This document shows positions 1 to 64,000 of a stretch of 64,000 nt of DNA, piece by piece; the first letter of the stretch is position 1; each line of letters begins with the position of its first letter. The notes under the pieces are model-generated. The model saw only the letters and a list, made by a program, of their open reading frames with translations. It searched no databases and had not been told where the DNA came from. This stretch comes from Candidatus Iainarchaeum sp. GTDB lineage: Archaea > Iainarchaeota > Iainarchaeia > Iainarchaeales > JAGVWC01. The translations under genes were made by a program, and so were the position numbers. The stretch is from assembly GCA_018304465.1 (NCBI GenBank), contig JAGVWC010000010.1, positions 96,001-160,000 on the forward strand, written 5' to 3'.

Positions 1-639
1 GATTATTCTTCCGTTGGGAGTTCGAACGATATTTTGGGGGGCAAAATCGTCATGAATATAACGAATGTTAAACTGTCGGGGGAATGCAGCTGAAAATCTT
101 CCCCTTATCGCTCTGCCTTGCTTGGCTGAAAGTATCTTTTTTTGTTCGAGGAAAGAAATATATGCGTTAAATTCTTTTCGGAGGCTCCGGCGCATAAGAA
201 GGTTTTGAAATATTTTTTTCTGTGGTGAAACCCCGTGGAGGGAATGAAGGGCTTTGCTGATTTTTCGGGTATCCGCAATTGTTTCTGATTCTCGAAGGTC
301 GTTTCCGGGCGTGAATTCGGAAAAAACAACGTTCTTGTACCTCCCAATGACCGGTCTCACTGCCGCCCCCTGTGATTGCATCTGGTCGTGCAATCGTACC
401 CGTTGGCGAGGGCTTGCTTCTCGTCCGTAGCGATTTTGAAGCAAACGTGCACTAATCCTTCTGCCATCTGGAAATTGCAGGACAAAAACGTGCCCTTTTG
501 GAGAAAGCGGTTCAACAGAAACGGGCCGTTCTCCAAGGCTAATTTGTGCGATGTCCGAAAAGAAAGTGAGAGGACTCGTTATATCGCTTTTTTTGAATGC
601 ACGCTTCAGTGCATATTGAAGTCGTTTTCCCGCTTTCAT
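1..639 (-). CDS. Aminoglycoside phosphotransferase/choline kinase-like protein, 3' end runs off the window
   Basis: Not in ORF track (no stop in window). Manually translated open frame from ATG at 639: MKAGKRLQYALKRAFKKS...FSEFTPG...LHSLH...YIHDDFAPQNIV; HxDxxxxN catalytic loop of APH-type kinases. Confidence 0.75.
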   Translation of the reverse strand, partial: MKAGKRLQYALKRAFKKSDITSPLTFFSDIAQISLGERPVSVEPLSPKGHVFVLQFPDGRRISARLLQNRYGREASPRQRVRLHDQMQSQGAAVRPVIGRYKNVVFSEFTPGNDLRESETIADTRKISKALHSLHGVSPQKKIFQNLLMRRSLRKEFNAYISFLEQKKILSAKQGRAIRGRFSAAFPRQFNIRYIHDDFAPQNIVRTPNGRII

Positions 640-704
640 GCTCACAACTAGACATACTTTTATGAATAAAATCTTTTCTTTGCGGAAACGGCGGTCCAAT
701 CGGC

Positions 705-750
705 ATATTATCTAGACGTGTTCTGGTTAATCGTCAGTTCATCATCGGCC
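705..750. repeat. 46-bp imperfect repeat copy 1, containing palindrome TTATCnAGA-N5-TCTnGnTAA
   Basis: 37/46 ungapped identity by manual alignment to 2465-2510. Confidence 0.8.
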
Positions 751-789
751 GTTCAATGTTGTATGCAAAGGAATTTTAACAACTATTTT

Positions 790-1014
790 TCATTCAAGCA
801 GCCTAAAGAATTCGTCTTTGTTCATACGCAAGTCTTCTTTAATGATTTTGGTCAGCAAATGGGGGCCGATGGGTTCGTTTCCATGCACAGGAACTGACGT
901 CTTGCGTCCATCCGGATGCTCGAACCGATAATGGCTTCCACGTGAACGCGTTTCGACAAAACCAAGTTTTTTGAGTGCACGAAACAAATCGCGTGGCGAC
1001 AAGGTTTGGGTCAA
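790..1014 (-). CDS. hicA: HicA-family toxin (mRNA interferase)
   Basis: 74 aa, LKKLGF..R.RGSH..F.HPDGR.T.VPVH signature. Confidence 0.93.
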   Translation of the reverse strand: MTQTLSPRDLFRALKKLGFVETRSRGSHYRFEHPDGRKTSVPVHGNEPIGPHLLTKIIKEDLRMNKDEFFRLLE

Positions 1015-1017
1015 AAA

Positions 1018-1227
1018 TTACACCCGAACGATCTGGATTCCCACAAAATCAGTTTTAACATCGACAGGCGCGTCTTCAAGGCACAACAAGATGACTTCCT
1101 TGACGCGTTCAATAAGCGCATCCATGGTTTTGGCTTGGGTATGGCAACCCTGTAATTCAGGAACATCGGCTACGAGCCAACCCGCTTCATCCTGCTCGAT
1201 AATGACTTTAAATTCCCTCGACATCAT
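1018..1227 (-). CDS. hicB: Short HicB-family antitoxin (no DNA-binding domain)
   Basis: 69 aa, VIIEQDE.GW.VA.VPEL.GCHTQ.KT.D.L..RVKE.I.LCLE signature; 3 nt upstream of hicA. Confidence 0.92.
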   Translation of the reverse strand: MMSREFKVIIEQDEAGWLVADVPELQGCHTQAKTMDALIERVKEVILLCLEDAPVDVKTDFVGIQIVRV

Positions 1228-1451
1228 TTCACATTAAAAATAACCCCAAAACAATATAAAAACGGCTCTTTTTCGGCAAACAACGACTATGAATATTTGC
1301 CCAGATTAAAAGAAAAAAGTATTACAGAGAATCACCGGTGTTCTCGGACTATTTCGACCACTGAATTAGTCAAACAAAGAAAACCCAATGATTCTTTTAT
1401 GAATAATAGGAATCTCCATTGCATATGCCGGCATTTAACTTGCCGGTCGCT

Positions 1452-1601
1452 TTAAATCTTGTCAGGAGCATTTTGGAGCGATTTCGCACACTTTTCTTTC
1501 CAGTATACGCGTTCTTCCAGAATCCACTGTTTTTCTTTTTCCAGTTCCGCCAAATCAATCTTCAAAAGCTTCAACCCTTCTTGCATAACAGCACTCTGCA
1601 T
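1452..1601 (-). CDS. Small hypothetical protein (49 aa), possibly a remnant
   Basis: Manual translation MQSAVMQEGLKLLKIDLAELEKEKQWILEERVYWKEKCAKSLQNAPDKI; protein-like amphipathic helix; below the ORF track cut-off. Confidence 0.35.
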   Translation of the reverse strand: MQSAVMQEGLKLLKIDLAELEKEKQWILEERVYWKEKCAKSLQNAPDKI

Positions 1602-1718
1602 CAACAATATCTACAAACGAAGTTTAACCTTTGTGTGATTACAAAAGAAATGGAGCGGATGAGCAAACGAATCTAACACCCCATCGTTTACCCAATTATG
1701 GTAAAAAAGAAAATAAGA

Positions 1719-2396
1719 TTATTTTTTTCGTAGATGAAAAAATTTACAGATCAGTTGGTTACCGACCCCCATACCTAAGAACGCCCCCTTGAGCACTTCA
1801 AATCCCAGTTCTTCTAGCCTCTTTTTTTGTTGGTTAAGAAGATCGAAATCCGATCCTCGCAGACCGTACAAGTTACCCACTTCTTGATTGACCAACAATT
1901 CGCCTCCCGACAGGAGAATTCGATGCGCTTCTTTGACAGAAGATTCAAAATCACTGTGTGTCAATCCAAAGTACGAGTAAATCAAATCGAAATGATTGGC
2001 TGGAAAACGGGTTTTTTCCGCATGAGCGACGCGAAAGGCGACCGTCCGGTATTTTTTCCAAGAATCCAATCGCTTCAAACTCAATCCATGCGCCTTAATA
2101 TTCGGAAAATCTGCGGCCAGTTGGGAAATCGCTTCTCCGTCCAAACAACCGAGATCCAAGACGCGAATTTGGCGTGTTCCCGCGCACATTTGAAGGTTTT
2201 GAACTATTGAGGAAAACTTTGCTCGAAAATCCGATTCGATAGCCCGAAGCGGGGTTCTTCTGACACTCCACAAATCAGACGGCGAACCACCATAACGAAG
2301 CGATTGCCAATCTTTCTTCCGGTCTTGGCGAAGTCGTTTCCCCAATCGTCGCCGCTTTAAAGCGTCTTCAGGACTACGTGGCTTTCGGAAATTCAT
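1719..2396 (-). CDS. Class I SAM-dependent methyltransferase with basic N-terminal extension
   Basis: VLDLGCLDG motif I, FPANHFDLI, HRILLSGG; start chosen at ATG 2396 (MNFRKPRS...) downstream of TTTATAAT. Confidence 0.85.
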   Translation of the reverse strand: MNFRKPRSPEDALKRRRLGKRLRQDRKKDWQSLRYGGSPSDLWSVRRTPLRAIESDFRAKFSSIVQNLQMCAGTRQIRVLDLGCLDGEAISQLAADFPNIKAHGLSLKRLDSWKKYRTVAFRVAHAEKTRFPANHFDLIYSYFGLTHSDFESSVKEAHRILLSGGELLVNQEVGNLYGLRGSDFDLLNQQKKRLEELGFEVLKGAFLGMGVGNQLICKFFHLRKK

Positions 2397-2464
2397 GCAG
2401 AAAAAAGAAGACAAGAGAAATTATAAAACCAGAAGAGTACTGGATGAGCACAGAACCGAATTTT

Positions 2465-2510
2465 ATGTTATCAAGAGTAGTTCTCGATAATAGTCAGTTC
2501 GTCATCGGCC
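2465..2510. repeat. 46-bp imperfect repeat copy 2, containing palindrome TTATCAAGA-GTAGT-TCTCGATAA
   Basis: 37/46 identity to 705-750. Confidence 0.8.
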
Positions 2511-2536
2511 ACAACCAAAGTTATCGGAAAAAAAAA

Positions 2537-2887
2537 TTACTGCGATCCGGCCGGAAAATCAATCCGCAATTCCTGGGCGATGTTTTGAAATCCCATTCCC
2601 TTGTACCAAGCATGCGCGCGGGTTTCGGGATGCTTACTCGTGCAAATCAGTTTGTAACACCCGTGTTCGGCCGCGCCTTCGATGACCCTTTTTACGATGG
2701 CGGTTCCATACCCTTTTCCGCGAAAGTCGTCATGGACAAACACGTCTTCCATGAAACCCCACGGTTCGGAATGCAAATCGTTTTTGAGCACGTACAGATA
2801 CGCGCGCGCGATTTCGATTCCATCCGAAGCGATCACGTACTTGATTCCTTTGGCCGGAGCCGCATAGTCGGTGATTTCAACGGACAC
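2537..2887 (-). CDS. GNAT-family N-acetyltransferase
   Basis: EDVFVHDDFRGKGYGT acetyl-CoA motif, GCYKLICTS, WY..MGF; likely GTG start at 2887 (the longer track ORF overlaps tgt). Confidence 0.88.
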   Translation of the reverse strand: MSVEITDYAAPAKGIKYVIASDGIEIARAYLYVLKNDLHSEPWGFMEDVFVHDDFRGKGYGTAIVKRVIEGAAEHGCYKLICTSKHPETRAHAWYKGMGFQNIAQELRIDFPAGSQ

Positions 2888-2931
2888 ATTTTCCAGGGTA
2901 TATAATTTAGTTATAATATTTATATTTGTTT

Positions 2932-4023
2932 TCATTTCCACTTTAAACGCTGGCGAAAACGCGAAAACGAACCCGATTCGATCTCTTCGCGGATACGTGT
3001 CATCAAGTGCTGGATGAAAAAAAGATTGTGAAACGACAAGTACTTCATGCCGTTTTCCTCCCCCGTCCGAAACAAATGATGCACATACGCGCGCGAATGC
3101 GATTCGCACACAAAACACGCGCACTCGGAATCAATCGGCGACAAATCAAACCGATGCGACCTGTTCGCCAAATTAATCCGGCCTTTACGGGTAAACGCCA
3201 AGCCATGCCGGCCGGTTTGCGTCGGAAACGCGGAATCAAAACAATCCACTCCCAGCGAAACCGCCATGACCAATTGCTCCGGCGTGCCAACTCCCATCAA
3301 ATACCGCATTTTTTCCGGATCCATCTCTTTCGTGTCGATCGGAACCATTTTTTCCACCCAATGACTCGGCTCGCCGATCGCAAGCCCCCCCAAGGCCAAA
3401 CCGTCAAACGGAAGCGAATTCATCAATTCCGCGGATTTCTTTCTGAGTTTCGCGTTTGTTCCGCCTTGCGCGATTCCAAACAACAACTGCCGCTTGTTTT
3501 CATGCGCATCCAAACACCGTTTTCCCCATTCAAACGTCCGGTGCATGGATTCGGTCAACCGCGCGATCGATGAACCCGGAAGCGGCATGTCATCCAAACA
3601 CATCGCCACATCGCTTTTCAACCGGTTCTGAATCACCATGGCTTTTTCCGGCGTTAACACATCCAATGCCTGATCAAACGGATTTCGAAACGTCACGCCG
3701 CGATCATCGATCTTTTGAAAAAACTCGGGGCGAATCACCTGAAAACCCCCGGAATCCGTGAAAATTCCGCGATCCCAGCCCACGAACTTGTGCAATCCCC
3801 CCGCTTTTTTCACCACGTCTAAACCCGGGCGCAAAGAAAACACGTAACTATTCGAAATAAACGCTTCGATTCCAATGGATCGCAATTCTTCCATCGAAAC
3901 CAGTTTCACGGAACCCTTGGTCGCCACCGGCATGAAAAAAGGCGTTTTGATTTTGCCATGCGCCGTGGTTAACGTTCCCACGCGGGCGTCTTTGTCCGAC
4001 ACGCCCAGCGAAAACGCGTTCAT
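2932..4023 (-). CDS. tgt: tRNA-guanine transglycosylase, bacterial/queuosine type
   Basis: TPFFMPVAT, TDSGGFQ, GIAQGG, GGLAIGE, RYLMGVG, GVDCFDS, Zn site CACFVC...HN; 363 aa with no C-terminal PUA domain. Confidence 0.92.
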   Translation of the reverse strand: MNAFSLGVSDKDARVGTLTTAHGKIKTPFFMPVATKGSVKLVSMEELRSIGIEAFISNSYVFSLRPGLDVVKKAGGLHKFVGWDRGIFTDSGGFQVIRPEFFQKIDDRGVTFRNPFDQALDVLTPEKAMVIQNRLKSDVAMCLDDMPLPGSSIARLTESMHRTFEWGKRCLDAHENKRQLLFGIAQGGTNAKLRKKSAELMNSLPFDGLALGGLAIGEPSHWVEKMVPIDTKEMDPEKMRYLMGVGTPEQLVMAVSLGVDCFDSAFPTQTGRHGLAFTRKGRINLANRSHRFDLSPIDSECACFVCESHSRAYVHHLFRTGEENGMKYLSFHNLFFIQHLMTRIREEIESGSFSRFRQRLKWK

Positions 4024-4538
4024 TTAAGCGACCCCAAAAACCGCTTTAAACTACTCAACCACACCCGGCCATAATGATCCGGCAACAAATACCGCTGGCC
4101 AACCAACTGCCCGACTTTTTTCTCGGAAATTCCCAACGCCAAACCCACGGCTTTTCGGCTCAACACCGCAGACGCGGCTTTCGGAACCGCGGACGCGACA
4201 TTTTCCCGCGCTTGTGCGATCGAAACCCGCGGATTCAAATCCGAAAAAAAAACCAATTTTCGAACTGGGGCCTTCAGCGTGCCTTTTCGCAGAAAACTAA
4301 CAAACTCGTTTGCAACGGAAGACGGAACCAATAACCGGTGGTTTGTTCCCCTTTTTTCCGAATATGAACCCAAAACGGTTCTTGGAAGACGCGGGTTCTG
4401 CATTTTTTTCCGGATAAACGCTTCGATATGCGCGGCACGCACGCGAAAATTGATTTTTTGAGCCGCTTGCAGGATCTGTGGAAGCGAGCGAAAACCCGCA
4501 GGCGTTTTTCGCGGCCCCTTCAATTCGAAAGCCTCCAA
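4020..4538 (-). CDS. Hypothetical basic protein, possible C-terminal HTH
   Basis: Overlaps alaX stop and tgt start (translational coupling); K/R-rich; LSRKAVGLALGISEKKVGQLV resembles an HTH. Confidence 0.6.
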   Translation of the reverse strand: MEAFELKGPRKTPAGFRSLPQILQAAQKINFRVRAAHIEAFIRKKMQNPRLPRTVLGSYSEKRGTNHRLLVPSSVANEFVSFLRKGTLKAPVRKLVFFSDLNPRVSIAQARENVASAVPKAASAVLSRKAVGLALGISEKKVGQLVGQRYLLPDHYGRVWLSSLKRFLGSLK

Positions 4539-5230
4539 TAAATTCGCCGGTTCTCCGCGCCTTTGTTCTTCAAATCAAAAATCTCGATTCCGCCCACTTC
4601 CTTGGTGAAGGCGACATGGGTTCCGCCATCCGCTTGAACATCCACGTCGCCGATCGAAACGATCCGAAGCACCGGCAGATTCTTCGGCAACACGTCTTTT
4701 AAGCGAAACAATTCCGGACGCTTGACTGCATCCTCGAATTTTTCAAACGAAGTCGAAACCGCCAGATTCCGCGCGATCAAATCGTTTGTTTTTTGCTCAA
4801 AATCCTTTAATCGCTCGCGCCCCACGTCTTGCGACGAAAAATCCATCCGACACTGATCCAAATCCAGCTGATTCCCCGTAATCAACGCACCGGTTTCGGA
4901 AAACAACACATGGGCCAGCAAATGCGCCGAGGTATGCGAACGCATCAAGCGATGACGACGATCCCAATCAATCGTTCCTTTCACGTAATCGCCGATCCTT
5001 AAACCCGGTTTATCGACCACGTGAACGATTTCCGCGCCGTTGCGCCGACACCCCGACACAAAAAACGACTCGTTTTCTCGCGTTAAAACGCCCGTATCCG
5101 ACGGTTGTCCACCGCCTTGCGGATAAAACACGGTTTGATCCAACACCACGGATTTTTCATCGATCAAACCCGTCACCATCGCGTCGCATTGACGCAAATA
5201 ATGGTCTTTTAGAAACAATTCCACTGTCAA
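4520..5230 (-). CDS. alaX: Alanyl-tRNA editing protein AlaX (AlaX-M type)
   Basis: LDQTVFYPQGGGQPSDTG, RSHTSAHLL (HxxxH), QADGGTHV. Confidence 0.92.
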   Translation of the reverse strand: MTVELFLKDHYLRQCDAMVTGLIDEKSVVLDQTVFYPQGGGQPSDTGVLTRENESFFVSGCRRNGAEIVHVVDKPGLRIGDYVKGTIDWDRRHRLMRSHTSAHLLAHVLFSETGALITGNQLDLDQCRMDFSSQDVGRERLKDFEQKTNDLIARNLAVSTSFEKFEDAVKRPELFRLKDVLPKNLPVLRIVSIGDVDVQADGGTHVAFTKEVGGIEIFDLKNKGAENRRIYWRLSN

Positions 5231-5327
5231 ACCAGATTCCTCACTTCAAAAAACAAAGCAGAGTTTTTTTAAAAAACCCCTCGTATTAGCGATTTTAAGC
5301 CATTTTTAAGGGTTTTTTGGATTTGCC

Positions 5328-5409
5328 TTTATAAAGTTTATTGCGTTTTATAGTAAATGCTTCAATAACCGGCTTATAACGCCGAAACGAGGCAGAGGAA
5401 AAAAGGAGG
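5328..5409 (+). promoter_or_regulatory. TATA box (TTTATAAA, 5328-5335) and Shine-Dalgarno (GGAGG, 5405-5409) of the small histone gene
   Basis: Consensus-like elements with appropriate spacing to ATG 5417. Confidence 0.55.
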
Positions 5410-5424
5410 AAGTTCGATGGCAGA
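5395..5424 (+). repeat. 30-bp exact direct repeat copy 1 (RBS plus start of histone gene)
   Basis: GAGGAAAAAAGGAGGAAGTTCGATGGCAGA, identical at 6450-6479. Confidence 0.93.
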
Positions 5425-5590
5425 TTTGGTAGTCAAATCAAAAGTCGCAGAAGTAATCCGAGGAAACGGAATGAACATGGCAGGAGACACGGTTGCTGCG
5501 CTCGACGGCGTTGTCGCGGACCTGTTGGCCAAAGCCGTTCAACGCGCCAAAGACAATGGACGCAAAACCGTTCGCCCAAGCGACTTGTAA
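5417..5590 (+). CDS. Short histone-fold protein (57 aa; truncated alpha-3, face-to-face/DUF1931-like class)
   Basis: Missed by ORF track. MADLVVKSKVAEVIRGNGMNMAGDTVAALDGVVADLLAKAVQRAKDNGRKTVRPSDL; RA..NGRKTV...DL histone signature, strong SD, downstream terminator. Confidence 0.9.
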   Translation: MADLVVKSKVAEVIRGNGMNMAGDTVAALDGVVADLLAKAVQRAKDNGRKTVRPSDL

Positions 5591-5609
5591 AACAAAGCGA
5601 TTCAAGACA

Positions 5610-5634
5610 AAGAAAGCCAACAGGCTTTCTTTTC
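5610..5634 (+). terminator. Hairpin plus T-tract terminator
   Basis: AAGAAAGCC-AACA-GGCTTTCTT followed by T runs, 20 nt after the histone stop. Confidence 0.65.
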
Positions 5635-5719
5635 CTATTTCTTTTTCTTTAATCGATCAACCGTCACCGGCCGCAGGCATTCGAAAAACCATATTAACCC
5701 GTTATCTCTTTTTGATTAC

Positions 5720-6439
5720 ATGAAAAGAATCCTCCGGGTAAAAGCGGATCTGCACACTCCAAAAACCGTGAGCTATAACCTACACTCAAAACGAGGCTAT
5801 GAACCACAAGGAACCAAAGCGTTTGTTCCGTTGGGCACCCGTTTAACCAAAGGCCTGAGTCGCCCAGAAAAAGCCCATCAACTACGCGAACTTGCCGCCA
5901 ATTCAGACTATTTCATCAAACCCGTTAGCAAACGAAATCAAGAAATTCGGAAGTTTTTGACGCAACACGGAGTCCGGGTCGAAAAAATCATTGAAGACCT
6001 CAAAAACGGAACCAGCCTTTTTGAAAAAGAAGGCGCCGAACTGGGTTCCGCCGAAGGAATCCGGTTCTTTAAACGAAACCCAGTCCAATACACCCAAAAA
6101 ATCATCGACTTGGTCGCGCGGCTCATCGTACTCGAAGTCTCCCACACGCATTTGCACGTGGGCAACATTGCCATCACGGAAAAAGGAGACGTCATTTTAT
6201 TGGACTTAAGCCGCGCAACCCTTGCCGGCACCGGAAAACACCGGAAATCCCTTCGAAAAATCGTTGAAAAAATTCACCAGGAAAAAACCACGTTTATCCA
6301 AAGCTTCGTGCTATACGCTTTTCGAACACAACACGACCGTAATCCAACCGAATCCGAGTACATTGAAAAGGCCCGACAAATCGAAGACCAAATCCAAGAA
6401 CGAATGTTCGGGCTTGCCAAAGAATGGAAACTCGCCTAA
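5720..6439 (+). CDS. Kinase-fold protein (Kdo/RIO/APH-like) with atypical catalytic loop
   Basis: SHTHLHVGNI...ILLDLSRA corresponds to HxDLHxxN...DFG, with the catalytic Asp replaced by His. Confidence 0.65.
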   Translation: MKRILRVKADLHTPKTVSYNLHSKRGYEPQGTKAFVPLGTRLTKGLSRPEKAHQLRELAANSDYFIKPVSKRNQEIRKFLTQHGVRVEKIIEDLKNGTSLFEKEGAELGSAEGIRFFKRNPVQYTQKIIDLVARLIVLEVSHTHLHVGNIAITEKGDVILLDLSRATLAGTGKHRKSLRKIVEKIHQEKTTFIQSFVLYAFRTQHDRNPTESEYIEKARQIEDQIQERMFGLAKEWKLA

Positions 6440-6449
6440 TTCGCACGAG

Positions 6450-6479
6450 GAGGAAAAAAGGAGGAAGTTCGATGGCAGA
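6450..6479 (+). repeat. 30-bp exact direct repeat copy 2
   Basis: Identical to 5395-5424; followed by only a 27-codon frame. Confidence 0.93.
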
Positions 6480-6577
6480 AATGCCTTCGATTCTATTTCT
6501 TTTCACTGCAGATTGTTCGTGTGCCCGCGTTGGCATTTTTATTTTTTTTGTCTGAAAATTATTGAATGACTGGTTCG

Positions 6578-6766
6578 TTAGTCCGACTTTGAAGTAAGCA
6601 TAATCAGCCCCACAAAAATCAATACCAGGCCCAGATATAGTGCGACTATCGCGCTCTTGTCCGTAAATAGTATTGTTTCAAGGCCGATACCAATCGTAGT
6701 TAATGCGCTTCCAATTATCCGATTAGTGATTCCTTGTTTCATTAAAATACACCCCGATGTATACAT
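6578..6766 (-). CDS. Small two-TM membrane protein
   Basis: Two hydrophobic helices; downstream of the metallopeptidase in an AT-rich segment. Confidence 0.6.
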   Translation of the reverse strand: MYTSGCILMKQGITNRIIGSALTTIGIGLETILFTDKSAIVALYLGLVLIFVGLIMLTSKSD

Positions 6767-6806
6767 TGATTTTACCTTTATAAGCTTATATTCAGAACCA
6801 AAAAAG

Positions 6807-8636
6807 TCATTCTAAAATGCTTGTCAATTTTTGCGTAAAATATGCTGCCTCAATTGGGCACAAAGGAGTATCTTGTGTGAAGGGTTGGTTGGTCATTAAT
6901 TTGCAGTCCCCCAAGAGGTAATTTCTAGCATTCACGCCATCGTTTGCGTAAAAATCAGGCGATCCGAACGAATGCATCATTTCATGCAGCAACACAGGCC
7001 ATAATCGAAATGGTCTTGGTTCGTTGTATTCGGTATATTCTGCGTTAATCACTTGCCCCAAATTTATTTGGGATACAATTACCCCATCTCCCAAATAGAC
7101 TCCCGCAGCGACAACGTTTCTCATAATATTTTTTGTTGTAAGTGATTCGTCTTCCTGACTTATACCATCGGTGGATACTGCAATTACTGTATGAGTATAA
7201 TTGTAATCAGCAATATCGCAAAAATCGAGTATGGTCGATTTGAATGCGGCTGTATCTGAATCGCCAAGCGCGGGGAGAAAGGTTCTTATTTCAGGGGGGG
7301 ATTTGCTGCATCGAACAGCTGTCGTATCGATTTCTATTGGTTTGTTTAAATCCTTGCCTAAAGATAAAATTTTTGTTTTTAACTTACCAATCTGTTCATT
7401 TAACCCCGTCTGAATATGTTCATTCAATGAAGTATTATCGCTCATGTAGACGCCCACGGCTAACAAATTGATGTGTTCAGAGGCACTATTTGGATCGTCA
7501 TTAAAACAGGTGTTTGCTACACACTGCTTGCCTATGCAATCTTCATCGCTTGTACAACCATTGCGACCTAAAGGGACAAACACATTGGGATTGCATATAA
7601 ACATCTGATCGAAATTCTCTAAACCACCAGATTCGGTGATATATGGCCTGTTCGCTATATAGGTTCCACACGAAAAAGTTGGTCGTAGTGAATCAACTAT
7701 CGAAAATGATTGTGAATAATACGGATAAGAAACACCAATCCCGATATTTGAATCAATAATTATTTGCACTAATGAGTTCAAAGTAGCTTTTTCCGTGGGT
7801 AACTGAATATCAACAGCTTTTTTTTCACTGTTTTTTACAAAAATATCTTTTGTGATCAACAAGTATTCCCCATTGTAGGAATGTTGCCCATATTCAATCA
7901 TTGATACCGGATAAAAATAGAATTTCATAGTCAAACCTAAATCTATTCCAAAGTTGTTCACGAGGTTAAATGTTTTTTTCGAGTCGGAGCCTTTGGAGTA
8001 CCACGTTTGGGGATCTATTTCCTCCACATACACGCTATTGCTTTTAGAATAAATTTTTTGTTGGGCAACGTTGTCCACGCAGTTTAAATAATCCGCATTA
8101 TAACATAAACCACCACATACAAGTTTGCAAGATATTGGACTAGAAAAATCGCTTTTTGTAAAAATGTGTAAATCTTCGTCATAGGTATACGTTTTTGGAA
8201 CTGCACACGAAGTGTCAAAGCATACCTCGTTATCCAAACATTGATGCAGAGTTTTTGGCGGATAACCCCGGGTGGTTGCATCGCTACACACGAATGCTTT
8301 TTTTAATCCAGAACACTGGTCTTGACAAGGATTTTGCAAACTAGAATCGTTTTGGTCGGAGTCGACGGACGTTTGGTCATCTATCGCGTCTGGTGCGGTA
8401 GAACTACAAGCACTTATATCGAAATATTTACAATTAGAAGCGCAGCCTAATGTTCCGCCAGAAAAGTTAAAATCAAGGCAATTCCTGCCAGCCAAAAAAT
8501 TTCCGTCACACACTTCACTCCCATCCAGTTCACTATTTCCACAAAGTGACTCTGGCACAGGAGAAAATCCTACTCGGGTACATCCGACTAGAAAGAGAAG
8601 TATTACAATTAGAGCAAAGAAAACAACTTTTTGCAT
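6807..8636 (-). CDS. Secreted/lipid-anchored Cys-rich protein with C-terminal zincin metallopeptidase motif
   Basis: MQKVVFFALIVILLFLVGC signal/lipobox-like; CGN..LDG.E.CDG..L...C..F..G.L.C...C..FD.S.C module; LLHEMMHSFGSPDFY...CKLM (HExxH plus Met-turn). Confidence 0.78.
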   Translation of the reverse strand: MQKVVFFALIVILLFLVGCTRVGFSPVPESLCGNSELDGSEVCDGNFLAGRNCLDFNFSGGTLGCASNCKYFDISACSSTAPDAIDDQTSVDSDQNDSSLQNPCQDQCSGLKKAFVCSDATTRGYPPKTLHQCLDNEVCFDTSCAVPKTYTYDEDLHIFTKSDFSSPISCKLVCGGLCYNADYLNCVDNVAQQKIYSKSNSVYVEEIDPQTWYSKGSDSKKTFNLVNNFGIDLGLTMKFYFYPVSMIEYGQHSYNGEYLLITKDIFVKNSEKKAVDIQLPTEKATLNSLVQIIIDSNIGIGVSYPYYSQSFSIVDSLRPTFSCGTYIANRPYITESGGLENFDQMFICNPNVFVPLGRNGCTSDEDCIGKQCVANTCFNDDPNSASEHINLLAVGVYMSDNTSLNEHIQTGLNEQIGKLKTKILSLGKDLNKPIEIDTTAVRCSKSPPEIRTFLPALGDSDTAAFKSTILDFCDIADYNYTHTVIAVSTDGISQEDESLTTKNIMRNVVAAGVYLGDGVIVSQINLGQVINAEYTEYNEPRPFRLWPVLLHEMMHSFGSPDFYANDGVNARNYLLGDCKLMTNQPFTQDTPLCPIEAAYFTQKLTSILE

Positions 8637-8797
8637 TACCTTACTGCGCAGACTATCAATAAAAAGCTGTTGTCTTTTCCGCAATGAGGAGGTCAACTTC
8701 TTATTTTACTTGTTCGTTTTTATCCCAACGCATAAAAATGCGCTCCCAAAAAAATTAATTACTTTTGCCACAAGACAAATTATTTCAAAAAGACAAT

Positions 8798-9340
8798 TCA
8801 CAAAACAAGCCTAGCCAAGGAATAGTAATTGATCTCGTTTTCCGAATCCACGACCGCTTGCAAACAAACCGTGTGCAGATTCTGACTTAAACGCACCATG
8901 CGCGACAACTGCGGCATCGACAGTTTTTCGTTTTGGGTTTTCACGTCCACGACAAACTGCGAATGCGCTTCTCCGGGCTTTTTTCCCCGCGGATACACGC
9001 GAAAATCAAAACCGAACTTGAAACCCGTCTTGATCACGAAACCTTTTTCGCGAAAATCACAATACACCACGAATTTCTTGTAAAAATGCGGTTCGAGTTT
9101 TTCAGCCAACAAAAGCAACTGCCGCGCCGACACCGCTTTGCCGGCTTTTTCGATCTTTAATCGCTCGCGTTCCAGCAAAAACAAGGCCTCGTTCAAATCC
9201 AATACGAGTTCACGGCCTTTGCGTTCCCCGAATCCTTTTTGAAACAACCGATCCAACTCAGACTGGGAACGAACCAACACCTTGTTACCCGTCAATTCGA
9301 TCAAGGCAAGCTTTTTCGAACGCGTTTTCTTTGCGGCCAT
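8798..9340 (-). CDS. endA: tRNA-intron (splicing) endonuclease
   Basis: L.LNEALFL, VY.D.R.KG..IKTGFKFGFDFRVY..G..P...HS, AVVD.E..INYY. Confidence 0.92.
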   Translation of the reverse strand: MAAKKTRSKKLALIELTGNKVLVRSQSELDRLFQKGFGERKGRELVLDLNEALFLLERERLKIEKAGKAVSARQLLLLAEKLEPHFYKKFVVYCDFREKGFVIKTGFKFGFDFRVYPRGKKPGEAHSQFVVDVKTQNEKLSMPQLSRMVRLSQNLHTVCLQAVVDSENEINYYSLARLVL

Positions 9341-9415
9341 CCTATATAGCAACTTCAATTGAACCTTAAAAACCCATGCGTTTTAAAAAACCTCGATTCC
9401 TTGAATAGTCCTATC

Positions 9416-10513
9416 ATGAAACCCGAAGAAAACGCGATTGACGCGTGGAGCAACCAAGCCATCACCGATTACGACCACGTCTTCAAAGAATTCGGATTAA
9501 AACCGTTTCCAAAAACAATGGCAACCGAACTAAACCATTATTTGTTTGAACGCGGCATCATTATCGCGCACCGCGACTTTGACAAGATATTCGAACGCAT
9601 CCAGAAAAAAAAGCCGTTCATCAACATTACGGGCATCGCGTCCAGCGGACCCTATCACCTCGGGCACAAAGTCGACATCGATTTGTTCGCTTTTTTGAAA
9701 AAAAAAGGAGCCAAAAACTATTTTGCGGTCTGTGACATCGACGGATACGTTTCGCGAAGCGACGCCAAAGTGCCTTCGATGAAAGCCGCCAAGGAATTCG
9801 CGGTTCAAAACACGGCGGACGCGCTGGCCCTGGGACTCGACCCCGAAGACATTTACGTGCAATCCAAAAAACCCAGCCGGTACTACGAGTTTTCGTTTGA
9901 AATCAGCAAAAAAATCACGACCTCGACTTTCGAAGCCATTTACGGACACTTGGACATGGGAAAAATATCCGCGAACTTATTGCAATACGCCGATATTTTG
10001 CACGGACAACTCCCCGAATTCGAAGGAAAAATGCCTTCGGTCACCGGAATCGGCTTGGACCAAGACCCCCATGCCCGCGCGACCCGCGACTTTGTCGAAC
10101 GCCTGCCCTATGAAATGGAAAAACCCTCGTTTTTGTATTTTAAACACCAATCCGGACTCAAGGAAGGAAGCAAAATGAGCGCGTCCGAACCCGACACCGC
10201 GATTTTCCTAAACGATCCCCCCAAAGAAATCGAGCGAAAAATCCAGCGCGCGTTTACGGGCGGAAGACCCACATTGGAAGAACACCGAAAACTCGGCGGC
10301 GTCCTTGAAATCGACAAAGTATTCGAAATGCTCTGGTTCCATTATCCGAACACCAAAGAACTCTTGGCCATCGCCGACGAATTCAAAAGCGGAAAAATGC
10401 TTTCGCGCGAAATGAAACAAATCGCGATCGACTATTTCGTGCCGATGCTTTTAGAACACCAGAAAAAAGCGAAAGAAAACCTCGCCAAAGCCAAAAAAAT
10501 CGTGTACGGATAA
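9416..10513 (+). CDS. trpS: Tryptophan--tRNA ligase (archaeal type)
   Basis: HLGH, G.DQDPH, KMSAS.P..AIFL.D, AFTGGR.T.EEHRKLGG. Confidence 0.92.
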   Translation: MKPEENAIDAWSNQAITDYDHVFKEFGLKPFPKTMATELNHYLFERGIIIAHRDFDKIFERIQKKKPFINITGIASSGPYHLGHKVDIDLFAFLKKKGAKNYFAVCDIDGYVSRSDAKVPSMKAAKEFAVQNTADALALGLDPEDIYVQSKKPSRYYEFSFEISKKITTSTFEAIYGHLDMGKISANLLQYADILHGQLPEFEGKMPSVTGIGLDQDPHARATRDFVERLPYEMEKPSFLYFKHQSGLKEGSKMSASEPDTAIFLNDPPKEIERKIQRAFTGGRPTLEEHRKLGGVLEIDKVFEMLWFHYPNTKELLAIADEFKSGKMLSREMKQIAIDYFVPMLLEHQKKAKENLAKAKKIVYG

Positions 10514-10951
10514 TTATTTTTTCGTTTCGTGCGGAACAATGAGTTCTTCCACTTCGATTTGAGTGGACAACCGCACCTGTTGCACCAGATTCTTGTAATA
10601 TTCGTTTTGCTGACGCACCAAAAAAATATGGCTACAGCGGTTTAATTCCGCCAACTGAACGATTTTCTGGGGAACCCCGCCCCATTCCAAAACGGATTCG
10701 ACTTGTTTTCCCTGAACCGACAAAAACGTGGAAATCTGCTGCATCAACTGGTTCGCGACCCGGATTTCGTTCGTGGTAAACCCGAACGGCCCCACAGATT
10801 CTTTCTGGTCAATCACGGACAATAACACCACACGATCGGCGTCACGACTGGCCTGAACCAAAAAATCAGGCGTATTCTCAAACTTGGACAAAATCGGAAT
10901 CAACACAGAACGCAAATTCGGTTTGGCCATATGCAGCATCCTTTCAATCAA
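10514..10951 (-). CDS. Universal stress protein (UspA family)
   Basis: VLIP...VVLLSVID...EWG.VPQKIVQLAE..RCSHIFL pattern. Confidence 0.7.
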   Translation of the reverse strand: MIERMLHMAKPNLRSVLIPILSKFENTPDFLVQASRDADRVVLLSVIDQKESVGPFGFTTNEIRVANQLMQQISTFLSVQGKQVESVLEWGGVPQKIVQLAELNRCSHIFLVRQQNEYYKNLVQQVRLSTQIEVEELIVPHETKK

Positions 10952-11765
10952 TCAGTTTATACAACCCTTTCTTCTTTTCAAACACGAAACCATCGTCTTT
11001 TAGAAACTCGCACAGCGTTCTCGCGAAAAAAACACCGGTCTTTACACCCGCCGCCAACTCTTCCACGGTCGCGGTGGGATGATCGCGGAAAAAATCCATC
11101 GCCAACGGATTAAAATCGCGGTACAAACGGGTTTCGATCACGTAAAACGACCCGTCAAAACTCTTGATGCCCCGCACTTCCCCCGCCTTGATGCGCACAT
11201 ACAATTGCGAACTCGCATCCTTTGCTTCTTTTTCGTTCCGAATAATCACGAAACCGTTTTTGGTCATGGACAAATCATCCGCTGACTTCGGATCCGACAA
11301 ATCTTTTTTCGTTGTAACCTGCGATTCTTTTTTTTCCGGCAACGATCCGGGAGAAACGCGATAAATCTCGTTTTTGTACTTTTCATTCAAACGAAACGGT
11401 TCCACGACGCCTTCCTTTAACAATTCCCGAAACCGCTTCAATTCTTCGGCGGATAACTGCCGCTCAAAAGATCCCACAATGCGCTTGGGAAGAAGCGTCT
11501 TGTCGGAAAGCATCCCCAAAAGCTTTTCATCCAGCGGATTTCCAAAAGAAGACGGTTGCAGCGACAACGAAACGGAAGAATCCAATGGCACCGCCTCAAA
11601 ACCAGGCGCGTTTTTTTCTTTTGCGGCGTCCGAAAACAACACGATAAACCCTTTTTGAGTTGAAACCACTTCAAACGACAAGTAATCGGAAAAACCCAAT
11701 TTTTCCTGATCCTCCAACGAGAAGACCAACACGAACTCTTTTCCACGGCGTTCCAGACGAGCCAT
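10944..11765 (-). CDS. Hypothetical protein, AbrB-like N-terminus and winged-helix-like C-terminus
   Basis: Start at ATG 11765 below TTTATAAA; C-terminal TVEELA......ARTLCEFL.DDG.V.EKKKG.Y resembles a wHTH. Confidence 0.65.
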   Translation of the reverse strand: MARLERRGKEFVLVFSLEDQEKLGFSDYLSFEVVSTQKGFIVLFSDAAKEKNAPGFEAVPLDSSVSLSLQPSSFGNPLDEKLLGMLSDKTLLPKRIVGSFERQLSAEELKRFRELLKEGVVEPFRLNEKYKNEIYRVSPGSLPEKKESQVTTKKDLSDPKSADDLSMTKNGFVIIRNEKEAKDASSQLYVRIKAGEVRGIKSFDGSFYVIETRLYRDFNPLAMDFFRDHPTATVEELAAGVKTGVFFARTLCEFLKDDGFVFEKKKGLYKLID

Positions 11766-11853
11766 CAACACTACTAGTAATAGCCACAAAAAGGATTTAT
11801 AAAGCCGGTTTTTCTTCGCAAACAAATAAAACCACGAAACATCCATGTTTTTC

Positions 11854-12744
11854 ATGCCCCCCAGGTACATGACCCAAAAGTTTCGAAACCACGCGCGTGA
11901 AATCATCGAACAAAGCCGGCGCACCGGCGAAAACGCGTTCCAACAACTCTTCGGAAACGAACACGCCTCCAAAACCCCACATGGAATGTACAAGCAACTA
12001 AAATTACCTCAACACCAAATCGAATTGCTCGAACAAGACCGATTACGACACACCGAATACCCGGACAAAACACGGGAATGGCTCACCTGGATCGCCCGCA
12101 AGCGACTCGAACAAAGAAACGCCGCTTTGAAAAAACAACAACGAACCAAAAAAACAAAAACCCAAAAACAGGGCAAAACCCTGCCACCCAACACCAGGGC
12201 CCCGCGTCGAACCCCTTCGTCCAAAACACCGATTCCAACCGCGCGCATTTCGACTCCCAAAGAACACGCCTTGGACGGTCTTCAAACCGCGCTTGCGGCG
12301 TATAACAAGAATCCCACGCCGGAAAATTTTCGCGCCTTAAACAGTCACCTCACCCACATGCGATCCCACGACCAAGCAGTCGCGGCCACATACGAAGAAC
12401 TTATGGATGAAATTTATCGGCGCGCACATCCGGCGCCCGAAAAGAAAACGGTTTCAAAACCCGTGCAACCCACCCCCAGCCCACGACCTTTCACACCCGT
12501 GGCCGCCCAACAAACTCAACCGGCCCTGTCACCGGTGCGAACACCCGAGGACACCCTGCGCGAAAAATGCAGCGGGGCCATCAGCGCTTTTTTGAAAAAC
12601 CCGAATCTTGACGCTTACGCCGCGATTCAACAAGCCATTGCCACCTTGGCCGCCACCAACCCCACCCAAGCCCAGGCATACCAGACCTACATTGGAAAAG
12701 AAATGTGGCGCCGCGGATGGCTCGAAAGAGATTATAAAAGATAA
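11854..12744 (+). CDS. Hypothetical basic, Pro/Thr-rich protein with a duplicated helical module
   Basis: Long ORF with genome-typical codon usage; two ~52-aa similar modules. Confidence 0.7.
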   Translation: MPPRYMTQKFRNHAREIIEQSRRTGENAFQQLFGNEHASKTPHGMYKQLKLPQHQIELLEQDRLRHTEYPDKTREWLTWIARKRLEQRNAALKKQQRTKKTKTQKQGKTLPPNTRAPRRTPSSKTPIPTARISTPKEHALDGLQTALAAYNKNPTPENFRALNSHLTHMRSHDQAVAATYEELMDEIYRRAHPAPEKKTVSKPVQPTPSPRPFTPVAAQQTQPALSPVRTPEDTLREKCSGAISAFLKNPNLDAYAAIQQAIATLAATNPTQAQAYQTYIGKEMWRRGWLERDYKR

Positions 12745-12774
12745 AAAAAATAGAAAAAAAAAGAATCGTGGGTT

Positions 12775-13683
12775 TTACGCCACGACTTCGATGTTCAAAC
12801 GCTTTTTGAGTTCGCGGTAACGATTTCGGATCGTGACTTCGGTCACTCCCGCGACGTTTGCGACTTCTTTTTGCGTTCGGCGCTCTCCTTTCAAAAGGCT
12901 TGCGATGTACACGGCGGCTGCCGCAACACCGGTCGGACCGCGGCCTGAAATCAAACCGTTTCCGATGGCCTTTTCAAGGATCTTTCGGCCTTCTTCCTGC
13001 ACTTCTCCCGACAAGTTCAATTCCGACGCGAAACGCGGAATGTAATAAATCGGGTTGGTCAACGGAACTTCGAGTTTTAACTCGCGCACCAAAAACCGGT
13101 AGGTTCGGCCGATTTCTTTTTTCGTCAAACCGCTTGCTTCCGCCATTTCGTTTAACGTACGCGGAACGTTATACGTCCGGCACACAGTGTACAAAACAGC
13201 CGCAACAACGGCTTCGATGAGTCGACCGCGAATCAAACCTTTCTTGACGGTTTTACGGTACAAGAGCGCGGCCGCTTCGATCAAAGACTCCGGAATATTC
13301 AAGTACGACGCCACACGACGCAACTCCGTCAATGCAATGGAGAGGTTTCGCTGCATGCTCGAACTGATCGACGCGCGTTTATGCCACTTGATCAAGCGAT
13401 ACATCTGCGCCCGGCTTTTGGTCGAAAGCTTGTTTCCGCGAAGATCGGTTCCGCGACGGTCAATCATCGTGACAAGCCCTTTGTTAAGCTTGACGTATTT
13501 CATCGGCGAACCACTGCGCGCGACTTCGTCGAATTGATTCGAATTGAAACTGCGCCACTCTTTTCCGAAATCCACCATGTCGTCGTTGATCACCAGACCG
13601 CAGCTTTGGCAAATCATTTCTCCGCGTTCCTGGTCTCGGACGATCTTGGTGCTTCCGCAATCTGGACACTTTTCTTCTGTCAT
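12775..13683 (-). CDS. tfb: Transcription initiation factor IIB
   Basis: CPDC..C..CG Zn ribbon, EWRSF, two cyclin repeats, GVTEVTIRNRY. Confidence 0.98.
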   Translation of the reverse strand: MTEEKCPDCGSTKIVRDQERGEMICQSCGLVINDDMVDFGKEWRSFNSNQFDEVARSGSPMKYVKLNKGLVTMIDRRGTDLRGNKLSTKSRAQMYRLIKWHKRASISSSMQRNLSIALTELRRVASYLNIPESLIEAAALLYRKTVKKGLIRGRLIEAVVAAVLYTVCRTYNVPRTLNEMAEASGLTKKEIGRTYRFLVRELKLEVPLTNPIYYIPRFASELNLSGEVQEEGRKILEKAIGNGLISGRGPTGVAAAAVYIASLLKGERRTQKEVANVAGVTEVTIRNRYRELKKRLNIEVVA

Positions 13684-13845
13684 AAATTACTTCCCCCTAT
13701 CGCCCAAATTTTACCAAACCCAACGGCGACGGCTGTGAAACGACGTCACCGTAAAAAAAGGGCATTCTATATAAATAGGTGCCTCTGAACTATTTAAACC
13801 TATCGGAAACCGGATAACCGAGGAATAGACCTAAAACGCCCCAGT

Positions 13846-14352
13846 TCACTTCTTTTCGGAAGCGGGCTTTTTGGGTTTGGGGGTTTCCTTTTTGGCTTCT
13901 TTTTTTGCAGCTTTGGATGCTTTGGGTTCCGAAAACGCCTTTTCTTCCGAAGCGGCCAATAAAACGGCATTCACGCCACCGGAATGGCCCGGTCGCGAGG
14001 TAATCCTGACCATGCGAGTTGCGTTCCCCAGTTCGACTTCGACAATGGCGCCACGGGTTAAAATGTTTCGGCGGGCGTATTGACGGTTCGCGTCATTTTG
14101 CCGAACCGTTATAAGGGATCCGACCACGTTTTTCTTGGTTTGGGAATCGGTCACCGTGACTTTGTTGGCCAATAAATGCTTGATTTTGGTGTTTCCACCG
14201 AGCGAAGAAAGGGTTTTTTTGCGGTCTTGGGGAGCGATTTTGGTTTCGGAAAAAACGCCGCCTTTTTCGGATTCTTTCTTATCGCGTGCGTTCACGCTGT
14301 TGTTTAGTCCGCCGCTGGGCTTGCGAAGAGACGGTTTATCCCAATTAACCAT
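13846..14352 (-). CDS. rps8e: 30S ribosomal protein S8e
   Basis: RKPSGG, GGNTK, ANRQYARRNILTRGAIVE, ITSRPG.SG.VNAVL; Lys-rich tail. Confidence 0.95.
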   Translation of the reverse strand: MVNWDKPSLRKPSGGLNNSVNARDKKESEKGGVFSETKIAPQDRKKTLSSLGGNTKIKHLLANKVTVTDSQTKKNVVGSLITVRQNDANRQYARRNILTRGAIVEVELGNATRMVRITSRPGHSGGVNAVLLAASEEKAFSEPKASKAAKKEAKKETPKPKKPASEKK

Positions 14353-14400
14353 TCCATTTCCTCCAAAAACGCTTTTTAATCCATTATTCTGTCAATTAAT

Positions 14401-14964
14401 ATGATGAAAATCCAAAAACTGGAAAACGGGTTTCTCGGCATTGAAACCGGAACCACTACTATTAAAGAACCTGACAGCGTTCTTAAAAAGCTTTCTTTGA
14501 TTAAAGGCGCTTCAGACGCCTGGATTCAGGGGTTTTCGACCCGCCGGGTACTAAACGAGATCCATATCGGATTTGCCGCATATCAAACCAACGTGGCCAT
14601 TTGGCGGAAACGCTGTTTTTCTCCGGTTCCGGCATTGGATTTTTTGATTCGCTTGTCTGGACAAAAACAAGTCACCCACGCGATACGGGATTTTGGAATC
14701 AAAGAAGGCGCGCGACAACCCACGGGAATCGTGGCGTTTGCACTGGACAAAACCGATTGCCGACGCATGATCAACGAAGGGATTGTCGCCTTGGATTTGA
14801 AACCGGAAAAAAGACACGTTCCTTCGAAAGAACAATTGGAAGAAATCCGGCAATACTTCTACATAACTCGTTTTGCCTCGGAACGTTTTCCCCCCTCCGC
14901 AAAAACCCGTTTCACCGAATCCACGATCCTCGAAAAAATCGCTTTGCTGGAACTGGAGCACTAA
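14401..14964 (+). CDS. cgi121: KEOPS complex subunit Cgi121
   Basis: HI.FA...T..A....LDFLIRLSGQKQV..AI..FGIKEG, ILEKIALL C-terminus. Confidence 0.8.
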   Translation: MMKIQKLENGFLGIETGTTTIKEPDSVLKKLSLIKGASDAWIQGFSTRRVLNEIHIGFAAYQTNVAIWRKRCFSPVPALDFLIRLSGQKQVTHAIRDFGIKEGARQPTGIVAFALDKTDCRRMINEGIVALDLKPEKRHVPSKEQLEEIRQYFYITRFASERFPPSAKTRFTESTILEKIALLELEH

Positions 14965-14968
14965 CCCC

Positions 14969-15718
14969 ATGACACGGTCCATTTTCAAAAAAATCATCGC
15001 TTTGCGCACACCGCTTCGCGGAATGGTTCCAAAAATCCGAATCCAATACCTCGTCCCGGCCAAAACCGCGTTTGGAAGACGAATTCGTCGCCTGGACCGA
15101 TCACAGCCATCGCATAGCCGCGAACTGGCCACCCGAAAAATCGTGTTGCCGATGGCCAAAACCATTTTGGGTTCGTACATGGCGGGATTATTGTTGGTCG
15201 GAAGCGCGCAAACCAGCATCCGCGCGGCGCAACACAATCCGATTCTTCGCTTGTCCAAAAAAGAAGAAAGCGACGTCGACTTGGTCGTTGTGTCCCCTCA
15301 CCGATGCGACTCCTTCGAATTCTTGAATCGATTCCACCGGTTTTCAAAAGCGGTTCACGAAACGTTTTTGCAACACGGAATTCCGTTCGAACCCCACGTC
15401 ATGTACCGGTTGCTTCGACACCCGCCGCGCTCAATTGAAGCGGTCCGGCAGCTCGAGCTCGTGCCGCCCGACGGACCGCGGTTGAAAAACCGCCTCAAAA
15501 GCCCGTTTCAAATTATTTACGGAAAAGAACTTCAGCTTGCCGTAAACGAATTTTTTTCGACCGAAGAACAAGACGAGGTTCGATTGCAGATGATCCAGCG
15601 AAAAATGAAAAAACTTCCGTTCAAAGTCAAACGACGCGCCAAGCGCAAGGCCCTAAACGAAGCCGTCCGAAAAATCCAGAACCGAAGACGCGTCCAACGC
15701 GCAAACGGCGAACAATAA
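14969..15718 (+). CDS. Nucleotidyltransferase-fold (Pol beta-like) protein, highly basic
   Basis: LLLVGS...SDVDLVVV (GS...DxD); start at ATG 14969. Confidence 0.65.
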   Translation: MTRSIFKKIIALRTPLRGMVPKIRIQYLVPAKTAFGRRIRRLDRSQPSHSRELATRKIVLPMAKTILGSYMAGLLLVGSAQTSIRAAQHNPILRLSKKEESDVDLVVVSPHRCDSFEFLNRFHRFSKAVHETFLQHGIPFEPHVMYRLLRHPPRSIEAVRQLELVPPDGPRLKNRLKSPFQIIYGKELQLAVNEFFSTEEQDEVRLQMIQRKMKKLPFKVKRRAKRKALNEAVRKIQNRRRVQRANGEQ

Positions 15719-15737
15719 ATCACGATTCGTCTTCAAC

Positions 15738-18065
15738 CTATTCTTCGGCCGCATCGTCCGGCGTGTCGGATTCGGTTTTTTCTTCCGCAGGGCTTTCCAC
15801 GGAAACGGTTTTTTCCGCGCCTGTTTCCTCCGAAAACTTCGCGTTTATGAGTTTGACGATTTTTTTCGCTTTTTTTTCACCCATGTTGTCGACGGCCTGC
15901 AATTCTTTTTCGGACGCGTTCACGATGGACTTGATGGATTTGAAATGACCAAGCAAAGATTTGGCCATGGTGGGACCCACCATTGGAAACGATTCCACGA
16001 CGAACTGCTGGAGTTCGGGCGTGGTAAGGCCTTTGCGGCCGGTGCGGATGCGGAGGTCTTTTTCTTTGCCGTGCTGCTCGCGCTTCGCGGTTATGTATAC
16101 GATTTCAGCGGTTTCTTTCGCGCTTCGCGACAACAAAATCGGCACGCGATAATTGACCGCGATCGAAGACAACGCCCCCATGATCGCGTTCTTGTGAATG
16201 TTTCGAAGCGAATACAAATCGTCAATGTTTCCTTCCAGAATCAAAAACGAACTTCGGTACGATTCGAGCATTGACACCAACTGGCCAAACAACCGCCCGT
16301 CAATCATGCTTTCCAAAAAATCTTCCACGGTTTTGCGCTCGATGCACACTTCGTCCGACACGACATAATCCCCGACTTCCAATTGTTTTGCCGTGATCAA
16401 TGCGCCCAGTTCCACGAGTTCGCGAATCACGGAGCTTGCTTGTTCGCGATGATCCACAAACACCAACACCTTGTCCGAGGCGCCACTTGCGAATTTGTGC
16501 AACGTGGTTTGCTTTTCGCCTTGCGGAAGAATCGAATCCTTTGTTTTTTTCATGGACTTTAACGTGGCCAGCATTTGTTTTTCCTTGGCTTGGCTTGACC
16601 AGTAATACGCTTCGTCCCGCACGCATTTTCCGTCCTGGATTCTTCCCGTGCGGCCGCGACGCTGAATCATCCGAATTTCGCTTGGAACGGGTTCGTAAAA
16701 CACCACCAAATCCACGCTGGGGATATCCAACCCTTCTTCCGCGACACTGGACCCAACAAGCACGTTAAATCCCCCGTTCCGAAACTGGTCAATGGCCGCG
16801 ATCTGTTCTTTTTGCGTCATCCCTTTTTCGTTTTCGCGCGCGGCTTGACCCACGAACCGCATGGGTTTCAATCCGTTCGAACGCGATTCGATCAGGCGAA
16901 CCAATCCGCGCACGGAATCGCGGTAATGATTGAACACGATGATTTTCGAATCCGGTTTTTCCGCCAACTGGTTTTCCAGCACCTCGATCAGACGGGTTTG
17001 TTTGGGATGCTCAATGTTTTCCGCCAAGAGTTTTTCCACCAACGACTGCGATTTTTGAATGCGCTCATCGTTTAACAGACTCTTTAACGCTTTCGACGCG
17101 CCGCTGTGCGTGGCTTCGATCCGCATTTTTTCAAAATACTCGTGCACCGCCGCCACGCCTTGGGTTTCGAGCAAGGTTTCCGCGTGACCGACTTTAAGCA
17201 ACGCCGCGAGTTTTGAAATCGCGGAAAACAACGCGGGGTTCCGACCCGGGTTTTTCGACAAATCGTTTCGAATCTGGGACTGCAAACCCAACAACTCGGT
17301 TCGACGCAAGACATTGGGCGCCATGTTTCTGGCCAACCCCAGTTTTTTCAAAAACAACAACTGGTCTTTTTGAAATTCCCGCAACAAGCCCTTGATCGTC
17401 AAAAACGATTCCGGCAAATCCACCATGATCCAATCCATGTGAATCTGATTCGAATGGGCGACTACGTCGGCATCGCCGCGCGTCTTGATCTCCACGTTTT
17501 TGATGAAAAGATTCCGGCATACGTCCTGTATTTTTTCGGAGTTTCCGCCCGGAGACGCGGTTAACCCCAAAATAATGCCGTGTTCGTTTTGCTTGACGAA
17601 TTGTTTGGCCAAAAAAACGTAACTGTATTCGCCGACCGCGCGATGACACTCGTCAAACACCACCAAGGAAAAATTTTTGAGCGAACAGTGGCCATTGATC
17701 ACGTCGTTTTCAATGACTTGCGGCGTCGCGGAAACAATCACGGACAAATCAATGATTTTTTTTCGTTTTTCCGGCGGAGTCGAGCCCGTCAACAACCCGA
17801 TTTGGTCCGACGGCAAGTCCATGACGCGCAAAAACGTTTCCTGATGCTGAACCGCCAATGGTTTGGTGGGCGAAACAATCAAAATTTTTTGCAAGGGCTT
17901 TGATTTTAACAGTTCATTGGCAACCAGGGCCGCGACAATGGTTTTTCCTAACGCGGTCGGTGCGACCACGAGCGAGTTTCCTTTTTCCAACACTTGCGCG
18001 GCCAGCACCTGCTGGTACAACCGCGGTTCAATGGCGCCTGCTTTCAAAAACGTGGCCTGGGTCAT
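15738..18065 (-). CDS. hef: Hef helicase/nuclease (SF2 helicase plus ERCC4 nuclease plus HhH)
   Basis: PRLYQ, APTALGKT, DECHRA, LTASPG, EEGLDIP, QRRGRTGR, GDY..S....ERKT..D. Confidence 0.95.
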   Translation of the reverse strand: MTQATFLKAGAIEPRLYQQVLAAQVLEKGNSLVVAPTALGKTIVAALVANELLKSKPLQKILIVSPTKPLAVQHQETFLRVMDLPSDQIGLLTGSTPPEKRKKIIDLSVIVSATPQVIENDVINGHCSLKNFSLVVFDECHRAVGEYSYVFLAKQFVKQNEHGIILGLTASPGGNSEKIQDVCRNLFIKNVEIKTRGDADVVAHSNQIHMDWIMVDLPESFLTIKGLLREFQKDQLLFLKKLGLARNMAPNVLRRTELLGLQSQIRNDLSKNPGRNPALFSAISKLAALLKVGHAETLLETQGVAAVHEYFEKMRIEATHSGASKALKSLLNDERIQKSQSLVEKLLAENIEHPKQTRLIEVLENQLAEKPDSKIIVFNHYRDSVRGLVRLIESRSNGLKPMRFVGQAARENEKGMTQKEQIAAIDQFRNGGFNVLVGSSVAEEGLDIPSVDLVVFYEPVPSEIRMIQRRGRTGRIQDGKCVRDEAYYWSSQAKEKQMLATLKSMKKTKDSILPQGEKQTTLHKFASGASDKVLVFVDHREQASSVIRELVELGALITAKQLEVGDYVVSDEVCIERKTVEDFLESMIDGRLFGQLVSMLESYRSSFLILEGNIDDLYSLRNIHKNAIMGALSSIAVNYRVPILLSRSAKETAEIVYITAKREQHGKEKDLRIRTGRKGLTTPELQQFVVESFPMVGPTMAKSLLGHFKSIKSIVNASEKELQAVDNMGEKKAKKIVKLINAKFSEETGAEKTVSVESPAEEKTESDTPDDAAEE

Positions 18066-18209
18066 TCTACAAAGAGGATTCAAAAAATGCTTATTAAATG
18101 GAACTTGGGAATCTTGCCGGTAAAAAAGGGTTTTACAGCCTTTTCAGACCAAAAGCAACGATTCTTAAGCGTTTTGATCCAAAATAAGTAACAAAGGGGG
18201 AATTTTTTC

Positions 18210-18419
18210 GTGGGAGAACTACCTATCGCCGCGGTTGACCGTATCATCCGCAAAGCAGGGGCCGATCGGGTCAGCGAAGACGCCGCCGCCGCACTGGCCG
18301 AAATTCTCGAAGAACGCGGAATCGAAATCGGAAAACAAGCCGTGCAACTCGCCAATCACGCCAATCGCAAAACCATTACGGACGCCGATATTCGCCTTGC
18401 GGTCAAGGGAATGCATTAA
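18210..18419 (+). CDS. Archaeal histone (HMf-like)
   Basis: ELPIAAVDRIIRKAGADRVS.DA...LAEILE...A..LA.HA.RKTI...DI.LA. Confidence 0.97.
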   Translation: MGELPIAAVDRIIRKAGADRVSEDAAAALAEILEERGIEIGKQAVQLANHANRKTITDADIRLAVKGMH

Positions 18420-18443
18420 TTCCGAACAAAACCAAGTTTGATG

Positions 18444-19160
18444 CTATCGCGTACTCAGGCTTTGCCACAGAATCTCGTCCTTGTTTTTGACGACAATCCC
18501 GTCTTCCGTGATTTCCAACGGATGCACTTTTTTGGAATGATTGGTTCCACGCATTTTTCGCACGAAAATTCCGCGGTTAGGCGGAACGAAATACAACGCG
18601 ATGATTCCATCCGCCACGTATTGTTCCACGTTAAACGAACCGAATTCGTTTTTATCGCCGCTGGTTTCCGCGGTCAACAAGGTGGTGCAACCGAGTTTTT
18701 TGACTTCGGACAAAAACTGGAAAATCGTGTTCCGCAAAGTTCCGCGGTCGTCGATCCACATGCCCATGGCCGTTACCGAATCGATCACGAGGCGCTTGGC
18801 ACCGATTTCCTTGACCATGTTTCCGATTAACGTCAGTTGTTCTTCGACTTGCATGGAAACATCGGCTTTGGTATCGAATTGCACGCGTTCAATGCGCACC
18901 AGATTCTTGTCTTGCAGCGCTTTGAAATTCCATTTGAAATTCTGCATGTCCCAGACAATGTTTTGAATGTCGGTCTGCGCGGTAATGAAAATACCCGGTT
19001 CGCGCAACTGCGCGGCGCCGTTGTAAATGAACTGCTGGGCCAGAATCGTTTTTCCACACCCCGGTCCGCCCGCCAACACGACGCTGGCATTACGCGGAAT
19101 TCCACCGTCCAAAATTTCGTCTAATCCCGGAATCCCGGTTTTAACCCGATCAATCACCAT
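18444..19160 (-). CDS. KaiC-like (RAD55/ArlH-related) single-domain ATPase
   Basis: RVKTGIPGLD, GGPGCGKT, RLVIDSV, EQYVADGII, KMRGTNH. Confidence 0.92.
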   Translation of the reverse strand: MVIDRVKTGIPGLDEILDGGIPRNASVVLAGGPGCGKTILAQQFIYNGAAQLREPGIFITAQTDIQNIVWDMQNFKWNFKALQDKNLVRIERVQFDTKADVSMQVEEQLTLIGNMVKEIGAKRLVIDSVTAMGMWIDDRGTLRNTIFQFLSEVKKLGCTTLLTAETSGDKNEFGSFNVEQYVADGIIALYFVPPNRGIFVRKMRGTNHSKKVHPLEITEDGIVVKNKDEILWQSLSTR

Positions 19161-19306
19161 TTCATCACCCGTTTCCTGTTAACAATAATCGTTCGAAATA
19201 TAAAAACCTTTTTAATGGCGAAAAAAACCGTTTTTCGAAAACACGAAGTAAACATTTTTATATTCGAAACCCCTTATTTTGGTCAATTCAAAGAGAGGGA
19301 CTTGGA

Positions 19307-19885
19307 ATGAATAAGAAAGGAATGGACATGGCAATCCAGATTTTTGTCGTTTTATTCGTACTCTTGGCGGTCGCCATGCTGGTACTACGACTGGTTTCGG
19401 AACAAACCCAGTCCCAAATCAAAGTCATCAACGAAGAAGCCAAAAAAGCCGAAATGTCCAAGATCAAAGCCGAATGCGACCAAGCCTGCGTCAATTGTGA
19501 CAGCCCCCAGGCCCAAGTGGGGTTTTGTCTAAAACTCATTCAATCCAGTTTATTCGAAGCCAAAGGCGCCATGGATTTTGACGGCGACGGCTTTGCCAAC
19601 GCGTACGTGGAAGAACAAGTCGGACAATACACCGGCGGACTCTACGGATTATGCGAAGACCAGATTTACTGCTCGCAAATTTCGCCCTGTAAATGCGGAA
19701 ACCGCACCTTGGACATGCGCAATTGCTTTAACGTGATCTGCGACTATTGGGAAAAACAAGGCGCGGACATTCCGATGCTGATGCAAAAATTCTTTCCGGC
19801 CCCCACCTGTGATATGAGCGACGAGGAACTCCAACGCCACTGGATCGTGAATTACCAGCAACTTATGTCCTGCGGAAGCGCGTAA
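19307..19885 (+). CDS. Type IV pilin-like protein, class III signal peptide, Cys-rich
   Basis: MNKKG|MDMAIQIFVVLFVLLAVAMLVL. Confidence 0.85.
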   Translation: MNKKGMDMAIQIFVVLFVLLAVAMLVLRLVSEQTQSQIKVINEEAKKAEMSKIKAECDQACVNCDSPQAQVGFCLKLIQSSLFEAKGAMDFDGDGFANAYVEEQVGQYTGGLYGLCEDQIYCSQISPCKCGNRTLDMRNCFNVICDYWEKQGADIPMLMQKFFPAPTCDMSDEELQRHWIVNYQQLMSCGSA

Positions 19886-19900
19886 TGATTCCTTGATTTT

Positions 19901-20320
19901 ATGGAACAAGCCATTTGGTTTTATGTGGGCATCATCGGAGCCATTGTCGGACTCGGATTACTGGCCTCGGTCGTTTTGATCAACGAAAACGCGTCCAAAC
20001 ACCAAGTCGCCCAGAACAGCATCCGGTTGCTCGAACAAAAATGCAATTTCGTCTGCAGTTCCGATTTAGATACCTTGCAATCGGTCGATGTCGAATTGTC
20101 CAGCGGAATGGTCATGTACAGCAATCAAACCGCGCTTTGCATCGCGCTTCAGGACAAGCAATACTGCCGCCCGTGCAACTGCAAAATAACCGATTCCAAC
20201 AACGCGAATTTTCGATTCGATTTGAACACGAGCGAAGCCGTCGAATTGTTTTCCACCCACACCTTCAACTGCAGCTTTGAAAAAAACATAGGCGGGGTTT
20301 TGCTTGCGTGCGCGGGGTAG
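19901..20320 (+). CDS. Pilin-like protein (N-terminal TM, Cys-rich head, no basic leader)
   Basis: MEQAIWFYVGIIGAIVGLGLL; C..VC...C....C..C.C; in-frame stops just upstream. Confidence 0.7.
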   Translation: MEQAIWFYVGIIGAIVGLGLLASVVLINENASKHQVAQNSIRLLEQKCNFVCSSDLDTLQSVDVELSSGMVMYSNQTALCIALQDKQYCRPCNCKITDSNNANFRFDLNTSEAVELFSTHTFNCSFEKNIGGVLLACAG

Positions 20321-20693
20321 CTCGGTCATCCCGGTGTTCGTCTGGATCACGATCCTCATTGTCACGATCGCGGCAAGCTACTGGTACTTATCCAAATTTT
20401 CAAGCGAAAAAAACGATTTCGAAAAAATCCAAAACGATTTGACGATTTTACGCAAAATGGTGGACGACGGATGCCAATCCGTTTACTATCAAGTCAGCTT
20501 TAACCCCGTGACGGAAACCGGCGACTTGAACATCACCAAAAACGCGATCTGCATGAATCTTCGTACATTATCGCGCTGTCAAACCCCCGTGTGCGTACAC
20601 CCGCTCACCGATGCGAATATCAACCTTTCCGACATTCGACAAATCACCGTGATCAAAAATGACACCAACACGATTACCATCACCGCAAAATAA
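20304..20693 (+). CDS. Pilin-like protein, class III signal peptide
   Basis: MRARG|SSVIPVFVWITILIV; overlaps both neighbours. Confidence 0.72.
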   Translation: MRARGSSVIPVFVWITILIVTIAASYWYLSKFSSEKNDFEKIQNDLTILRKMVDDGCQSVYYQVSFNPVTETGDLNITKNAICMNLRTLSRCQTPVCVHPLTDANINLSDIRQITVIKNDTNTITITAK

Positions 20694-21141
20694 GGGAATC
20701 TTCGAAATTCTCTCCACATTTTTCCTAGTCATCACCATTCTCGTCGTGGTCATCGGACTGTTGTTCGTGAACGCGTTTGTCATCGGAAACGAAAACGAAG
20801 TATACCGAAAACTCGAAGTCCTCGACATCGCCAACGACGTCAAAAAAAGCGTCGCGGAATGCTTCGGCCCCATCACCCCCGCGAAAATGACGGACACCGC
20901 CTTAGGGGAACGCTGCTTGAACGCGATCAAAGCCGATGGCAAAAACCGCCTAAAAGGAATCAAAATCGAGGAACTAGAATTTCTTTCCTGCACCGCCCGA
21001 ACCGCGGAATTCGGATCCGCGACCAACTGCGCGCCGGACGGCGACCGATACGTTTTTTTGGTGCGCGTGGAAGAAGGCGCGATGTCGTGCGCCGCACGAC
21101 TCGAATTGTGTCTTCATAAAACCGGGGGGGTTCGTTCTTGA
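20659..21141 (+). CDS. Pilin-like protein, class III signal peptide
   Basis: QNKG|IFEILSTFFLVITILVVVIG. Confidence 0.75.
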   Translation: MTPTRLPSPQNKGIFEILSTFFLVITILVVVIGLLFVNAFVIGNENEVYRKLEVLDIANDVKKSVAECFGPITPAKMTDTALGERCLNAIKADGKNRLKGIKIEELEFLSCTARTAEFGSATNCAPDGDRYVFLVRVEEGAMSCAARLELCLHKTGGVRS

Positions 21142-23075
21142 CGATGATATCCGACGTGATGTCCACCTTGGTGCTCGTGATATTGTTTTTGCTTGCCAGC
21201 GGCATCATTTTAAGCCAGAACACGACGTTTCTGCAAAACAACGCCCAGAATTCGTTTTCCGAATACCAATCCGAAAAATTATCCGCGGATTTTGAATCGA
21301 TTCTTGGAATCGACGAACCCGTTTCCCAAAAAAGCCTGGCGACGCTTTTGGGCGACGCCGTGTATTACCGAAAAATCAGTTTCAGTTATCACAACCCGAC
21401 GATCATCCCGAACGCCGACATCAATTCCTACTACAACGCGGACTCGAACCAGCTCAATATCCGGTCCGCGCTCGAAACCGTCATGGACAAGCTGTACGGA
21501 AAAAACAATTATTACCTTGAAATTTCCCCGAAACTGTTGGATCTGAGATTGTTTTTCGTGATCGACGGAAGCCCCAGTTTAAACAACGAAGCGGTGCAAC
21601 TCGTGGATTACGCCACGGGAATTCCGCGCATCGTCCGCCAATTCAAAGATTTGAACTACGGAGTGCACCCCAAAGTATTCATCATGGCCGGAGAACTGAT
21701 GCAATCCAATCCATGCCAGACATTCGAAGACAACAACATCAGCTGCGAATACGTGTACAAAGAACAGCTTTACAAAGGCGTCGCGACCCCCGGTTGGCTC
21801 GCGAAAAAAGTTGCCAACGGAAATTTTCTTTCCCAAGGAGACCAGTTCGCGGACCTCAATTTCGTTCATCCGATCGCGGCTAGCAACTGGACCGTGTCCA
21901 ACGACGAGTTCTTATCGGACGATCCGAACGCGACCACGAATCCCAACACGTTGTTTTACTGCACCTGGAAATACCTCGATTCGGTTCCCGGTCACATGGA
22001 TTTCAATTTTTCGTTCGCGCAAACCAACAGCACGAATAATTCGTACAAATCCGCAGTGTGGTTTTGGGTCAACGACCATCGATTCTCCAACGTGACCAAA
22101 GACCTCAATGTCGAGCGAAAACTCGTGTCGGGCTGGAACAAATTTTGCGTGGGATATTACACCGGCCGATCCGATTTGGGCGGAACACTCACCCCGTTTG
22201 TGCCGCGCGTCGATTACTCGGTTTCCGAAGAACGCCGCCAATCCAGCGTGTTTCCATTAAACGACTTGTACGCGTTTTTGGCGGGACCCACGTCTCCGGA
22301 CGCGAATCCAAGCCAAGCCATCGCACCGGATTTTAACGGATCGTTTTACGAAGACTGGGCATCCGGAAGCGCTTTTGCCGCCGCGAACGCCGCGCCCCAA
22401 AACCAGGCCACCATGACCATGATCATTCCCATCAGCGACGAATTATCCACGGGAAGCGAATCCGAAGAATGCCAAAACATCACGGATTTCGTCGAAAAAG
22501 GATTCTGCGAAGCCTGCAACAAGAATTATGCGTCCAGCGCCAACTACGGTTGTCCCGTGAACCGTTCCCAAAAAACCGTGGACTTCGCGGTTTCCGTGAT
22601 TCAACCCACGGGTTACTACGTGTTCCCGATTCTTGCCGACACCTGTGATATTCCCGCCTGGAAACCCGATGGACGCAACTGGTTTTGCAAGAAAAAAGGA
22701 TTCAATCCGTACGGCGGACAATGCGGAACCGATCCGTTGTGCGGCGAATGCTACGGACCCGATCCCCTGCAATGCCCGGGCCTTACCTTGAATTCCAGTT
22801 CGGTCGGATGCGACAAACTCGAATGCCGTGACGCCATCAAAACCCAAATGACGCAGTTAGCCACGGAAACCGGCGGCGAAATGATCGAACTCTCAAACCT
22901 AAACGAATTATCCGGAAAAATCGACACCAATATCCGCGGCTTGCTCGACAAATTCACGATCAAAATCGGGGTCCAGCGCCCCGATTCCGAACGATACAGT
23001 TATCACCGATTAATCCCCTTAAGCAACCGCTTATTCGCATCCGTCACGTTTTGGGTATACAACGAGCGCGAATAA
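21138..23075 (+). CDS. Large pilin-like adhesin with split vWA domain
   Basis: N-terminal TM; FFVIDGSPSL (MIDAS DxSxS), IIPISDE, QLATETGG; inserted beta-rich and Cys-rich segments. Confidence 0.75.
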   Translation: MTMISDVMSTLVLVILFLLASGIILSQNTTFLQNNAQNSFSEYQSEKLSADFESILGIDEPVSQKSLATLLGDAVYYRKISFSYHNPTIIPNADINSYYNADSNQLNIRSALETVMDKLYGKNNYYLEISPKLLDLRLFFVIDGSPSLNNEAVQLVDYATGIPRIVRQFKDLNYGVHPKVFIMAGELMQSNPCQTFEDNNISCEYVYKEQLYKGVATPGWLAKKVANGNFLSQGDQFADLNFVHPIAASNWTVSNDEFLSDDPNATTNPNTLFYCTWKYLDSVPGHMDFNFSFAQTNSTNNSYKSAVWFWVNDHRFSNVTKDLNVERKLVSGWNKFCVGYYTGRSDLGGTLTPFVPRVDYSVSEERRQSSVFPLNDLYAFLAGPTSPDANPSQAIAPDFNGSFYEDWASGSAFAAANAAPQNQATMTMIIPISDELSTGSESEECQNITDFVEKGFCEACNKNYASSANYGCPVNRSQKTVDFAVSVIQPTGYYVFPILADTCDIPAWKPDGRNWFCKKKGFNPYGGQCGTDPLCGECYGPDPLQCPGLTLNSSSVGCDKLECRDAIKTQMTQLATETGGEMIELSNLNELSGKIDTNIRGLLDKFTIKIGVQRPDSERYSYHRLIPLSNRLFASVTFWVYNERE

Positions 23076-23120
23076 ACCCCTGACCAAAAGTATTTTAATC
23101 GGAAAGAACAGAAAGTAGCC

Positions 23121-25196
23121 ATGAGGGAAAAGAAACCTTTTTTTTCCAGGGGAAACATGGTTCCGGTCGTCATGATCGGCGTGTTGGTACTGGCATCCAT
23201 CTCGTTTTACATGGTTTCGTTTCCCCAAGTGCGCCCGCCGGTGTTACCCATTGACACCAGCCAAAACGAAACCCAAATCGCCCTTGAAAAAGCCGTGGAT
23301 TTGGGACTCATCAACTGGATGGAAAACGGGTTTGCTCCCCGCGAATCCCGCTGGTACAACAACGGCAGCTTTCCACCCGATTTAAACGAAGCCAAAGCCG
23401 GTGCCAGATCCTTTATCTCCACTGAAATCAACCTGATTTTACAAGAACTTGAATCCCAACGCGGATACAAATACATCGGAACCCCCGTGCTTGAATTCGA
23501 TTTTGATTCGGCCGTCACCACCACTGACTTGAACAAACGCGGCGTTCGCTTGACCGTATCCGGATTACGCATCATCAACGAATTAAAAGACGCGCAAGGC
23601 AACCTCAGCAAAAGCGAAAACGACGTGCACATCGTGATTTCACGCGATTACCCCGTCTGGGAAATGTACACGCAGTCATTGGAATGGAGCAAACTCGACT
23701 CCGGAAGCTTCAGCGCGAATCTCCAAGGCGAATTCGACAAAAAACCGTTTCAATCCCGCGCATGCAGCTGTAATACCGTGAGCATTCCCATCGCCGAAAA
23801 AATAAAGGAAAAATTAACCATCGACTGGGTTGACATCGACGCCAACGTCATCAAACCCGCGGTCCGCGAACTCCAACAAAAAATCGGACCCAATTTCGAC
23901 TGCAATTACACCGTTGAAGACAACAAAATTGAAAACATTCCCACCGTGGTCTCGAATTCCACTGCCACCTGCGATTGCCCCGGCGGCGAAACCGGCACCT
24001 GGATTGCCAACGGACAAAACTTCAATATTTTAGCGGCCTGGGACACCCCCGACATCGGTGCCAACGACATCCAATACGGACTCTACAACCATGTTTTTAT
24101 TCCCCGTGCGAGCACGGATCCCACCAAAGGATTCTCCGTGGTTCAAAACCTGATCTTTGAAGCCGACGCGAATCCCATAACGCCGCCTGCCGGCAACGGA
24201 ATCGCGATTGTTCAAGGAATGACCCGAAAAGTCGCGGGATTACTCGTGGTTTACTGCGAAGACCCCTCGATTCAGATTCCCGGCGAAGACACGTTTCGAC
24301 CCTTGTCCGCCAAATTCCGCATGCGATTCGCGGTTCAAAAAGGCGTGAAACCGCCAGACTTTTGCACCGATCTGGCCAACCAAGATATCTGCGGTGGCGG
24401 CGACGACAGCGGTGGCGGCGGAACCTTATGCGTCCCCTATACCCAATGCGGTTCCGACCCGAACTGTAATCGCTGCGAATGCCTGCGCGTCAACGGAACC
24501 GACGTTACCGTGATTCCCGAAGGCACGGTGCGCGGCGGCGGAAGCGACTTGGTCGCATCTTGCCGCGCCTTAGGCGGCGACTTCCAATGTCCGATTAATG
24601 TCCAGCGCAAATTCGTGTGCGATTACACCCACGACCAGCCGTGCTTTACCAAAAAATGCGATATTGTCGCGGGACAAGTCGTGGATGTCTGCATTCCGAT
24701 TCCAGACAAACGCTGCGACCCATTCTGCAATTCGTGTCAAGACAACGGAAGCGGAAGCTTCGTGTGTCAGCCCGACGATCGACTCGCCGGAATGACCTGC
24801 AAACCCGACAGCGACGCTTCCAAATCCAAGAACTGCTTTACCTGTCAACCCGGCGGCGTTTGCTCTGCGCGCGCGAATCTCGGAAACATCGTGTGTTCCA
24901 GCAATTCCGGTTGCCAAACATTCTGCAACGACACGCCGGAACAAGAAGGAAGATGCAACGTTCCAAACCAAACCCAAGTCGGAATCGTTTGCCCCAGTTA
25001 CGCGACCGGCGGCTACGATAACGAATGCCGTACCTGCGGAATCCAAAACGGAGTATTGATCTGTAAATCCGCAAACGACACCTGTGCCTTGGGATGCTGT
25101 TCCACGTCGGACGCCAAATGGGGCCGATGCATTGCATCCGGCGGCGCGTGTTGTCCGGCACTCAAAGAACTCACGGTGTGTCCCACCCCCACATAA
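23121..25196 (+). CDS. Large pilin-like protein with Cys-rich C-terminal third
   Basis: FFSRG|NMVPVVMIGVLVL class III-like site; very Cys-dense after a GGGDDSGGGG linker. Confidence 0.75.
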   Translation: MREKKPFFSRGNMVPVVMIGVLVLASISFYMVSFPQVRPPVLPIDTSQNETQIALEKAVDLGLINWMENGFAPRESRWYNNGSFPPDLNEAKAGARSFISTEINLILQELESQRGYKYIGTPVLEFDFDSAVTTTDLNKRGVRLTVSGLRIINELKDAQGNLSKSENDVHIVISRDYPVWEMYTQSLEWSKLDSGSFSANLQGEFDKKPFQSRACSCNTVSIPIAEKIKEKLTIDWVDIDANVIKPAVRELQQKIGPNFDCNYTVEDNKIENIPTVVSNSTATCDCPGGETGTWIANGQNFNILAAWDTPDIGANDIQYGLYNHVFIPRASTDPTKGFSVVQNLIFEADANPITPPAGNGIAIVQGMTRKVAGLLVVYCEDPSIQIPGEDTFRPLSAKFRMRFAVQKGVKPPDFCTDLANQDICGGGDDSGGGGTLCVPYTQCGSDPNCNRCECLRVNGTDVTVIPEGTVRGGGSDLVASCRALGGDFQCPINVQRKFVCDYTHDQPCFTKKCDIVAGQVVDVCIPIPDKRCDPFCNSCQDNGSGSFVCQPDDRLAGMTCKPDSDASKSKNCFTCQPGGVCSARANLGNIVCSSNSGCQTFCNDTPEQEGRCNVPNQTQVGIVCPSYATGGYDNECRTCGIQNGVLICKSANDTCALGCCSTSDAKWGRCIASGGACCPALKELTVCPTPT

Positions 25197-25311
25197 ACAA
25201 ACGAACATGGTCGCCCATTTTTTTCGTTTTTTTCCGAATCATTTTTCTTCGTTGAAAACACAAAACTTTTTTTCCGCAAACCTTTATATAGTACCGATTC
25301 GTTACTCATAA

Positions 25312-25671
25312 ATGGTTGAAGACTCATTGGTTCAAAACGTCCGTGAGCTACTCGTGGCCAGCGGATCCGAAAAAGCCGCGATTTTGCACCTGATGGACAT
25401 GGGATTTAGCGCGCCGGAAGCCGACGACTTGATCAACAAAGCCAAACAAGGCATGGCCAACTACGAAGACTGGAAAAAAATCATGACGATTGCCCAAAAC
25501 GCGGAAGCCTCCGCCAAAGGAAACAACGACGAATTCATTGAAAAATCCGGCGAAAAAAAACGCGAAGTTCAAGGCCAGATATCCGAACTACGCACCATGA
25601 TGTCCTCGCTTAACAGTGAACTTGACACCCAAAAACCAAAAACCGAAACCAAAAAAACAAAACAACCATAA
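25312..25671 (+). CDS. Hypothetical coiled-coil protein
   Basis: TTTATATA at 25283-25290 about 22 nt upstream; helical/coiled-coil composition. Confidence 0.7.
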   Translation: MVEDSLVQNVRELLVASGSEKAAILHLMDMGFSAPEADDLINKAKQGMANYEDWKKIMTIAQNAEASAKGNNDEFIEKSGEKKREVQGQISELRTMMSSLNSELDTQKPKTETKKTKQP

Positions 25672-25674
25672 GAC

Positions 25675-28600
25675 TCATTCTTTTTTCCGCACCACCGCGA
25701 TCACCCGAACAATCAGCAGCACCACCACAATCCCGCCGACCAATGGCACGACTCCCATCGAAAACAAGTCATCCGCAGGAGTGTTCGGATCCCGTGTCGA
25801 ATTTTGATCCGGATTCGTTCCGCCGGATTTGGGAAACACGGAGACCGATGATTTGGCGTTTCCTTTGGATGCCGACAACAACACCACGTTTTTTTGACCG
25901 GTCAAAAGCGCAATCCCCGCGGCGTCCGTTGCCACAGTTTCGTTTCCGTACACGATCTTGACGTCGGTCACCGGCAACCCGTTCGAATCCGAAACCATCA
26001 CCGAAAACGGTTTTCCAACGAACACATTTCCGTCATCCAAGGAAATCTGCAATGCCCCCGAAAGCGTGATCGAAGAAGCAGGCGTCGAACCCGTTGTGCG
26101 AACGAACTTGCGTAATTTGATCGATTGAAAACCGGGTTTGGATATTTCAACAAAAACCGCTTTGACATCCGCGACAAACGAAACGATTCCGTCCGGATTC
26201 GTGTCCTTATTGACATCAAAATACGTGACCCGAGCATCCGACAAGGGTTTTCCGGAAATATCCAGAACCGAAACCTCGAATGTTTTTCCGTGAACCAAAA
26301 ACGAGGGAAGAACCGCTTTTAGCGACAAGAGGGGAATCTTGGAGCAATACGCGGAACACTCGCCTTGATCCATGCATTCGAAACCCGCGCCACACGACGC
26401 ATCCGAAGCGCACAAAGGCTGTTTGCAGGCAAAAGAACAGCACAACGAACCCGCAGAACAATCCGAAGCCGCGGAACACGCCGTCGAATTCGGGGTCCCG
26501 CATTGAGCTGAACACGAATTCGGGTTGAAACAGGTTTGTCCCGACGAACAATCCGAATTGGTTTTGCAAGCCGGGGCCTTACACGCGTTTTGACAGCAAA
26601 AAAAACCCGAAGAACAATTTCCATCGCCCGTACACGCCGAAGCGGGTGGACACGAAACCGCCGACGCGACTCCGTTGCAACAAAAACCGCTTGAAACCGT
26701 CGCGGAACCGCATTGACAGGGCGACGAAACCGGACCCGAAGGACAAGCTGAATTGTTTTGACAAACCGCCGAACACGAATTGGGGTTTCCACACGAAAGA
26801 CCCGTCGGACAATCGGGATTTCCCGTGCAAACAGCCCGAAGTGCAAATACGCCGCTACAGCAAATGCCGCTTGTGCGTTCGTTTCCGCCGCACAAACATT
26901 TTCCGTTAATAGGGCCATCGGGACACAATGCCGTCATGTTTCGATACGCCGTCCACATTTCCCCGAAAAAAGCCGAACCATGATATCCCTGATCCTTGTT
27001 TGATCCGTGATACGTTGGAAAACGCCCGATGCCATCCGCCGCGTTGGTATCCAAAATACAGCTGCCCGCCGGATTCGGTCCGAATGTTTTTCCGTAATTG
27101 TCCCGGCTGTACACGCAAAACCCGCCCGCGCACGCACTGGCTTCGGTTGCCGGAGTACACGATTGACCCGGATTCGTTCCCCCCGAACACGTGCCTTTGT
27201 CCGGAGGCGCGCATACATCCGGCTGGCTCCAGCCGCCGACACTCACCCAACGATCGACAAAATCAAGAAACTCTTCGTCGTTCCAAGCCTGACGAAGCAA
27301 AGGAATGGATCGAACCGCAAGCGCGGTTCCTTTCCAATTCTGGGAATTAGCGGAAAACAAGTAACCGCCGCCCGGATGCCTTCCGCCATCCACGTATCCA
27401 TACGGATCCCGACAGGTACGGCTGCCGGTATCCTCAATGACATTGTTCCAGTACTGGGTTTCCGAACACCCCGGTTGTCCGTACAACGGACGATTGGCCA
27501 CCGGGCTGAAAAACACGCTTCCGTTTTCCGAAAACACGTCTTCTCCCGCGGTCGCCGAAAGCAACCGCATCGCGTTGTTATCCAACAACACGCCGGCAAA
27601 CGCGATCGCTAATTTGCGGCCGTCGCTATGGCCTCCGTTCGGCGGCCATTTTCCGTTGTTTTGCGCCACGTGAAACAAATCGATTCCGTTTTGTAAAAAA
27701 TTGATGGTTGCCTGTCGCTTGGCGGAAACCGGATCATTTAACATCAATCGTAACACCGTTACCGCGCTTTGCGTGGCAATATCCGAACCATAATCCGGCA
27801 TGTTGTCGGCGGGATGCATGACACGACCCATCCAATTGGTTTTGTGATCCAATTGAACGCGGTTATACCAGCCTTCAAGGGTTGAAAGCGACGGGGGATT
27901 TGCGGTCGGCGCCAAGGAAGGCAAGCGATCAAACCGAATGTCATTGACCGAATACAATGGTTTTTGGGAACCGAAATACGGCGGACGAAACAAACTCTGG
28001 CCTTGATCCACGGGAACCGCATCCAGCACGGTTAACACTACCGCGGTTTTCAGGCACGGTCTACAATCCGCATCGTTTAAGGGTTCACTCGAAACGCTTT
28101 TGACGATTGATTTTCCGCCGGTAACCGTTAACGGCAACGATGGAACCAGACTTGGTTTGAATGCTCCGATGCGCGCGTCAAATCCCTGATCGTCGATGCT
28201 CGACGGATTGATTTCGAACCCGTGATGACTGCCATCAAAACCCGGTGACACTAAAACCAACGAAACGGGTCCACGCACCCAAAAATCGCCGTTGGCAAAT
28301 TGTCCGACCCGATATCCCTTGTCGAAATTAAACGTCACGCCATGCTGGGAAACACTCGATTGACACGCGGGACAATTGCCTCCGCAATCGATTCCGGTTT
28401 CGGGCGCGTCCAGCAAATTATTCGAACACACGCCTGCCGCCAAGTCAATCGAATACAAATGCACCGCCAGCTGGGAAAAATCATCCGAAAAAGAACCGTT
28501 CGAAAACGCAATGGATCGGTTTTCATCGATCACGCCAATCGTGCCGGTTGAAATAGGCAAACCAGAAAACGAAAACGTGACTCGTCCGGTTTTTCTAGTA

Positions 28601-29616
28601 GCGGGATTGTAATTCTTATCGCCTTCCACCGCGAAAACGTACAATACATTTCCTTTTTGCCGGATCATGACCTGCATGTTCAAATCATTCGTGACCGCGG
28701 TTGAAACCGAGACCCCCGCGACTTCGGGTGATAGAATCGCTTCCGATAACTGCGTGATTTGACGGTTCGTGCGAACCATTTCGTCTTTGATGCTTTGCGT
28801 CAGGTTAATGTATCGAAACGGATTGAAAGAAATCGTAAAGTATCCGAGGCCTTTGGCGCCATGAACGATGGATAACCATGCTTCCGCCCGCATTTCATAA
28901 TCCAAGGGCCCCCGGGTTGCAGGAATCGTCCAGGAAAGGCCTTGATCCGAGGCTTCGATAATGGGCCAGACGGGTTTTGAGCGGCCCACATACTCGTCAT
29001 ACATGACCCGCGTCATGTCCCCCAATTCGTAAATGCGATGATACGCGTTGTTCCAGCCGGTAACCGGGTAATGATCATATGAAATAATCGAACCGTTTTC
29101 CGTATAGCGGTTAAACCATGCGAAATTGCCATCCATCCATTTTCCGCAACTCGCCCGATAATACGAGTAAAAACTCGCGGTCATCAGGTTCACCGAAAAC
29201 GCGTTGGGATACTGGGCTTTGTATTGGGCTTCTCGACTAGCGATCGCAGCCGCGGTTTCTTTGGGGGCCGTGGTTCCGCATTCTTGTTCATGCACCAGCA
29301 AATACACCAAAAACGCCGGATGATTCACGGTTTGCTCCGACAAATACTGATAGCCCGGAATCATGAACAAACCGTATTCCTGACCCTTGTTCAGCCAGTT
29401 AACCACGTCCCCATCGCTGCCATCATACCCCATAATGGTGTTGACGCCTAACACCGCATGATCATCCACATAGTTTCCCGGTTCATCCCAAGCAAAAATC
29501 GGAAAAAACGGTTTTCCATCCACAATCAATTCGTTGTTCGGACCCATCGAAACGGTTTTGGCCGAAACCGCCGACAAAACCAACACAAAAACGGCGATCC
29601 AAATCAAAAAATTCAA
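25675..29616 (-). CDS. 1313-aa membrane-anchored surface protein: GH-A-like TIM barrel, second globular domain, Cys-rich repeats, Ig-like domains, C-terminal TM
   Basis: Signal peptide; VDGKPFFPI, LGVNT, HEQE, SYDHYP, KPVWPIIEA, EAWLSIVHGAKGLGYF; ETGIDCGG.C..C; C-terminal TM plus RKKE. Confidence 0.8.
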   Translation of the reverse strand: MNFLIWIAVFVLVLSAVSAKTVSMGPNNELIVDGKPFFPIFAWDEPGNYVDDHAVLGVNTIMGYDGSDGDVVNWLNKGQEYGLFMIPGYQYLSEQTVNHPAFLVYLLVHEQECGTTAPKETAAAIASREAQYKAQYPNAFSVNLMTASFYSYYRASCGKWMDGNFAWFNRYTENGSIISYDHYPVTGWNNAYHRIYELGDMTRVMYDEYVGRSKPVWPIIEASDQGLSWTIPATRGPLDYEMRAEAWLSIVHGAKGLGYFTISFNPFRYINLTQSIKDEMVRTNRQITQLSEAILSPEVAGVSVSTAVTNDLNMQVMIRQKGNVLYVFAVEGDKNYNPATRKTGRVTFSFSGLPISTGTIGVIDENRSIAFSNGSFSDDFSQLAVHLYSIDLAAGVCSNNLLDAPETGIDCGGNCPACQSSVSQHGVTFNFDKGYRVGQFANGDFWVRGPVSLVLVSPGFDGSHHGFEINPSSIDDQGFDARIGAFKPSLVPSLPLTVTGGKSIVKSVSSEPLNDADCRPCLKTAVVLTVLDAVPVDQGQSLFRPPYFGSQKPLYSVNDIRFDRLPSLAPTANPPSLSTLEGWYNRVQLDHKTNWMGRVMHPADNMPDYGSDIATQSAVTVLRLMLNDPVSAKRQATINFLQNGIDLFHVAQNNGKWPPNGGHSDGRKLAIAFAGVLLDNNAMRLLSATAGEDVFSENGSVFFSPVANRPLYGQPGCSETQYWNNVIEDTGSRTCRDPYGYVDGGRHPGGGYLFSANSQNWKGTALAVRSIPLLRQAWNDEEFLDFVDRWVSVGGWSQPDVCAPPDKGTCSGGTNPGQSCTPATEASACAGGFCVYSRDNYGKTFGPNPAGSCILDTNAADGIGRFPTYHGSNKDQGYHGSAFFGEMWTAYRNMTALCPDGPINGKCLCGGNERTSGICCSGVFALRAVCTGNPDCPTGLSCGNPNSCSAVCQNNSACPSGPVSSPCQCGSATVSSGFCCNGVASAVSCPPASACTGDGNCSSGFFCCQNACKAPACKTNSDCSSGQTCFNPNSCSAQCGTPNSTACSAASDCSAGSLCCSFACKQPLCASDASCGAGFECMDQGECSAYCSKIPLLSLKAVLPSFLVHGKTFEVSVLDISGKPLSDARVTYFDVNKDTNPDGIVSFVADVKAVFVEISKPGFQSIKLRKFVRTTGSTPASSITLSGALQISLDDGNVFVGKPFSVMVSDSNGLPVTDVKIVYGNETVATDAAGIALLTGQKNVVLLSASKGNAKSSVSVFPKSGGTNPDQNSTRDPNTPADDLFSMGVVPLVGGIVVVLLIVRVIAVVRKKE

Positions 29617-29819
29617 ACAGCGGATTTTGGATACCCCCGATTCATCCAGCGCAAAAACAAAATCAACCCCAACAACCCGACCGCCAAACTTCCGGCAACA
29701 AACACCCAGTCAATTCCGTCCGCGGGTGAAACAATCGGATCGGAACCGGAATTGGTTTCTCCGCCCGAGGTCTTCGGAAAAACCGTCAATAAGGGGAGAA
29801 TACGGTTCATTTCATCCAA
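29613..29819 (-). CDS. Small TM protein resembling the C-terminal anchor of the 1313-aa protein (possible gene remnant)
   Basis: TVFPKTSGGETN..DP..PAD plus TM versus SVFPKSGGTN...DP..PAD plus TM; 4-nt overlap with the next gene. Confidence 0.55.
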   Translation of the reverse strand: MDEMNRILPLLTVFPKTSGGETNSGSDPIVSPADGIDWVFVAGSLAVGLLGLILFLRWMNRGYPKSAV

Positions 29820-29849
29820 TAGGACGCCGGAATTATTAATAATTTCGAA

Positions 29850-30245
29850 TTATCCGGTCACGAATACTTTTTGGGTTTTTTCGCTGAAAAACACGTACAA
29901 GGATTTACCCGGGTTCGAAAGATCCGTCAAAGCCGGATCCAGATTTTCGGGGTTGATATCTTGAATCGGGTTTCCTTCAATCGGACCATGCAAAATATAG
30001 CATAACCGGTCGCCTTCGTATTTTCCCAGGTTATTCTGATAACACAAATCCGCGAGATTCGCGACTTCGGACGGCGAAATACTCGAGATATCCACGAAAA
30101 AATCCATGTCTTTTTCGCACGCGAGCGAAAACTGTTTCAACTGGACATTTCCCTGGTTAATGATGCCCGACGAAAAATTAATGACCAACAACGCCACGGC
30201 GATTCCCACAAACAACGTGATTACGATAGCAATCGGCATTTCCAT
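29850..30245 (-). CDS. Pilin-like protein without basic leader
   Basis: MEMPIAIVITLFVGIAVALLVI; CY..N...LCY head; in-frame TAG two codons upstream. Confidence 0.75.
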   Translation of the reverse strand: MEMPIAIVITLFVGIAVALLVINFSSGIINQGNVQLKQFSLACEKDMDFFVDISSISPSEVANLADLCYQNNLGKYEGDRLCYILHGPIEGNPIQDINPENLDPALTDLSNPGKSLYVFFSEKTQKVFVTG

Positions 30246-30291
30246 AAACTAAAACCCTCGAAATACTATCACAGTTGGAATATTAAAAGGT

Positions 30292-30702
30292 TTACGGCTC
30301 GACCACGATTTGTTTTCCCTCGCAATGCAGGCCCACGACCGCCGGAATTTGGATTCCAACGTCCAGTTTGATGTTGCAATCCGTGCAATAATTGTACTTG
30401 GCGAACAAATTCATCAAAAAATCCTTGTTCAAATCGCCTTTTGGTTCTGTAATGTAATACGAACCGCAATTCGCGTCCAGGTTGCCGAACTGGCAGGTTT
30501 CCCAGCAATGCTCGAGTTCGCCCGCAAACCGCGTCAAGGTCACCCGGTTCAATTGGCTTGGATCCGGCGCGCGGTTTGGAAAAATCAGACTCGATATCGT
30601 ATCGTAAATCTCACCGGGTTTTAAGCCGCCCAAAAACATGAGCATGAGGCTCCCGACCACGATCGCGGACATCAAAAAAATAACCAGTTCAATCGCCTGC
30701 AT
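30292..30702 (-). CDS. Pilin-like protein without basic leader
   Basis: MQAIELVIFLMSAIVVGSLML; CWETC..G....C head. Confidence 0.75.
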   Translation of the reverse strand: MQAIELVIFLMSAIVVGSLMLMFLGGLKPGEIYDTISSLIFPNRAPDPSQLNRVTLTRFAGELEHCWETCQFGNLDANCGSYYITEPKGDLNKDFLMNLFAKYNYCTDCNIKLDVGIQIPAVVGLHCEGKQIVVEP

Positions 30703-30714
30703 ACCATCAACCCT

Positions 30715-30807
30715 TCATTTGAGTTTCTCGAAAACAAACAAAATCACAAACGTGACAAACGCAAGCCCGATCATGACTTCGACTGCCAGCCAAAGCGCCC
30801 GGTTCAA
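30715..30807 (-). CDS. 30-aa single-TM microprotein
   Basis: Manual: TTG start overlaps the platform gene stop; MNRALWLAVEVMIGLAFVTFVILFVFEKLK fills the intergenic gap. Confidence 0.55.
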   Translation of the reverse strand: MNRALWLAVEVMIGLAFVTFVILFVFEKLK

Positions 30808-32681
30808 CTGGCCGCCCCCAGAATCTGAACGAACACGAATTCACGGAACACGAAATAACCGATCAACAACAAGGACGAATAAATGATGAACGCCATCACG
30901 GTGTTGGTCAACACGCTTTCGGCGATCTTGAACTTGTCGGTTCCATGTTTGACGTTCGAAAGAAACAACGACAAAATCAACACCATTTCCAAAAAATAAA
31001 TTCCGACCACGAATTCAAGAATCGTCGGCGGAATGATTTTGTCCACCTTGATCAAACCCAGTTCAAAATGACCTCCGAACAATTCGAAAATCGCGGCCAA
31101 TTTGTCCTCGATAAACGTCAAACTCATGACGATCGCCATAGTCATGATCACGGAAGCGCTGGCCAACAATGGAATCAAAATCGTGATGGTTCCCTGAACC
31201 AAGGACCCCGTATCCGCAAGCAACGTCTGGATATAATCGTCCAGTTTGTAAATGCTGATGGTTTGTTCGCGAATCAGTTTCGCGGATTTCGCGGCGCTGG
31301 CCTGGTCAATGTCCGAAAAACTGACGATTTTGTCAAACACGCTCGTGACGCGTTTGGACGGACAAATCGTGGGCAATACGTTTTTGACGATTTCCATCAT
31401 GGTATCCTTGGTGCGGTACAAGCGTTCGCGCATTTCCGAAAACATTCCCGTGACCGGATGATTCTGCAATCCGTGTTTTTTGTAATCGTCAATCACGTCG
31501 TCCATGATGCTTTCGACCGACCGGTTCAAGGAAAGATACGTCGCGAACACCTGCAGTAAGTGCGGCAAATCCGCTTCGATATCGTGAATCCGCTGCCAGA
31601 GTTTCTTGTGCGTGTTTACGTACATCCAAGAAATGATTCCGACTCCGATCGTGATTCCAAGCGTACTGGTCCAGATCTTGACGACGTTTTCAAACGAATA
31701 CTCCTTGTTGATCACGAGGACTTGGGACAACGACAAAAAATGAAGAATCGTGGGAATCAAAAAAATTCCGACGATCACCACCGGAATCGCGTAAAAACTC
31801 GTGGGAATCCGGCGGTAATCCGGGCTTCGGTCCAATTGAATCGCGCTGATCTGCACGCGGTTGGCCGCAAACTGCATCGCCATCATGAGCAGAATCGTCG
31901 GAAAAAAGATGTTGAAAATGAAAATAAGCATGGGCAACGTGATGAAATCCGGCATGAAAATCGAAATCATCGGGGTTAACATGAGCATCATGATCGGAAA
32001 AATGACGCCGGCGCCGATCATGGTTTGCGTCTGGCTGGAGAGTTCTTCGGCGAACCGTTTTCCGCTTTGATGATACGCCACGATAATGGTTTCAATGACT
32101 TCCAGAATTATTTTTTCGCGTTCTTCCTTGGCGGAAAGCGTCGCGGTCTGAAGCAAACTCAAGCCTTTCACGAAATCGGGATTCACTTTTAACCAAATCG
32201 GAATGAAATCCTCGAATCCTTCTCCGATCGTCTTGTATTTTTTTCTTTGAATCCGCTCCAGCATTATTTCGAACTGGTCGTGCAACACGCCATGCAGATT
32301 CATGTTGGTTTGCTGGATCGCGTAATCGATCGACGTATCCAGCGAAATATAATTCGCGATTTCGAGGATTCCGACCAGCATTTCTTCCTTGTAATCGATG
32401 ATGCGCTGGGCATAATACACGCTGGTAATGTACACGAATGCGGCCGCCATGATGACGACATCATAAAACAAAATCACCCAACCGATCAGCGGAATGCTGG
32501 AGAGCAAAAACAGCATCAAGAAACCGAATAAACCGAATACCCCGCCAAAAATCAGGATTCCGGAAATGATGTCGCTGGAATTATACGGGCACGCGATCAA
32601 TTCCATTTTTTCGTCAATGGATTTTAATCTCGGGAAAAAATTATTCTGGCGGCCGAGTTTGTAAATGGCGTCAAACAACAT
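30804..32681 (-). CDS. Type IV pilus membrane platform protein (TadC/ArlJ-like, two T2SSF-like halves)
   Basis: Multiple TMs separated by two cytoplasmic helical domains; directly downstream of the secretion ATPase. Confidence 0.82.
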   Translation of the reverse strand: MLFDAIYKLGRQNNFFPRLKSIDEKMELIACPYNSSDIISGILIFGGVFGLFGFLMLFLLSSIPLIGWVILFYDVVIMAAAFVYITSVYYAQRIIDYKEEMLVGILEIANYISLDTSIDYAIQQTNMNLHGVLHDQFEIMLERIQRKKYKTIGEGFEDFIPIWLKVNPDFVKGLSLLQTATLSAKEEREKIILEVIETIIVAYHQSGKRFAEELSSQTQTMIGAGVIFPIMMLMLTPMISIFMPDFITLPMLIFIFNIFFPTILLMMAMQFAANRVQISAIQLDRSPDYRRIPTSFYAIPVVIVGIFLIPTILHFLSLSQVLVINKEYSFENVVKIWTSTLGITIGVGIISWMYVNTHKKLWQRIHDIEADLPHLLQVFATYLSLNRSVESIMDDVIDDYKKHGLQNHPVTGMFSEMRERLYRTKDTMMEIVKNVLPTICPSKRVTSVFDKIVSFSDIDQASAAKSAKLIREQTISIYKLDDYIQTLLADTGSLVQGTITILIPLLASASVIMTMAIVMSLTFIEDKLAAIFELFGGHFELGLIKVDKIIPPTILEFVVGIYFLEMVLILSLFLSNVKHGTDKFKIAESVLTNTVMAFIIYSSLLLIGYFVFREFVFVQILGAAS

Positions 32682-32694
32682 GTCAATCCCGCCA

Positions 32695-34383
32695 TCAGCT
32701 CACTTTTAACGCTTGCAGGTACTTTACGTACGCTTGCTTGAACTTTTCCTCGTTTTCCTTGTTTTCCAACGGATTCAATTCGTTGAACAACTGGGCAAAC
32801 CCTATATTGCAGTGAACAATCGATTCGGATTCCAAAAAATTGCGTTCTTTTCCCAGTTCTTCGATGAGTTTTTTCTTGGACCACGCGCGTAGCTTCAAAT
32901 CATCCATGACGTTGTCATAATCACGATACCCTTTTGTGACTTCCAGAATATGCTTGATCAAAATGCTTTTTCCGCCCAGCAATTCCTTGGTGGGCTCCAA
33001 TTGATCCGTTTTGGGGTTATACACCAATAAATCCTGGAAAACCGGTTCGGTTTCCCATTCCTTCAACACTTCCGTGACCTGCGTCACGCGCCGGACACGC
33101 TTTAACGTCGAAGGCGTCTTAATCTGCTTGACGATAATAATCAAATCCGTTGCTTTGAACGACCCGCGCGGAACATCCAAATCGTTCACGACACGATCAT
33201 ACACCCCATATGGATTATCCGCGTGCACGGTTCCGGCAACGACATTGGACATCGCTCCGACCCGCATGGCTTCGTACAACACGGTTGCTTCTTTGGATCG
33301 GATTTCTCCGACAATCAACACCGAGTCACCCAACCGCAAACTGGTCCGCAATCCTTTATCGTACGGAATTTCCATGCTTTCGGCCACCAACGCGGATTTT
33401 ACTTTAAGCGAAACCAAATCGTAGCCCAGGCTTTGATAGGCTTCGATCGGCAATTCCTGCGTGTCTTCGATTGTAATGATCCGGTATTTGGGCAAAATCT
33501 CAAGCAACAGCGAACCCAGCAACGCGGTTTTTCCGCTTCCGCGCGGACCGGCAATCAAAAACGTGCGGCCATGCGTGATCGCAAGATCCATCAAACCCGC
33601 AAACCAATCGTTTAACGCGAGATTATCCATAAACAACGGCAACGTCCACGGTTTTTCGCGATGAACACGAATCGAATAACCGGTTCCAAAAATCGAAAAC
33701 GGTTCGCGAATCGCGGCGACACGGGCTTTTCGTTTCTCGACCTGGATTTCTCCGTCGAGCTGCGGCTGGCTTTTATTCAATGGCCGGCCGGTTTTGATTT
33801 TTAACGCGGTTGAAAGATAATTCAAAAAATCCTGAGTCGGATAAATGTTCGTAGTGCATTCGTCGAATTCCTCGTGAATGATCCGCATCGGCGTCTGGAA
33901 TTCTGGCGGATTGATGTTGATTTCCTGGATCGCGGGATCCGCAAGCAAATAATCCAAAATACCGAATTTCTTGATCCAGGTGTCGAGCATCTTGTTGGAC
34001 AAGTCTTTTCCCTCGTACTTGTTGAACAATTCGAACAAATCCTCGAATTTCTGGTTCAAATCCGGAATCTCGATCTTGTACGTGGGTTGCACGGAATCCT
34101 TGGGTTTTAGGATCCGCACGGTCGCGTCCTTGATTTCGTATTTTTTCGCGAGTTTTCCAAATGCCGGCGCCAACACCACGTCGACGAAAAACGGAATGAT
34201 CACGAATTCGTTGGTTTTACGGTAATGAATCTTGGTAAAGGTTTTGTTCTGGAACACGATCACATCGGTTTCGTCGGACAACGGAAACAACGGCGGAGAA
34301 CTCGGACACTTGAATTTGCATTTCGGATGAGTAGAATCGCTAAAACCGTCACATCCGATACAATGAATGGTTTTGACTTCCAT
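32695..34383 (-). CDS. Type II/IV secretion/pilus assembly ATPase (VirB11/TadA/ArlI family)
   Basis: IQEININPP, GPRGSGKT, TIEDTQEL, SLRLGDSVLIVGEIR, GTVHAD; N-terminal CxxC...CxxxC. Confidence 0.93.
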   Translation of the reverse strand: MEVKTIHCIGCDGFSDSTHPKCKFKCPSSPPLFPLSDETDVIVFQNKTFTKIHYRKTNEFVIIPFFVDVVLAPAFGKLAKKYEIKDATVRILKPKDSVQPTYKIEIPDLNQKFEDLFELFNKYEGKDLSNKMLDTWIKKFGILDYLLADPAIQEININPPEFQTPMRIIHEEFDECTTNIYPTQDFLNYLSTALKIKTGRPLNKSQPQLDGEIQVEKRKARVAAIREPFSIFGTGYSIRVHREKPWTLPLFMDNLALNDWFAGLMDLAITHGRTFLIAGPRGSGKTALLGSLLLEILPKYRIITIEDTQELPIEAYQSLGYDLVSLKVKSALVAESMEIPYDKGLRTSLRLGDSVLIVGEIRSKEATVLYEAMRVGAMSNVVAGTVHADNPYGVYDRVVNDLDVPRGSFKATDLIIIVKQIKTPSTLKRVRRVTQVTEVLKEWETEPVFQDLLVYNPKTDQLEPTKELLGGKSILIKHILEVTKGYRDYDNVMDDLKLRAWSKKKLIEELGKERNFLESESIVHCNIGFAQLFNELNPLENKENEEKFKQAYVKYLQALKVS

Positions 34384-34404
34384 TCCAACACCAATGCCTC
34401 AATC

Positions 34405-35076
34405 TCACGATCTGCCGATCAAGCGATTGAAAAAATTCTTGATCTTGTCGCCGACGCCTTCTTTTTTCTTGGGCAACTCGGCATTCGGACCGTAGGGAGA
34501 AACAACTTGGGGTTGGTTAGGCACCGACATCCGCTCGAAACCCCTTCCCTTGGCGGCCTCATCTTCCTTGACTGTTCCGCGTAACTGCTGGACTTGGCTT
34601 TGGAACATCAACGACGCGTTCGAATGCGAAATTTCTTCCAGCGTCTTGATGCGGGTCTCGAGATTCTTCATGATATCCACCATGTTCAAGAACACGTCCC
34701 GGGTTTTGTTGTTGTTGAAGGTTTCGAACATGGTTTCAATATTTTTCATCCGCTCGTTCATCAAGAGCATTTGCTTTAGGGACCCTTTTTCATCCAACTC
34801 TTTTTTCATGACATCCTGGTCTTTTCGGATGTCTTTAAGCACGGTGCCGTAAATCTTGGTTTTCGAAACCTGAATCTTGAATTCGCGCTCTATGTTGTCG
34901 AGGCGCTCCATCGTGTCCTCGGCTTCGCTCATCGGCAAGCCGACCGACACCACTTTTTCCAATCGATCCAGTTTTCCGCTGATCAAATTCAGTTGACCCT
35001 GCACATACCGGTCACGTTCCAGCATTTTTTCCGGTAATTTTTGTGGATTCCAAAGTTCGGAAATTTCCATTCCCAC
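34405..35076 (-). CDS. Coiled-coil hypothetical protein, first gene of the ATPase operon
   Basis: Heptad-rich; amphipathic C-terminal helix KIKNFFNRLIGRS; TTTATATA upstream. Confidence 0.75.
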   Translation of the reverse strand: MGMEISELWNPQKLPEKMLERDRYVQGQLNLISGKLDRLEKVVSVGLPMSEAEDTMERLDNIEREFKIQVSKTKIYGTVLKDIRKDQDVMKKELDEKGSLKQMLLMNERMKNIETMFETFNNNKTRDVFLNMVDIMKNLETRIKTLEEISHSNASLMFQSQVQQLRGTVKEDEAAKGRGFERMSVPNQPQVVSPYGPNAELPKKKEGVGDKIKNFFNRLIGRS

Positions 35077-35161
35077 ACCCCATCATAAATGTATAAATGA
35101 CACGCCGCCAATATATAAACTTTCCTGGATGGCGTTCGCTCCGAGCAAGAGGAAAAGAAAA

Positions 35162-35764
35162 TCATTTTTTGAAAAAACCGGCTTTGCGGGCGTTTTCAAC
35201 TTCGGTCATGATCGCGTCCAACACCTGCACCGGCGAAAGCCGCGTGGTGTCCAAGACCACGTGAAACGGCGACAAATCGCCAAACTCAAAACCGTATAAT
35301 TTCCGATAAATTTCCCGGGTATTCGACTCTTTTTTTTGAACCGCCAACCGCACTTCTTTAACGGGTTTTTGATCCCGCTCCGCGATTCTTCCAAGACGCG
35401 TCGCGTCTTCCACGCCGAGCCACACCTTAAAGCCTTTTTTCGACAAATACGGCATGGTCCACGAATCCATCACCACATCGCCGTCGTCAATAATCGAAAG
35501 CAACAATTGATCCAGTTTCCGATCCAAACCGCCTTGGGCCAAACGCGCCTGGTTGAATGTATCCGATTCTTTCGATTCCCAAAACCCTGTCTGCATTTTC
35601 GTTTTGTACACGTCGATATCCGAAGCATTTTTTTGCTTTAACTGGCGCAACACATCCGACGTGTGCACCACCCGCAACGAAAGTTTTTCCGAAAGCAGGT
35701 CCACCAACGTCGATTTTCCGCTGCCTGCAAGCCCACACACCAAAATCACGATTTTTTCGGACAT
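35162..35764 (-). CDS. cmk: Cytidylate kinase (archaeal type)
   Basis: GLAGSGKST, LDRKLD, KVWL, RIAERD, YRKLYGF, LDTTRLS. Confidence 0.8.
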   Translation of the reverse strand: MSEKIVILVCGLAGSGKSTLVDLLSEKLSLRVVHTSDVLRQLKQKNASDIDVYKTKMQTGFWESKESDTFNQARLAQGGLDRKLDQLLLSIIDDGDVVMDSWTMPYLSKKGFKVWLGVEDATRLGRIAERDQKPVKEVRLAVQKKESNTREIYRKLYGFEFGDLSPFHVVLDTTRLSPVQVLDAIMTEVENARKAGFFKK

Positions 35765-35829
35765 ACCAATACCACGAACAAAAAAAAATAAAAACGTTTC
35801 AATTCGAAAAAAAAGGAATATTCGCCGAT

Positions 35830-38670
35830 TCAGGGAACGTATTCGTACGCGCCGACGTCGGAAACGCTTCCGCGAGTGGAACCGGATTGATCGACCGGAA
35901 GAAGCGGGGACGCGATCCGGTCCCGCAGGACGGATGTGCCAATCGGCCGGCCGAACGAATCGATTCCCGGATCTCCGATGAAATTCGGGATACCCGGAGT
36001 GATCGTCGGTCCCCCGCCGCTGGGAACGTTGTCCGTGAACGCATACGCGTTATTGGCCCATTTGTTGAAATCGAGGTGACCCAAATCGATCAAGGGCCCA
36101 AGGAACAGATTTCCCATTCCGCTGGTGCGGCCCATCGGAAGGTTCCGGATCCAGATCAGGTCCGAATCGAAGGTATTGTTCCACCAAACGAGCTGGCTTG
36201 TCGGAATCGCCCAACTGAACAGATTGCCGTAGTTGTTTGGATTCATGTAGGATTTCCGAAAATAATTGTTCACGAACGCGGCGCCGGTGGACTGCGGGCA
36301 GGTCTCGAAGCCGTCGGTCCACATCACCTGGTACCGCGCGTTGGTGATCCGGTTGTTATAAACGATCACGTTGTCGCCGATGCTGCAGGGCGAACCGGAT
36401 CCCGGACCCCACCACTGGAGTCCGTCCGAATGATCCTCGGTCCAAAGCGTCGCGTTGATCGGCCCGTCGGACTGGTTCCACACCCGTCCACGGCCGTTCG
36501 AGCAGTCGTTGGGAAGAATCCGAATCGCGTCTTCGGATATTTTCCCGCCGACCTTGCAATTGTCCATGGACCAGGAACTTCCGGTGTAGACCCGATCGCG
36601 CGATGCCCAGTTGTAGTCGCGAAAAGCGCCTGTTTTCTCGATCACGAAATTGTGGTCGCTGGGATGACCATAAGCGGTATACGTGGCGTTGGTCAGGTCC
36701 GCTATGTTGGGATTCAAGTCATCGGCTTGCGAATTGATGATCAACGCGGTCTGCCGGAACGCGTCCGCTCCGATGCGATCGATTTTCACGTTGCGGGCCA
36801 ATTTCGCCCCTGAAACCGCGTAGTCGACCGCAAAGAAAGTCGAGTTGGTGTAATACGCCGGATTAACCACCAGATAACCCGCTTGAACGAACCGCCCCGG
36901 CCCCACGAGGTTGGAATCATCCACCCACACCTGCGCATTGGGAACATGCGCCACATAAACCGCAAAGTCGTTCGTTCCGGTGCTCTTCAAGGTGAGTCCG
37001 GTGACTTTAAGCAACCGCACCTCGGGCGTCCCCCCGTTTCCGTGCGAAAGAATCGTGGTGTCTTTCGCTCCGCTGACAGCCGTCGTGACCGTCACCCACT
37101 CGTTTGTCACCGGGATTTCCCCCGCGATTCCGCCCTTGGACATCGAGTGAATCCCTGGATTTAACCGCACGATTCCGCTGTCGGCATTGTTCCCGTTTCC
37201 TGCGGCCAGCCTCCACTTCCGGATCGAATCGATGGCTCTGCCGATGGTCTTGAACGGTTTCGCGGAATCGTTGACAGCGCCGGTCGAGTCGTTTCCGGCC
37301 AGATCCACCCAGGCCTGCGCCTGCGGCAGGGTTCCCTTCGGGTTCACGACAAAAATCAAGGCATCCAATCCGAGGTTTCCTCCCCCGGTGCTTTGATCCC
37401 GGATACCGCCGTCTTTTCCTACCACTTTCGCTTCCACGGAAATGACCCCGTCGGATGAAAATTCAGAAACGGAGAGCGAAACCCAATATTCCCACACGCC
37501 AGTCTGCGGATTCAGCGTCATGGAGGTTGCGGTCTTGGTTCCGCCGGAATACCCCTGGCCGGAAACGGCGAATTCGACTTTTTGTATCCCGGGTATTGAG
37601 AACGCGACCACGCCCAGATTCAACGTTTCGCCCGGATTGATCCGCTGAAAAGGCACCACGTCCCAGCGCGCGATCGGGACCAAGGCGGCCTGCATGCTAC
37701 AGTTAGAAATATTGAAATCCTGGCAATTCGAACCGCAGGACAGAAGACCCGATACGAATCCTTCGGTTTGGCACGTTCGGGAATCAAGATCCCATCCGTC
37801 GCACTTTTCGCCCCCTTCCTTTACATTATCACCGCAGACCGGCATGGACAACGATGCGCACAAAGAAGCGTTGAAATCCGAACAATTCGACAAACAAGAA
37901 AGCGACCCGGATTGGAATCCTCTCGATGCGCAGGTTTGATTGTTCAGATCGGAGCCGTCACATTTCTCATTTCCTTCACGAATGTTGTTTCCGCAAACCG
38001 GCGACGGATTCGAAACGCAACCGGACACGTTGAAATCGGCACAGCTTGAAACGCACGACAACGATCCTGACAAAAAGCCCTTGCTTTGGCAGGATTGCCC
38101 CGCAAGATCGCTTCCGTCGCAGGCTTCGGTCCCCTCCTTGCGGTTGTTTCCGCACACTGGATTCGGCGGGCAAGCGCCACAATCGCTTGGACAAGCGGAA
38201 CAAGACTCGTTTCTGCTGCAGTTACGATCCCCGCAAAACGGGCGGGTCACGTTGCAATCGTCGGAACAAGACGCGATGGTTTCGCCGATTCGAGCATTGC
38301 AAAAACCATCCTTGATGCACGGTCCGGACTCGATTTTGCAATCCATCGGACAATTCGAAGCGTTTTCTTTCGGATCACATTTACCGTTGTTGTTACACAT
38401 GGGCACGGGGCAGTCCTTTCGACAGGAATTGTAATTCTCCCCGATTTCTGCCTCGCATTCTCCGTTCTCGTTGCAGGCAAAACAATCCAGCAGGCAAGTG
38501 AAATAGTTCTCGCCGGTTTCGCATACCGTGTTCCCGCAGATCGGTTCGTCGGGATCAATAAAAGGCTCGCCGGAAAAAAACCAACCGGATCCCGCATAGA
38601 TCAGTAAACCTAAAATCAAAATCCCGATCAGAATCGCTACGCCCGTCGAGAAACCAAGATTTCTGAGCAT
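35830..38670 (-). CDS. 946-aa N-anchored surface protein: Cys-rich repeats plus pectin-lyase-like beta-helix head
   Basis: N-terminal TM; CGN..CE.GE repeats; GNDS......PFKTIGRAI...VRLNPG; DHSDGLQ, NVIVYNN, WNNTF; DQSGSTRG...DVGAYEY terminus. Confidence 0.8.
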   Translation of the reverse strand: MLRNLGFSTGVAILIGILILGLLIYAGSGWFFSGEPFIDPDEPICGNTVCETGENYFTCLLDCFACNENGECEAEIGENYNSCRKDCPVPMCNNNGKCDPKENASNCPMDCKIESGPCIKDGFCNARIGETIASCSDDCNVTRPFCGDRNCSRNESCSACPSDCGACPPNPVCGNNRKEGTEACDGSDLAGQSCQSKGFLSGSLSCVSSCADFNVSGCVSNPSPVCGNNIREGNEKCDGSDLNNQTCASRGFQSGSLSCLSNCSDFNASLCASLSMPVCGDNVKEGGEKCDGWDLDSRTCQTEGFVSGLLSCGSNCQDFNISNCSMQAALVPIARWDVVPFQRINPGETLNLGVVAFSIPGIQKVEFAVSGQGYSGGTKTATSMTLNPQTGVWEYWVSLSVSEFSSDGVISVEAKVVGKDGGIRDQSTGGGNLGLDALIFVVNPKGTLPQAQAWVDLAGNDSTGAVNDSAKPFKTIGRAIDSIRKWRLAAGNGNNADSGIVRLNPGIHSMSKGGIAGEIPVTNEWVTVTTAVSGAKDTTILSHGNGGTPEVRLLKVTGLTLKSTGTNDFAVYVAHVPNAQVWVDDSNLVGPGRFVQAGYLVVNPAYYTNSTFFAVDYAVSGAKLARNVKIDRIGADAFRQTALIINSQADDLNPNIADLTNATYTAYGHPSDHNFVIEKTGAFRDYNWASRDRVYTGSSWSMDNCKVGGKISEDAIRILPNDCSNGRGRVWNQSDGPINATLWTEDHSDGLQWWGPGSGSPCSIGDNVIVYNNRITNARYQVMWTDGFETCPQSTGAAFVNNYFRKSYMNPNNYGNLFSWAIPTSQLVWWNNTFDSDLIWIRNLPMGRTSGMGNLFLGPLIDLGHLDFNKWANNAYAFTDNVPSGGGPTITPGIPNFIGDPGIDSFGRPIGTSVLRDRIASPLLPVDQSGSTRGSVSDVGAYEYVP
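37698..38160 (-). repeat. Three tandem 159-bp (53-aa) Cys-rich coding repeats
   Basis: PVCG.N..EG.E.CDG.DL...C...GF.SG.LSC...C.DFN.S.C units start at 38160, 38001 and 37842. Confidence 0.9.
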
Positions 38671-38721
38671 ACCCAGATTAAGAAATCGGAATTAAAAAGG
38701 CTTTCTTCGACAGAAAGACAT

Positions 38722-39492
38722 TCATGCCACGCGCACGAGTTTGCCGGTTTTTTTGGCCTGGTGAAAACCCCACATGGTTACCGCATACCCGATTCCAAAC
38801 CAAACCACCGACAACACCAACAACGCGACCCAATCCACGGAACCCATTCCCACCGTGGACTTCAAGAGATTAAACGCATGCGTGCTTGGAAGCAACAACG
38901 CAACCGCTTGCACGGGACCCGGCAGCACCGACACGGGATAATACGCGCCTGAAATCAACACGAACACGTCCGCCATCGAAAACGAAAGCGGAAACGCCTC
39001 CGACTGAAACAAAAACAACAATCCCAACGTGATCATACCCAGCGACAAACCGAAAACAAACAAAGCCAACGCCGCGATCAGGAAAATTCCAATATCCGGA
39101 ACCACGAACCCGTACAAAAAAAACGTGAGGACATAATACATCAAAAACACGATCACGAATTTGAGAAACCCCGAAACCGCGGCGCCTGCCACCATTTCAA
39201 TCGGACGAATCGGCGTAATGAACAAATGCGTCAACGAATTCGACCAGAATTCTTCCTGATAATTATTCGCGACTTCGAATTGGGCATGATACACGGCCCG
39301 CCAACCCATGACCCCCAAAACGACCAAGGTAACGAGACGCGGATCGTTTCCCACAAACGAAACGAACAACGTCAAGGAAAACAACAAAATCAACGGCCAC
39401 ACCGTCACGTCAAACCAACGAAACGGATTCTTGAACAACAGTTTTCCGCCTTTGTACAACTGGCTGTACGCCCGCAACAAACCGCTATTCAT
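38722..39492 (-). CDS. ABC-2 type transporter permease
   Basis: Six TMs, EEFWS..L..LFITP, SGAYYPVSVLP. Confidence 0.9.
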   Translation of the reverse strand: MNSGLLRAYSQLYKGGKLLFKNPFRWFDVTVWPLILLFSLTLFVSFVGNDPRLVTLVVLGVMGWRAVYHAQFEVANNYQEEFWSNSLTHLFITPIRPIEMVAGAAVSGFLKFVIVFLMYYVLTFFLYGFVVPDIGIFLIAALALFVFGLSLGMITLGLLFLFQSEAFPLSFSMADVFVLISGAYYPVSVLPGPVQAVALLLPSTHAFNLLKSTVGMGSVDWVALLVLSVVWFGIGYAVTMWGFHQAKKTGKLVRVA

Positions 39493-40243
39493 CTTCTTCC
39501 TCTTCAAGATTTTTTTTCGTGAGTTTCAAAAACGTGTCTTCCAAAGACGCATGCGGTTTTCCGGCCATTTTTTTCAATTCCGAAACCGAACCCAGTGCCA
39601 CGATTTTTCCGTCCGAAATCAATGCGATGCGATCGCATAACTGCTCGGCTTCCGCCATGTAATGTGTCGTCAGCAACACGGTAATGCCCTGGGATTTAAG
39701 CGAACTGACCAATTCGCGAATTCGAATCGCGGTTTCAACATCCAAACCCACCGTGGGCTCGTCCATCAGCAAGAGCTTGGGCTTGGACAACAAGGCTTTC
39801 GCGATGTAAAACCGCTGGCGATAACCGCTCGAAAGCGTGTACGCCATTTGTTTTCTTTTTTCGACAAGATTCGTGACCAACAACGCTTCTTCGATCGCTT
39901 TTTCCCGGTCCTTGATCGGATACAAAAAACTGTAATAACGCAACAAGTCTTCGACCGTCAACCCATGCAGCAAACCCGCAAACCCCGTCACCAAATTCAT
40001 TTGCGGAATCACTTCGCTTCGCTGGGTTTGCACGTTTTTTCCAAACACCTCAACCGAGCCCGAATCCAATTCCAGCAAACCGCATAACGCCGAAATCAAC
40101 GTGGTTTTTCCCGCGCCGTTTGGACCCAGCAAACCGAAAATTTCTCCCGATCGAATATCCAAGGAAACGTTTTCTAACGCGCGAATGACCCGGCCATGGT
40201 CCGAAAAAGACTTGTTTGCGTTTGAAACCAAAACCGCGTTCAT
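39485..40243 (-). CDS. ABC transporter ATP-binding protein (DrrA-like)
   Basis: GPNGAGKTT, LSSGYRQR, LLMDEPTVGLD, LTTHYM. Confidence 0.95.
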   Translation of the reverse strand: MNAVLVSNANKSFSDHGRVIRALENVSLDIRSGEIFGLLGPNGAGKTTLISALCGLLELDSGSVEVFGKNVQTQRSEVIPQMNLVTGFAGLLHGLTVEDLLRYYSFLYPIKDREKAIEEALLVTNLVEKRKQMAYTLSSGYRQRFYIAKALLSKPKLLLMDEPTVGLDVETAIRIRELVSSLKSQGITVLLTTHYMAEAEQLCDRIALISDGKIVALGSVSELKKMAGKPHASLEDTFLKLTKKNLEEEEDE

Positions 40244-40294
40244 GAAAACAAAAAAGCCTCGAACAATTTAAAATAAGAACAAAAAAAAGGGATT

Positions 40295-41596
40295 TTATTT
40301 GATGTGCTTTTGTCCCCACGTATCCAACGCGGCCTGTAACTGCGGATGAAACCGCGCGTAATCCGAAAGCGAAACTTTTTCCATTGCCGCCGAAACCGCT
40401 TGTCTTGCCGCCAACGCGCCGTCATGACTGCCGTTCGGATGACCATGGATTCCGCCGCCAATCTGAATGCAAATCTCAGACCCCAACAGGTTCATGACTT
40501 CCGGAACGTTTCCGGGGTGCAGTCCGCCGCTTGAAACCGGGATCACGTCTTTCATTTTTCCCCAGTCCTGACCCAGCAACCGCAAAGACGAATTGGCTTT
40601 CACGATTTGTTTTTGCATGGCGTTTGAAATCGCGAGCACTTCGGGTTTTGTTCCCGCCAGTTTTCCGATTCCCGTTCCCACATGAATGTTATCGGCACCG
40701 ATCAAACGAGCGCTTTTGGCAATCACGTACATGGAAACCCCGTGCCGCGGATTCCGCGTAAACGCCGAATGAAACGCGCGATGACAATACAACGCAAGCC
40801 CCAAATCATCGCATTCTTTCCGCAATCCTTGAACCGCGCTCCAGCCCGCCGTTAACAAATCCACCATCACATACGGATTGCCATACTCGGCCACCACGTG
40901 GGCGCGCTGGTACAATTCTTTTCCCGGCGCCGTCACGTTCAGCAAACACGCCTTGGCTTCGCCGGTCATTTTTTCGGCTTTTTCGGCTTCTTTCATACAC
41001 CATTTCACGCGATCCGAAAACCGGTTAAACGGCTGGCTTGTGAGGTTTTCGTCGTCCTTTAACAAATCCACGCCGCCGCTCCACACGTCAAACCCGATTT
41101 TGGCGTGTTCTTTGGATGTCATTCCGATTTTTGGTTTTGGAACGCACGCAAGCAACGGCCGCTTTTTAATTTTCATTCGTTTTCGAACGCCTTTCATTCC
41201 AAACTGCGGACCCGGAAAACTATTCAAGATTTTTGCCGGCCATTTCACGTCTTCCACACGAATGTTTTCAACCGCTTTCATGCCCATAATGTTTCCGGCA
41301 ATGGCCGAATAAATCTGGGAGATGTTTCCCGCTTCGAAATTATCCAACGGATACGCGACTTGAATAAAATTGCCTTGGATATCAAACACGGTGGCCGCGA
41401 TTTTCTGCACTTGCTTTAAACCAAGCCCTTTTACTTCGGTCCAGGTTCCCACGCTGGATTCTGCCGCAACCGCGCCTGCCGCACGTTTGATAGATTCGCC
41501 TTTCATCGGTTCGATGTAAAACAAACAAACCAATTCGTCTTTGCCGGGTTTGTGGGACAAATTCACGAAATTTTCATAGACTTCTTTGAACGCCAT
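40295..41596 (-). CDS. rbcL: Form III ribulose-1,5-bisphosphate carboxylase
   Basis: AAESSVGTW, KPKIG, GGVDLLKDDE, HRAFH, HVGTGIGKL, SGGLHPG, QIGGG: complete catalytic set. Confidence 0.95.
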   Translation of the reverse strand: MAFKEVYENFVNLSHKPGKDELVCLFYIEPMKGESIKRAAGAVAAESSVGTWTEVKGLGLKQVQKIAATVFDIQGNFIQVAYPLDNFEAGNISQIYSAIAGNIMGMKAVENIRVEDVKWPAKILNSFPGPQFGMKGVRKRMKIKKRPLLACVPKPKIGMTSKEHAKIGFDVWSGGVDLLKDDENLTSQPFNRFSDRVKWCMKEAEKAEKMTGEAKACLLNVTAPGKELYQRAHVVAEYGNPYVMVDLLTAGWSAVQGLRKECDDLGLALYCHRAFHSAFTRNPRHGVSMYVIAKSARLIGADNIHVGTGIGKLAGTKPEVLAISNAMQKQIVKANSSLRLLGQDWGKMKDVIPVSSGGLHPGNVPEVMNLLGSEICIQIGGGIHGHPNGSHDGALAARQAVSAAMEKVSLSDYARFHPQLQAALDTWGQKHIK

Positions 41597-41676
41597 GCAA
41601 AAATAACACCCGCCAAAAATAAAAACGCTTCGGAAAACAAAACGCAGACCAAAAATCGCGCAGTATCCGAAAAAAA

Positions 41677-42414
41677 TCACGCGATAGAAACGAACGGAAC
41701 GCTTTGGCGTCGAACCGCGATAAACGCCTCGACGTTACGCAAAAACTTCACGCCAAAATACAGCACCAGCCACACTCCGAAAATATTATGGATATTCATC
41801 AGCGAAGAAATGCCAAACGCGAGAAAAACTGACGGAACAAACCACATTCCGTGACGCATAGCCCGCTCAGTCACGCGAGTGGATGTTCGGACGGAAGAAA
41901 CCAATTGTAAAAATGCGAGCCCAATTGCCAGCCAATCCCTTAAAATCGCCCAAAAAAAAGGAATGTAAATCAGCGAAATCAGCAAAGCCACTACAGTGCT
42001 TAATGCGGGAGATTTTATCGACTGCAAAAAACCGCCGACAAATCCCAGGGCATGCACGAATAAAAACTCGTTTAGTAAAATCAAAAACATCAGCAATTCC
42101 AGGGAACTCGGAAGAAGATTATTCGCAAAAACCGAAATCACTCCAAGCAACACCAAAAACAAACTGTACGCATGCCCCCACAACAAAAGCGGAACCGGCG
42201 TCTTTTGAATATCCGGATACTCGGCAACAGGAATCTTTGACAACCACAAACCCGCCAGGACAAAAGGCAACAGAAAAAGCCACATGAAAACCGGAAACCC
42301 CTCACCCCCATAAAAGCCCGAGGACTCCAAACCAATATTGCTTTGCCCCAAGACCGTCGCAAAGACTGAACAAAAACAAACAAAAAACACGATTTCCCGA
42401 AAACGCACAAGCAT
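41677..42414 (-). CDS. Multi-pass membrane protein
   Basis: About seven hydrophobic helices; start uncertain. Confidence 0.7.
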   Translation of the reverse strand: MLVRFREIVFFVCFCSVFATVLGQSNIGLESSGFYGGEGFPVFMWLFLLPFVLAGLWLSKIPVAEYPDIQKTPVPLLLWGHAYSLFLVLLGVISVFANNLLPSSLELLMFLILLNEFLFVHALGFVGGFLQSIKSPALSTVVALLISLIYIPFFWAILRDWLAIGLAFLQLVSSVRTSTRVTERAMRHGMWFVPSVFLAFGISSLMNIHNIFGVWLVLYFGVKFLRNVEAFIAVRRQSVPFVSIA

Positions 42415-42551
42415 CCAACACATGATTCTTTTTATGCATAAAAACGTTTGGATTTCAAAAAACCCCAAAACGGGTAATTTGGGTATTTTTAAAAGCCTTT
42501 AGGGGGCAAATAGTTCATGAAACCTTTTTCTTTTACTTTGGGGGAATTGAT

Positions 42552-43241
42552 TTGAAACTGCTTTTAGTCCGAAATGCCGAAACCTTGTGGAACAAGGAAA
42601 AACGCCTGCACGGGTACCAAGACAGCCCGATGACGGAAACCGGCCAACAACAAATGAAAACGCTTGCAAGCATCCTGGAAAACGAATCCATCGACGTGGT
42701 GTATTCAAGCGATCTCGGACGCGCGATTGACACCGCCAAACAAATCGTTTCCCATCACCAGGAGCTTGAAATCCAAAAACGCAGGGAACTACGCGAACGA
42801 AGCCACGGAATCGCCGAAGGAAAAACCCAACACGACGTATTCGAAGAATACCCCAAGCTCCAGCAAGAACGCCTCAAAAACAAATACACGTACAAGAACC
42901 CCAAAGGCGAAAGCTATATCGACGCCGAACAACGCTTGCGACCCTTTATCGAAGAACTCAAACAAAAACACTTTTCTCACACCGTGCTGCTCGTTAGCCA
43001 CGCCGGAATCAACCGCATCATCATCGGCGTACTATCCGGTTTAACCCCGGATGAAACCATGGCCATCGACCAGCCGCACGACGTTGTATACGTCATCGAC
43101 AACGCGGATACCGCGCCGGAAATTTCACGAATGAACCAAACCGGGATCGAAAAAGGAATTCTTCGACGCGAACACCTCAAGAAACCGTCTTTTGAAGAAG
43201 AAGAATCCGAAAACGTGGAACTCGAAGACGACTGGGTCTAA
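42552..43241 (+). CDS. Histidine phosphatase (phosphoglycerate mutase) family protein with RHG changed to RNA
   Basis: LVRNAET.WN, YSSDL.RA..TA, LRERS.G, P.GES, LVSHAG. Confidence 0.88.
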   Translation: MKLLLVRNAETLWNKEKRLHGYQDSPMTETGQQQMKTLASILENESIDVVYSSDLGRAIDTAKQIVSHHQELEIQKRRELRERSHGIAEGKTQHDVFEEYPKLQQERLKNKYTYKNPKGESYIDAEQRLRPFIEELKQKHFSHTVLLVSHAGINRIIIGVLSGLTPDETMAIDQPHDVVYVIDNADTAPEISRMNQTGIEKGILRREHLKKPSFEEEESENVELEDDWV

Positions 43242-43244
43242 ACC

Positions 43245-44207
43245 CTAAAACAACGGGCCCATTCCCGCGTTCACCCATTCTTCGAAAAAAAGCTCGACCA
43301 CCAAAAAAATAACGTACAACAACACCAGTCCCGCGCCTTCTTTTTTTCCGATTTGCGTCCGACTGGAAAACAACAACGCCACGAGCAAGAGCATCAGCAC
43401 CATCCACGTGCCGGTCACGATTCCAAGCACCGGTTGCACCAGACGAATCGGAGAAACAATCGCGATCAAACCGATCGTCAACAAACAATCCGCGACCACG
43501 TTGCCGAACACGTCCCCAAAACCAAGTTCTGCGTGCTCGGAACGCGCCGATTCCAACGCAAGCGAAAGTTCCGGAAGACACGTGCCGATCGCGACGATTG
43601 TTCCGACGAAAAAAACCGGCAACGCCAAGGCCACGCTCAAACCGTTCGCGGTTTCCGAAATCACCCCGCCCATCAACAGAATAATCAACAACAAAAAAAG
43701 AACCGCCAACACGTCGCTCCAAACCTCGGAACTGATCTTTTTTTCGCCATGAAGTTTCGAACCCGTTGAATGCAACACGAACCACACGTACAACAAAAAC
43801 GCGCCCACCAAAATCACGCCGTCAAAACGCGAAATCTCACCGTCAAGCAACAGCAACACGGGCAACAGAACCGCCAAAAACATCATGCGAATCAAACCCG
43901 CGGTTTCCTTGTGCAACCGCAAACTCGCCGAAGACAACGCCACCAAACCCAGCACCAAACTCAAATCCGCGACGTTTGAACCAAAAACGATTCCAAGGCC
44001 CAATTGAGAACTCTGACTCAAAGCGGACTCCAACCCGATCACAAGCTCGGGAATAATGGACACGCCGCCGACCACCAAAAAACTGATGGAAAACTCGGAC
44101 AAACCGAAATGCCGCGACAAATTCACAAGCCGGCGAATCATGCGCCGCGCGGTTTCGGACAACACCAAAAACGCGAGAAAAATCACGCCAAGTTCAACAA
44201 AAACCAT
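43245..44207 (-). CDS. Sodium:calcium antiporter (CaCA, YrbG-like)
   Basis: Two alpha repeats: SIIPEL...G...GSNV and GTCLPEL...GDVFGNV. Confidence 0.9.
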   Translation of the reverse strand: MVFVELGVIFLAFLVLSETARRMIRRLVNLSRHFGLSEFSISFLVVGGVSIIPELVIGLESALSQSSQLGLGIVFGSNVADLSLVLGLVALSSASLRLHKETAGLIRMMFLAVLLPVLLLLDGEISRFDGVILVGAFLLYVWFVLHSTGSKLHGEKKISSEVWSDVLAVLFLLLIILLMGGVISETANGLSVALALPVFFVGTIVAIGTCLPELSLALESARSEHAELGFGDVFGNVVADCLLTIGLIAIVSPIRLVQPVLGIVTGTWMVLMLLLVALLFSSRTQIGKKEGAGLVLLYVIFLVVELFFEEWVNAGMGPLF

Positions 44208-44226
44208 GGTTTCACCGAAAAAAAAA

Positions 44227-45918
44227 TCAATTTTGTTTTGAAAGACCCAAAAAACGCTGTTCAAGCCCAAACGAAGGCTTTTCGCCGGCAAGCACCCGGC
44301 GGATTTCCTGCAAACAATAATTGCTCGCCATAACTTGCGGCAAAATCACGCGATCCGCGCCCGCGTCATACAACTCGATCGCTTCCGACAATTTGTGGGC
44401 GCGCGCAAAAATCGTCAAACCCGAATTTCTTTTTCTTGCGAACATCACCATGTTCAACGCGGTGCGATGATCCGGAATCGTGACCACCAAAATCGCGGCT
44501 TTTTCGAACCCCACTTTGTCCAGCACAGTGACGTTGTTGCGGGAAGAATAAATCGACGGGATTTTCCGGCGAATCATTTTTTGCACGATGTCAGGATCCT
44601 GTTCGATCACCAGTACTTTTTGGGTTTGAGCCACGGCGTCCACGATTTGCTCCCCAAAAACGCCCGCGCCCGCGACGATCACGTGATCAAACAACAATTC
44701 GTCGTGCGGCACCTGCTGATACTCTTTGACGTTCCGCTCGAAAAAACCCATATGCGGTTTTAAGCCCTTGAAGTGCTTGACCAAGGCATCGTGCAATCGA
44801 CGGTTTAAACGAATCATGTACGGCGTCGCGATCATGGAAAGCAAAATCACCCACACCGCGGCATCAAACGTGGCCTGAGACAACTGCCCCAATTCCAAGC
44901 CTTGGCTTGCGATGATAAACGAAAACTCGGACGCCTGAAACAACGTCAAACCAATCGTCAAACCCGTCTGCAAACCGAATCCCTGAAAAAGCGAAATTCC
45001 GATAAAAATCAAGGGATTCAACAAAAACACAACCAAGAGCAACACGAAAAAAAGCGGGGTGAAGACGAGCGCTTTCATTTGCAGTCCCAAAGCGACGAAA
45101 AAAACCGTTCCGAATAAATCCCGGATATAATGCACGCTGTTTTGCGCTTCCAGGTTAAACGGAATCCTTCCCAATGCCAATCCACCGATAAACGCGCCGA
45201 CCGCGAGCGGAAACGAAAGATGATTCGACAAAAAAATGAATACGAAACAACTCGAAATCGTGGTCAGAAAAAAAATCTCCTGACTCTTGGCGGCTTCGGT
45301 CGTTACCCGCGGAAACACCCATTTGGCGAGCACAAAACCTGTGGCCACAAGCAAAGCAAAACCGGACAACAATTGGAAAAAAACCGCCGGAGAAAAAATC
45401 GTCGAAGGATTCGCAAGCAACGGCAGCAAAATCACCGCAAGCAAGTCCTGGACCAACGCGTAACCAATAATCATTTTTCCTTCCAACGAATTCAATTGCT
45501 TTGAATCCGTCAAAATCTTGATCGCGATCACGGAACTCGAAAACGCGACAATCAAACCCAAATACACGGATTCCAAAAAAGTCAATCCAAGCAACGGCAA
45601 ACCGATTCCGACAATCCCAGCCGTAATCAACACTTGCGCGACCCCGCCTAAAATAATCGGTTTTTTGAACCGCGTCAGTTTTGAAAAATCGATTTCCATT
45701 CCAATGGCAAACAACAAAAACGCGATCCCTAACTCCGACAAAACCGAAATAACCGAATAATCACTGATCAGTTTCAAAGCCAGCGGACCAATAGCCAGAC
45801 CCGCCAAAATGTATCCAGCCAGCAAAGGCTGTTTAAGCTCGCGGGCGATAAAACCGAACAAGGTGCCGGCAACCAACACGAGTCCCAAATCGTATAACAA
45901 GGTCAATTCCTGGACCAT
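44227..45918 (-). CDS. CPA2 cation:proton antiporter with TrkA-N (KTN) domain, KefB-like
   Basis: LKQP...GYILAG..IGP, ELGIAFLLF.IGME, VQD, SEFSFI, HVIVAGAGVFG, GADRVILP. Confidence 0.92.
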   Translation of the reverse strand: MVQELTLLYDLGLVLVAGTLFGFIARELKQPLLAGYILAGLAIGPLALKLISDYSVISVLSELGIAFLLFAIGMEIDFSKLTRFKKPIILGGVAQVLITAGIVGIGLPLLGLTFLESVYLGLIVAFSSSVIAIKILTDSKQLNSLEGKMIIGYALVQDLLAVILLPLLANPSTIFSPAVFFQLLSGFALLVATGFVLAKWVFPRVTTEAAKSQEIFFLTTISSCFVFIFLSNHLSFPLAVGAFIGGLALGRIPFNLEAQNSVHYIRDLFGTVFFVALGLQMKALVFTPLFFVLLLVVFLLNPLIFIGISLFQGFGLQTGLTIGLTLFQASEFSFIIASQGLELGQLSQATFDAAVWVILLSMIATPYMIRLNRRLHDALVKHFKGLKPHMGFFERNVKEYQQVPHDELLFDHVIVAGAGVFGEQIVDAVAQTQKVLVIEQDPDIVQKMIRRKIPSIYSSRNNVTVLDKVGFEKAAILVVTIPDHRTALNMVMFARKRNSGLTIFARAHKLSEAIELYDAGADRVILPQVMASNYCLQEIRRVLAGEKPSFGLEQRFLGLSKQN

Positions 45919-45955
45919 GATAAAGAAACAAAACCGGAATTATTAAAGATTTGGA

Positions 45956-47362
45956 TTACGACCCGGTTTTTTTCCACGTGGTTCCCTGGGACGTGTCCAT
46001 TAATTCGATTCCCGCGTTTAACAATTGTTTTCGGATATCGTCGGCTTCCGACCATTTTTTTTGCTTTCGCATTTCCTCGCGTTTGCGAATCAAATCCAAA
46101 AGCTTCGGATCCAAGGCGTCCGCTTGTTTTTTTTCGAAGGAAAACACACCTAATACGTTGTCGATGCGATGAAAACCGTCAAGAATCAGTTTGGCATCGC
46201 TTTCGCTTAACCCGTTTTCTTCCAAAAGCAAATTCGTTTTCCGCACCAGTTCGTTCAATCCGACCAATGCTTTCGGCACGTTCAAATCGTCATCCAAACC
46301 CATTTCGAATCTTTCAAGGGCATCCGAAATCATCTTCGGCACGTTCGGGTTTGATTTTTTGGAACCCGTAACCGAAAGAAGCCGCCGGATGGATTCGTTG
46401 ATTTTTCCCAGTCGATCCTGGGTTTTTCTGACTTCTTCGAACGAAAAATTCGCGGTTTTCCGGTAATGATTCGAAATCAACACGAACCGAATTGCCATCG
46501 GATCAAACGATTTGAGATCTTCGAGCGTGAAAAAATTTCCCTTGCTTTTGGACATTTTTTCGCCGTTCACGAGCAAATGCTTGGCGTGCAACCAATACTT
46601 GACAAACGGCCGGCCGGTCGCCGCTTCCGATTGCGCGATTTCGTTTTCATGATGCGGAAACATGTTGTCGATTCCACCGGTATGAATGTCAAACGACTCG
46701 CCCAGGAACTTCATCGACATCGCGGAGCACTCGATATGCCAACCGGGACGCCCTTTTCCAAGCGGCGTTTCCCAAAAAACGTTTCCGTCGGATTCGTCAT
46801 ACGCTTTCCACAACGCGAAATCATGGGCTTCCTGTTTTTCATACTCGTCTTGCTTGACACGCGCGCCTTCCTTCAATTTTTTGATCTTGAATTTCGAGAG
46901 TTTACCATACCCCGGAAACTCGGAAATCTTGAAATAAATGCTTTTGTCCGCGGCCCGATAGGCGAGACCTTCGTCGAGCAGTTTTTGCACGAGGCTGACC
47001 ATTTCGGGAACATGCTCTGTTGCGGAAGGATAAAAATTCGCCGGCACCACATTCAAGGTTTTTAAATTATGAAAAAAAACCGCTTTGTAACGCGCGGTAA
47101 AATCGTTTAACGGAATTCCTTCGACGCGACTGCCCCGAATCGTCTTGTCATCCACATCCGTCAAGTTCATGACATGCGTGACTTTAAACCCCTTCAAACG
47201 CAAATACCGGACCAGGATATCTTCCCATACGAACGTGCGAAAATTCCCGATGTGCGGCGCATTGTACACCGTCGGACCGCACGTATAAATCCCGACTTTT
47301 TTGTTTTCAATCGGAGAAAACGTTTCCAGTTTTCGGGTAAGCGTATTGAAAAACGTAAGCAT
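45956..47362 (-). CDS. cysS: Cysteine--tRNA ligase
   Basis: YTCGPTVY, HIGN, DFALWK, GRPGWHIECS, FPHHENE, KMSKS. Confidence 0.98.
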   Translation of the reverse strand: MLTFFNTLTRKLETFSPIENKKVGIYTCGPTVYNAPHIGNFRTFVWEDILVRYLRLKGFKVTHVMNLTDVDDKTIRGSRVEGIPLNDFTARYKAVFFHNLKTLNVVPANFYPSATEHVPEMVSLVQKLLDEGLAYRAADKSIYFKISEFPGYGKLSKFKIKKLKEGARVKQDEYEKQEAHDFALWKAYDESDGNVFWETPLGKGRPGWHIECSAMSMKFLGESFDIHTGGIDNMFPHHENEIAQSEAATGRPFVKYWLHAKHLLVNGEKMSKSKGNFFTLEDLKSFDPMAIRFVLISNHYRKTANFSFEEVRKTQDRLGKINESIRRLLSVTGSKKSNPNVPKMISDALERFEMGLDDDLNVPKALVGLNELVRKTNLLLEENGLSESDAKLILDGFHRIDNVLGVFSFEKKQADALDPKLLDLIRKREEMRKQKKWSEADDIRKQLLNAGIELMDTSQGTTWKKTGS

Positions 47363-47422
47363 ACCCAAAACCCAACACCGACAAAATAAAAAAGGGAAGC
47401 GGCAAAGCCGCCGTCAAAACAC

Positions 47423-47749
47423 TCAGATTCCTTCGGGAATAATCGGCGGCCGCTCGTCGGTTAACAAGGAATAATAGGCGTAAAACCGCAGGTTATAGAC
47501 CATCGCCAAGGTCATCAGTCGCGAAAAAAGCGAAAACCGTTTTCCAAGCACCAACACGGAAAAAAACGTGACAATCCACGAAATTCCGGCAAGCACTTGC
47601 AATACCCAGGTTACAATGAGCAACGGAATCCAATACACCAATCGCACCAACAATTCCAGGCGCGACGCTTTTTCGATTGACTCGACTTTTAACGAAACCG
47701 AATGCAAAACAGATTCCCCCTGATGCGCAAAGAAGGCATAAAAAGGCAT
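47423..47749 (-). CDS. DUF4389-like membrane protein
   Basis: SRLELLVRL...IP...GKR...Y.LR..AY...LTDERPP. Confidence 0.75.
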   Translation of the reverse strand: MPFYAFFAHQGESVLHSVSLKVESIEKASRLELLVRLVYWIPLLIVTWVLQVLAGISWIVTFFSVLVLGKRFSLFSRLMTLAMVYNLRFYAYYSLLTDERPPIIPEGI

Positions 47750-47767
47750 AAAAAAAGAATAAACGGA

Positions 47768-47971
47768 TTATTTATCCTTGGTTCCCCACCAAAACCGTTT
47801 GTCGTGCTTTTTTTCCGCGACTTCTTTTTCAATATCTTCTTTGGTTTGCCGTTCGCGCACCCCGTAAATATGGCTCATGCGTTCGGCGTCTTTGACGCTT
47901 TGGCAATCTTCACACAACCCGCTTTTCAAATTGCGTTTTTCACCGCATTTTTTACAAAAATCATAGACCAT
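47768..47971 (-). CDS. Small Zn-finger protein
   Basis: MVYDFCKKCG......GLCEDC; start at ATG 47971. Confidence 0.65.
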   Translation of the reverse strand: MVYDFCKKCGEKRNLKSGLCEDCQSVKDAERMSHIYGVRERQTKEDIEKEVAEKKHDKRFWWGTKDK

Positions 47972-48032
47972 GAACAAACACCTATACATTCTGGTCCAAG
48001 GCGAAATAAAAAGATATGGGTGAAAAAAAGCT

Positions 48033-48482
48033 TCAGCGCAGTTTTGGCACGTCTTTGGGCTTTGAAGGCGAATTGGAAGAAGACGATTTTGGCGCCAAAA
48101 CCTCAAGCAAACCGTTCTTAAACGAAATTTTCGCTTTTTGAGCATTCACGGGGTGCGGCAAAGGCACCTGGCGAAAAAACTGCTGGCTTGAAAACTCCGA
48201 ATACACGACTTCATGGTCCGATTTCGTTTTTGCGGTTCTAACGTTTCCCCGAATCGAAACCGACTGATCCGAAAGCGACACCTTCAAATCCTTCTTGTCG
48301 ATTCCAGGCAATTCCGCATGAATACGAATCGCCAACGGTTCCTCCGAAATCGAAATCGCCGGAACCCGAAAATCCATTTTTTTCAAATCCGTCGGCAAAG
48401 GCAGCGAAAACACGTCGCTTCCCGAAAGCCAGTTCCACGGCTTTTTTTTTCCGAACGGGTCCAGTTCAATCAAATCGCGCAA
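48033..48482 (-). CDS. Hsp20/alpha-crystallin small heat shock protein
   Basis: AELPGIDKKDL.V, F.RQVPLP, A..KNGLLEV..PK. Confidence 0.92.
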   Translation of the reverse strand: MRDLIELDPFGKKKPWNWLSGSDVFSLPLPTDLKKMDFRVPAISISEEPLAIRIHAELPGIDKKDLKVSLSDQSVSIRGNVRTAKTKSDHEVVYSEFSSQQFFRQVPLPHPVNAQKAKISFKNGLLEVLAPKSSSSNSPSKPKDVPKLR

Positions 48483-48497
48483 AACTTTTTCACCAAC

Positions 48498-49142
48498 TCA
48501 GAAAGACACAATGACCGCGGAAAGATTCAGCCAAATCAACAACGCGGCCGCCCACACGACCAGCTTGGTCAACAAACGGCTTTTTGGAAGCATGTCGGAC
48601 ACCAAAAAAAACAAAATCAACAATGCAAGACCCGCAAGCAAAATTCCAAACGCAAACAAACCAAGCCCCCACGCCGGTGAAAAAGACGAGTTCGCCAACG
48701 CAACGGCCAATTGTTTTCCCGCTTCCTCAGCAGACACCACGCCAGTCGCCATGGTTTTAACGGCGTCCAATACTTGCGAACCCAAACTCAAAACAAACAC
48801 GATTCCAATCAAGGTCACGATCAAAGCCAACACCCAGATCAACGAAGCCGCCGAAAGAATACCCGAAAAACGCCCCGCGACTTCTTTTCCGCGCACCAAA
48901 TACGCCAGAATATAAATCACGATTCCAAGCACAATCCAGTTCGCCACGCCTTTAAAGAGGTTCACGACCACCAGCAAAAAATTGATTGGAAACCCAAGCA
49001 AAAGCATGACCAAAAACGCGATCAAGGTCGGCAACAACACCAAAAAAAATCCAAGTCCCACATCGGGTTTGTCCAAACCGGACTGAACCGCTTTTAAGGG
49101 ATGCAAAACATTCAGTTCCATACAGATACCAAGTAGGCTCAT
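48498..49142 (-). CDS. YIP1-like membrane protein
   Basis: VLHPLKA start followed by five TMs. Confidence 0.65.
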   Translation of the reverse strand: MSLLGICMELNVLHPLKAVQSGLDKPDVGLGFFLVLLPTLIAFLVMLLLGFPINFLLVVVNLFKGVANWIVLGIVIYILAYLVRGKEVAGRFSGILSAASLIWVLALIVTLIGIVFVLSLGSQVLDAVKTMATGVVSAEEAGKQLAVALANSSFSPAWGLGLFAFGILLAGLALLILFFLVSDMLPKSRLLTKLVVWAAALLIWLNLSAVIVSF

Positions 49143-49178
49143 CCCATATATAAAGATATTTCGAATCCGAAAAAACGG

Positions 49179-49694
49179 TTATCGCGTTGGTTTTCGACGA
49201 TTCAACAACCCGTCCCATCGCAAGGATTCAAGTTCCATTACGAGCTGGAAAAATTTTCCTGGATTTGACGACGCCTCCAAAAACAACGGACGCATTTCAT
49301 GCAACTCGTTGCGAGCCCCGTCTTTTGAAGCCGTTTCCAGCCGGCCCACCAGCCGGTCCACTTCGGTTTTGAAACCGTTTCCATTAAGTGCGGCCGACAA
49401 CAACCGCGTCTTGGCCTCCAACAACGGCTCTTTTTCGAGTATTTCTTTGGGCGGACGCTCGGCCCCCAAATACCATCCGTTATGCATCACCAAGCGCAAA
49501 AGCGGGGCACCGAACCGATCTTCAAAAAACGCCAGCTGGTTCCGCGACAAAAAAAAACCGCGTTCCCGCGAAACCCGAAACCCGGATTTTCCATACGACG
49601 ACTTGTGAAAAACCGGCTTTGGAAACGGATCATTGGGCCCGGTTTTTTTTCCGAACGAAAACGAGGAAACGGGTTTTCGAACAGGCTTTTTCAT
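49179..49694 (-). CDS. Hypothetical basic protein
   Basis: MKKPVRKPVSSFSFGKK; fills the gap; TTTAATAT upstream. Confidence 0.6.
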   Translation of the reverse strand: MKKPVRKPVSSFSFGKKTGPNDPFPKPVFHKSSYGKSGFRVSRERGFFLSRNQLAFFEDRFGAPLLRLVMHNGWYLGAERPPKEILEKEPLLEAKTRLLSAALNGNGFKTEVDRLVGRLETASKDGARNELHEMRPLFLEASSNPGKFFQLVMELESLRWDGLLNRRKPTR

Positions 49695-49777
49695 TACAAC
49701 AAGAAACAATTCTGAATATATTAAACTTGCGGTGCCCGACCCCCATTCTTAAAGTACCCTTTTGTTGTTGTATTGTC

Positions 49778-50212
49778 ATGACGACAAAGAAAAAAATCCG
49801 GGTGCTTGGTTTTGGCACTTTTGATTTGCTTCACGCCGGTCACTTGTCTTATTTGACCCAAGCCAAAAAACTCGGAGACGAATTATTCGTCATCGTGGCC
49901 CGCGACTCGAACGTCAAACAATTCAAAGGATTTTTTCCCGTTCACAACGAAAAAACGCGGCTCGCCTTGGTGCAAAACCTTAAAATGGTGGACCACGCGA
50001 CACTTGGCGACAAAAAAGATTTTTTTTCCAAAATCAAAAAACTCGCACCCGCCGTCATCGCGCAAGGATACGATCAATGGCCCGGCAAAAAAGAACTTGA
50101 AAAAATGCTGGTCGAACACGCCATCCCCGCCAAAGTCGTGCGCATGAAACCATTCCGAAAAGAACACCACAAAACAACGATCATCAAAGAACGAATCAAA
50201 CGGGAATATTGA
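49778..50212 (+). CDS. ribL: FAD synthase/cytidylyltransferase family
   Basis: GTFDLLHAGH..YL..AKKLGDEL.VIVARD, GYDQ. Confidence 0.8.
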   Translation: MTTKKKIRVLGFGTFDLLHAGHLSYLTQAKKLGDELFVIVARDSNVKQFKGFFPVHNEKTRLALVQNLKMVDHATLGDKKDFFSKIKKLAPAVIAQGYDQWPGKKELEKMLVEHAIPAKVVRMKPFRKEHHKTTIIKERIKREY

Positions 50213-50213
50213 C

Positions 50214-50918
50214 ATGCCAAAAAAAATAACCGCACGCAAGCGAAAACCGATTACCCTTATGGATCTCGGTAGCGGACCGACCGCGGATACGGGATGGGAT
50301 CTCGCAGCCAACCGGACAAACAGGCCCGTTTCGAAACACGGGCGATTTGTTTCGGTGGATCTTGAACGGATGTTGCCCGTGAACTCCCGAGGACAATTGT
50401 TTACCCAGCCGCATCATTCGTTCCATCAAACCGATGTATGGGACCATTTTCGGAAAACCCGCTCAAATAGCGTAAAAGTAATCCAAGACTCATACCTACT
50501 TGTTTTTTTTTTAGTCGAAAAAACCTTGTCCGATTCCAAAATGCCGCGAACAGAACACGTTAGTGTGGATTCAGAAAGATACCTAAAACAAGTCCATCGG
50601 ATTCTGGTTCCAAACGGGCGTTTTACGATTTATCTCAACCCGATGTATGTCCCGACGGTTCGCAAAGCCCTTGAAAAAACCGGATTTCAGGTGCTGAGCG
50701 AAAAAACCCTCACAGAAGAAGAAATCATGAAAGGAAAATCCGAAACCGCCAAACGGAGACTGATCGAGGTTTCGCCACACCAGGATAGAATCGATGCCGA
50801 ATTCGCCGCGAGGGAAAAATACGAAATTTTTTTCAATGCACTTGGACACCCAGGAATAATTGACGCAGAAAAAATTCGGAGAACCGTCCGAATCAACGCG
50901 AAAAAACCGGCACGATAA
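50214..50918 (+). CDS. Divergent class I SAM methyltransferase-like protein with basic N-terminus
   Basis: LMDLGSG, VSVD, NSV..I, VHRILVPNGRF, LEKTGF. Confidence 0.7.
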   Translation: MPKKITARKRKPITLMDLGSGPTADTGWDLAANRTNRPVSKHGRFVSVDLERMLPVNSRGQLFTQPHHSFHQTDVWDHFRKTRSNSVKVIQDSYLLVFFLVEKTLSDSKMPRTEHVSVDSERYLKQVHRILVPNGRFTIYLNPMYVPTVRKALEKTGFQVLSEKTLTEEEIMKGKSETAKRRLIEVSPHQDRIDAEFAAREKYEIFFNALGHPGIIDAEKIRRTVRINAKKPAR

Positions 50919-50932
50919 GGAAATTTTTCAAA

Positions 50933-51385
50933 TTATTTTCGAGAAAGATGCTTTTTCTTTTGGAATTTTTTCAGAAACGATTTTTCATTCATGTAACCGC
51001 GGCAGTTCAAAGCACCGCACGAACATTTTTCCAATTTATCCGAAATCAATTCATAATCCGCCGTAATTTCCTCGCTGGAAGAAATAGTTCGAACCGCGAC
51101 GTAAAAAATTTTCCCGCCCCGAACCGACACTCGAACATTGTTGTCACAGGAATGATTCACAAATTTCGATTCGTTTCCATGGATTCCATCCAGATCATGA
51201 TAGCGATCCAAATAGAAAATATAGGTGTCCAAGCCCGATTTTTCCCTGGCCTTGGCTTCTCGCTTATCGATTTTTTCACCCACGTACTCCATGATCACCG
51301 TTCCTTTTTTGATTTTTCGAAGCGCAAACATTCCTTTTCCCGCAATCGGAGAATCGCGCACTTCAAACAATGGTTTTGTCGTCAC
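50933..51385 (-). CDS. SET-domain protein-lysine methyltransferase with post-SET Zn site
   Basis: S.IAGKGMFA, EYVGE, KFVNHSCDNN, EEITADY, CSCGALNCRG; likely GTG start at 51385 (the longer ORF runs through the tRNA). Confidence 0.93.
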   Translation of the reverse strand: MTTKPLFEVRDSPIAGKGMFALRKIKKGTVIMEYVGEKIDKREAKAREKSGLDTYIFYLDRYHDLDGIHGNESKFVNHSCDNNVRVSVRGGKIFYVAVRTISSSEEITADYELISDKLEKCSCGALNCRGYMNEKSFLKKFQKKKHLSRK

Positions 51386-51450
51386 AGGTACCGATACAAG
51401 CAATGGAATTGGGTTTAAAAATGAATCAACAAATATGAAAAAAAGGAAAA

Positions 51451-51534
51451 TGCAGGGAGGCGGAATCGAACCGCCGAACGCACTAAGCGAAAGGATCTTG
51501 AGTCCTTCGGGTTTGACCGCTCCCCAATCCCTGC
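51451..51534 (-). tRNA. tRNA-Leu(CAA)
   Basis: GCAGGGA acceptor...AAGGA-CT-CAA-GA-TCCTT, long variable arm, GGCGG-TTCGATT-CCGCC, TCCCTGC-A. Confidence 0.95.
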
Positions 51535-51570
51535 AGAGGAAATACAATCCGAATGTAACAATGAATTCAT

Positions 51571-52251
51571 TCAGGGCAAGGCATAAAAACCTTGTTTTAG
51601 CCATTGCTCGAACTTCGCCAAGTGCTTTGGACTTCGGGGTTCAAGGATAGCGAAAAACGCTTTGGTATTCTTTTTTCCATATAATTCCACTTTATATGAA
51701 GGGACTGGATTTCTTTTCCTTGGCTTTCCAATAGTTAATCTAAAACAAAATCCGATCCGTTGAAGCCCTGCCTTAAGACCAAGCGCTAATTCAGGAGAAA
51801 CAGTTGTAAAGAAAACTCTTGGCCGATGCCGGTGCGTTTTTTTCCATAATACGGAAGACTTGTTATACGATTTTTGAAAATTGATACACCCATCCGTATC
51901 GAATAATCCACGTGCAAACGGAATAAACAGCTCAGAATTTGATAAAACAAAATCAGGTACTTTTGCTATACGGGCTTTTTTTCCTATTGGTGCCCCAGCA
52001 GCGATAAATTTTTCAATGATCTTTCTTTGACCAATCATCACCCCATACGTCCCCCAGTAAAGAAAATCTCTGGGAAAAACGTCAAAGTCAAGCGATTTTT
52101 TGAACAATTCTTTGATGCGACCCAGGTAATATTCTTTTTCATCTTTTGGATTCCCTGTAATCCACATGGTAATCCCCGTATTCCCACGGCTCATCCACCC
52201 ATCACCAGTGAAAGCACCATACAGTTCCGCAAACTCGGGCGTGGTGTTCAT
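51571..52251 (-). CDS. Free-standing double-motif LAGLIDADG homing endonuclease-like protein
   Basis: FAELYGAFTGDG and FARGLFDTDGC motifs; AT-richer codon usage. Confidence 0.88.
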   Translation of the reverse strand: MNTTPEFAELYGAFTGDGWMSRGNTGITMWITGNPKDEKEYYLGRIKELFKKSLDFDVFPRDFLYWGTYGVMIGQRKIIEKFIAAGAPIGKKARIAKVPDFVLSNSELFIPFARGLFDTDGCINFQKSYNKSSVLWKKTHRHRPRVFFTTVSPELALGLKAGLQRIGFCFRLTIGKPRKRNPVPSYKVELYGKKNTKAFFAILEPRSPKHLAKFEQWLKQGFYALP

Positions 52252-52365
52252 GCTACAAAAAAAAGAAAAACCTGCAAAGAATGTTTGCACGCACGTCATT
52301 GCCGGTGAATCGAAGCTGATTTCCCTAAAGTCGTTACATGCGCAAAATCCAAAAAAGTTGCTACA

Positions 52366-54240
52366 TTACACGCCGTTTTCTTCCACTTGCGTGGATTTCT
52401 GGTTTTTGTACATTGAAATGATTTCTTTGACCGTGGTCGCGTCTTTTGGGGCTTTGTCAATTCGCAGTCTGATCAAACGCGGAAACCGCAACGCGAATCC
52501 TTCGTCGTCTTTTTGCACGACTCCCGCAGTGTGAACCGGGCTCTTGGTGATTTCGTCCGCGCGCACTTCGGCCACGAGCTTTGGTTCCACCCAAAAATCA
52601 GGTTCGAGATTCGATTCCACGTTTTTTGGACGCGTTTTTACTTTCAGTTTCGAAAGCGTCGATTCCAAATCCGAAAGCATTTGTTCGGTCATGCCGGTAC
52701 CGATTTTCGCGAGTGTTTCAAACCGATCCTTGTCCGGATTATACACGGCCGAAAGCAATCCGCCCAACCCGAACTGGGTTCGCTTACCTTGACCCACGAA
52801 ATAACCCACGATCACGACATCCACAGTATCCGACAACTCGCCTTTGTAGGAACGCTTGAGTTTGATCCACGCGAATTTTCTCGCGCCGGCGATGTACGGC
52901 GCGTTCAAATCCTTGGCGATGATTCCTTCAAGTCCCTGCGAAACACTTTCGTCAAAAAACTTTTCCAAATCCTCGACTTTTTCGGTGATAATGCTTTTGG
53001 TAAGCGAAATCCGCTCGCCGGACGCGATGATTTTGGACAATTCCGCGCGACGCTCGACAAACGGCAAAGGCATCAGGTTTTTTCCCTCCAAAAACATCAA
53101 GTCAAAACAAAACAAACGCAGCGGATACTCCGTGCTTTTTTCCGAGACGCCGTATTTTCGCTTGCGCTGAATCGTCACCTGGAACGGAAAAAACTCGCCG
53201 GTCTTGACATTGAACGCGATGGCTTCGGCTTCGAAAATCGCGGCTTTGGCGATGATCTGGCTCTTGATCGCGTCCACGACTTCCGGAAACATAGCCGTCA
53301 CGTTTTCGCTGTTTCGCGAAAAAATCGTGACTTTGTCCCCGCTTTTATGGCACTGCAACCGAAAACCATCGTACTTGGCTTCCACCGCGCACTTGCCCAG
53401 TTTTTCAATGATTTCAGCAGCGGAAGGCAACCGTTCCGCAGCCGTGGGACGAATCGGAATCCCCGGAACGATCTCGATTGCCGCAAGCCCCGCAAGACCG
53501 TTTTCCTTGAGTTTTTCACTTATTTTTCCAAGATCCGGATACACGTTGTATTTTTCCTCGATCATTTCGCGGATCCGCATGCGAAAACGCCGGTCGCGTT
53601 CTTCGATCCATTCTTCGGGTTTTTTGTCCTTGTTTACTTTCAGTTCGGATTCGATTTCCTTGGCTTGACGCGAAAAATCCTTCGGAAAATCCGCGACAAA
53701 CACCAACGCCATGGCATCCATGATCGTCGGATCGCCAAGCCCCAAGCGCAATTCTTCCAGGGGAATCCGAACAATGAATTTCGCTTCAAGCGGAGACGCC
53801 GAATTCAACAGTTCCGCGAGCAACTTGATTTTCGATTCCTGGCTTCCGGTTCCTTCGGCACGCGCGATTTTTAGCATGTTGTCGAACACTTTTTTCAACC
53901 CCAGTTCCTGCGAAAAAAAAGCCTGTTGTTTTCTTTTTTTCAAGACTTCCTGGCCAACAAGTCCAAGGTCGCCTAATTTTTTGTAGACCGCGTTGATTTC
54001 GGAAACGGGAAAACCGCTTACCTTGGCGATCGATTGCTCGACAAACCGCTCGCCCATTCCGATCTTGATTCCCGAAAAATCAGGACCCAATTTGCCCTGC
54101 AGCAAATACACGAGTTCCGCGACTTCGCTTGCATCGGCAGAGGAAAACGCGTCGGACACCAGTTTCATGATTTCCAACCGACCGGATTTTTGTTCGATCG
54201 ATTCGAAAACCTTGGCCACCGAAAGAAACTTCATATTCAC
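52366..54240 (-). CDS. lig: ATP-dependent DNA ligase
   Basis: EAKYDGFRLQ, FDL, EGIIAK, WIKLKRSY, LRFPR. Confidence 0.97.
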   Translation of the reverse strand: MNMKFLSVAKVFESIEQKSGRLEIMKLVSDAFSSADASEVAELVYLLQGKLGPDFSGIKIGMGERFVEQSIAKVSGFPVSEINAVYKKLGDLGLVGQEVLKKRKQQAFFSQELGLKKVFDNMLKIARAEGTGSQESKIKLLAELLNSASPLEAKFIVRIPLEELRLGLGDPTIMDAMALVFVADFPKDFSRQAKEIESELKVNKDKKPEEWIEERDRRFRMRIREMIEEKYNVYPDLGKISEKLKENGLAGLAAIEIVPGIPIRPTAAERLPSAAEIIEKLGKCAVEAKYDGFRLQCHKSGDKVTIFSRNSENVTAMFPEVVDAIKSQIIAKAAIFEAEAIAFNVKTGEFFPFQVTIQRKRKYGVSEKSTEYPLRLFCFDLMFLEGKNLMPLPFVERRAELSKIIASGERISLTKSIITEKVEDLEKFFDESVSQGLEGIIAKDLNAPYIAGARKFAWIKLKRSYKGELSDTVDVVIVGYFVGQGKRTQFGLGGLLSAVYNPDKDRFETLAKIGTGMTEQMLSDLESTLSKLKVKTRPKNVESNLEPDFWVEPKLVAEVRADEITKSPVHTAGVVQKDDEGFALRFPRLIRLRIDKAPKDATTVKEIISMYKNQKSTQVEENGV

Positions 54241-54274
54241 CAGAATGGAAAAAAGTGGTTAAAATGCCTTTTGC

Positions 54275-54880
54275 CTACACCAAGCGCTTTTTTAGGCGAA
54301 AAACACGGTTTTTTTCCGTTATTTGGTAAAAAATCGTATTGTGAACCTTTAATCGATTCGTCTTTTCTCGGTCCAATCCAAGCAGACATTTTAACAGCAA
54401 ACGCATCGTATTGGCGTGCGTGACCACCACAATGGTTTCCAGACGACTCTTTTTTAGCTTTCGTACAAACGGCCGCACGCGTTTTTCGATTTCCCAATAA
54501 TTCTCTCCGTGCAACGGCCGGACTTTGTAATGGTCTTTTCGCCAGTTTCCCACCACGCCCGGAAAACGCGTTTCGATTTCATCCCGGGGTTTTTTTTCCC
54601 ACCAGCCAAAATTCTGCTCGACCAACGCGGGATCAAAAACGATTTTTTTCGAATCAAAATCCAGTTTCTTGCAAAGAATCAGCGCCGTCTCGCGTGCCCG
54701 AAACGCGGGACTTGCAAACACCCCGTCCACGCGACTGTTTTCTTTCCGAATGACTTTTCCGATCGCCGCGGAATCGCGTTTTCCTTTCAAGGTCAACACC
54801 GCATGAGCCCGACCCGAAAAACGCTCCGCGCGGTTTAAATCCGACTGCCCATGGCGCAAAATCCAAATCGTTTTAGACAA
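54275..54880 (-). CDS. Histidine phosphatase family protein (intact RHG)
   Basis: ILRHGQS, SP..RARETA, EQNFG.WE, GE, VVTHA. Confidence 0.92.
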   Translation of the reverse strand: MSKTIWILRHGQSDLNRAERFSGRAHAVLTLKGKRDSAAIGKVIRKENSRVDGVFASPAFRARETALILCKKLDFDSKKIVFDPALVEQNFGWWEKKPRDEIETRFPGVVGNWRKDHYKVRPLHGENYWEIEKRVRPFVRKLKKSRLETIVVVTHANTMRLLLKCLLGLDREKTNRLKVHNTIFYQITEKNRVFRLKKRLV

Positions 54881-54886
54881 AACCCA

Positions 54887-56032
54887 TCACTCAATCAACA
54901 AAATATCCGAAAGCGAAGACGCGTGTCGGTTCTCGTTTTTGCGCACCACGCGATCAGAACCCATTCCGATTCCAAGGCCCGATACCCGAAACAAAATCGC
55001 TTCGGACGCGCGCGCGGAAACAACCGCGGTTTCTTCCAGTTTCCAACCTTTTTTTTTCAACCATTTTTTAAACCAACTCAGCAAACTTTCGTTGTCCAAA
55101 CAGGAGTCCACGGCAATGTAATCATCCAAAAGCAACCGATTTGCCAACGATTCCAAACGCGAAGATCCGCCGCCGCCAAGCAAAACCGTGTTAAACCTCC
55201 GCTGGCGAAGCTTTTCAAGGACTTCGGGCACGTTTTTTTTCGGTTCGTCGTTTTCCAACAAAACGCTTTCCGAAAACACGACGTTTTTGAACCGATCGGC
55301 CGTCAAACCCGATTTTTTCAACATGGTTTCAAGCACTTGCTCGGACGTCTTAGCCAATTCTTCCATGCTTCGCTCCTTGTGCACAAGCTCGCCCACATCC
55401 ACTTCCGCGACCCGTTTTCCGTGTCGAATCGCGTCAAGCAAAATCGCGACGTCGATTCCCCACTTGGTTTCAATCCGCAAAGCGGAAAGAAAACTTTTGC
55501 GGCAACAAAACTGGCCGCTTAACGGCTGGTCAATCTGCGTTCCGGGAAACAAAAGATTCATCATCGGACGCGCGGCCAAAACCGTCAAACGCCCGCGTTT
55601 ACGCGAAAAACTCGCCTTGACCAAATCCGCCTGCTTGTGCAACACCGGCATCGCCAACGCATTGATTTTTTCCGTCGGAAAATTCGACAAATCCGCGTCC
55701 AAAAACAACAGCACGTCATTGGACGCGTTCTCGATTCCAGACTTGATCGCGCGTCCTTTTCCAAAATTTTTCGAATGCGTTACAACCCGAACCCGCTCGA
55801 TTCCCGCGACTTGGGCCGCGGTTCCATCCGTACTACCGTCATCCACGACAATCACCTCGTTGACAAACCGAGACGCAAGACTCGACAACACCACCCGCTT
55901 GATGGTTTTTGCCTCGTTTAACGCCGGAATCACCACCGTGACTTTTTCATGAATGAGCCAGTCGGATGACTTGAACACCGCGCGATTAATGCCTTCCAGC
56001 ACCGACAACAAAGAATCCAAAAAACGATTCAT
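54887..56032 (-). CDS. GT-A glycosyltransferase (GpgS/MpgS-like) fused to a degenerate HAD-like domain
   Basis: VIPALNEA.TI, VVDDGS.D.T, FLDADL, GRLT.L.ARP, QPLSGQF, WGIDVAIL.D. Confidence 0.85.
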   Translation of the reverse strand: MNRFLDSLLSVLEGINRAVFKSSDWLIHEKVTVVIPALNEAKTIKRVVLSSLASRFVNEVIVVDDGSTDGTAAQVAGIERVRVVTHSKNFGKGRAIKSGIENASNDVLLFLDADLSNFPTEKINALAMPVLHKQADLVKASFSRKRGRLTVLAARPMMNLLFPGTQIDQPLSGQFCCRKSFLSALRIETKWGIDVAILLDAIRHGKRVAEVDVGELVHKERSMEELAKTSEQVLETMLKKSGLTADRFKNVVFSESVLLENDEPKKNVPEVLEKLRQRRFNTVLLGGGGSSRLESLANRLLLDDYIAVDSCLDNESLLSWFKKWLKKKGWKLEETAVVSARASEAILFRVSGLGIGMGSDRVVRKNENRHASSLSDILLIE

Positions 56033-56182
56033 AAAAAACCCCGCGAATGTAAGAAAGAAGCCAAAAACCATTAAAAAGACTCTCAAGCAAACAATCCCTA
56101 ACAGCCTTTTGATTAATCGATCAAAAGCCTGGGGAAAAAACCGCTTTTTGGGATTTTCGCCAGCCTTTTTCAAAAAGGCTGT

Positions 56183-56300
56183 GGGGCTGTAGTCTAGCCT
56201 GGTAGGACTCGTGCTTTGGGACAGCTTTTTTGCTGCGGCAAAAAACCTGGGAAAAACTGCAAACCAGCACGAAACCTGAGTTCAAATCTCAGCAGCCCCA
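56183..56300 (+). tRNA. tRNA-Pro(TGG) with 45-nt intron (56221-56265) at canonical position 37/38
   Basis: GGGGCTG/CAGCCCC acceptor, CGTGC/GCACG anticodon stem, strict BHB (TTTG/CAAA helix, GG|A and CC|A bulges, CAG/CTG closing), CTGAG-TTCAAAT-CTCAG. Confidence 0.95.
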
Positions 56301-56346
56301 AAACAATATCCGGTTTTAAAACACTCGTACAAGCAAGTAATTGCAC

Positions 56347-56419
56347 GGGGCCGTAGTGTAGCTTGGTATCACTTGAGGCTGGGGGTCTCAAAACCCGAGT
56401 TCGAATCTCGGCGGTCCCA
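56347..56419 (+). tRNA. tRNA-Pro(GGG)
   Basis: GGGGCCG/CGGTCCC, TGAGG-CT-GGG-GG-TCTCA, CCGAG-TTCGAAT-CTCGG. Confidence 0.95.
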
Positions 56420-56550
56420 AACATTTTTTTTCCGAAAAAAAGTCGCGAAAGATTTTTGTTTTCGCCCTTCTTTTTTAAAAAAACCGTTCGCAAACCTTTT
56501 TATCCACCAACCCCCCACAAAAATGCGGATCGACAAAAAAAGGATTTTTT

Positions 56551-57108
56551 ATGGCCAAAATAAAACGAACACGCCCCCCAAAAAGGCAGACAAGAAAAAG
56601 CACCGGACCCAAAATGCCGACTCGCAGGTCAACGGAACACGAAATCCGAAGGATGCTTCGTCGAGCCGCGCCCCGCGGGACCAGGGCAGCCGAGATGAAA
56701 AGCAGACGATTGGCTGAAAACCAAGCCATCGAACAAGGCCTTCACCAATTCTCAGCCGATCCGGTGATCGTTGCCATCCAAGAAAAAATCCAAAACCCCG
56801 ACGTATTCACCTTTGCATTTGGCGCACCTGAACTCAATCATATCGCGCTTGGACAACTAGACGAAAAAGAATACCGATACTTGGCTCAACAACACGGCGT
56901 CCGATTGAAAAAAGGACAATCCACCCCGTACCTGGACGGGCTAAAAGCCCAAACGCCTCACCAACCCGCCGCGACAAACGTGCCGGCACCCAAAGAAACC
57001 GCTTCGCGACGCCCCGCGCGTTTCGCTCGAAAACCAAAACTCGAACAAAAACCCATATTCACGGTTTTTAAAGAAACGCGAACCCAAATAAAACAGAGAA
57101 AAACATGA
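56551..57108 (+). CDS. Hypothetical protein with very basic termini
   Basis: MAKIKRTRPPKRQTRKSTGPK; ATGA overlap with proS. Confidence 0.7.
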   Translation: MAKIKRTRPPKRQTRKSTGPKMPTRRSTEHEIRRMLRRAAPRGTRAAEMKSRRLAENQAIEQGLHQFSADPVIVAIQEKIQNPDVFTFAFGAPELNHIALGQLDEKEYRYLAQQHGVRLKKGQSTPYLDGLKAQTPHQPAATNVPAPKETASRRPARFARKPKLEQKPIFTVFKETRTQIKQRKT

Positions 57109-58616
57109 AACCCAACGACAAAAAAAACAAGACATCCGAGTCCAAAAACGTTCGCGAAGACAAAGTCATTTTTAATCTTGACAAAGAAACACAGTTTTCC
57201 GACTGGTTCACCGAAATCATCAAAACCGCGGAACTCGCCGACTTGCGCTACAACATCAAAGGCTTTTTGGTTTTCCAACCGTGGTCGGTTCTTGCCATGG
57301 AAGCCATGTATGATTATTTCGAACGCGACCTGCAAAAACGCGGACACAAACCCTACTGGTACCCCGCGTTGATTCCGAAATCCAATTTAACCCGCGAATC
57401 CGAACACGTCAAAGGATTCGTACCCGAAGTGTTCTGGGTCACGGAACATGGAAACAACGAAAAACTCGAAGAACCCTACGCGTTACGCCCCACGAGCGAA
57501 ACCGCGTTTTACCCGATGTTTAGCATCTGGGTCCGTTCCTACAAAGACCTCCCGTTTTTGACTTACCAGCGCGCACAGGTCTGGCGATACGAAACCAAAG
57601 CCACGCGCCCGTTTTTACGCAGCCGAGAATTCTACTGGATCGAAACCCACTGCGGATTCAAAAACGCCTCCGACGCGTACCAACACGTACTCGGCGACAT
57701 GCAGACCACCGAACGCGTCATGCACCAGATATTCGGAATCCCGTTCATTTTTTTCCAGAGACCCCAATGGGACAAATTCGCCGGCGCCGACAACACGTTT
57801 GCCGCGGACACGATCATGCCGGATGGAAAAATCATCCAGCAACCCTCAACCCACATGCTCGGAACCCATTTTGCCAAGGCATTCAACGAAAAATTCAACG
57901 ACGAAAGCGGACAAGAACAACTGGTATACAACACCTGTTACGGACCCGCCATCAGCCGCATGTTCGCTTCCGTGATTTCGTTTCACGGAGACAACAAAGG
58001 CCTGCGCTTCCCTTTCGAAATCGCCCCGGTGCAAGTCATTATCACGCCGATCGCGGCACACAAAAATCCTTCCGTTAACGCGAAAGCCCTGCAGCTGCGA
58101 AACCAATTATTCGACACGGGTTTACGCGTCGAAGTGGATTCGTCCGACAAAATGCCGGGAGAAAAATTCTATTACTGGGAAATGAAAGGAGTCCCGATCC
58201 GAATCGAAATCGGACCCAAAGAACTCGACAAAAACGTCGTCATGCTGTACCGGCGCGACACCGAAACCAAAACCGAAATCAAGGAAAAAGACTTGCTTAA
58301 CGCCATCCAAAAAAACGCTTTCGAACTATCCGCAAATTTGCGAAAACAAGCGGATCAAAAATTCGAAAACGTGATCCGGGACGCCAAAGACCGCAAAGAA
58401 CTCGAAAAAATCGTGAACGACAGGGGATTTTGCCGATGCAACTTCTGTTCCATCAATTTGGACGGCGCCCGATGCGCGGAAACCGTCGAAAAAGAAATCG
58501 GAGCGACCGTACGCGGAAAACGCATCGACAAAGACGAAAAACCCTTCGGCACCCGCGAATGCGTCATCTGCAAACAAGCCGCCGGCGTCGTAGTGTACAT
58601 TGGAAAGCAATATTAA
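57105..58616 (+). CDS. proS: Proline--tRNA ligase (archaeal/eukaryotic type)
   Basis: FSDWF.E, E.EHVKGF.PEVFWVT, LRPTSET, RYET..TRPFLR.REF, WEMKGVPIRIE, C-terminal Y. Confidence 0.98.
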   Translation: MKPNDKKNKTSESKNVREDKVIFNLDKETQFSDWFTEIIKTAELADLRYNIKGFLVFQPWSVLAMEAMYDYFERDLQKRGHKPYWYPALIPKSNLTRESEHVKGFVPEVFWVTEHGNNEKLEEPYALRPTSETAFYPMFSIWVRSYKDLPFLTYQRAQVWRYETKATRPFLRSREFYWIETHCGFKNASDAYQHVLGDMQTTERVMHQIFGIPFIFFQRPQWDKFAGADNTFAADTIMPDGKIIQQPSTHMLGTHFAKAFNEKFNDESGQEQLVYNTCYGPAISRMFASVISFHGDNKGLRFPFEIAPVQVIITPIAAHKNPSVNAKALQLRNQLFDTGLRVEVDSSDKMPGEKFYYWEMKGVPIRIEIGPKELDKNVVMLYRRDTETKTEIKEKDLLNAIQKNAFELSANLRKQADQKFENVIRDAKDRKELEKIVNDRGFCRCNFCSINLDGARCAETVEKEIGATVRGKRIDKDEKPFGTRECVICKQAAGVVVYIGKQY

Positions 58617-58638
58617 ACCTTTTTCAGTCTTTTTTTGC

Positions 58639-59091
58639 ATGGAAGAATTTTCCCGAACCTTTTCCGCAAGCGCTTACGTGGTCCACGACCAAAAAGTACT
58701 CTTGGTGCGCAACAAAAAACTCGATCTGTGGCTTGCGCCCGGCGGGCACCTGTTGCCAAACGAACTGCCACACATCGGGGCAAAACGCGAAGTCAAAGAA
58801 GAAACCGGATTAGACATCCGGATTTTTCCAAGCGATGACGAAACTGACATTGACGGCGCAAGCGTCTTACCCAATCCACATCACGTCATCGTGTACAAAA
58901 TGTGGCCCGGACACGAAGTCATCAACATGACGTATTTCGCCAAGCCCGTTTCCGCGATTCTAAAACCAAACGAACGCGAAATCGCCGAGGCTAAATGGGC
59001 GGATATTACGGAACTCGAAAAAATGAATCTTCCAAAAAACACGAAAAAATTCGCGATCGAAGCAATCAAAACCGTTGATGAAAAACCATGA
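58639..59091 (+). CDS. NUDIX hydrolase
   Basis: PGGH...NE.P..GAKREVKEETGL. Confidence 0.92.
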   Translation: MEEFSRTFSASAYVVHDQKVLLVRNKKLDLWLAPGGHLLPNELPHIGAKREVKEETGLDIRIFPSDDETDIDGASVLPNPHHVIVYKMWPGHEVINMTYFAKPVSAILKPNEREIAEAKWADITELEKMNLPKNTKKFAIEAIKTVDEKP

Positions 59092-59762
59092 AATCCCTCA
59101 AAGCAGTCATATTCGATCTGGACGGAACCCTCGTCGACACCATTCCGTTTCACTCGCAATCGTTTTTTGAACTGTTTTCCGACTTAAATCACCCGGTTCC
59201 CATGCGGCGAATCAGGCCCTTAATCCGCCATCCAACCGAAAAAATATTCGAAAAACTTCACGCGCGAAAACGACTCGGAATGGACATCGAAAAACTCCTG
59301 GAACTACGCCGGAAAAAATACTACGAACTCATCAGAGGAAAAAAAATCGTGTTTTCGGACGCGTATCCCGCGTTATTGGAACTGCACCGCTACAAAAAAG
59401 GAATCGCGACCAACTCCAGCCGCCAAACGCTTGAAGCCTCCACCAACCAGAGACTCCTGCGGTTTTTCAAATCCACGATCACGTTTTCCGATGTCTTGCG
59501 CGCCAAGCCCAATCCCGAAATGCTCAACAAAATCAGCCGGAAACTCCGCGTAAAACCATCCGAATGCGCGTTTATCGGAGACTCGGTCATGGATATTCGA
59601 AGCGCCAAAAATGCCGGCATGACATCCATCGGGCTTTATCGAAAAACAGGCGCGTCCACCCTGGCCGACCTACAAAAAGAAAAACCCGATTACTTGATCC
59701 GAAAACTCACTACGCTTCCCAAAATATTTCGCGAATTAGATCACGCCAACAAAAGGCTTTGA
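59088..59762 (+). CDS. HAD-family phosphatase
   Basis: FDLDGTLVDT, ATNS, KPNPE, IGDS..DI..AKNAGM. Confidence 0.93.
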   Translation: MKSLKAVIFDLDGTLVDTIPFHSQSFFELFSDLNHPVPMRRIRPLIRHPTEKIFEKLHARKRLGMDIEKLLELRRKKYYELIRGKKIVFSDAYPALLELHRYKKGIATNSSRQTLEASTNQRLLRFFKSTITFSDVLRAKPNPEMLNKISRKLRVKPSECAFIGDSVMDIRSAKNAGMTSIGLYRKTGASTLADLQKEKPDYLIRKLTTLPKIFRELDHANKRL

Positions 59763-60203
59763 CGAAAAAACCAACCGCCAGTATTCCACTTCTTTTCCCT
59801 GAATCGTTTCCGACCAAATCGAATCAAACGAAAAACCGAATTCGGAATACAGTTTTTTGGCGGCAGCATTGTCATGCGCGACAATGAGAACAACCGATTC
59901 CACGCCGCGTTTCTTTAGTTCCGAAAGCGAAAATTCAAGCAACGTCCGCGCGAGTCCTTGTCGACGAAACCCCTGGGCCACCACAAGACCGTTCATCCGC
60001 ACCGTCCACGATTCGATCCATTCGAACTCGATGAAACCCGAAAACACGCCGTCAGAAACCGTTTTGTACAACAAAAAATCGGGGTTGGATAGTTTTGACT
60101 CAAACGGAAACTTGTCCACGTCAAGATACGAAAACTCTTTTTTCACAAGTTCGTTGAGCACCGGAAGATCATTGGTGGAAACCGGGGCGATCCGCGGTTC
60201 CAT
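59736..60203 (-). CDS. GNAT-family N-acetyltransferase
   Basis: GLVVAQGFRRQGLA, N.AAKKLY..FGF. Confidence 0.92.
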   Translation of the reverse strand: MEPRIAPVSTNDLPVLNELVKKEFSYLDVDKFPFESKLSNPDFLLYKTVSDGVFSGFIEFEWIESWTVRMNGLVVAQGFRRQGLARTLLEFSLSELKKRGVESVVLIVAHDNAAAKKLYSEFGFSFDSIWSETIQGKEVEYWRLVFSSKPFVGVI

Positions 60204-60204
60204 G

Positions 60205-60879
60205 CTAAACAGACCTCAAAAAATCCGTGATCTCGATCCCGCTAACCGCGCAACCCGCGAATTTAACGCTCCATAACGCGGCTTCAAGACCCTGCTTTGA
60301 TTGCGACAGTTCGCCTTCGAACAATTTTTCCGAAAACGCCAACGCCAACAAGTCGCAGCTACGCACCACGGTAGGCCGCCCCAACAGATCCGAGAGTTTT
60401 TTTAATCGGCTGCTATCGGTTTGCACCTGACGGTCCATCCGCCGCGCGATCAAGGACTGCAAGCGATACGGATCCTCAAGCATCATCCGGCACGTACGCT
60501 CGTCAATCGCCAACGCGTCCGCATTAAGCGACTTGAATACCGCTAGGGCTTCCAGTTCTCCCGCCTGAAGCAACTGCAATGGCTTTTCATTGACAAAAAA
60601 AGAATTATTCGACAATTCCGCAAACTCCGCGTACAACGATCGAAGCGCGTCGCTTTGCGGAATCACTTCGATCCACCGGTCCATCACGGCTTGCTTTAAC
60701 CGGACCGCGTTCAGTTCGAAGCGCCGGATCGATTCCGGATGATGCACCGCTTCCTCGAACACGGACTGCGGAATCACGAACCGCAAGCCATGCTGGTGAT
60801 GCAAACGCTGCAAAATTTTCAAAAAACACTTTTCGGTAATCGAAATCAAAACGCTCGAATCAAACACGATCGTCGTCAT
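60205..60879 (-). CDS. PIN-domain protein (DUF3368/COG2405-like)
   Basis: IVFDSSVLI, IPQSVFEE, LQAGELEALA, AIDER. Confidence 0.78.
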   Translation of the reverse strand: MTTIVFDSSVLISITEKCFLKILQRLHHQHGLRFVIPQSVFEEAVHHPESIRRFELNAVRLKQAVMDRWIEVIPQSDALRSLYAEFAELSNNSFFVNEKPLQLLQAGELEALAVFKSLNADALAIDERTCRMMLEDPYRLQSLIARRMDRQVQTDSSRLKKLSDLLGRPTVVRSCDLLALAFSEKLFEGELSQSKQGLEAALWSVKFAGCAVSGIEITDFLRSV

Positions 60880-61439
60880 GGTTTTTTCTCCGCAAGCAAT
60901 TCTTTCAACCGATCCACACGCTCGGAAATGTTTTTGAGCACGGGCGTTTCCTCGTGCATTTTCGTAAAACCAATATAATTGAACAACGCTTGCTTGTCGC
61001 AACAAGTCAAACCGCACGCCTGGCTCAAACTCAGCCCCAGCGCGTACGCGGAACTCGCCTGTTTTACCCGCGCTTTCTCAATGAGGTTTTGCCAGTAATT
61101 TCCGAACTCAAAATCGACCTTGGCCACGGTCGAAACGACGCTGGAAAGTTTTTTCTCAAGCAAACCGAATTCATCGGAGCGGGCCAACGAAACCGCTTCG
61201 TTTATTTCGCGCAAAATCGAATCCGCAACGCGCGGCCAGTTTTTCGAACGCTGAAAATGCGCCTTGCTCAACAGCTTTCCAAGCGAATACGAAATCACGG
61301 CGATTTCGGCTTTTTTAGAATCGTTTTCAAACGCCGCCTGGGCAATCGCGTCGTTTGCGGCTTCGCGTAGCCCCAATTCGCTTTTGGCCAAAAAAGCCTT
61401 GGAAACACGCTCAAGCAGCAACACCATCGATTCGGTCAT
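60876..61439 (-). CDS. Hypothetical helical protein with UPF0175-like HTH
   Basis: YALGLSLSQACGLT....L.NY; ATGA overlap with the PIN gene. Confidence 0.65.
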   Translation of the reverse strand: MTESMVLLLERVSKAFLAKSELGLREAANDAIAQAAFENDSKKAEIAVISYSLGKLLSKAHFQRSKNWPRVADSILREINEAVSLARSDEFGLLEKKLSSVVSTVAKVDFEFGNYWQNLIEKARVKQASSAYALGLSLSQACGLTCCDKQALFNYIGFTKMHEETPVLKNISERVDRLKELLAEKKP

Positions 61440-61525
61440 ATCAACACCAACGCGTTTGCAATATTAAAACCCGACGATTAAAATAAAACCGCGGATTTAA
61501 ATACTTTGATTTTTTACTATATATT

Positions 61526-62869
61526 ATGAAAAGATTCTCCTTGCTTTTCACGGTTTTAAGCCTGTTTGCCCTGCTATTCACCCCTGTGTTCGCGGCGTTT
61601 TCTTCCTCGGACGCGGTGTTGTTTGTCACCGAAGAAAACCATTTCCTTGAAAAAACCGAAGACGTCGAACAACCCACCGTTGCCATCACGCACGGCAACA
61701 TCAAATACTGGGTGCTGCCCGTGATCCGCGGAACCGACGTCGTCACGTTCATTCCGATTCACATCAACGAAAAAACCGTTTCGCAAAACCAAGCCGTCAA
61801 CGAACAATTGTTTTCCACCGCGAATTTTCTGCGATCCTACCTCACCTACAAAAACAGTCTGGCAAGTCAGAACAAAAAATGGTTTTTGGGAAGCGACAAC
61901 CAATTGATCATTGAAAATCTTTCCACAAGCCTCAAAGACTCCGTGTACCGGCTCAACATCGTCAAATCCGAATTTCCCGAGGGAAGCGCCGACATTGCCA
62001 AAATGCAAACGAACCTGAATTCGATGGCAAGTTCCGCAGCCACCTTGTCCCAATCGATTTTCGAATTCCTGCAAACCGAAAGCGAATTCGTTTCCGCACC
62101 CGACACGGGAAAAACCGCGGCCATCAAAGACCAGCAAGCCGCCACCACGGAATTATTGCTTTTACTTGAAACCCAGGCGCGCGAATACAAAAGCCAAGTC
62201 AGCGCCCTCAAATTGAAAATCTCAAACTCGAATCTTCCGGCGGACAAAAAAAACAATTTCACCAAACTCGTCGACCCACCCGAAGAACTTTACACCATCG
62301 GAAGCACCTCGATCGGAAACTGGGTGATTTTAAGCAACGAAGCGTTGGCGCAAGTCCAATCCATTTACACGAGTTCCAAATCCAAAACGTTTCTCGAAGA
62401 CGCAAGCAACGCGTTTACGGTTCGAAACAACCAGAACGCGACGTACGCGGTATTGTTCGGATTAGACAACGAACTCAAAACCAAAACTCCGTATCCGACC
62501 CTTGAAACCGCCATCAAAGACATCGCGTCCGAACAAAAAAAATCCACGTGGACCAACCAGGACCAGTTGCAGGAAGCCTACACGAACTGGCAAAACGCAA
62601 GCGAAGCCTACGACAACAAACAATACGATCTGGCGAAAACCCTCGGACAAAAATCCAAAAAAGCCGTTTTACGCGTGATTGCGGACGGAACCGTCGAAAT
62701 CGAACCCGATCCGATCAATTGGGATCTCCTCATGAACGCGCTCATCGCAGGATTCATTCTGATTATTCTGTTGTATTTTGTCAAAAACCGGAACAAAATC
62801 ATCGGTGCCATCGCCCAACCCGCCCCCGAAGAAGGAGTCGACTTAAATGCCTGGAAACGCAACATGTAA
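61526..62869 (+). CDS. Secreted coiled-coil protein with C-terminal TM anchor
   Basis: Signal peptide, long helical body, TM plus basic tail. Confidence 0.8.
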   Translation: MKRFSLLFTVLSLFALLFTPVFAAFSSSDAVLFVTEENHFLEKTEDVEQPTVAITHGNIKYWVLPVIRGTDVVTFIPIHINEKTVSQNQAVNEQLFSTANFLRSYLTYKNSLASQNKKWFLGSDNQLIIENLSTSLKDSVYRLNIVKSEFPEGSADIAKMQTNLNSMASSAATLSQSIFEFLQTESEFVSAPDTGKTAAIKDQQAATTELLLLLETQAREYKSQVSALKLKISNSNLPADKKNNFTKLVDPPEELYTIGSTSIGNWVILSNEALAQVQSIYTSSKSKTFLEDASNAFTVRNNQNATYAVLFGLDNELKTKTPYPTLETAIKDIASEQKKSTWTNQDQLQEAYTNWQNASEAYDNKQYDLAKTLGQKSKKAVLRVIADGTVEIEPDPINWDLLMNALIAGFILIILLYFVKNRNKIIGAIAQPAPEEGVDLNAWKRNM

Positions 62870-63698
62870 ACTGCTGGTTCTTTTTTTCGTCTTGCTCGCA
62901 ACCAACGCGTTTGCGGATCTTGCGGTTAGCATCCAGCCCGCCGACGGAAACACCTTGTTTTATCCAAACGAAGTCCGAGAATACCAGGTGCTGGTCATCA
63001 ACACCGGAAACCAAGCCGAGATCGGAACCCGGTTCGAACTCAACACGTCCGAATCCCTGGTTCTCCTGGAAGAAAACAAGGAAACCGACAAAATCCAGTT
63101 CACGTTACCCGAAATCAAAAGCCGCGACCAAGTCACGGTTCCCATCCGGGTCAAGGCCCGCGACTTGCCTTCGGACCGCGCCATCATCAGCGTCAATTAC
63201 GGACAAACCCAGTTCACGGGACTCTCCGCGGTACAACATGTCGTCCGACAACCCGGATTCCAAACCCACACATCCATCCAATCCACCACGATCGCGTTAA
63301 ACGAAAACAACAAAATCGAAGTCACGGCCCGAAACGACTCCAACAACCCCGTTGCCAACATTGTAATCCGGCCCGCGTTGGAACCCGCGCTACAACCCCT
63401 CTCCCCGCACGTGTACACCCTGGACCAACTGGATGAAAACGAAGCCATCCCCCCCCAAACATTCGAATTCGTTCCCAAAGGAAACGTCCTTGGAAAATTC
63501 AACGCTGGTGTCATCATTGAATTCGACGACGAACAAGGCCACCACGTCATCGACCGCCGATACATCGTAAGCGTCGAAGACCGCTCGATTTCCCTCTTGC
63601 TTGCCCTCCTGCTCATCGGAGCGTTGGCGTACATTTTTTTCGCCAGCAAAGAAAAAGCAAAACCCGCGTCCGAACCAAGAAAAACCGAAAAAAAATAA
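62847..63698 (+). CDS. Secreted Ig-fold (CARDB/COG1361-like) protein with C-terminal TM
   Basis: Signal peptide; V.NTG, V...N.S..PV.N beta-sandwich patterns; TM plus Lys tail. Confidence 0.7.
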   Translation: MPGNATCKLLVLFFVLLATNAFADLAVSIQPADGNTLFYPNEVREYQVLVINTGNQAEIGTRFELNTSESLVLLEENKETDKIQFTLPEIKSRDQVTVPIRVKARDLPSDRAIISVNYGQTQFTGLSAVQHVVRQPGFQTHTSIQSTTIALNENNKIEVTARNDSNNPVANIVIRPALEPALQPLSPHVYTLDQLDENEAIPPQTFEFVPKGNVLGKFNAGVIIEFDDEQGHHVIDRRYIVSVEDRSISLLLALLLIGALAYIFFASKEKAKPASEPRKTEKK

Positions 63699-63832
63699 CA
63701 CGATCGGTAAAACCCGTGTAAAACGGCGCTCATACCTAATAAATCGATTTTTAATATGTTTGAATAAACAAGTCATATTCTTAGGACCCTATCAACATCC
63801 ATTCCACCCACCGTTTTTTCGAGTGAAAACCA

Positions 63833-64000
63833 ATGGACAACGTCATCGAAGCAGTCAAAGTATCAAAAATATACGACATGGGCGAAATCAAAGTGACGGC
63901 GCTCAATGACGTCAGCCTCATGATCAAACGCGGCGAATTCGTCTCAATCACGGGTCCCTCCGGAAGCGGAAAAACCACCTTGCTCGACATCCTCAGCGCA
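63833..64000 (+). CDS. ABC transporter ATP-binding protein (LolD/MacB type), partial
   Basis: [50 protein letters not shown]; runs off the window. Confidence 0.93.

Follow-up and report, generated by a model that had tools for sequence, protein, structure and literature searches.

A dispersed class of cationic accessory proteins in Candidatus Iainarchaeota

The DNA analyzed here, a window of 64,000 nucleotides from a Ca. Iainarchaeota (Diapherotrites, DPANN) archaeon, carries nine genes whose products are strongly basic, with pI values of 9.9-11.8. A preliminary description proposed that cationic N-terminal leaders on these genes serve as a shared address, which raises the questions of whether such proteins form a genuine class, where in them the charge lies and what it might be for.

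Nine basic genes in the window

All nine listed open reading frames (9/9) were recovered with the coordinates and N-termini reported for them, and to that extent the observation is confirmed, whereas the interpretation placed on it is partly supported. They are given below with the net charge of the first 30 residues (N30) and, in some cases, of the last 30 (C30), together with a SET-domain gene that may be a further member.

1..639, minus strand: APH/choline-kinase-like gene, basic throughout (Pfam APH E 0.0057, weak); N30 +5, pI 11.3; 3' end cut by the window edge
1719..2396, minus strand: class I SAM methyltransferase from a divergent family (Pfam 2.7e-11), its N-terminal extension cationic and with a helix predicted at residues 9-34; N30 +9
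4020..4523, minus strand: orphan, pI 11.8, with a probable TTG start at 4523; N30 +3, rising to +7 from that TTG, which overlaps the stop codon of AlaX, the gene upstream
5720..6439, plus strand: Bud32/RIO/Kdo-type atypical kinase fold; N-terminus short, basic and of low confidence; N30 +5
11854..12744, plus strand: orphan, pI 10.2; P/K/R-rich basic segments internal, leader weak (N30 +3)
14969..15718, plus strand: Pol-beta-type nucleotidyltransferase-like orphan, basic at both ends; N30 +7, C30 +10
49179..49694, minus strand: orphan; N30 +6
50214..50918, plus strand: divergent class I methyltransferase-like gene with a basic N-tail of about 11 residues abutting motif I and a basic C-tail; N30 +3, with +6 within the first 15 aa
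50933..51385, minus strand: SET-domain gene (Pfam SET 2e-21), possible tenth member, start uncertain; C-tail basic (+7 over the last 15 aa)
56551..57108, plus strand: orphan adjoining two tRNA genes; N30 +10, C30 +8

Of the claim that nine unrelated genes bear basic leaders, the lack of relatedness and the overall basicity stand; the nine proteins show no significant mutual similarity (best cross E 0.04). The emphasis on leaders needs correction: 11854 is without a clear one, outside its leader each protein remains basic, at +4.1 to +14 per 100 aa, and several have C-termini as basic as their N-termini. A hydropathy scan of the nine indicates that all are soluble, with no hydrophobic h-region or membrane helix.

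Modifying-enzyme folds are supported in five, as had been noted: the 1719 methyltransferase, the 5720 kinase, the 14969 nucleotidyltransferase (Atlas features 0.93; structural TM <0.5 by query), the 50214 methyltransferase-like protein (E 1.3e-4 against the family HMM) and, weakly, the 1-639 APH protein. The 4020, 49179 and 56551 products belong to no family at all in Pfam, NCBIfam, PHROG or PADLOC (for the first, the 4020-4538 form has no Pfam or NCBIfam match and the orphan no PHROG or PADLOC match), and the single NCBIfam match of 11854 (E 0.013) is uninformative. PADLOC defense models yield only weak, domain-level matches, with E 1e-3 or worse. Further, codon use in the window candidates is less adapted (p 0.004).

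Among the 60 window genes of at least 120 aa, N30 is at least +5 in six, every one of them among the listed nine, as against 0/51 of the others, with the caveat that the SET gene also reaches +5 if its start lies near 51385. A Mann-Whitney comparison of the listed genes with the rest of the window (p 1.5e-5) is circular, because the listed genes were the preliminary description's own choice.

The class across related loci and in one methyltransferase clade

The comparison set comprised 80 related loci of 20 kb each, their genes called with a simple caller of our own (some entries are doubtful, and TFB is mis-started in some loci), the orphan and annotated counts being tallied by hand and compared with Fisher tests. 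No relatives of the SET gene or of the eight candidates other than the 1719 methyltransferase were found in these loci. An N30 of at least +5 is reached by 47/102 Pfam-less soluble proteins as compared with 25/134 Pfam-annotated rare proteins (p 8e-6), which bears out, beyond the window, the suggestion of a basic class distinct from the proteome. A C30 of at least +5 is equally enriched (42/102 versus 23/134; p 6e-5), and the idea of a specifically N-terminal signal is accordingly not upheld. The terminal composition of the class differs from that of the cytoplasmic proteome beyond chance. In conserved families the variable termini have a mean charge of only +5 per 100 aa, and among phage and plasmid proteins of non-DPANN origin 11/182 reach the N30 cut-off. 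The basic rate is independent of GC: from low to high GC it amounts to 18/57, 20/80 and 39/113 of the rare soluble genes, with K giving way to R as GC rises.

The proposal that the class is dispersed and of fast turnover also holds. N-basic rare genes lie between common genes in 37/69 cases, compared with 28/110 for neutral rare genes; the modifying-enzyme genes of the class are dispersed, divergent and patchy, as is looked for in effectors with a compositional signal. Ten of the first 48 proteins are basic at both termini, and the mid-regions carry +6.4 per 100 aa in the N-basic set and +7.6 in the C-basic set. As the charge may sit at the N-terminus, at the C-terminus and in the body, a directional translocation signal fits poorly. 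A signal in the form of an amphipathic helix was also considered and rejected, because the class does not stand out from neutral rare genes in amphipathicity (z 0.36 versus 0.24). Tails of this kind occur on at least one housekeeping protein, the kinase L057:3973.

The starts preceding the basic stretches are supported by TATA-like boxes. In 27/70 genes such a box precedes the called ATG by 25-33 nt; the corresponding figures are 3/54 for the next Met and 5-8/70 for windows placed off phase. In the window, such boxes include the following.

2421..2427, minus strand: 25-31 nt before the methyltransferase ATG, consistent with a leaderless transcript
5692..5697, plus strand: 23-28 nt before the kinase-like ATG
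49716..49725, minus strand: before the ATG at 49694

The spacing of the boxes is keyed to the ATG that precedes the basic stretch, so that the true starts do not lie downstream of it, a point that the preliminary description had singled out for checking. Neutral rare genes share these phased boxes; hence the promoter signal supports the starts only, and a special regulon for the basic orphans was rejected. Further, the starts of 1719 and 5720 agree with those of database proteins, and the Atlas contains entries identical in every letter to 14969 and 1719.

It is very improbable that the charge is an artifact of spurious ORFs, or of starts placed so far upstream that the leaders are translated non-coding DNA: the gene caller is simple and shadow ORFs within the window are themselves basic (11/32 at +5 or above), yet the phased TATA-like boxes and identical database starts speak for the gene calls, as do the existence of families and folds and the unambiguous stop codons at which the C-tails end. 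Distinctly unlikely, in turn, is a non-adaptive origin, whereby fast-evolving, weakly constrained genes drift basic in a small-genome lineage with a mildly basic proteome. Random ORFs (about +2 per 30 aa) and the conserved proteins of the related loci (+3.7 per 100 aa) are indeed already basic, and small host-associated proteomes have been described as drifting basic in step with AT bias (PMC1905920). However, orphans exceed shadow ORFs about fourfold at an N30 of +5 (46% versus 11%, the latter 28/261) and by more at +8 (N-termini 18/102 versus 4/261; C-termini 25/102 versus 8/261); the basic rate is GC-independent, unlike the published AT-tracking drift; and the extension of the 1719 methyltransferase family retains 32% K+R though its members are only 20-38% identical to the window protein.

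That family is the one in which the leader could be examined as an addition. The 1719 protein has a Rossmann-like methyltransferase fold with motif I present (Z 18.1, rmsd 3.1, 159 aligned), and shares fold and motif with the Methyltransf_11/25 class I SAM methyltransferases. It differs from them in belonging to a separate clade with about 30 added cationic N-terminal residues, its closest solved relatives being at most 25% identical. In a tree built on the core alone, basic N-termini mark 52/68 members of the clade and 5/58 proteins outside it, the phmmer query having included the leader, which favors basic matches. The median pre-core length is about 71 aa within the clade and 40 aa outside, and the added residues, 19-54 aa in length with a charge of +24 per 100 aa, are unalignable. 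The extension is thus family-specific, which supports this part of the preliminary description. A disordered or cleavable leader is not supported, the extension being a confidently predicted helix (pLDDT 86-92 over residues 1-20) to which some solved methyltransferases align from residue 10-25 onward. An MP-[VTI]-[YF]-G-K-G motif recurs inside one subclade; a search of the called genes for it as a motif common to families returned only the L077 methyltransferase, in keeping with the proposed compositional rather than motif-based signal. A word-index homologue search with the methyltransferase retrieved only itself, and one with the alignment four proteins; phage and plasmid collections gave no match. 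Almost all family members are without a taxon label, and the Atlas taxa are too generic to inform on range.

Possible roles of the charge

The account that we tentatively prefer, and consider quite possible, is that these cationic proteins turn over fast and serve in conflict or interaction, their charge acting as an electrostatic address. Under this account, Iainarchaeota keep a dispersed, fast-turnover accessory gene set, in which the recognizable folds are mostly those of divergent enzymes that modify their targets or transfer groups to them (methyl, phospho, nucleotidyl, acetyl). Selection would favor cationic proteins, their charge being densest in K/R-rich stretches that cannot be aligned and that lie at one terminus, N or C, or at both. 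Rather than functioning as a cleaved signal peptide, the charge could bind polyanions, be it nucleic acid, anionic membrane or an acidic chaperone or translocase, and might in this way load the enzymes for transfer to a partner or competitor cell, or let them act there, when the two cells touch. To our knowledge, little has been established on how DPANN archaea manipulate their partners, and we know of no host for Iainarchaeota. Members of this lineage may be free-living (PMC10936187), which makes its host dependence uncertain. A stronger version, in which Iainarchaeota are contact-dependent parasites or predators, about half of the orphans are effectors and the cationic N- or C-tails address an undescribed archaeal delivery route into hosts, appears rather unlikely; if true, the effector set could be predicted by filtering DPANN genomes on charge, and clues to the host would come from the targets of the tails, whether nucleoid, ribosome or even the nucleus of a eukaryote.

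The main rival, which we regard as possible if somewhat unlikely, holds that the proteins stay intracellular, held by their cationic surfaces or tails to the DNA, RNA or ribosomes of their own cell or to the nucleic acid of an invading virus; as such it covers nucleoid packaging, RNA modification and anti-virus functions. It accommodates the spread of charge over both termini and the body, the predicted folded helix of the methyltransferase extension and the Bud32/RIO-like fold of the 5720 kinase, the Bud32/RIO group being tied to tRNA and ribosome metabolism. Further, variable tails of ribosomal protein S8e are basic too, and bacterial Ku reportedly has a DNA-binding basic tail. Against it, the nearest solved methyltransferases are small-molecule, peptide or uncharacterized enzymes rather than nucleic-acid enzymes, the PADLOC matches are only weak, the genes are dispersed with no island clustering, and a housekeeping role leaves the extreme divergence and turnover unexplained. 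That the window's type IV pilus-like ATPase and platform (30804-34383), the carrier suggested in the preliminary description, should recognize a strictly N-terminal signal is hardly credible: a FlaI/TadA-like ATPase is present and N-termini are charge-enriched, but so equally are C-termini, and the class genes lack linkage to the pilus locus. Additionally, archaeal type IV pilus machines, as far as we know, assemble membrane-anchored pilins and do not translocate cytoplasmic proteins.

The electrostatic-address account has partial parallels among known systems. Substrates of VirB/D4 type IV secretion have positively charged C-terminal tails and resemble the present class in bearing a compositional cationic terminus on dispersed, fast-evolving proteins; in the Iainarchaeota class, half are instead N-terminal. 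No type IV coupling protein or channel was identified in the window. PVC/eCIS effectors likewise have a terminal address of about 50 residues with few conserved positions on unrelated enzymatic cargo, and PVC sets a precedent for a motif-less N-terminal loading signal (PMC9054023); here the signal lies at either end and no loading ATPase is known. Contractile injection genes are absent from the window genes scanned. Sec, Tat and class III signal peptides have the basic n-region in common with the nine proteins, which are without their h-region. The cationic tails of ribosomal proteins, bacterial Ku and histone-like proteins are similarly K/R/P-rich and poorly alignable, but sit on conserved nucleic-acid proteins, whereas here they occur on non-conserved modifying enzymes and orphans.

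Literature searches, covering few subscription papers and no supplements, returned no description of this class. Lineage-wide cationic orphan enzymes that a simple computed rule can select offer a candidate list and a testable address, whatever the destination; if only the nucleic-acid-binding or the drift reading were true, they would be a compositional feature of modest interest.

The kinase-like gene and its direct repeats

Like the methyltransferase clade, the kinase-fold family of 5720 is newly defined, with no close relative in the databases searched. It shares its fold with the Bud32, RIO and Kdo-WaaP kinases (Foldseek E about 1e-6, TM 0.42-0.49) and differs from them in the catalytic loop. 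Active kinases have HxDxxxxN in this loop; in 4/4 members of the family the Asp is replaced by His, on account of which the protein may be a pseudokinase or have a different chemistry. All three kinase relatives (3/3) start K/R-rich; the family is alignable from about residue 14, leaving almost no leader, and residues 1-13 of the window protein have pLDDT <50.

A perfect 30-bp direct repeat brackets the gene.

5395..5424, plus strand: copy 1, in which the histone-like gene 5417-5590 has its start and ribosome site
6450..6479, plus strand: copy 2, 10 nt after the kinase-like gene

As a general mark of insertion such repeats were rejected, only 2/12 repeat pairs flanking a basic orphan.

Cationic orphans in the window and across the lineage

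The nine open reading frames singled out in the preliminary description, named here by their first coordinates (1-639, 1719, 4020, 5720, 11854, 14969, 49179, 50214 and 56551), were all recovered where it had placed them, and encode proteins with a pI of 9.9-11.8. Among the 60 window genes of at least 120 aa, only 6 have a net charge of at least +5 over the first 30 residues (N30; termed N-basic below, with C30 denoting the last 30 residues), and all 6 belong to the nine. Five other soluble Pfam-less window genes (10514, 10944, 34405, 60205 and 60876) have an N30 of -1 to +4; hence, the class excludes some orphans, i.e., Pfam-less proteins. Comparison of the nine with one another found no significant sequence similarity. 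They show lower codon adaptation than other window genes (p 0.004; GC3 0.51 versus 0.59) and remain basic past position 30 (+4.1 to +14 per 100 residues), with strongly basic C-termini in 14969, 50214 and 56551.

Fold assignment makes 1719 a class I SAM methyltransferase (MTase); its closest solved structures share no more than 25% identity with it and come from MTases that act on small molecules or peptides or are uncharacterised; 5720 has a kinase fold of the Bud32/RIO/WaaP-like type; 14969 is nucleotidyltransferase (NTase)-like; and 1-639 and 50214 bear a weak likeness to APH and MTase, respectively. Searches of Pfam, NCBIfam, PHROG and PADLOC returned no match for 4020, 49179 or 56551 and a single one, to an uninformative model, for 11854. 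Judged against the kinase catalytic-loop motif with its Asp, the family of 5720-6439 has a conserved HxHxHxGN loop in which His replaces the catalytic Asp in all four members.

The class is real and lineage-wide. The best 80 of 196 GTDB loci retrieved with the window TFB (84-93% TFB identity) are labelled Iainarchaeum/Diapherotrites (33), archaea (40), Micrarchaeota (2), Thaumarchaeota (2) or bacterial (3, probably mislabelled), and the whole set was treated as Iainarchaeota, its genes being called with a simple custom caller and clustered into families. An N30 of at least +5 occurs in 2/42 soluble families present in at least 4 loci versus 63/189 singletons, and N-basic rare genes are present in 41 of the 70 loci with any rare gene. 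After membrane, truncated and <120-aa genes were dropped, each of the 236 soluble families in at most 3 loci was represented by one protein in a Pfam scan, the outcome of which was tallied by hand against charge. As had been proposed, the basic orphans stand apart: 47 of 102 Pfam-less proteins reach an N30 of +5 and 18 reach +8, versus 25 and 6 of 134 Pfam-matched ones (Fisher p 8e-6 and 0.002). Three of these last six have weak NTase, HD and GNAT matches, the kind named in the preliminary description. No description of the class was found in the largely open-access article texts searched, and it appears to be undescribed.

Position and origin of the basic segments

Contrary to what the notion of a leader had implied, the charge is not confined to the N-terminus: the protein bodies are basic, and a C30 of at least +5 or +8 is seen in 42 and 25 of the Pfam-less versus 23 and 8 of the Pfam-matched proteins (p 6e-5 and 9e-5). 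A second orphan set combines neutral starts with K/R/P-rich final 10-25 residues, and among the first 48 Pfam-less proteins, 10 carry both an N- and a C-tail, close to the ~12 that chance would give. Cationic orphan proteins with charged ends is thus a better name than an N-terminal leader class. The N-basic proteins show no common motif besides raised Pro at position 2 (24/44 MTases and 19% of N-basic rare genes, versus 47/648 conserved genes) and no excess of amphipathicity.

That the basic stretch is an added segment is supported for the MTases; the kinase family has hardly any leader. A phmmer search with 1719, leader included, which biases the search towards basic hits, found 309 proteins at E <=1e-3, the best 150 of which were used; a quick-method tree of the catalytic core only (109 columns; 126 of 130 proteins of at most 320 aa) set apart a clade of 68 MTases (SH-aLRT 92). 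Counted from tree labels, 52/68 of these have an N30 of at least +5 versus 5/58 other rows, with a median of ~71 versus ~40 aa before motif I. In 44 family members picked by eye, 19-54 aa precede the first conserved Trp; this stretch has 32% K+R and a charge of +24 per 100 aa versus +4.4 in the core. Two family members lie in the set of related loci (in L077 and L037), and the ordinary MTases of that set have acidic or neutral N-termini; members elsewhere carry no taxon label. The AlphaFold model of 1719 has a confident helix at residues 9-34, and alignments with some solved MTases start at residue 10-25, so that the extension may in part form a lid that binds substrate. In the 5720 family, only a few low-confidence basic residues precede the alignable region.

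Readings of the charge

A TATA-like box lies 25-33 nt 5' of the called ATG in 27/70 N-basic genes (1719, 5720 and 49179 in the window), versus 3/54 at the next in-frame Met and 5-8/70 in other windows; 14969 and 50214 adjoin same-strand genes upstream. Given this phasing and the identical starts of 1719 and 5720 in database copies, the true starts do not lie downstream of the basic segments, and the phasing makes an artefact very improbable. Drift is a stronger rival, proteomes of host-associated organisms being reported as more basic in link with AT bias (PMC1905920). However, N-basic genes make up 18/57 of the rare soluble genes in low-GC loci, 20/80 in the middle group and 39/113 in high-GC loci, K giving way to R as GC rises, which argues for selection on charge and leaves drift rather unlikely. 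Shadow ORFs, i.e., uncalled ORFs of the same loci, reach an N30 of +5 in 28/261 cases and a C30 of +8 in 8/261. The non-DPANN mobile elements, a control of phage and plasmid genes rather than chromosomal orphans of free-living archaea, called with a length-only caller version, reach an N30 of +5 in 10/133 genes of phage SPN3US (150 of 240 kb), 1/27 of an M. jannaschii plasmid and 0/22 of pNOB8. In conserved families, the variable termini have a mean charge of +5 per 100 aa and may be acidic or basic depending on the family.

Highly divergent, unrelated modifying enzymes that sit one by one amid conserved genes and keep charge, not sequence, resemble proteins of biological conflict; N-basic rare genes are flanked by common genes in 37/69 cases versus 28/110 for neutral ones. 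We regard the existence of the class, the selection on its charge and its start positions as shown, whereas destination, route and substrates are inferred. The charge might be an electrostatic address by which the proteins are loaded for a partner cell or act there, a reading to which we give somewhat less than an even chance; an effector role is plausible but unproven. DPANN in cultivation are contact-dependent ectosymbionts (10.1101/2023.02.24.529834), and Iainarchaeota are possibly free-living (PMC10936187). PVC signals have few conserved residues and are not described as cationic in the available part of that account (PMC9054023), and host co-option has been speculated for Saccharibacteria secretion systems (PMC10633639). 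Alternatively, the charge could tether the proteins to nucleic acids within their own cell, as DNA-binding basic tails are known, e.g., in bacterial Ku (PMC4889933); this is possible, if doubtful. Delivery through the pilus system, as originally suggested, is highly unlikely: the window contains genes for an ATPase of FlaI/TadA type and, probably, its platform protein (29850-34383) and a cluster of pilin-like membrane proteins (19307-25196), yet no link between these genes and the cationic proteins was seen.

Neighbouring features and related loci

The following features were also noted in the window and in one related locus:
5395-5424 and 6450-6479, perfect 30-bp direct repeat around the basic orphan 5720, copying a neighbouring-gene edge
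L028 (a related locus) 8503 and 9266, perfect 24-bp direct repeat around a basic orphan, copying a neighbouring-gene edge
5417-5590, short, divergent histone-fold gene
18210-18419, canonical archaeal histone gene
790-1227 (-), toxin-antitoxin pair resembling HicAB, flanked by the APH-like gene and the MTase gene, where GC is lower
40295-41596 (-), RuBisCO large-subunit gene
51571-52299 (-), free-standing LAGLIDADG-like gene, atypical in its codon use, adjoining tRNA-Leu
56183-56300 (+), tRNA (Rfam match of 118 nt, absent from ARAGORN calls), probably containing an intron

The repeats hint at short-homology recombination (gene gain or loss) or an assembly artefact. An archaeal SET-domain lysine methyltransferase gene (50933-51385, -) encodes a post-SET-like end containing Cys, together with a basic C-tail, and may be a case of the C-terminally basic set; its true start is placed downstream because the long ORF runs over tRNA-Leu (51450-51535).

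In the related loci, a family of 60-70 aa proteins just 3' of TFB (L025, L044, L045 and L077) has C-termini of +14 to +16 per 30 aa, and a cytidylate-kinase family member (L057 3973-4650) has a K/A-rich N-terminal extension (+14) absent from the other members examined. In the products of three genes (L063 338-982, L072 689-1393 and L062 18-878), a basic N-terminus leads into a hydrophobic stretch rich in Ala and Gly; a weak match of one of them to CHAP (peptidoglycan hydrolase) might point to a bacterial partner.
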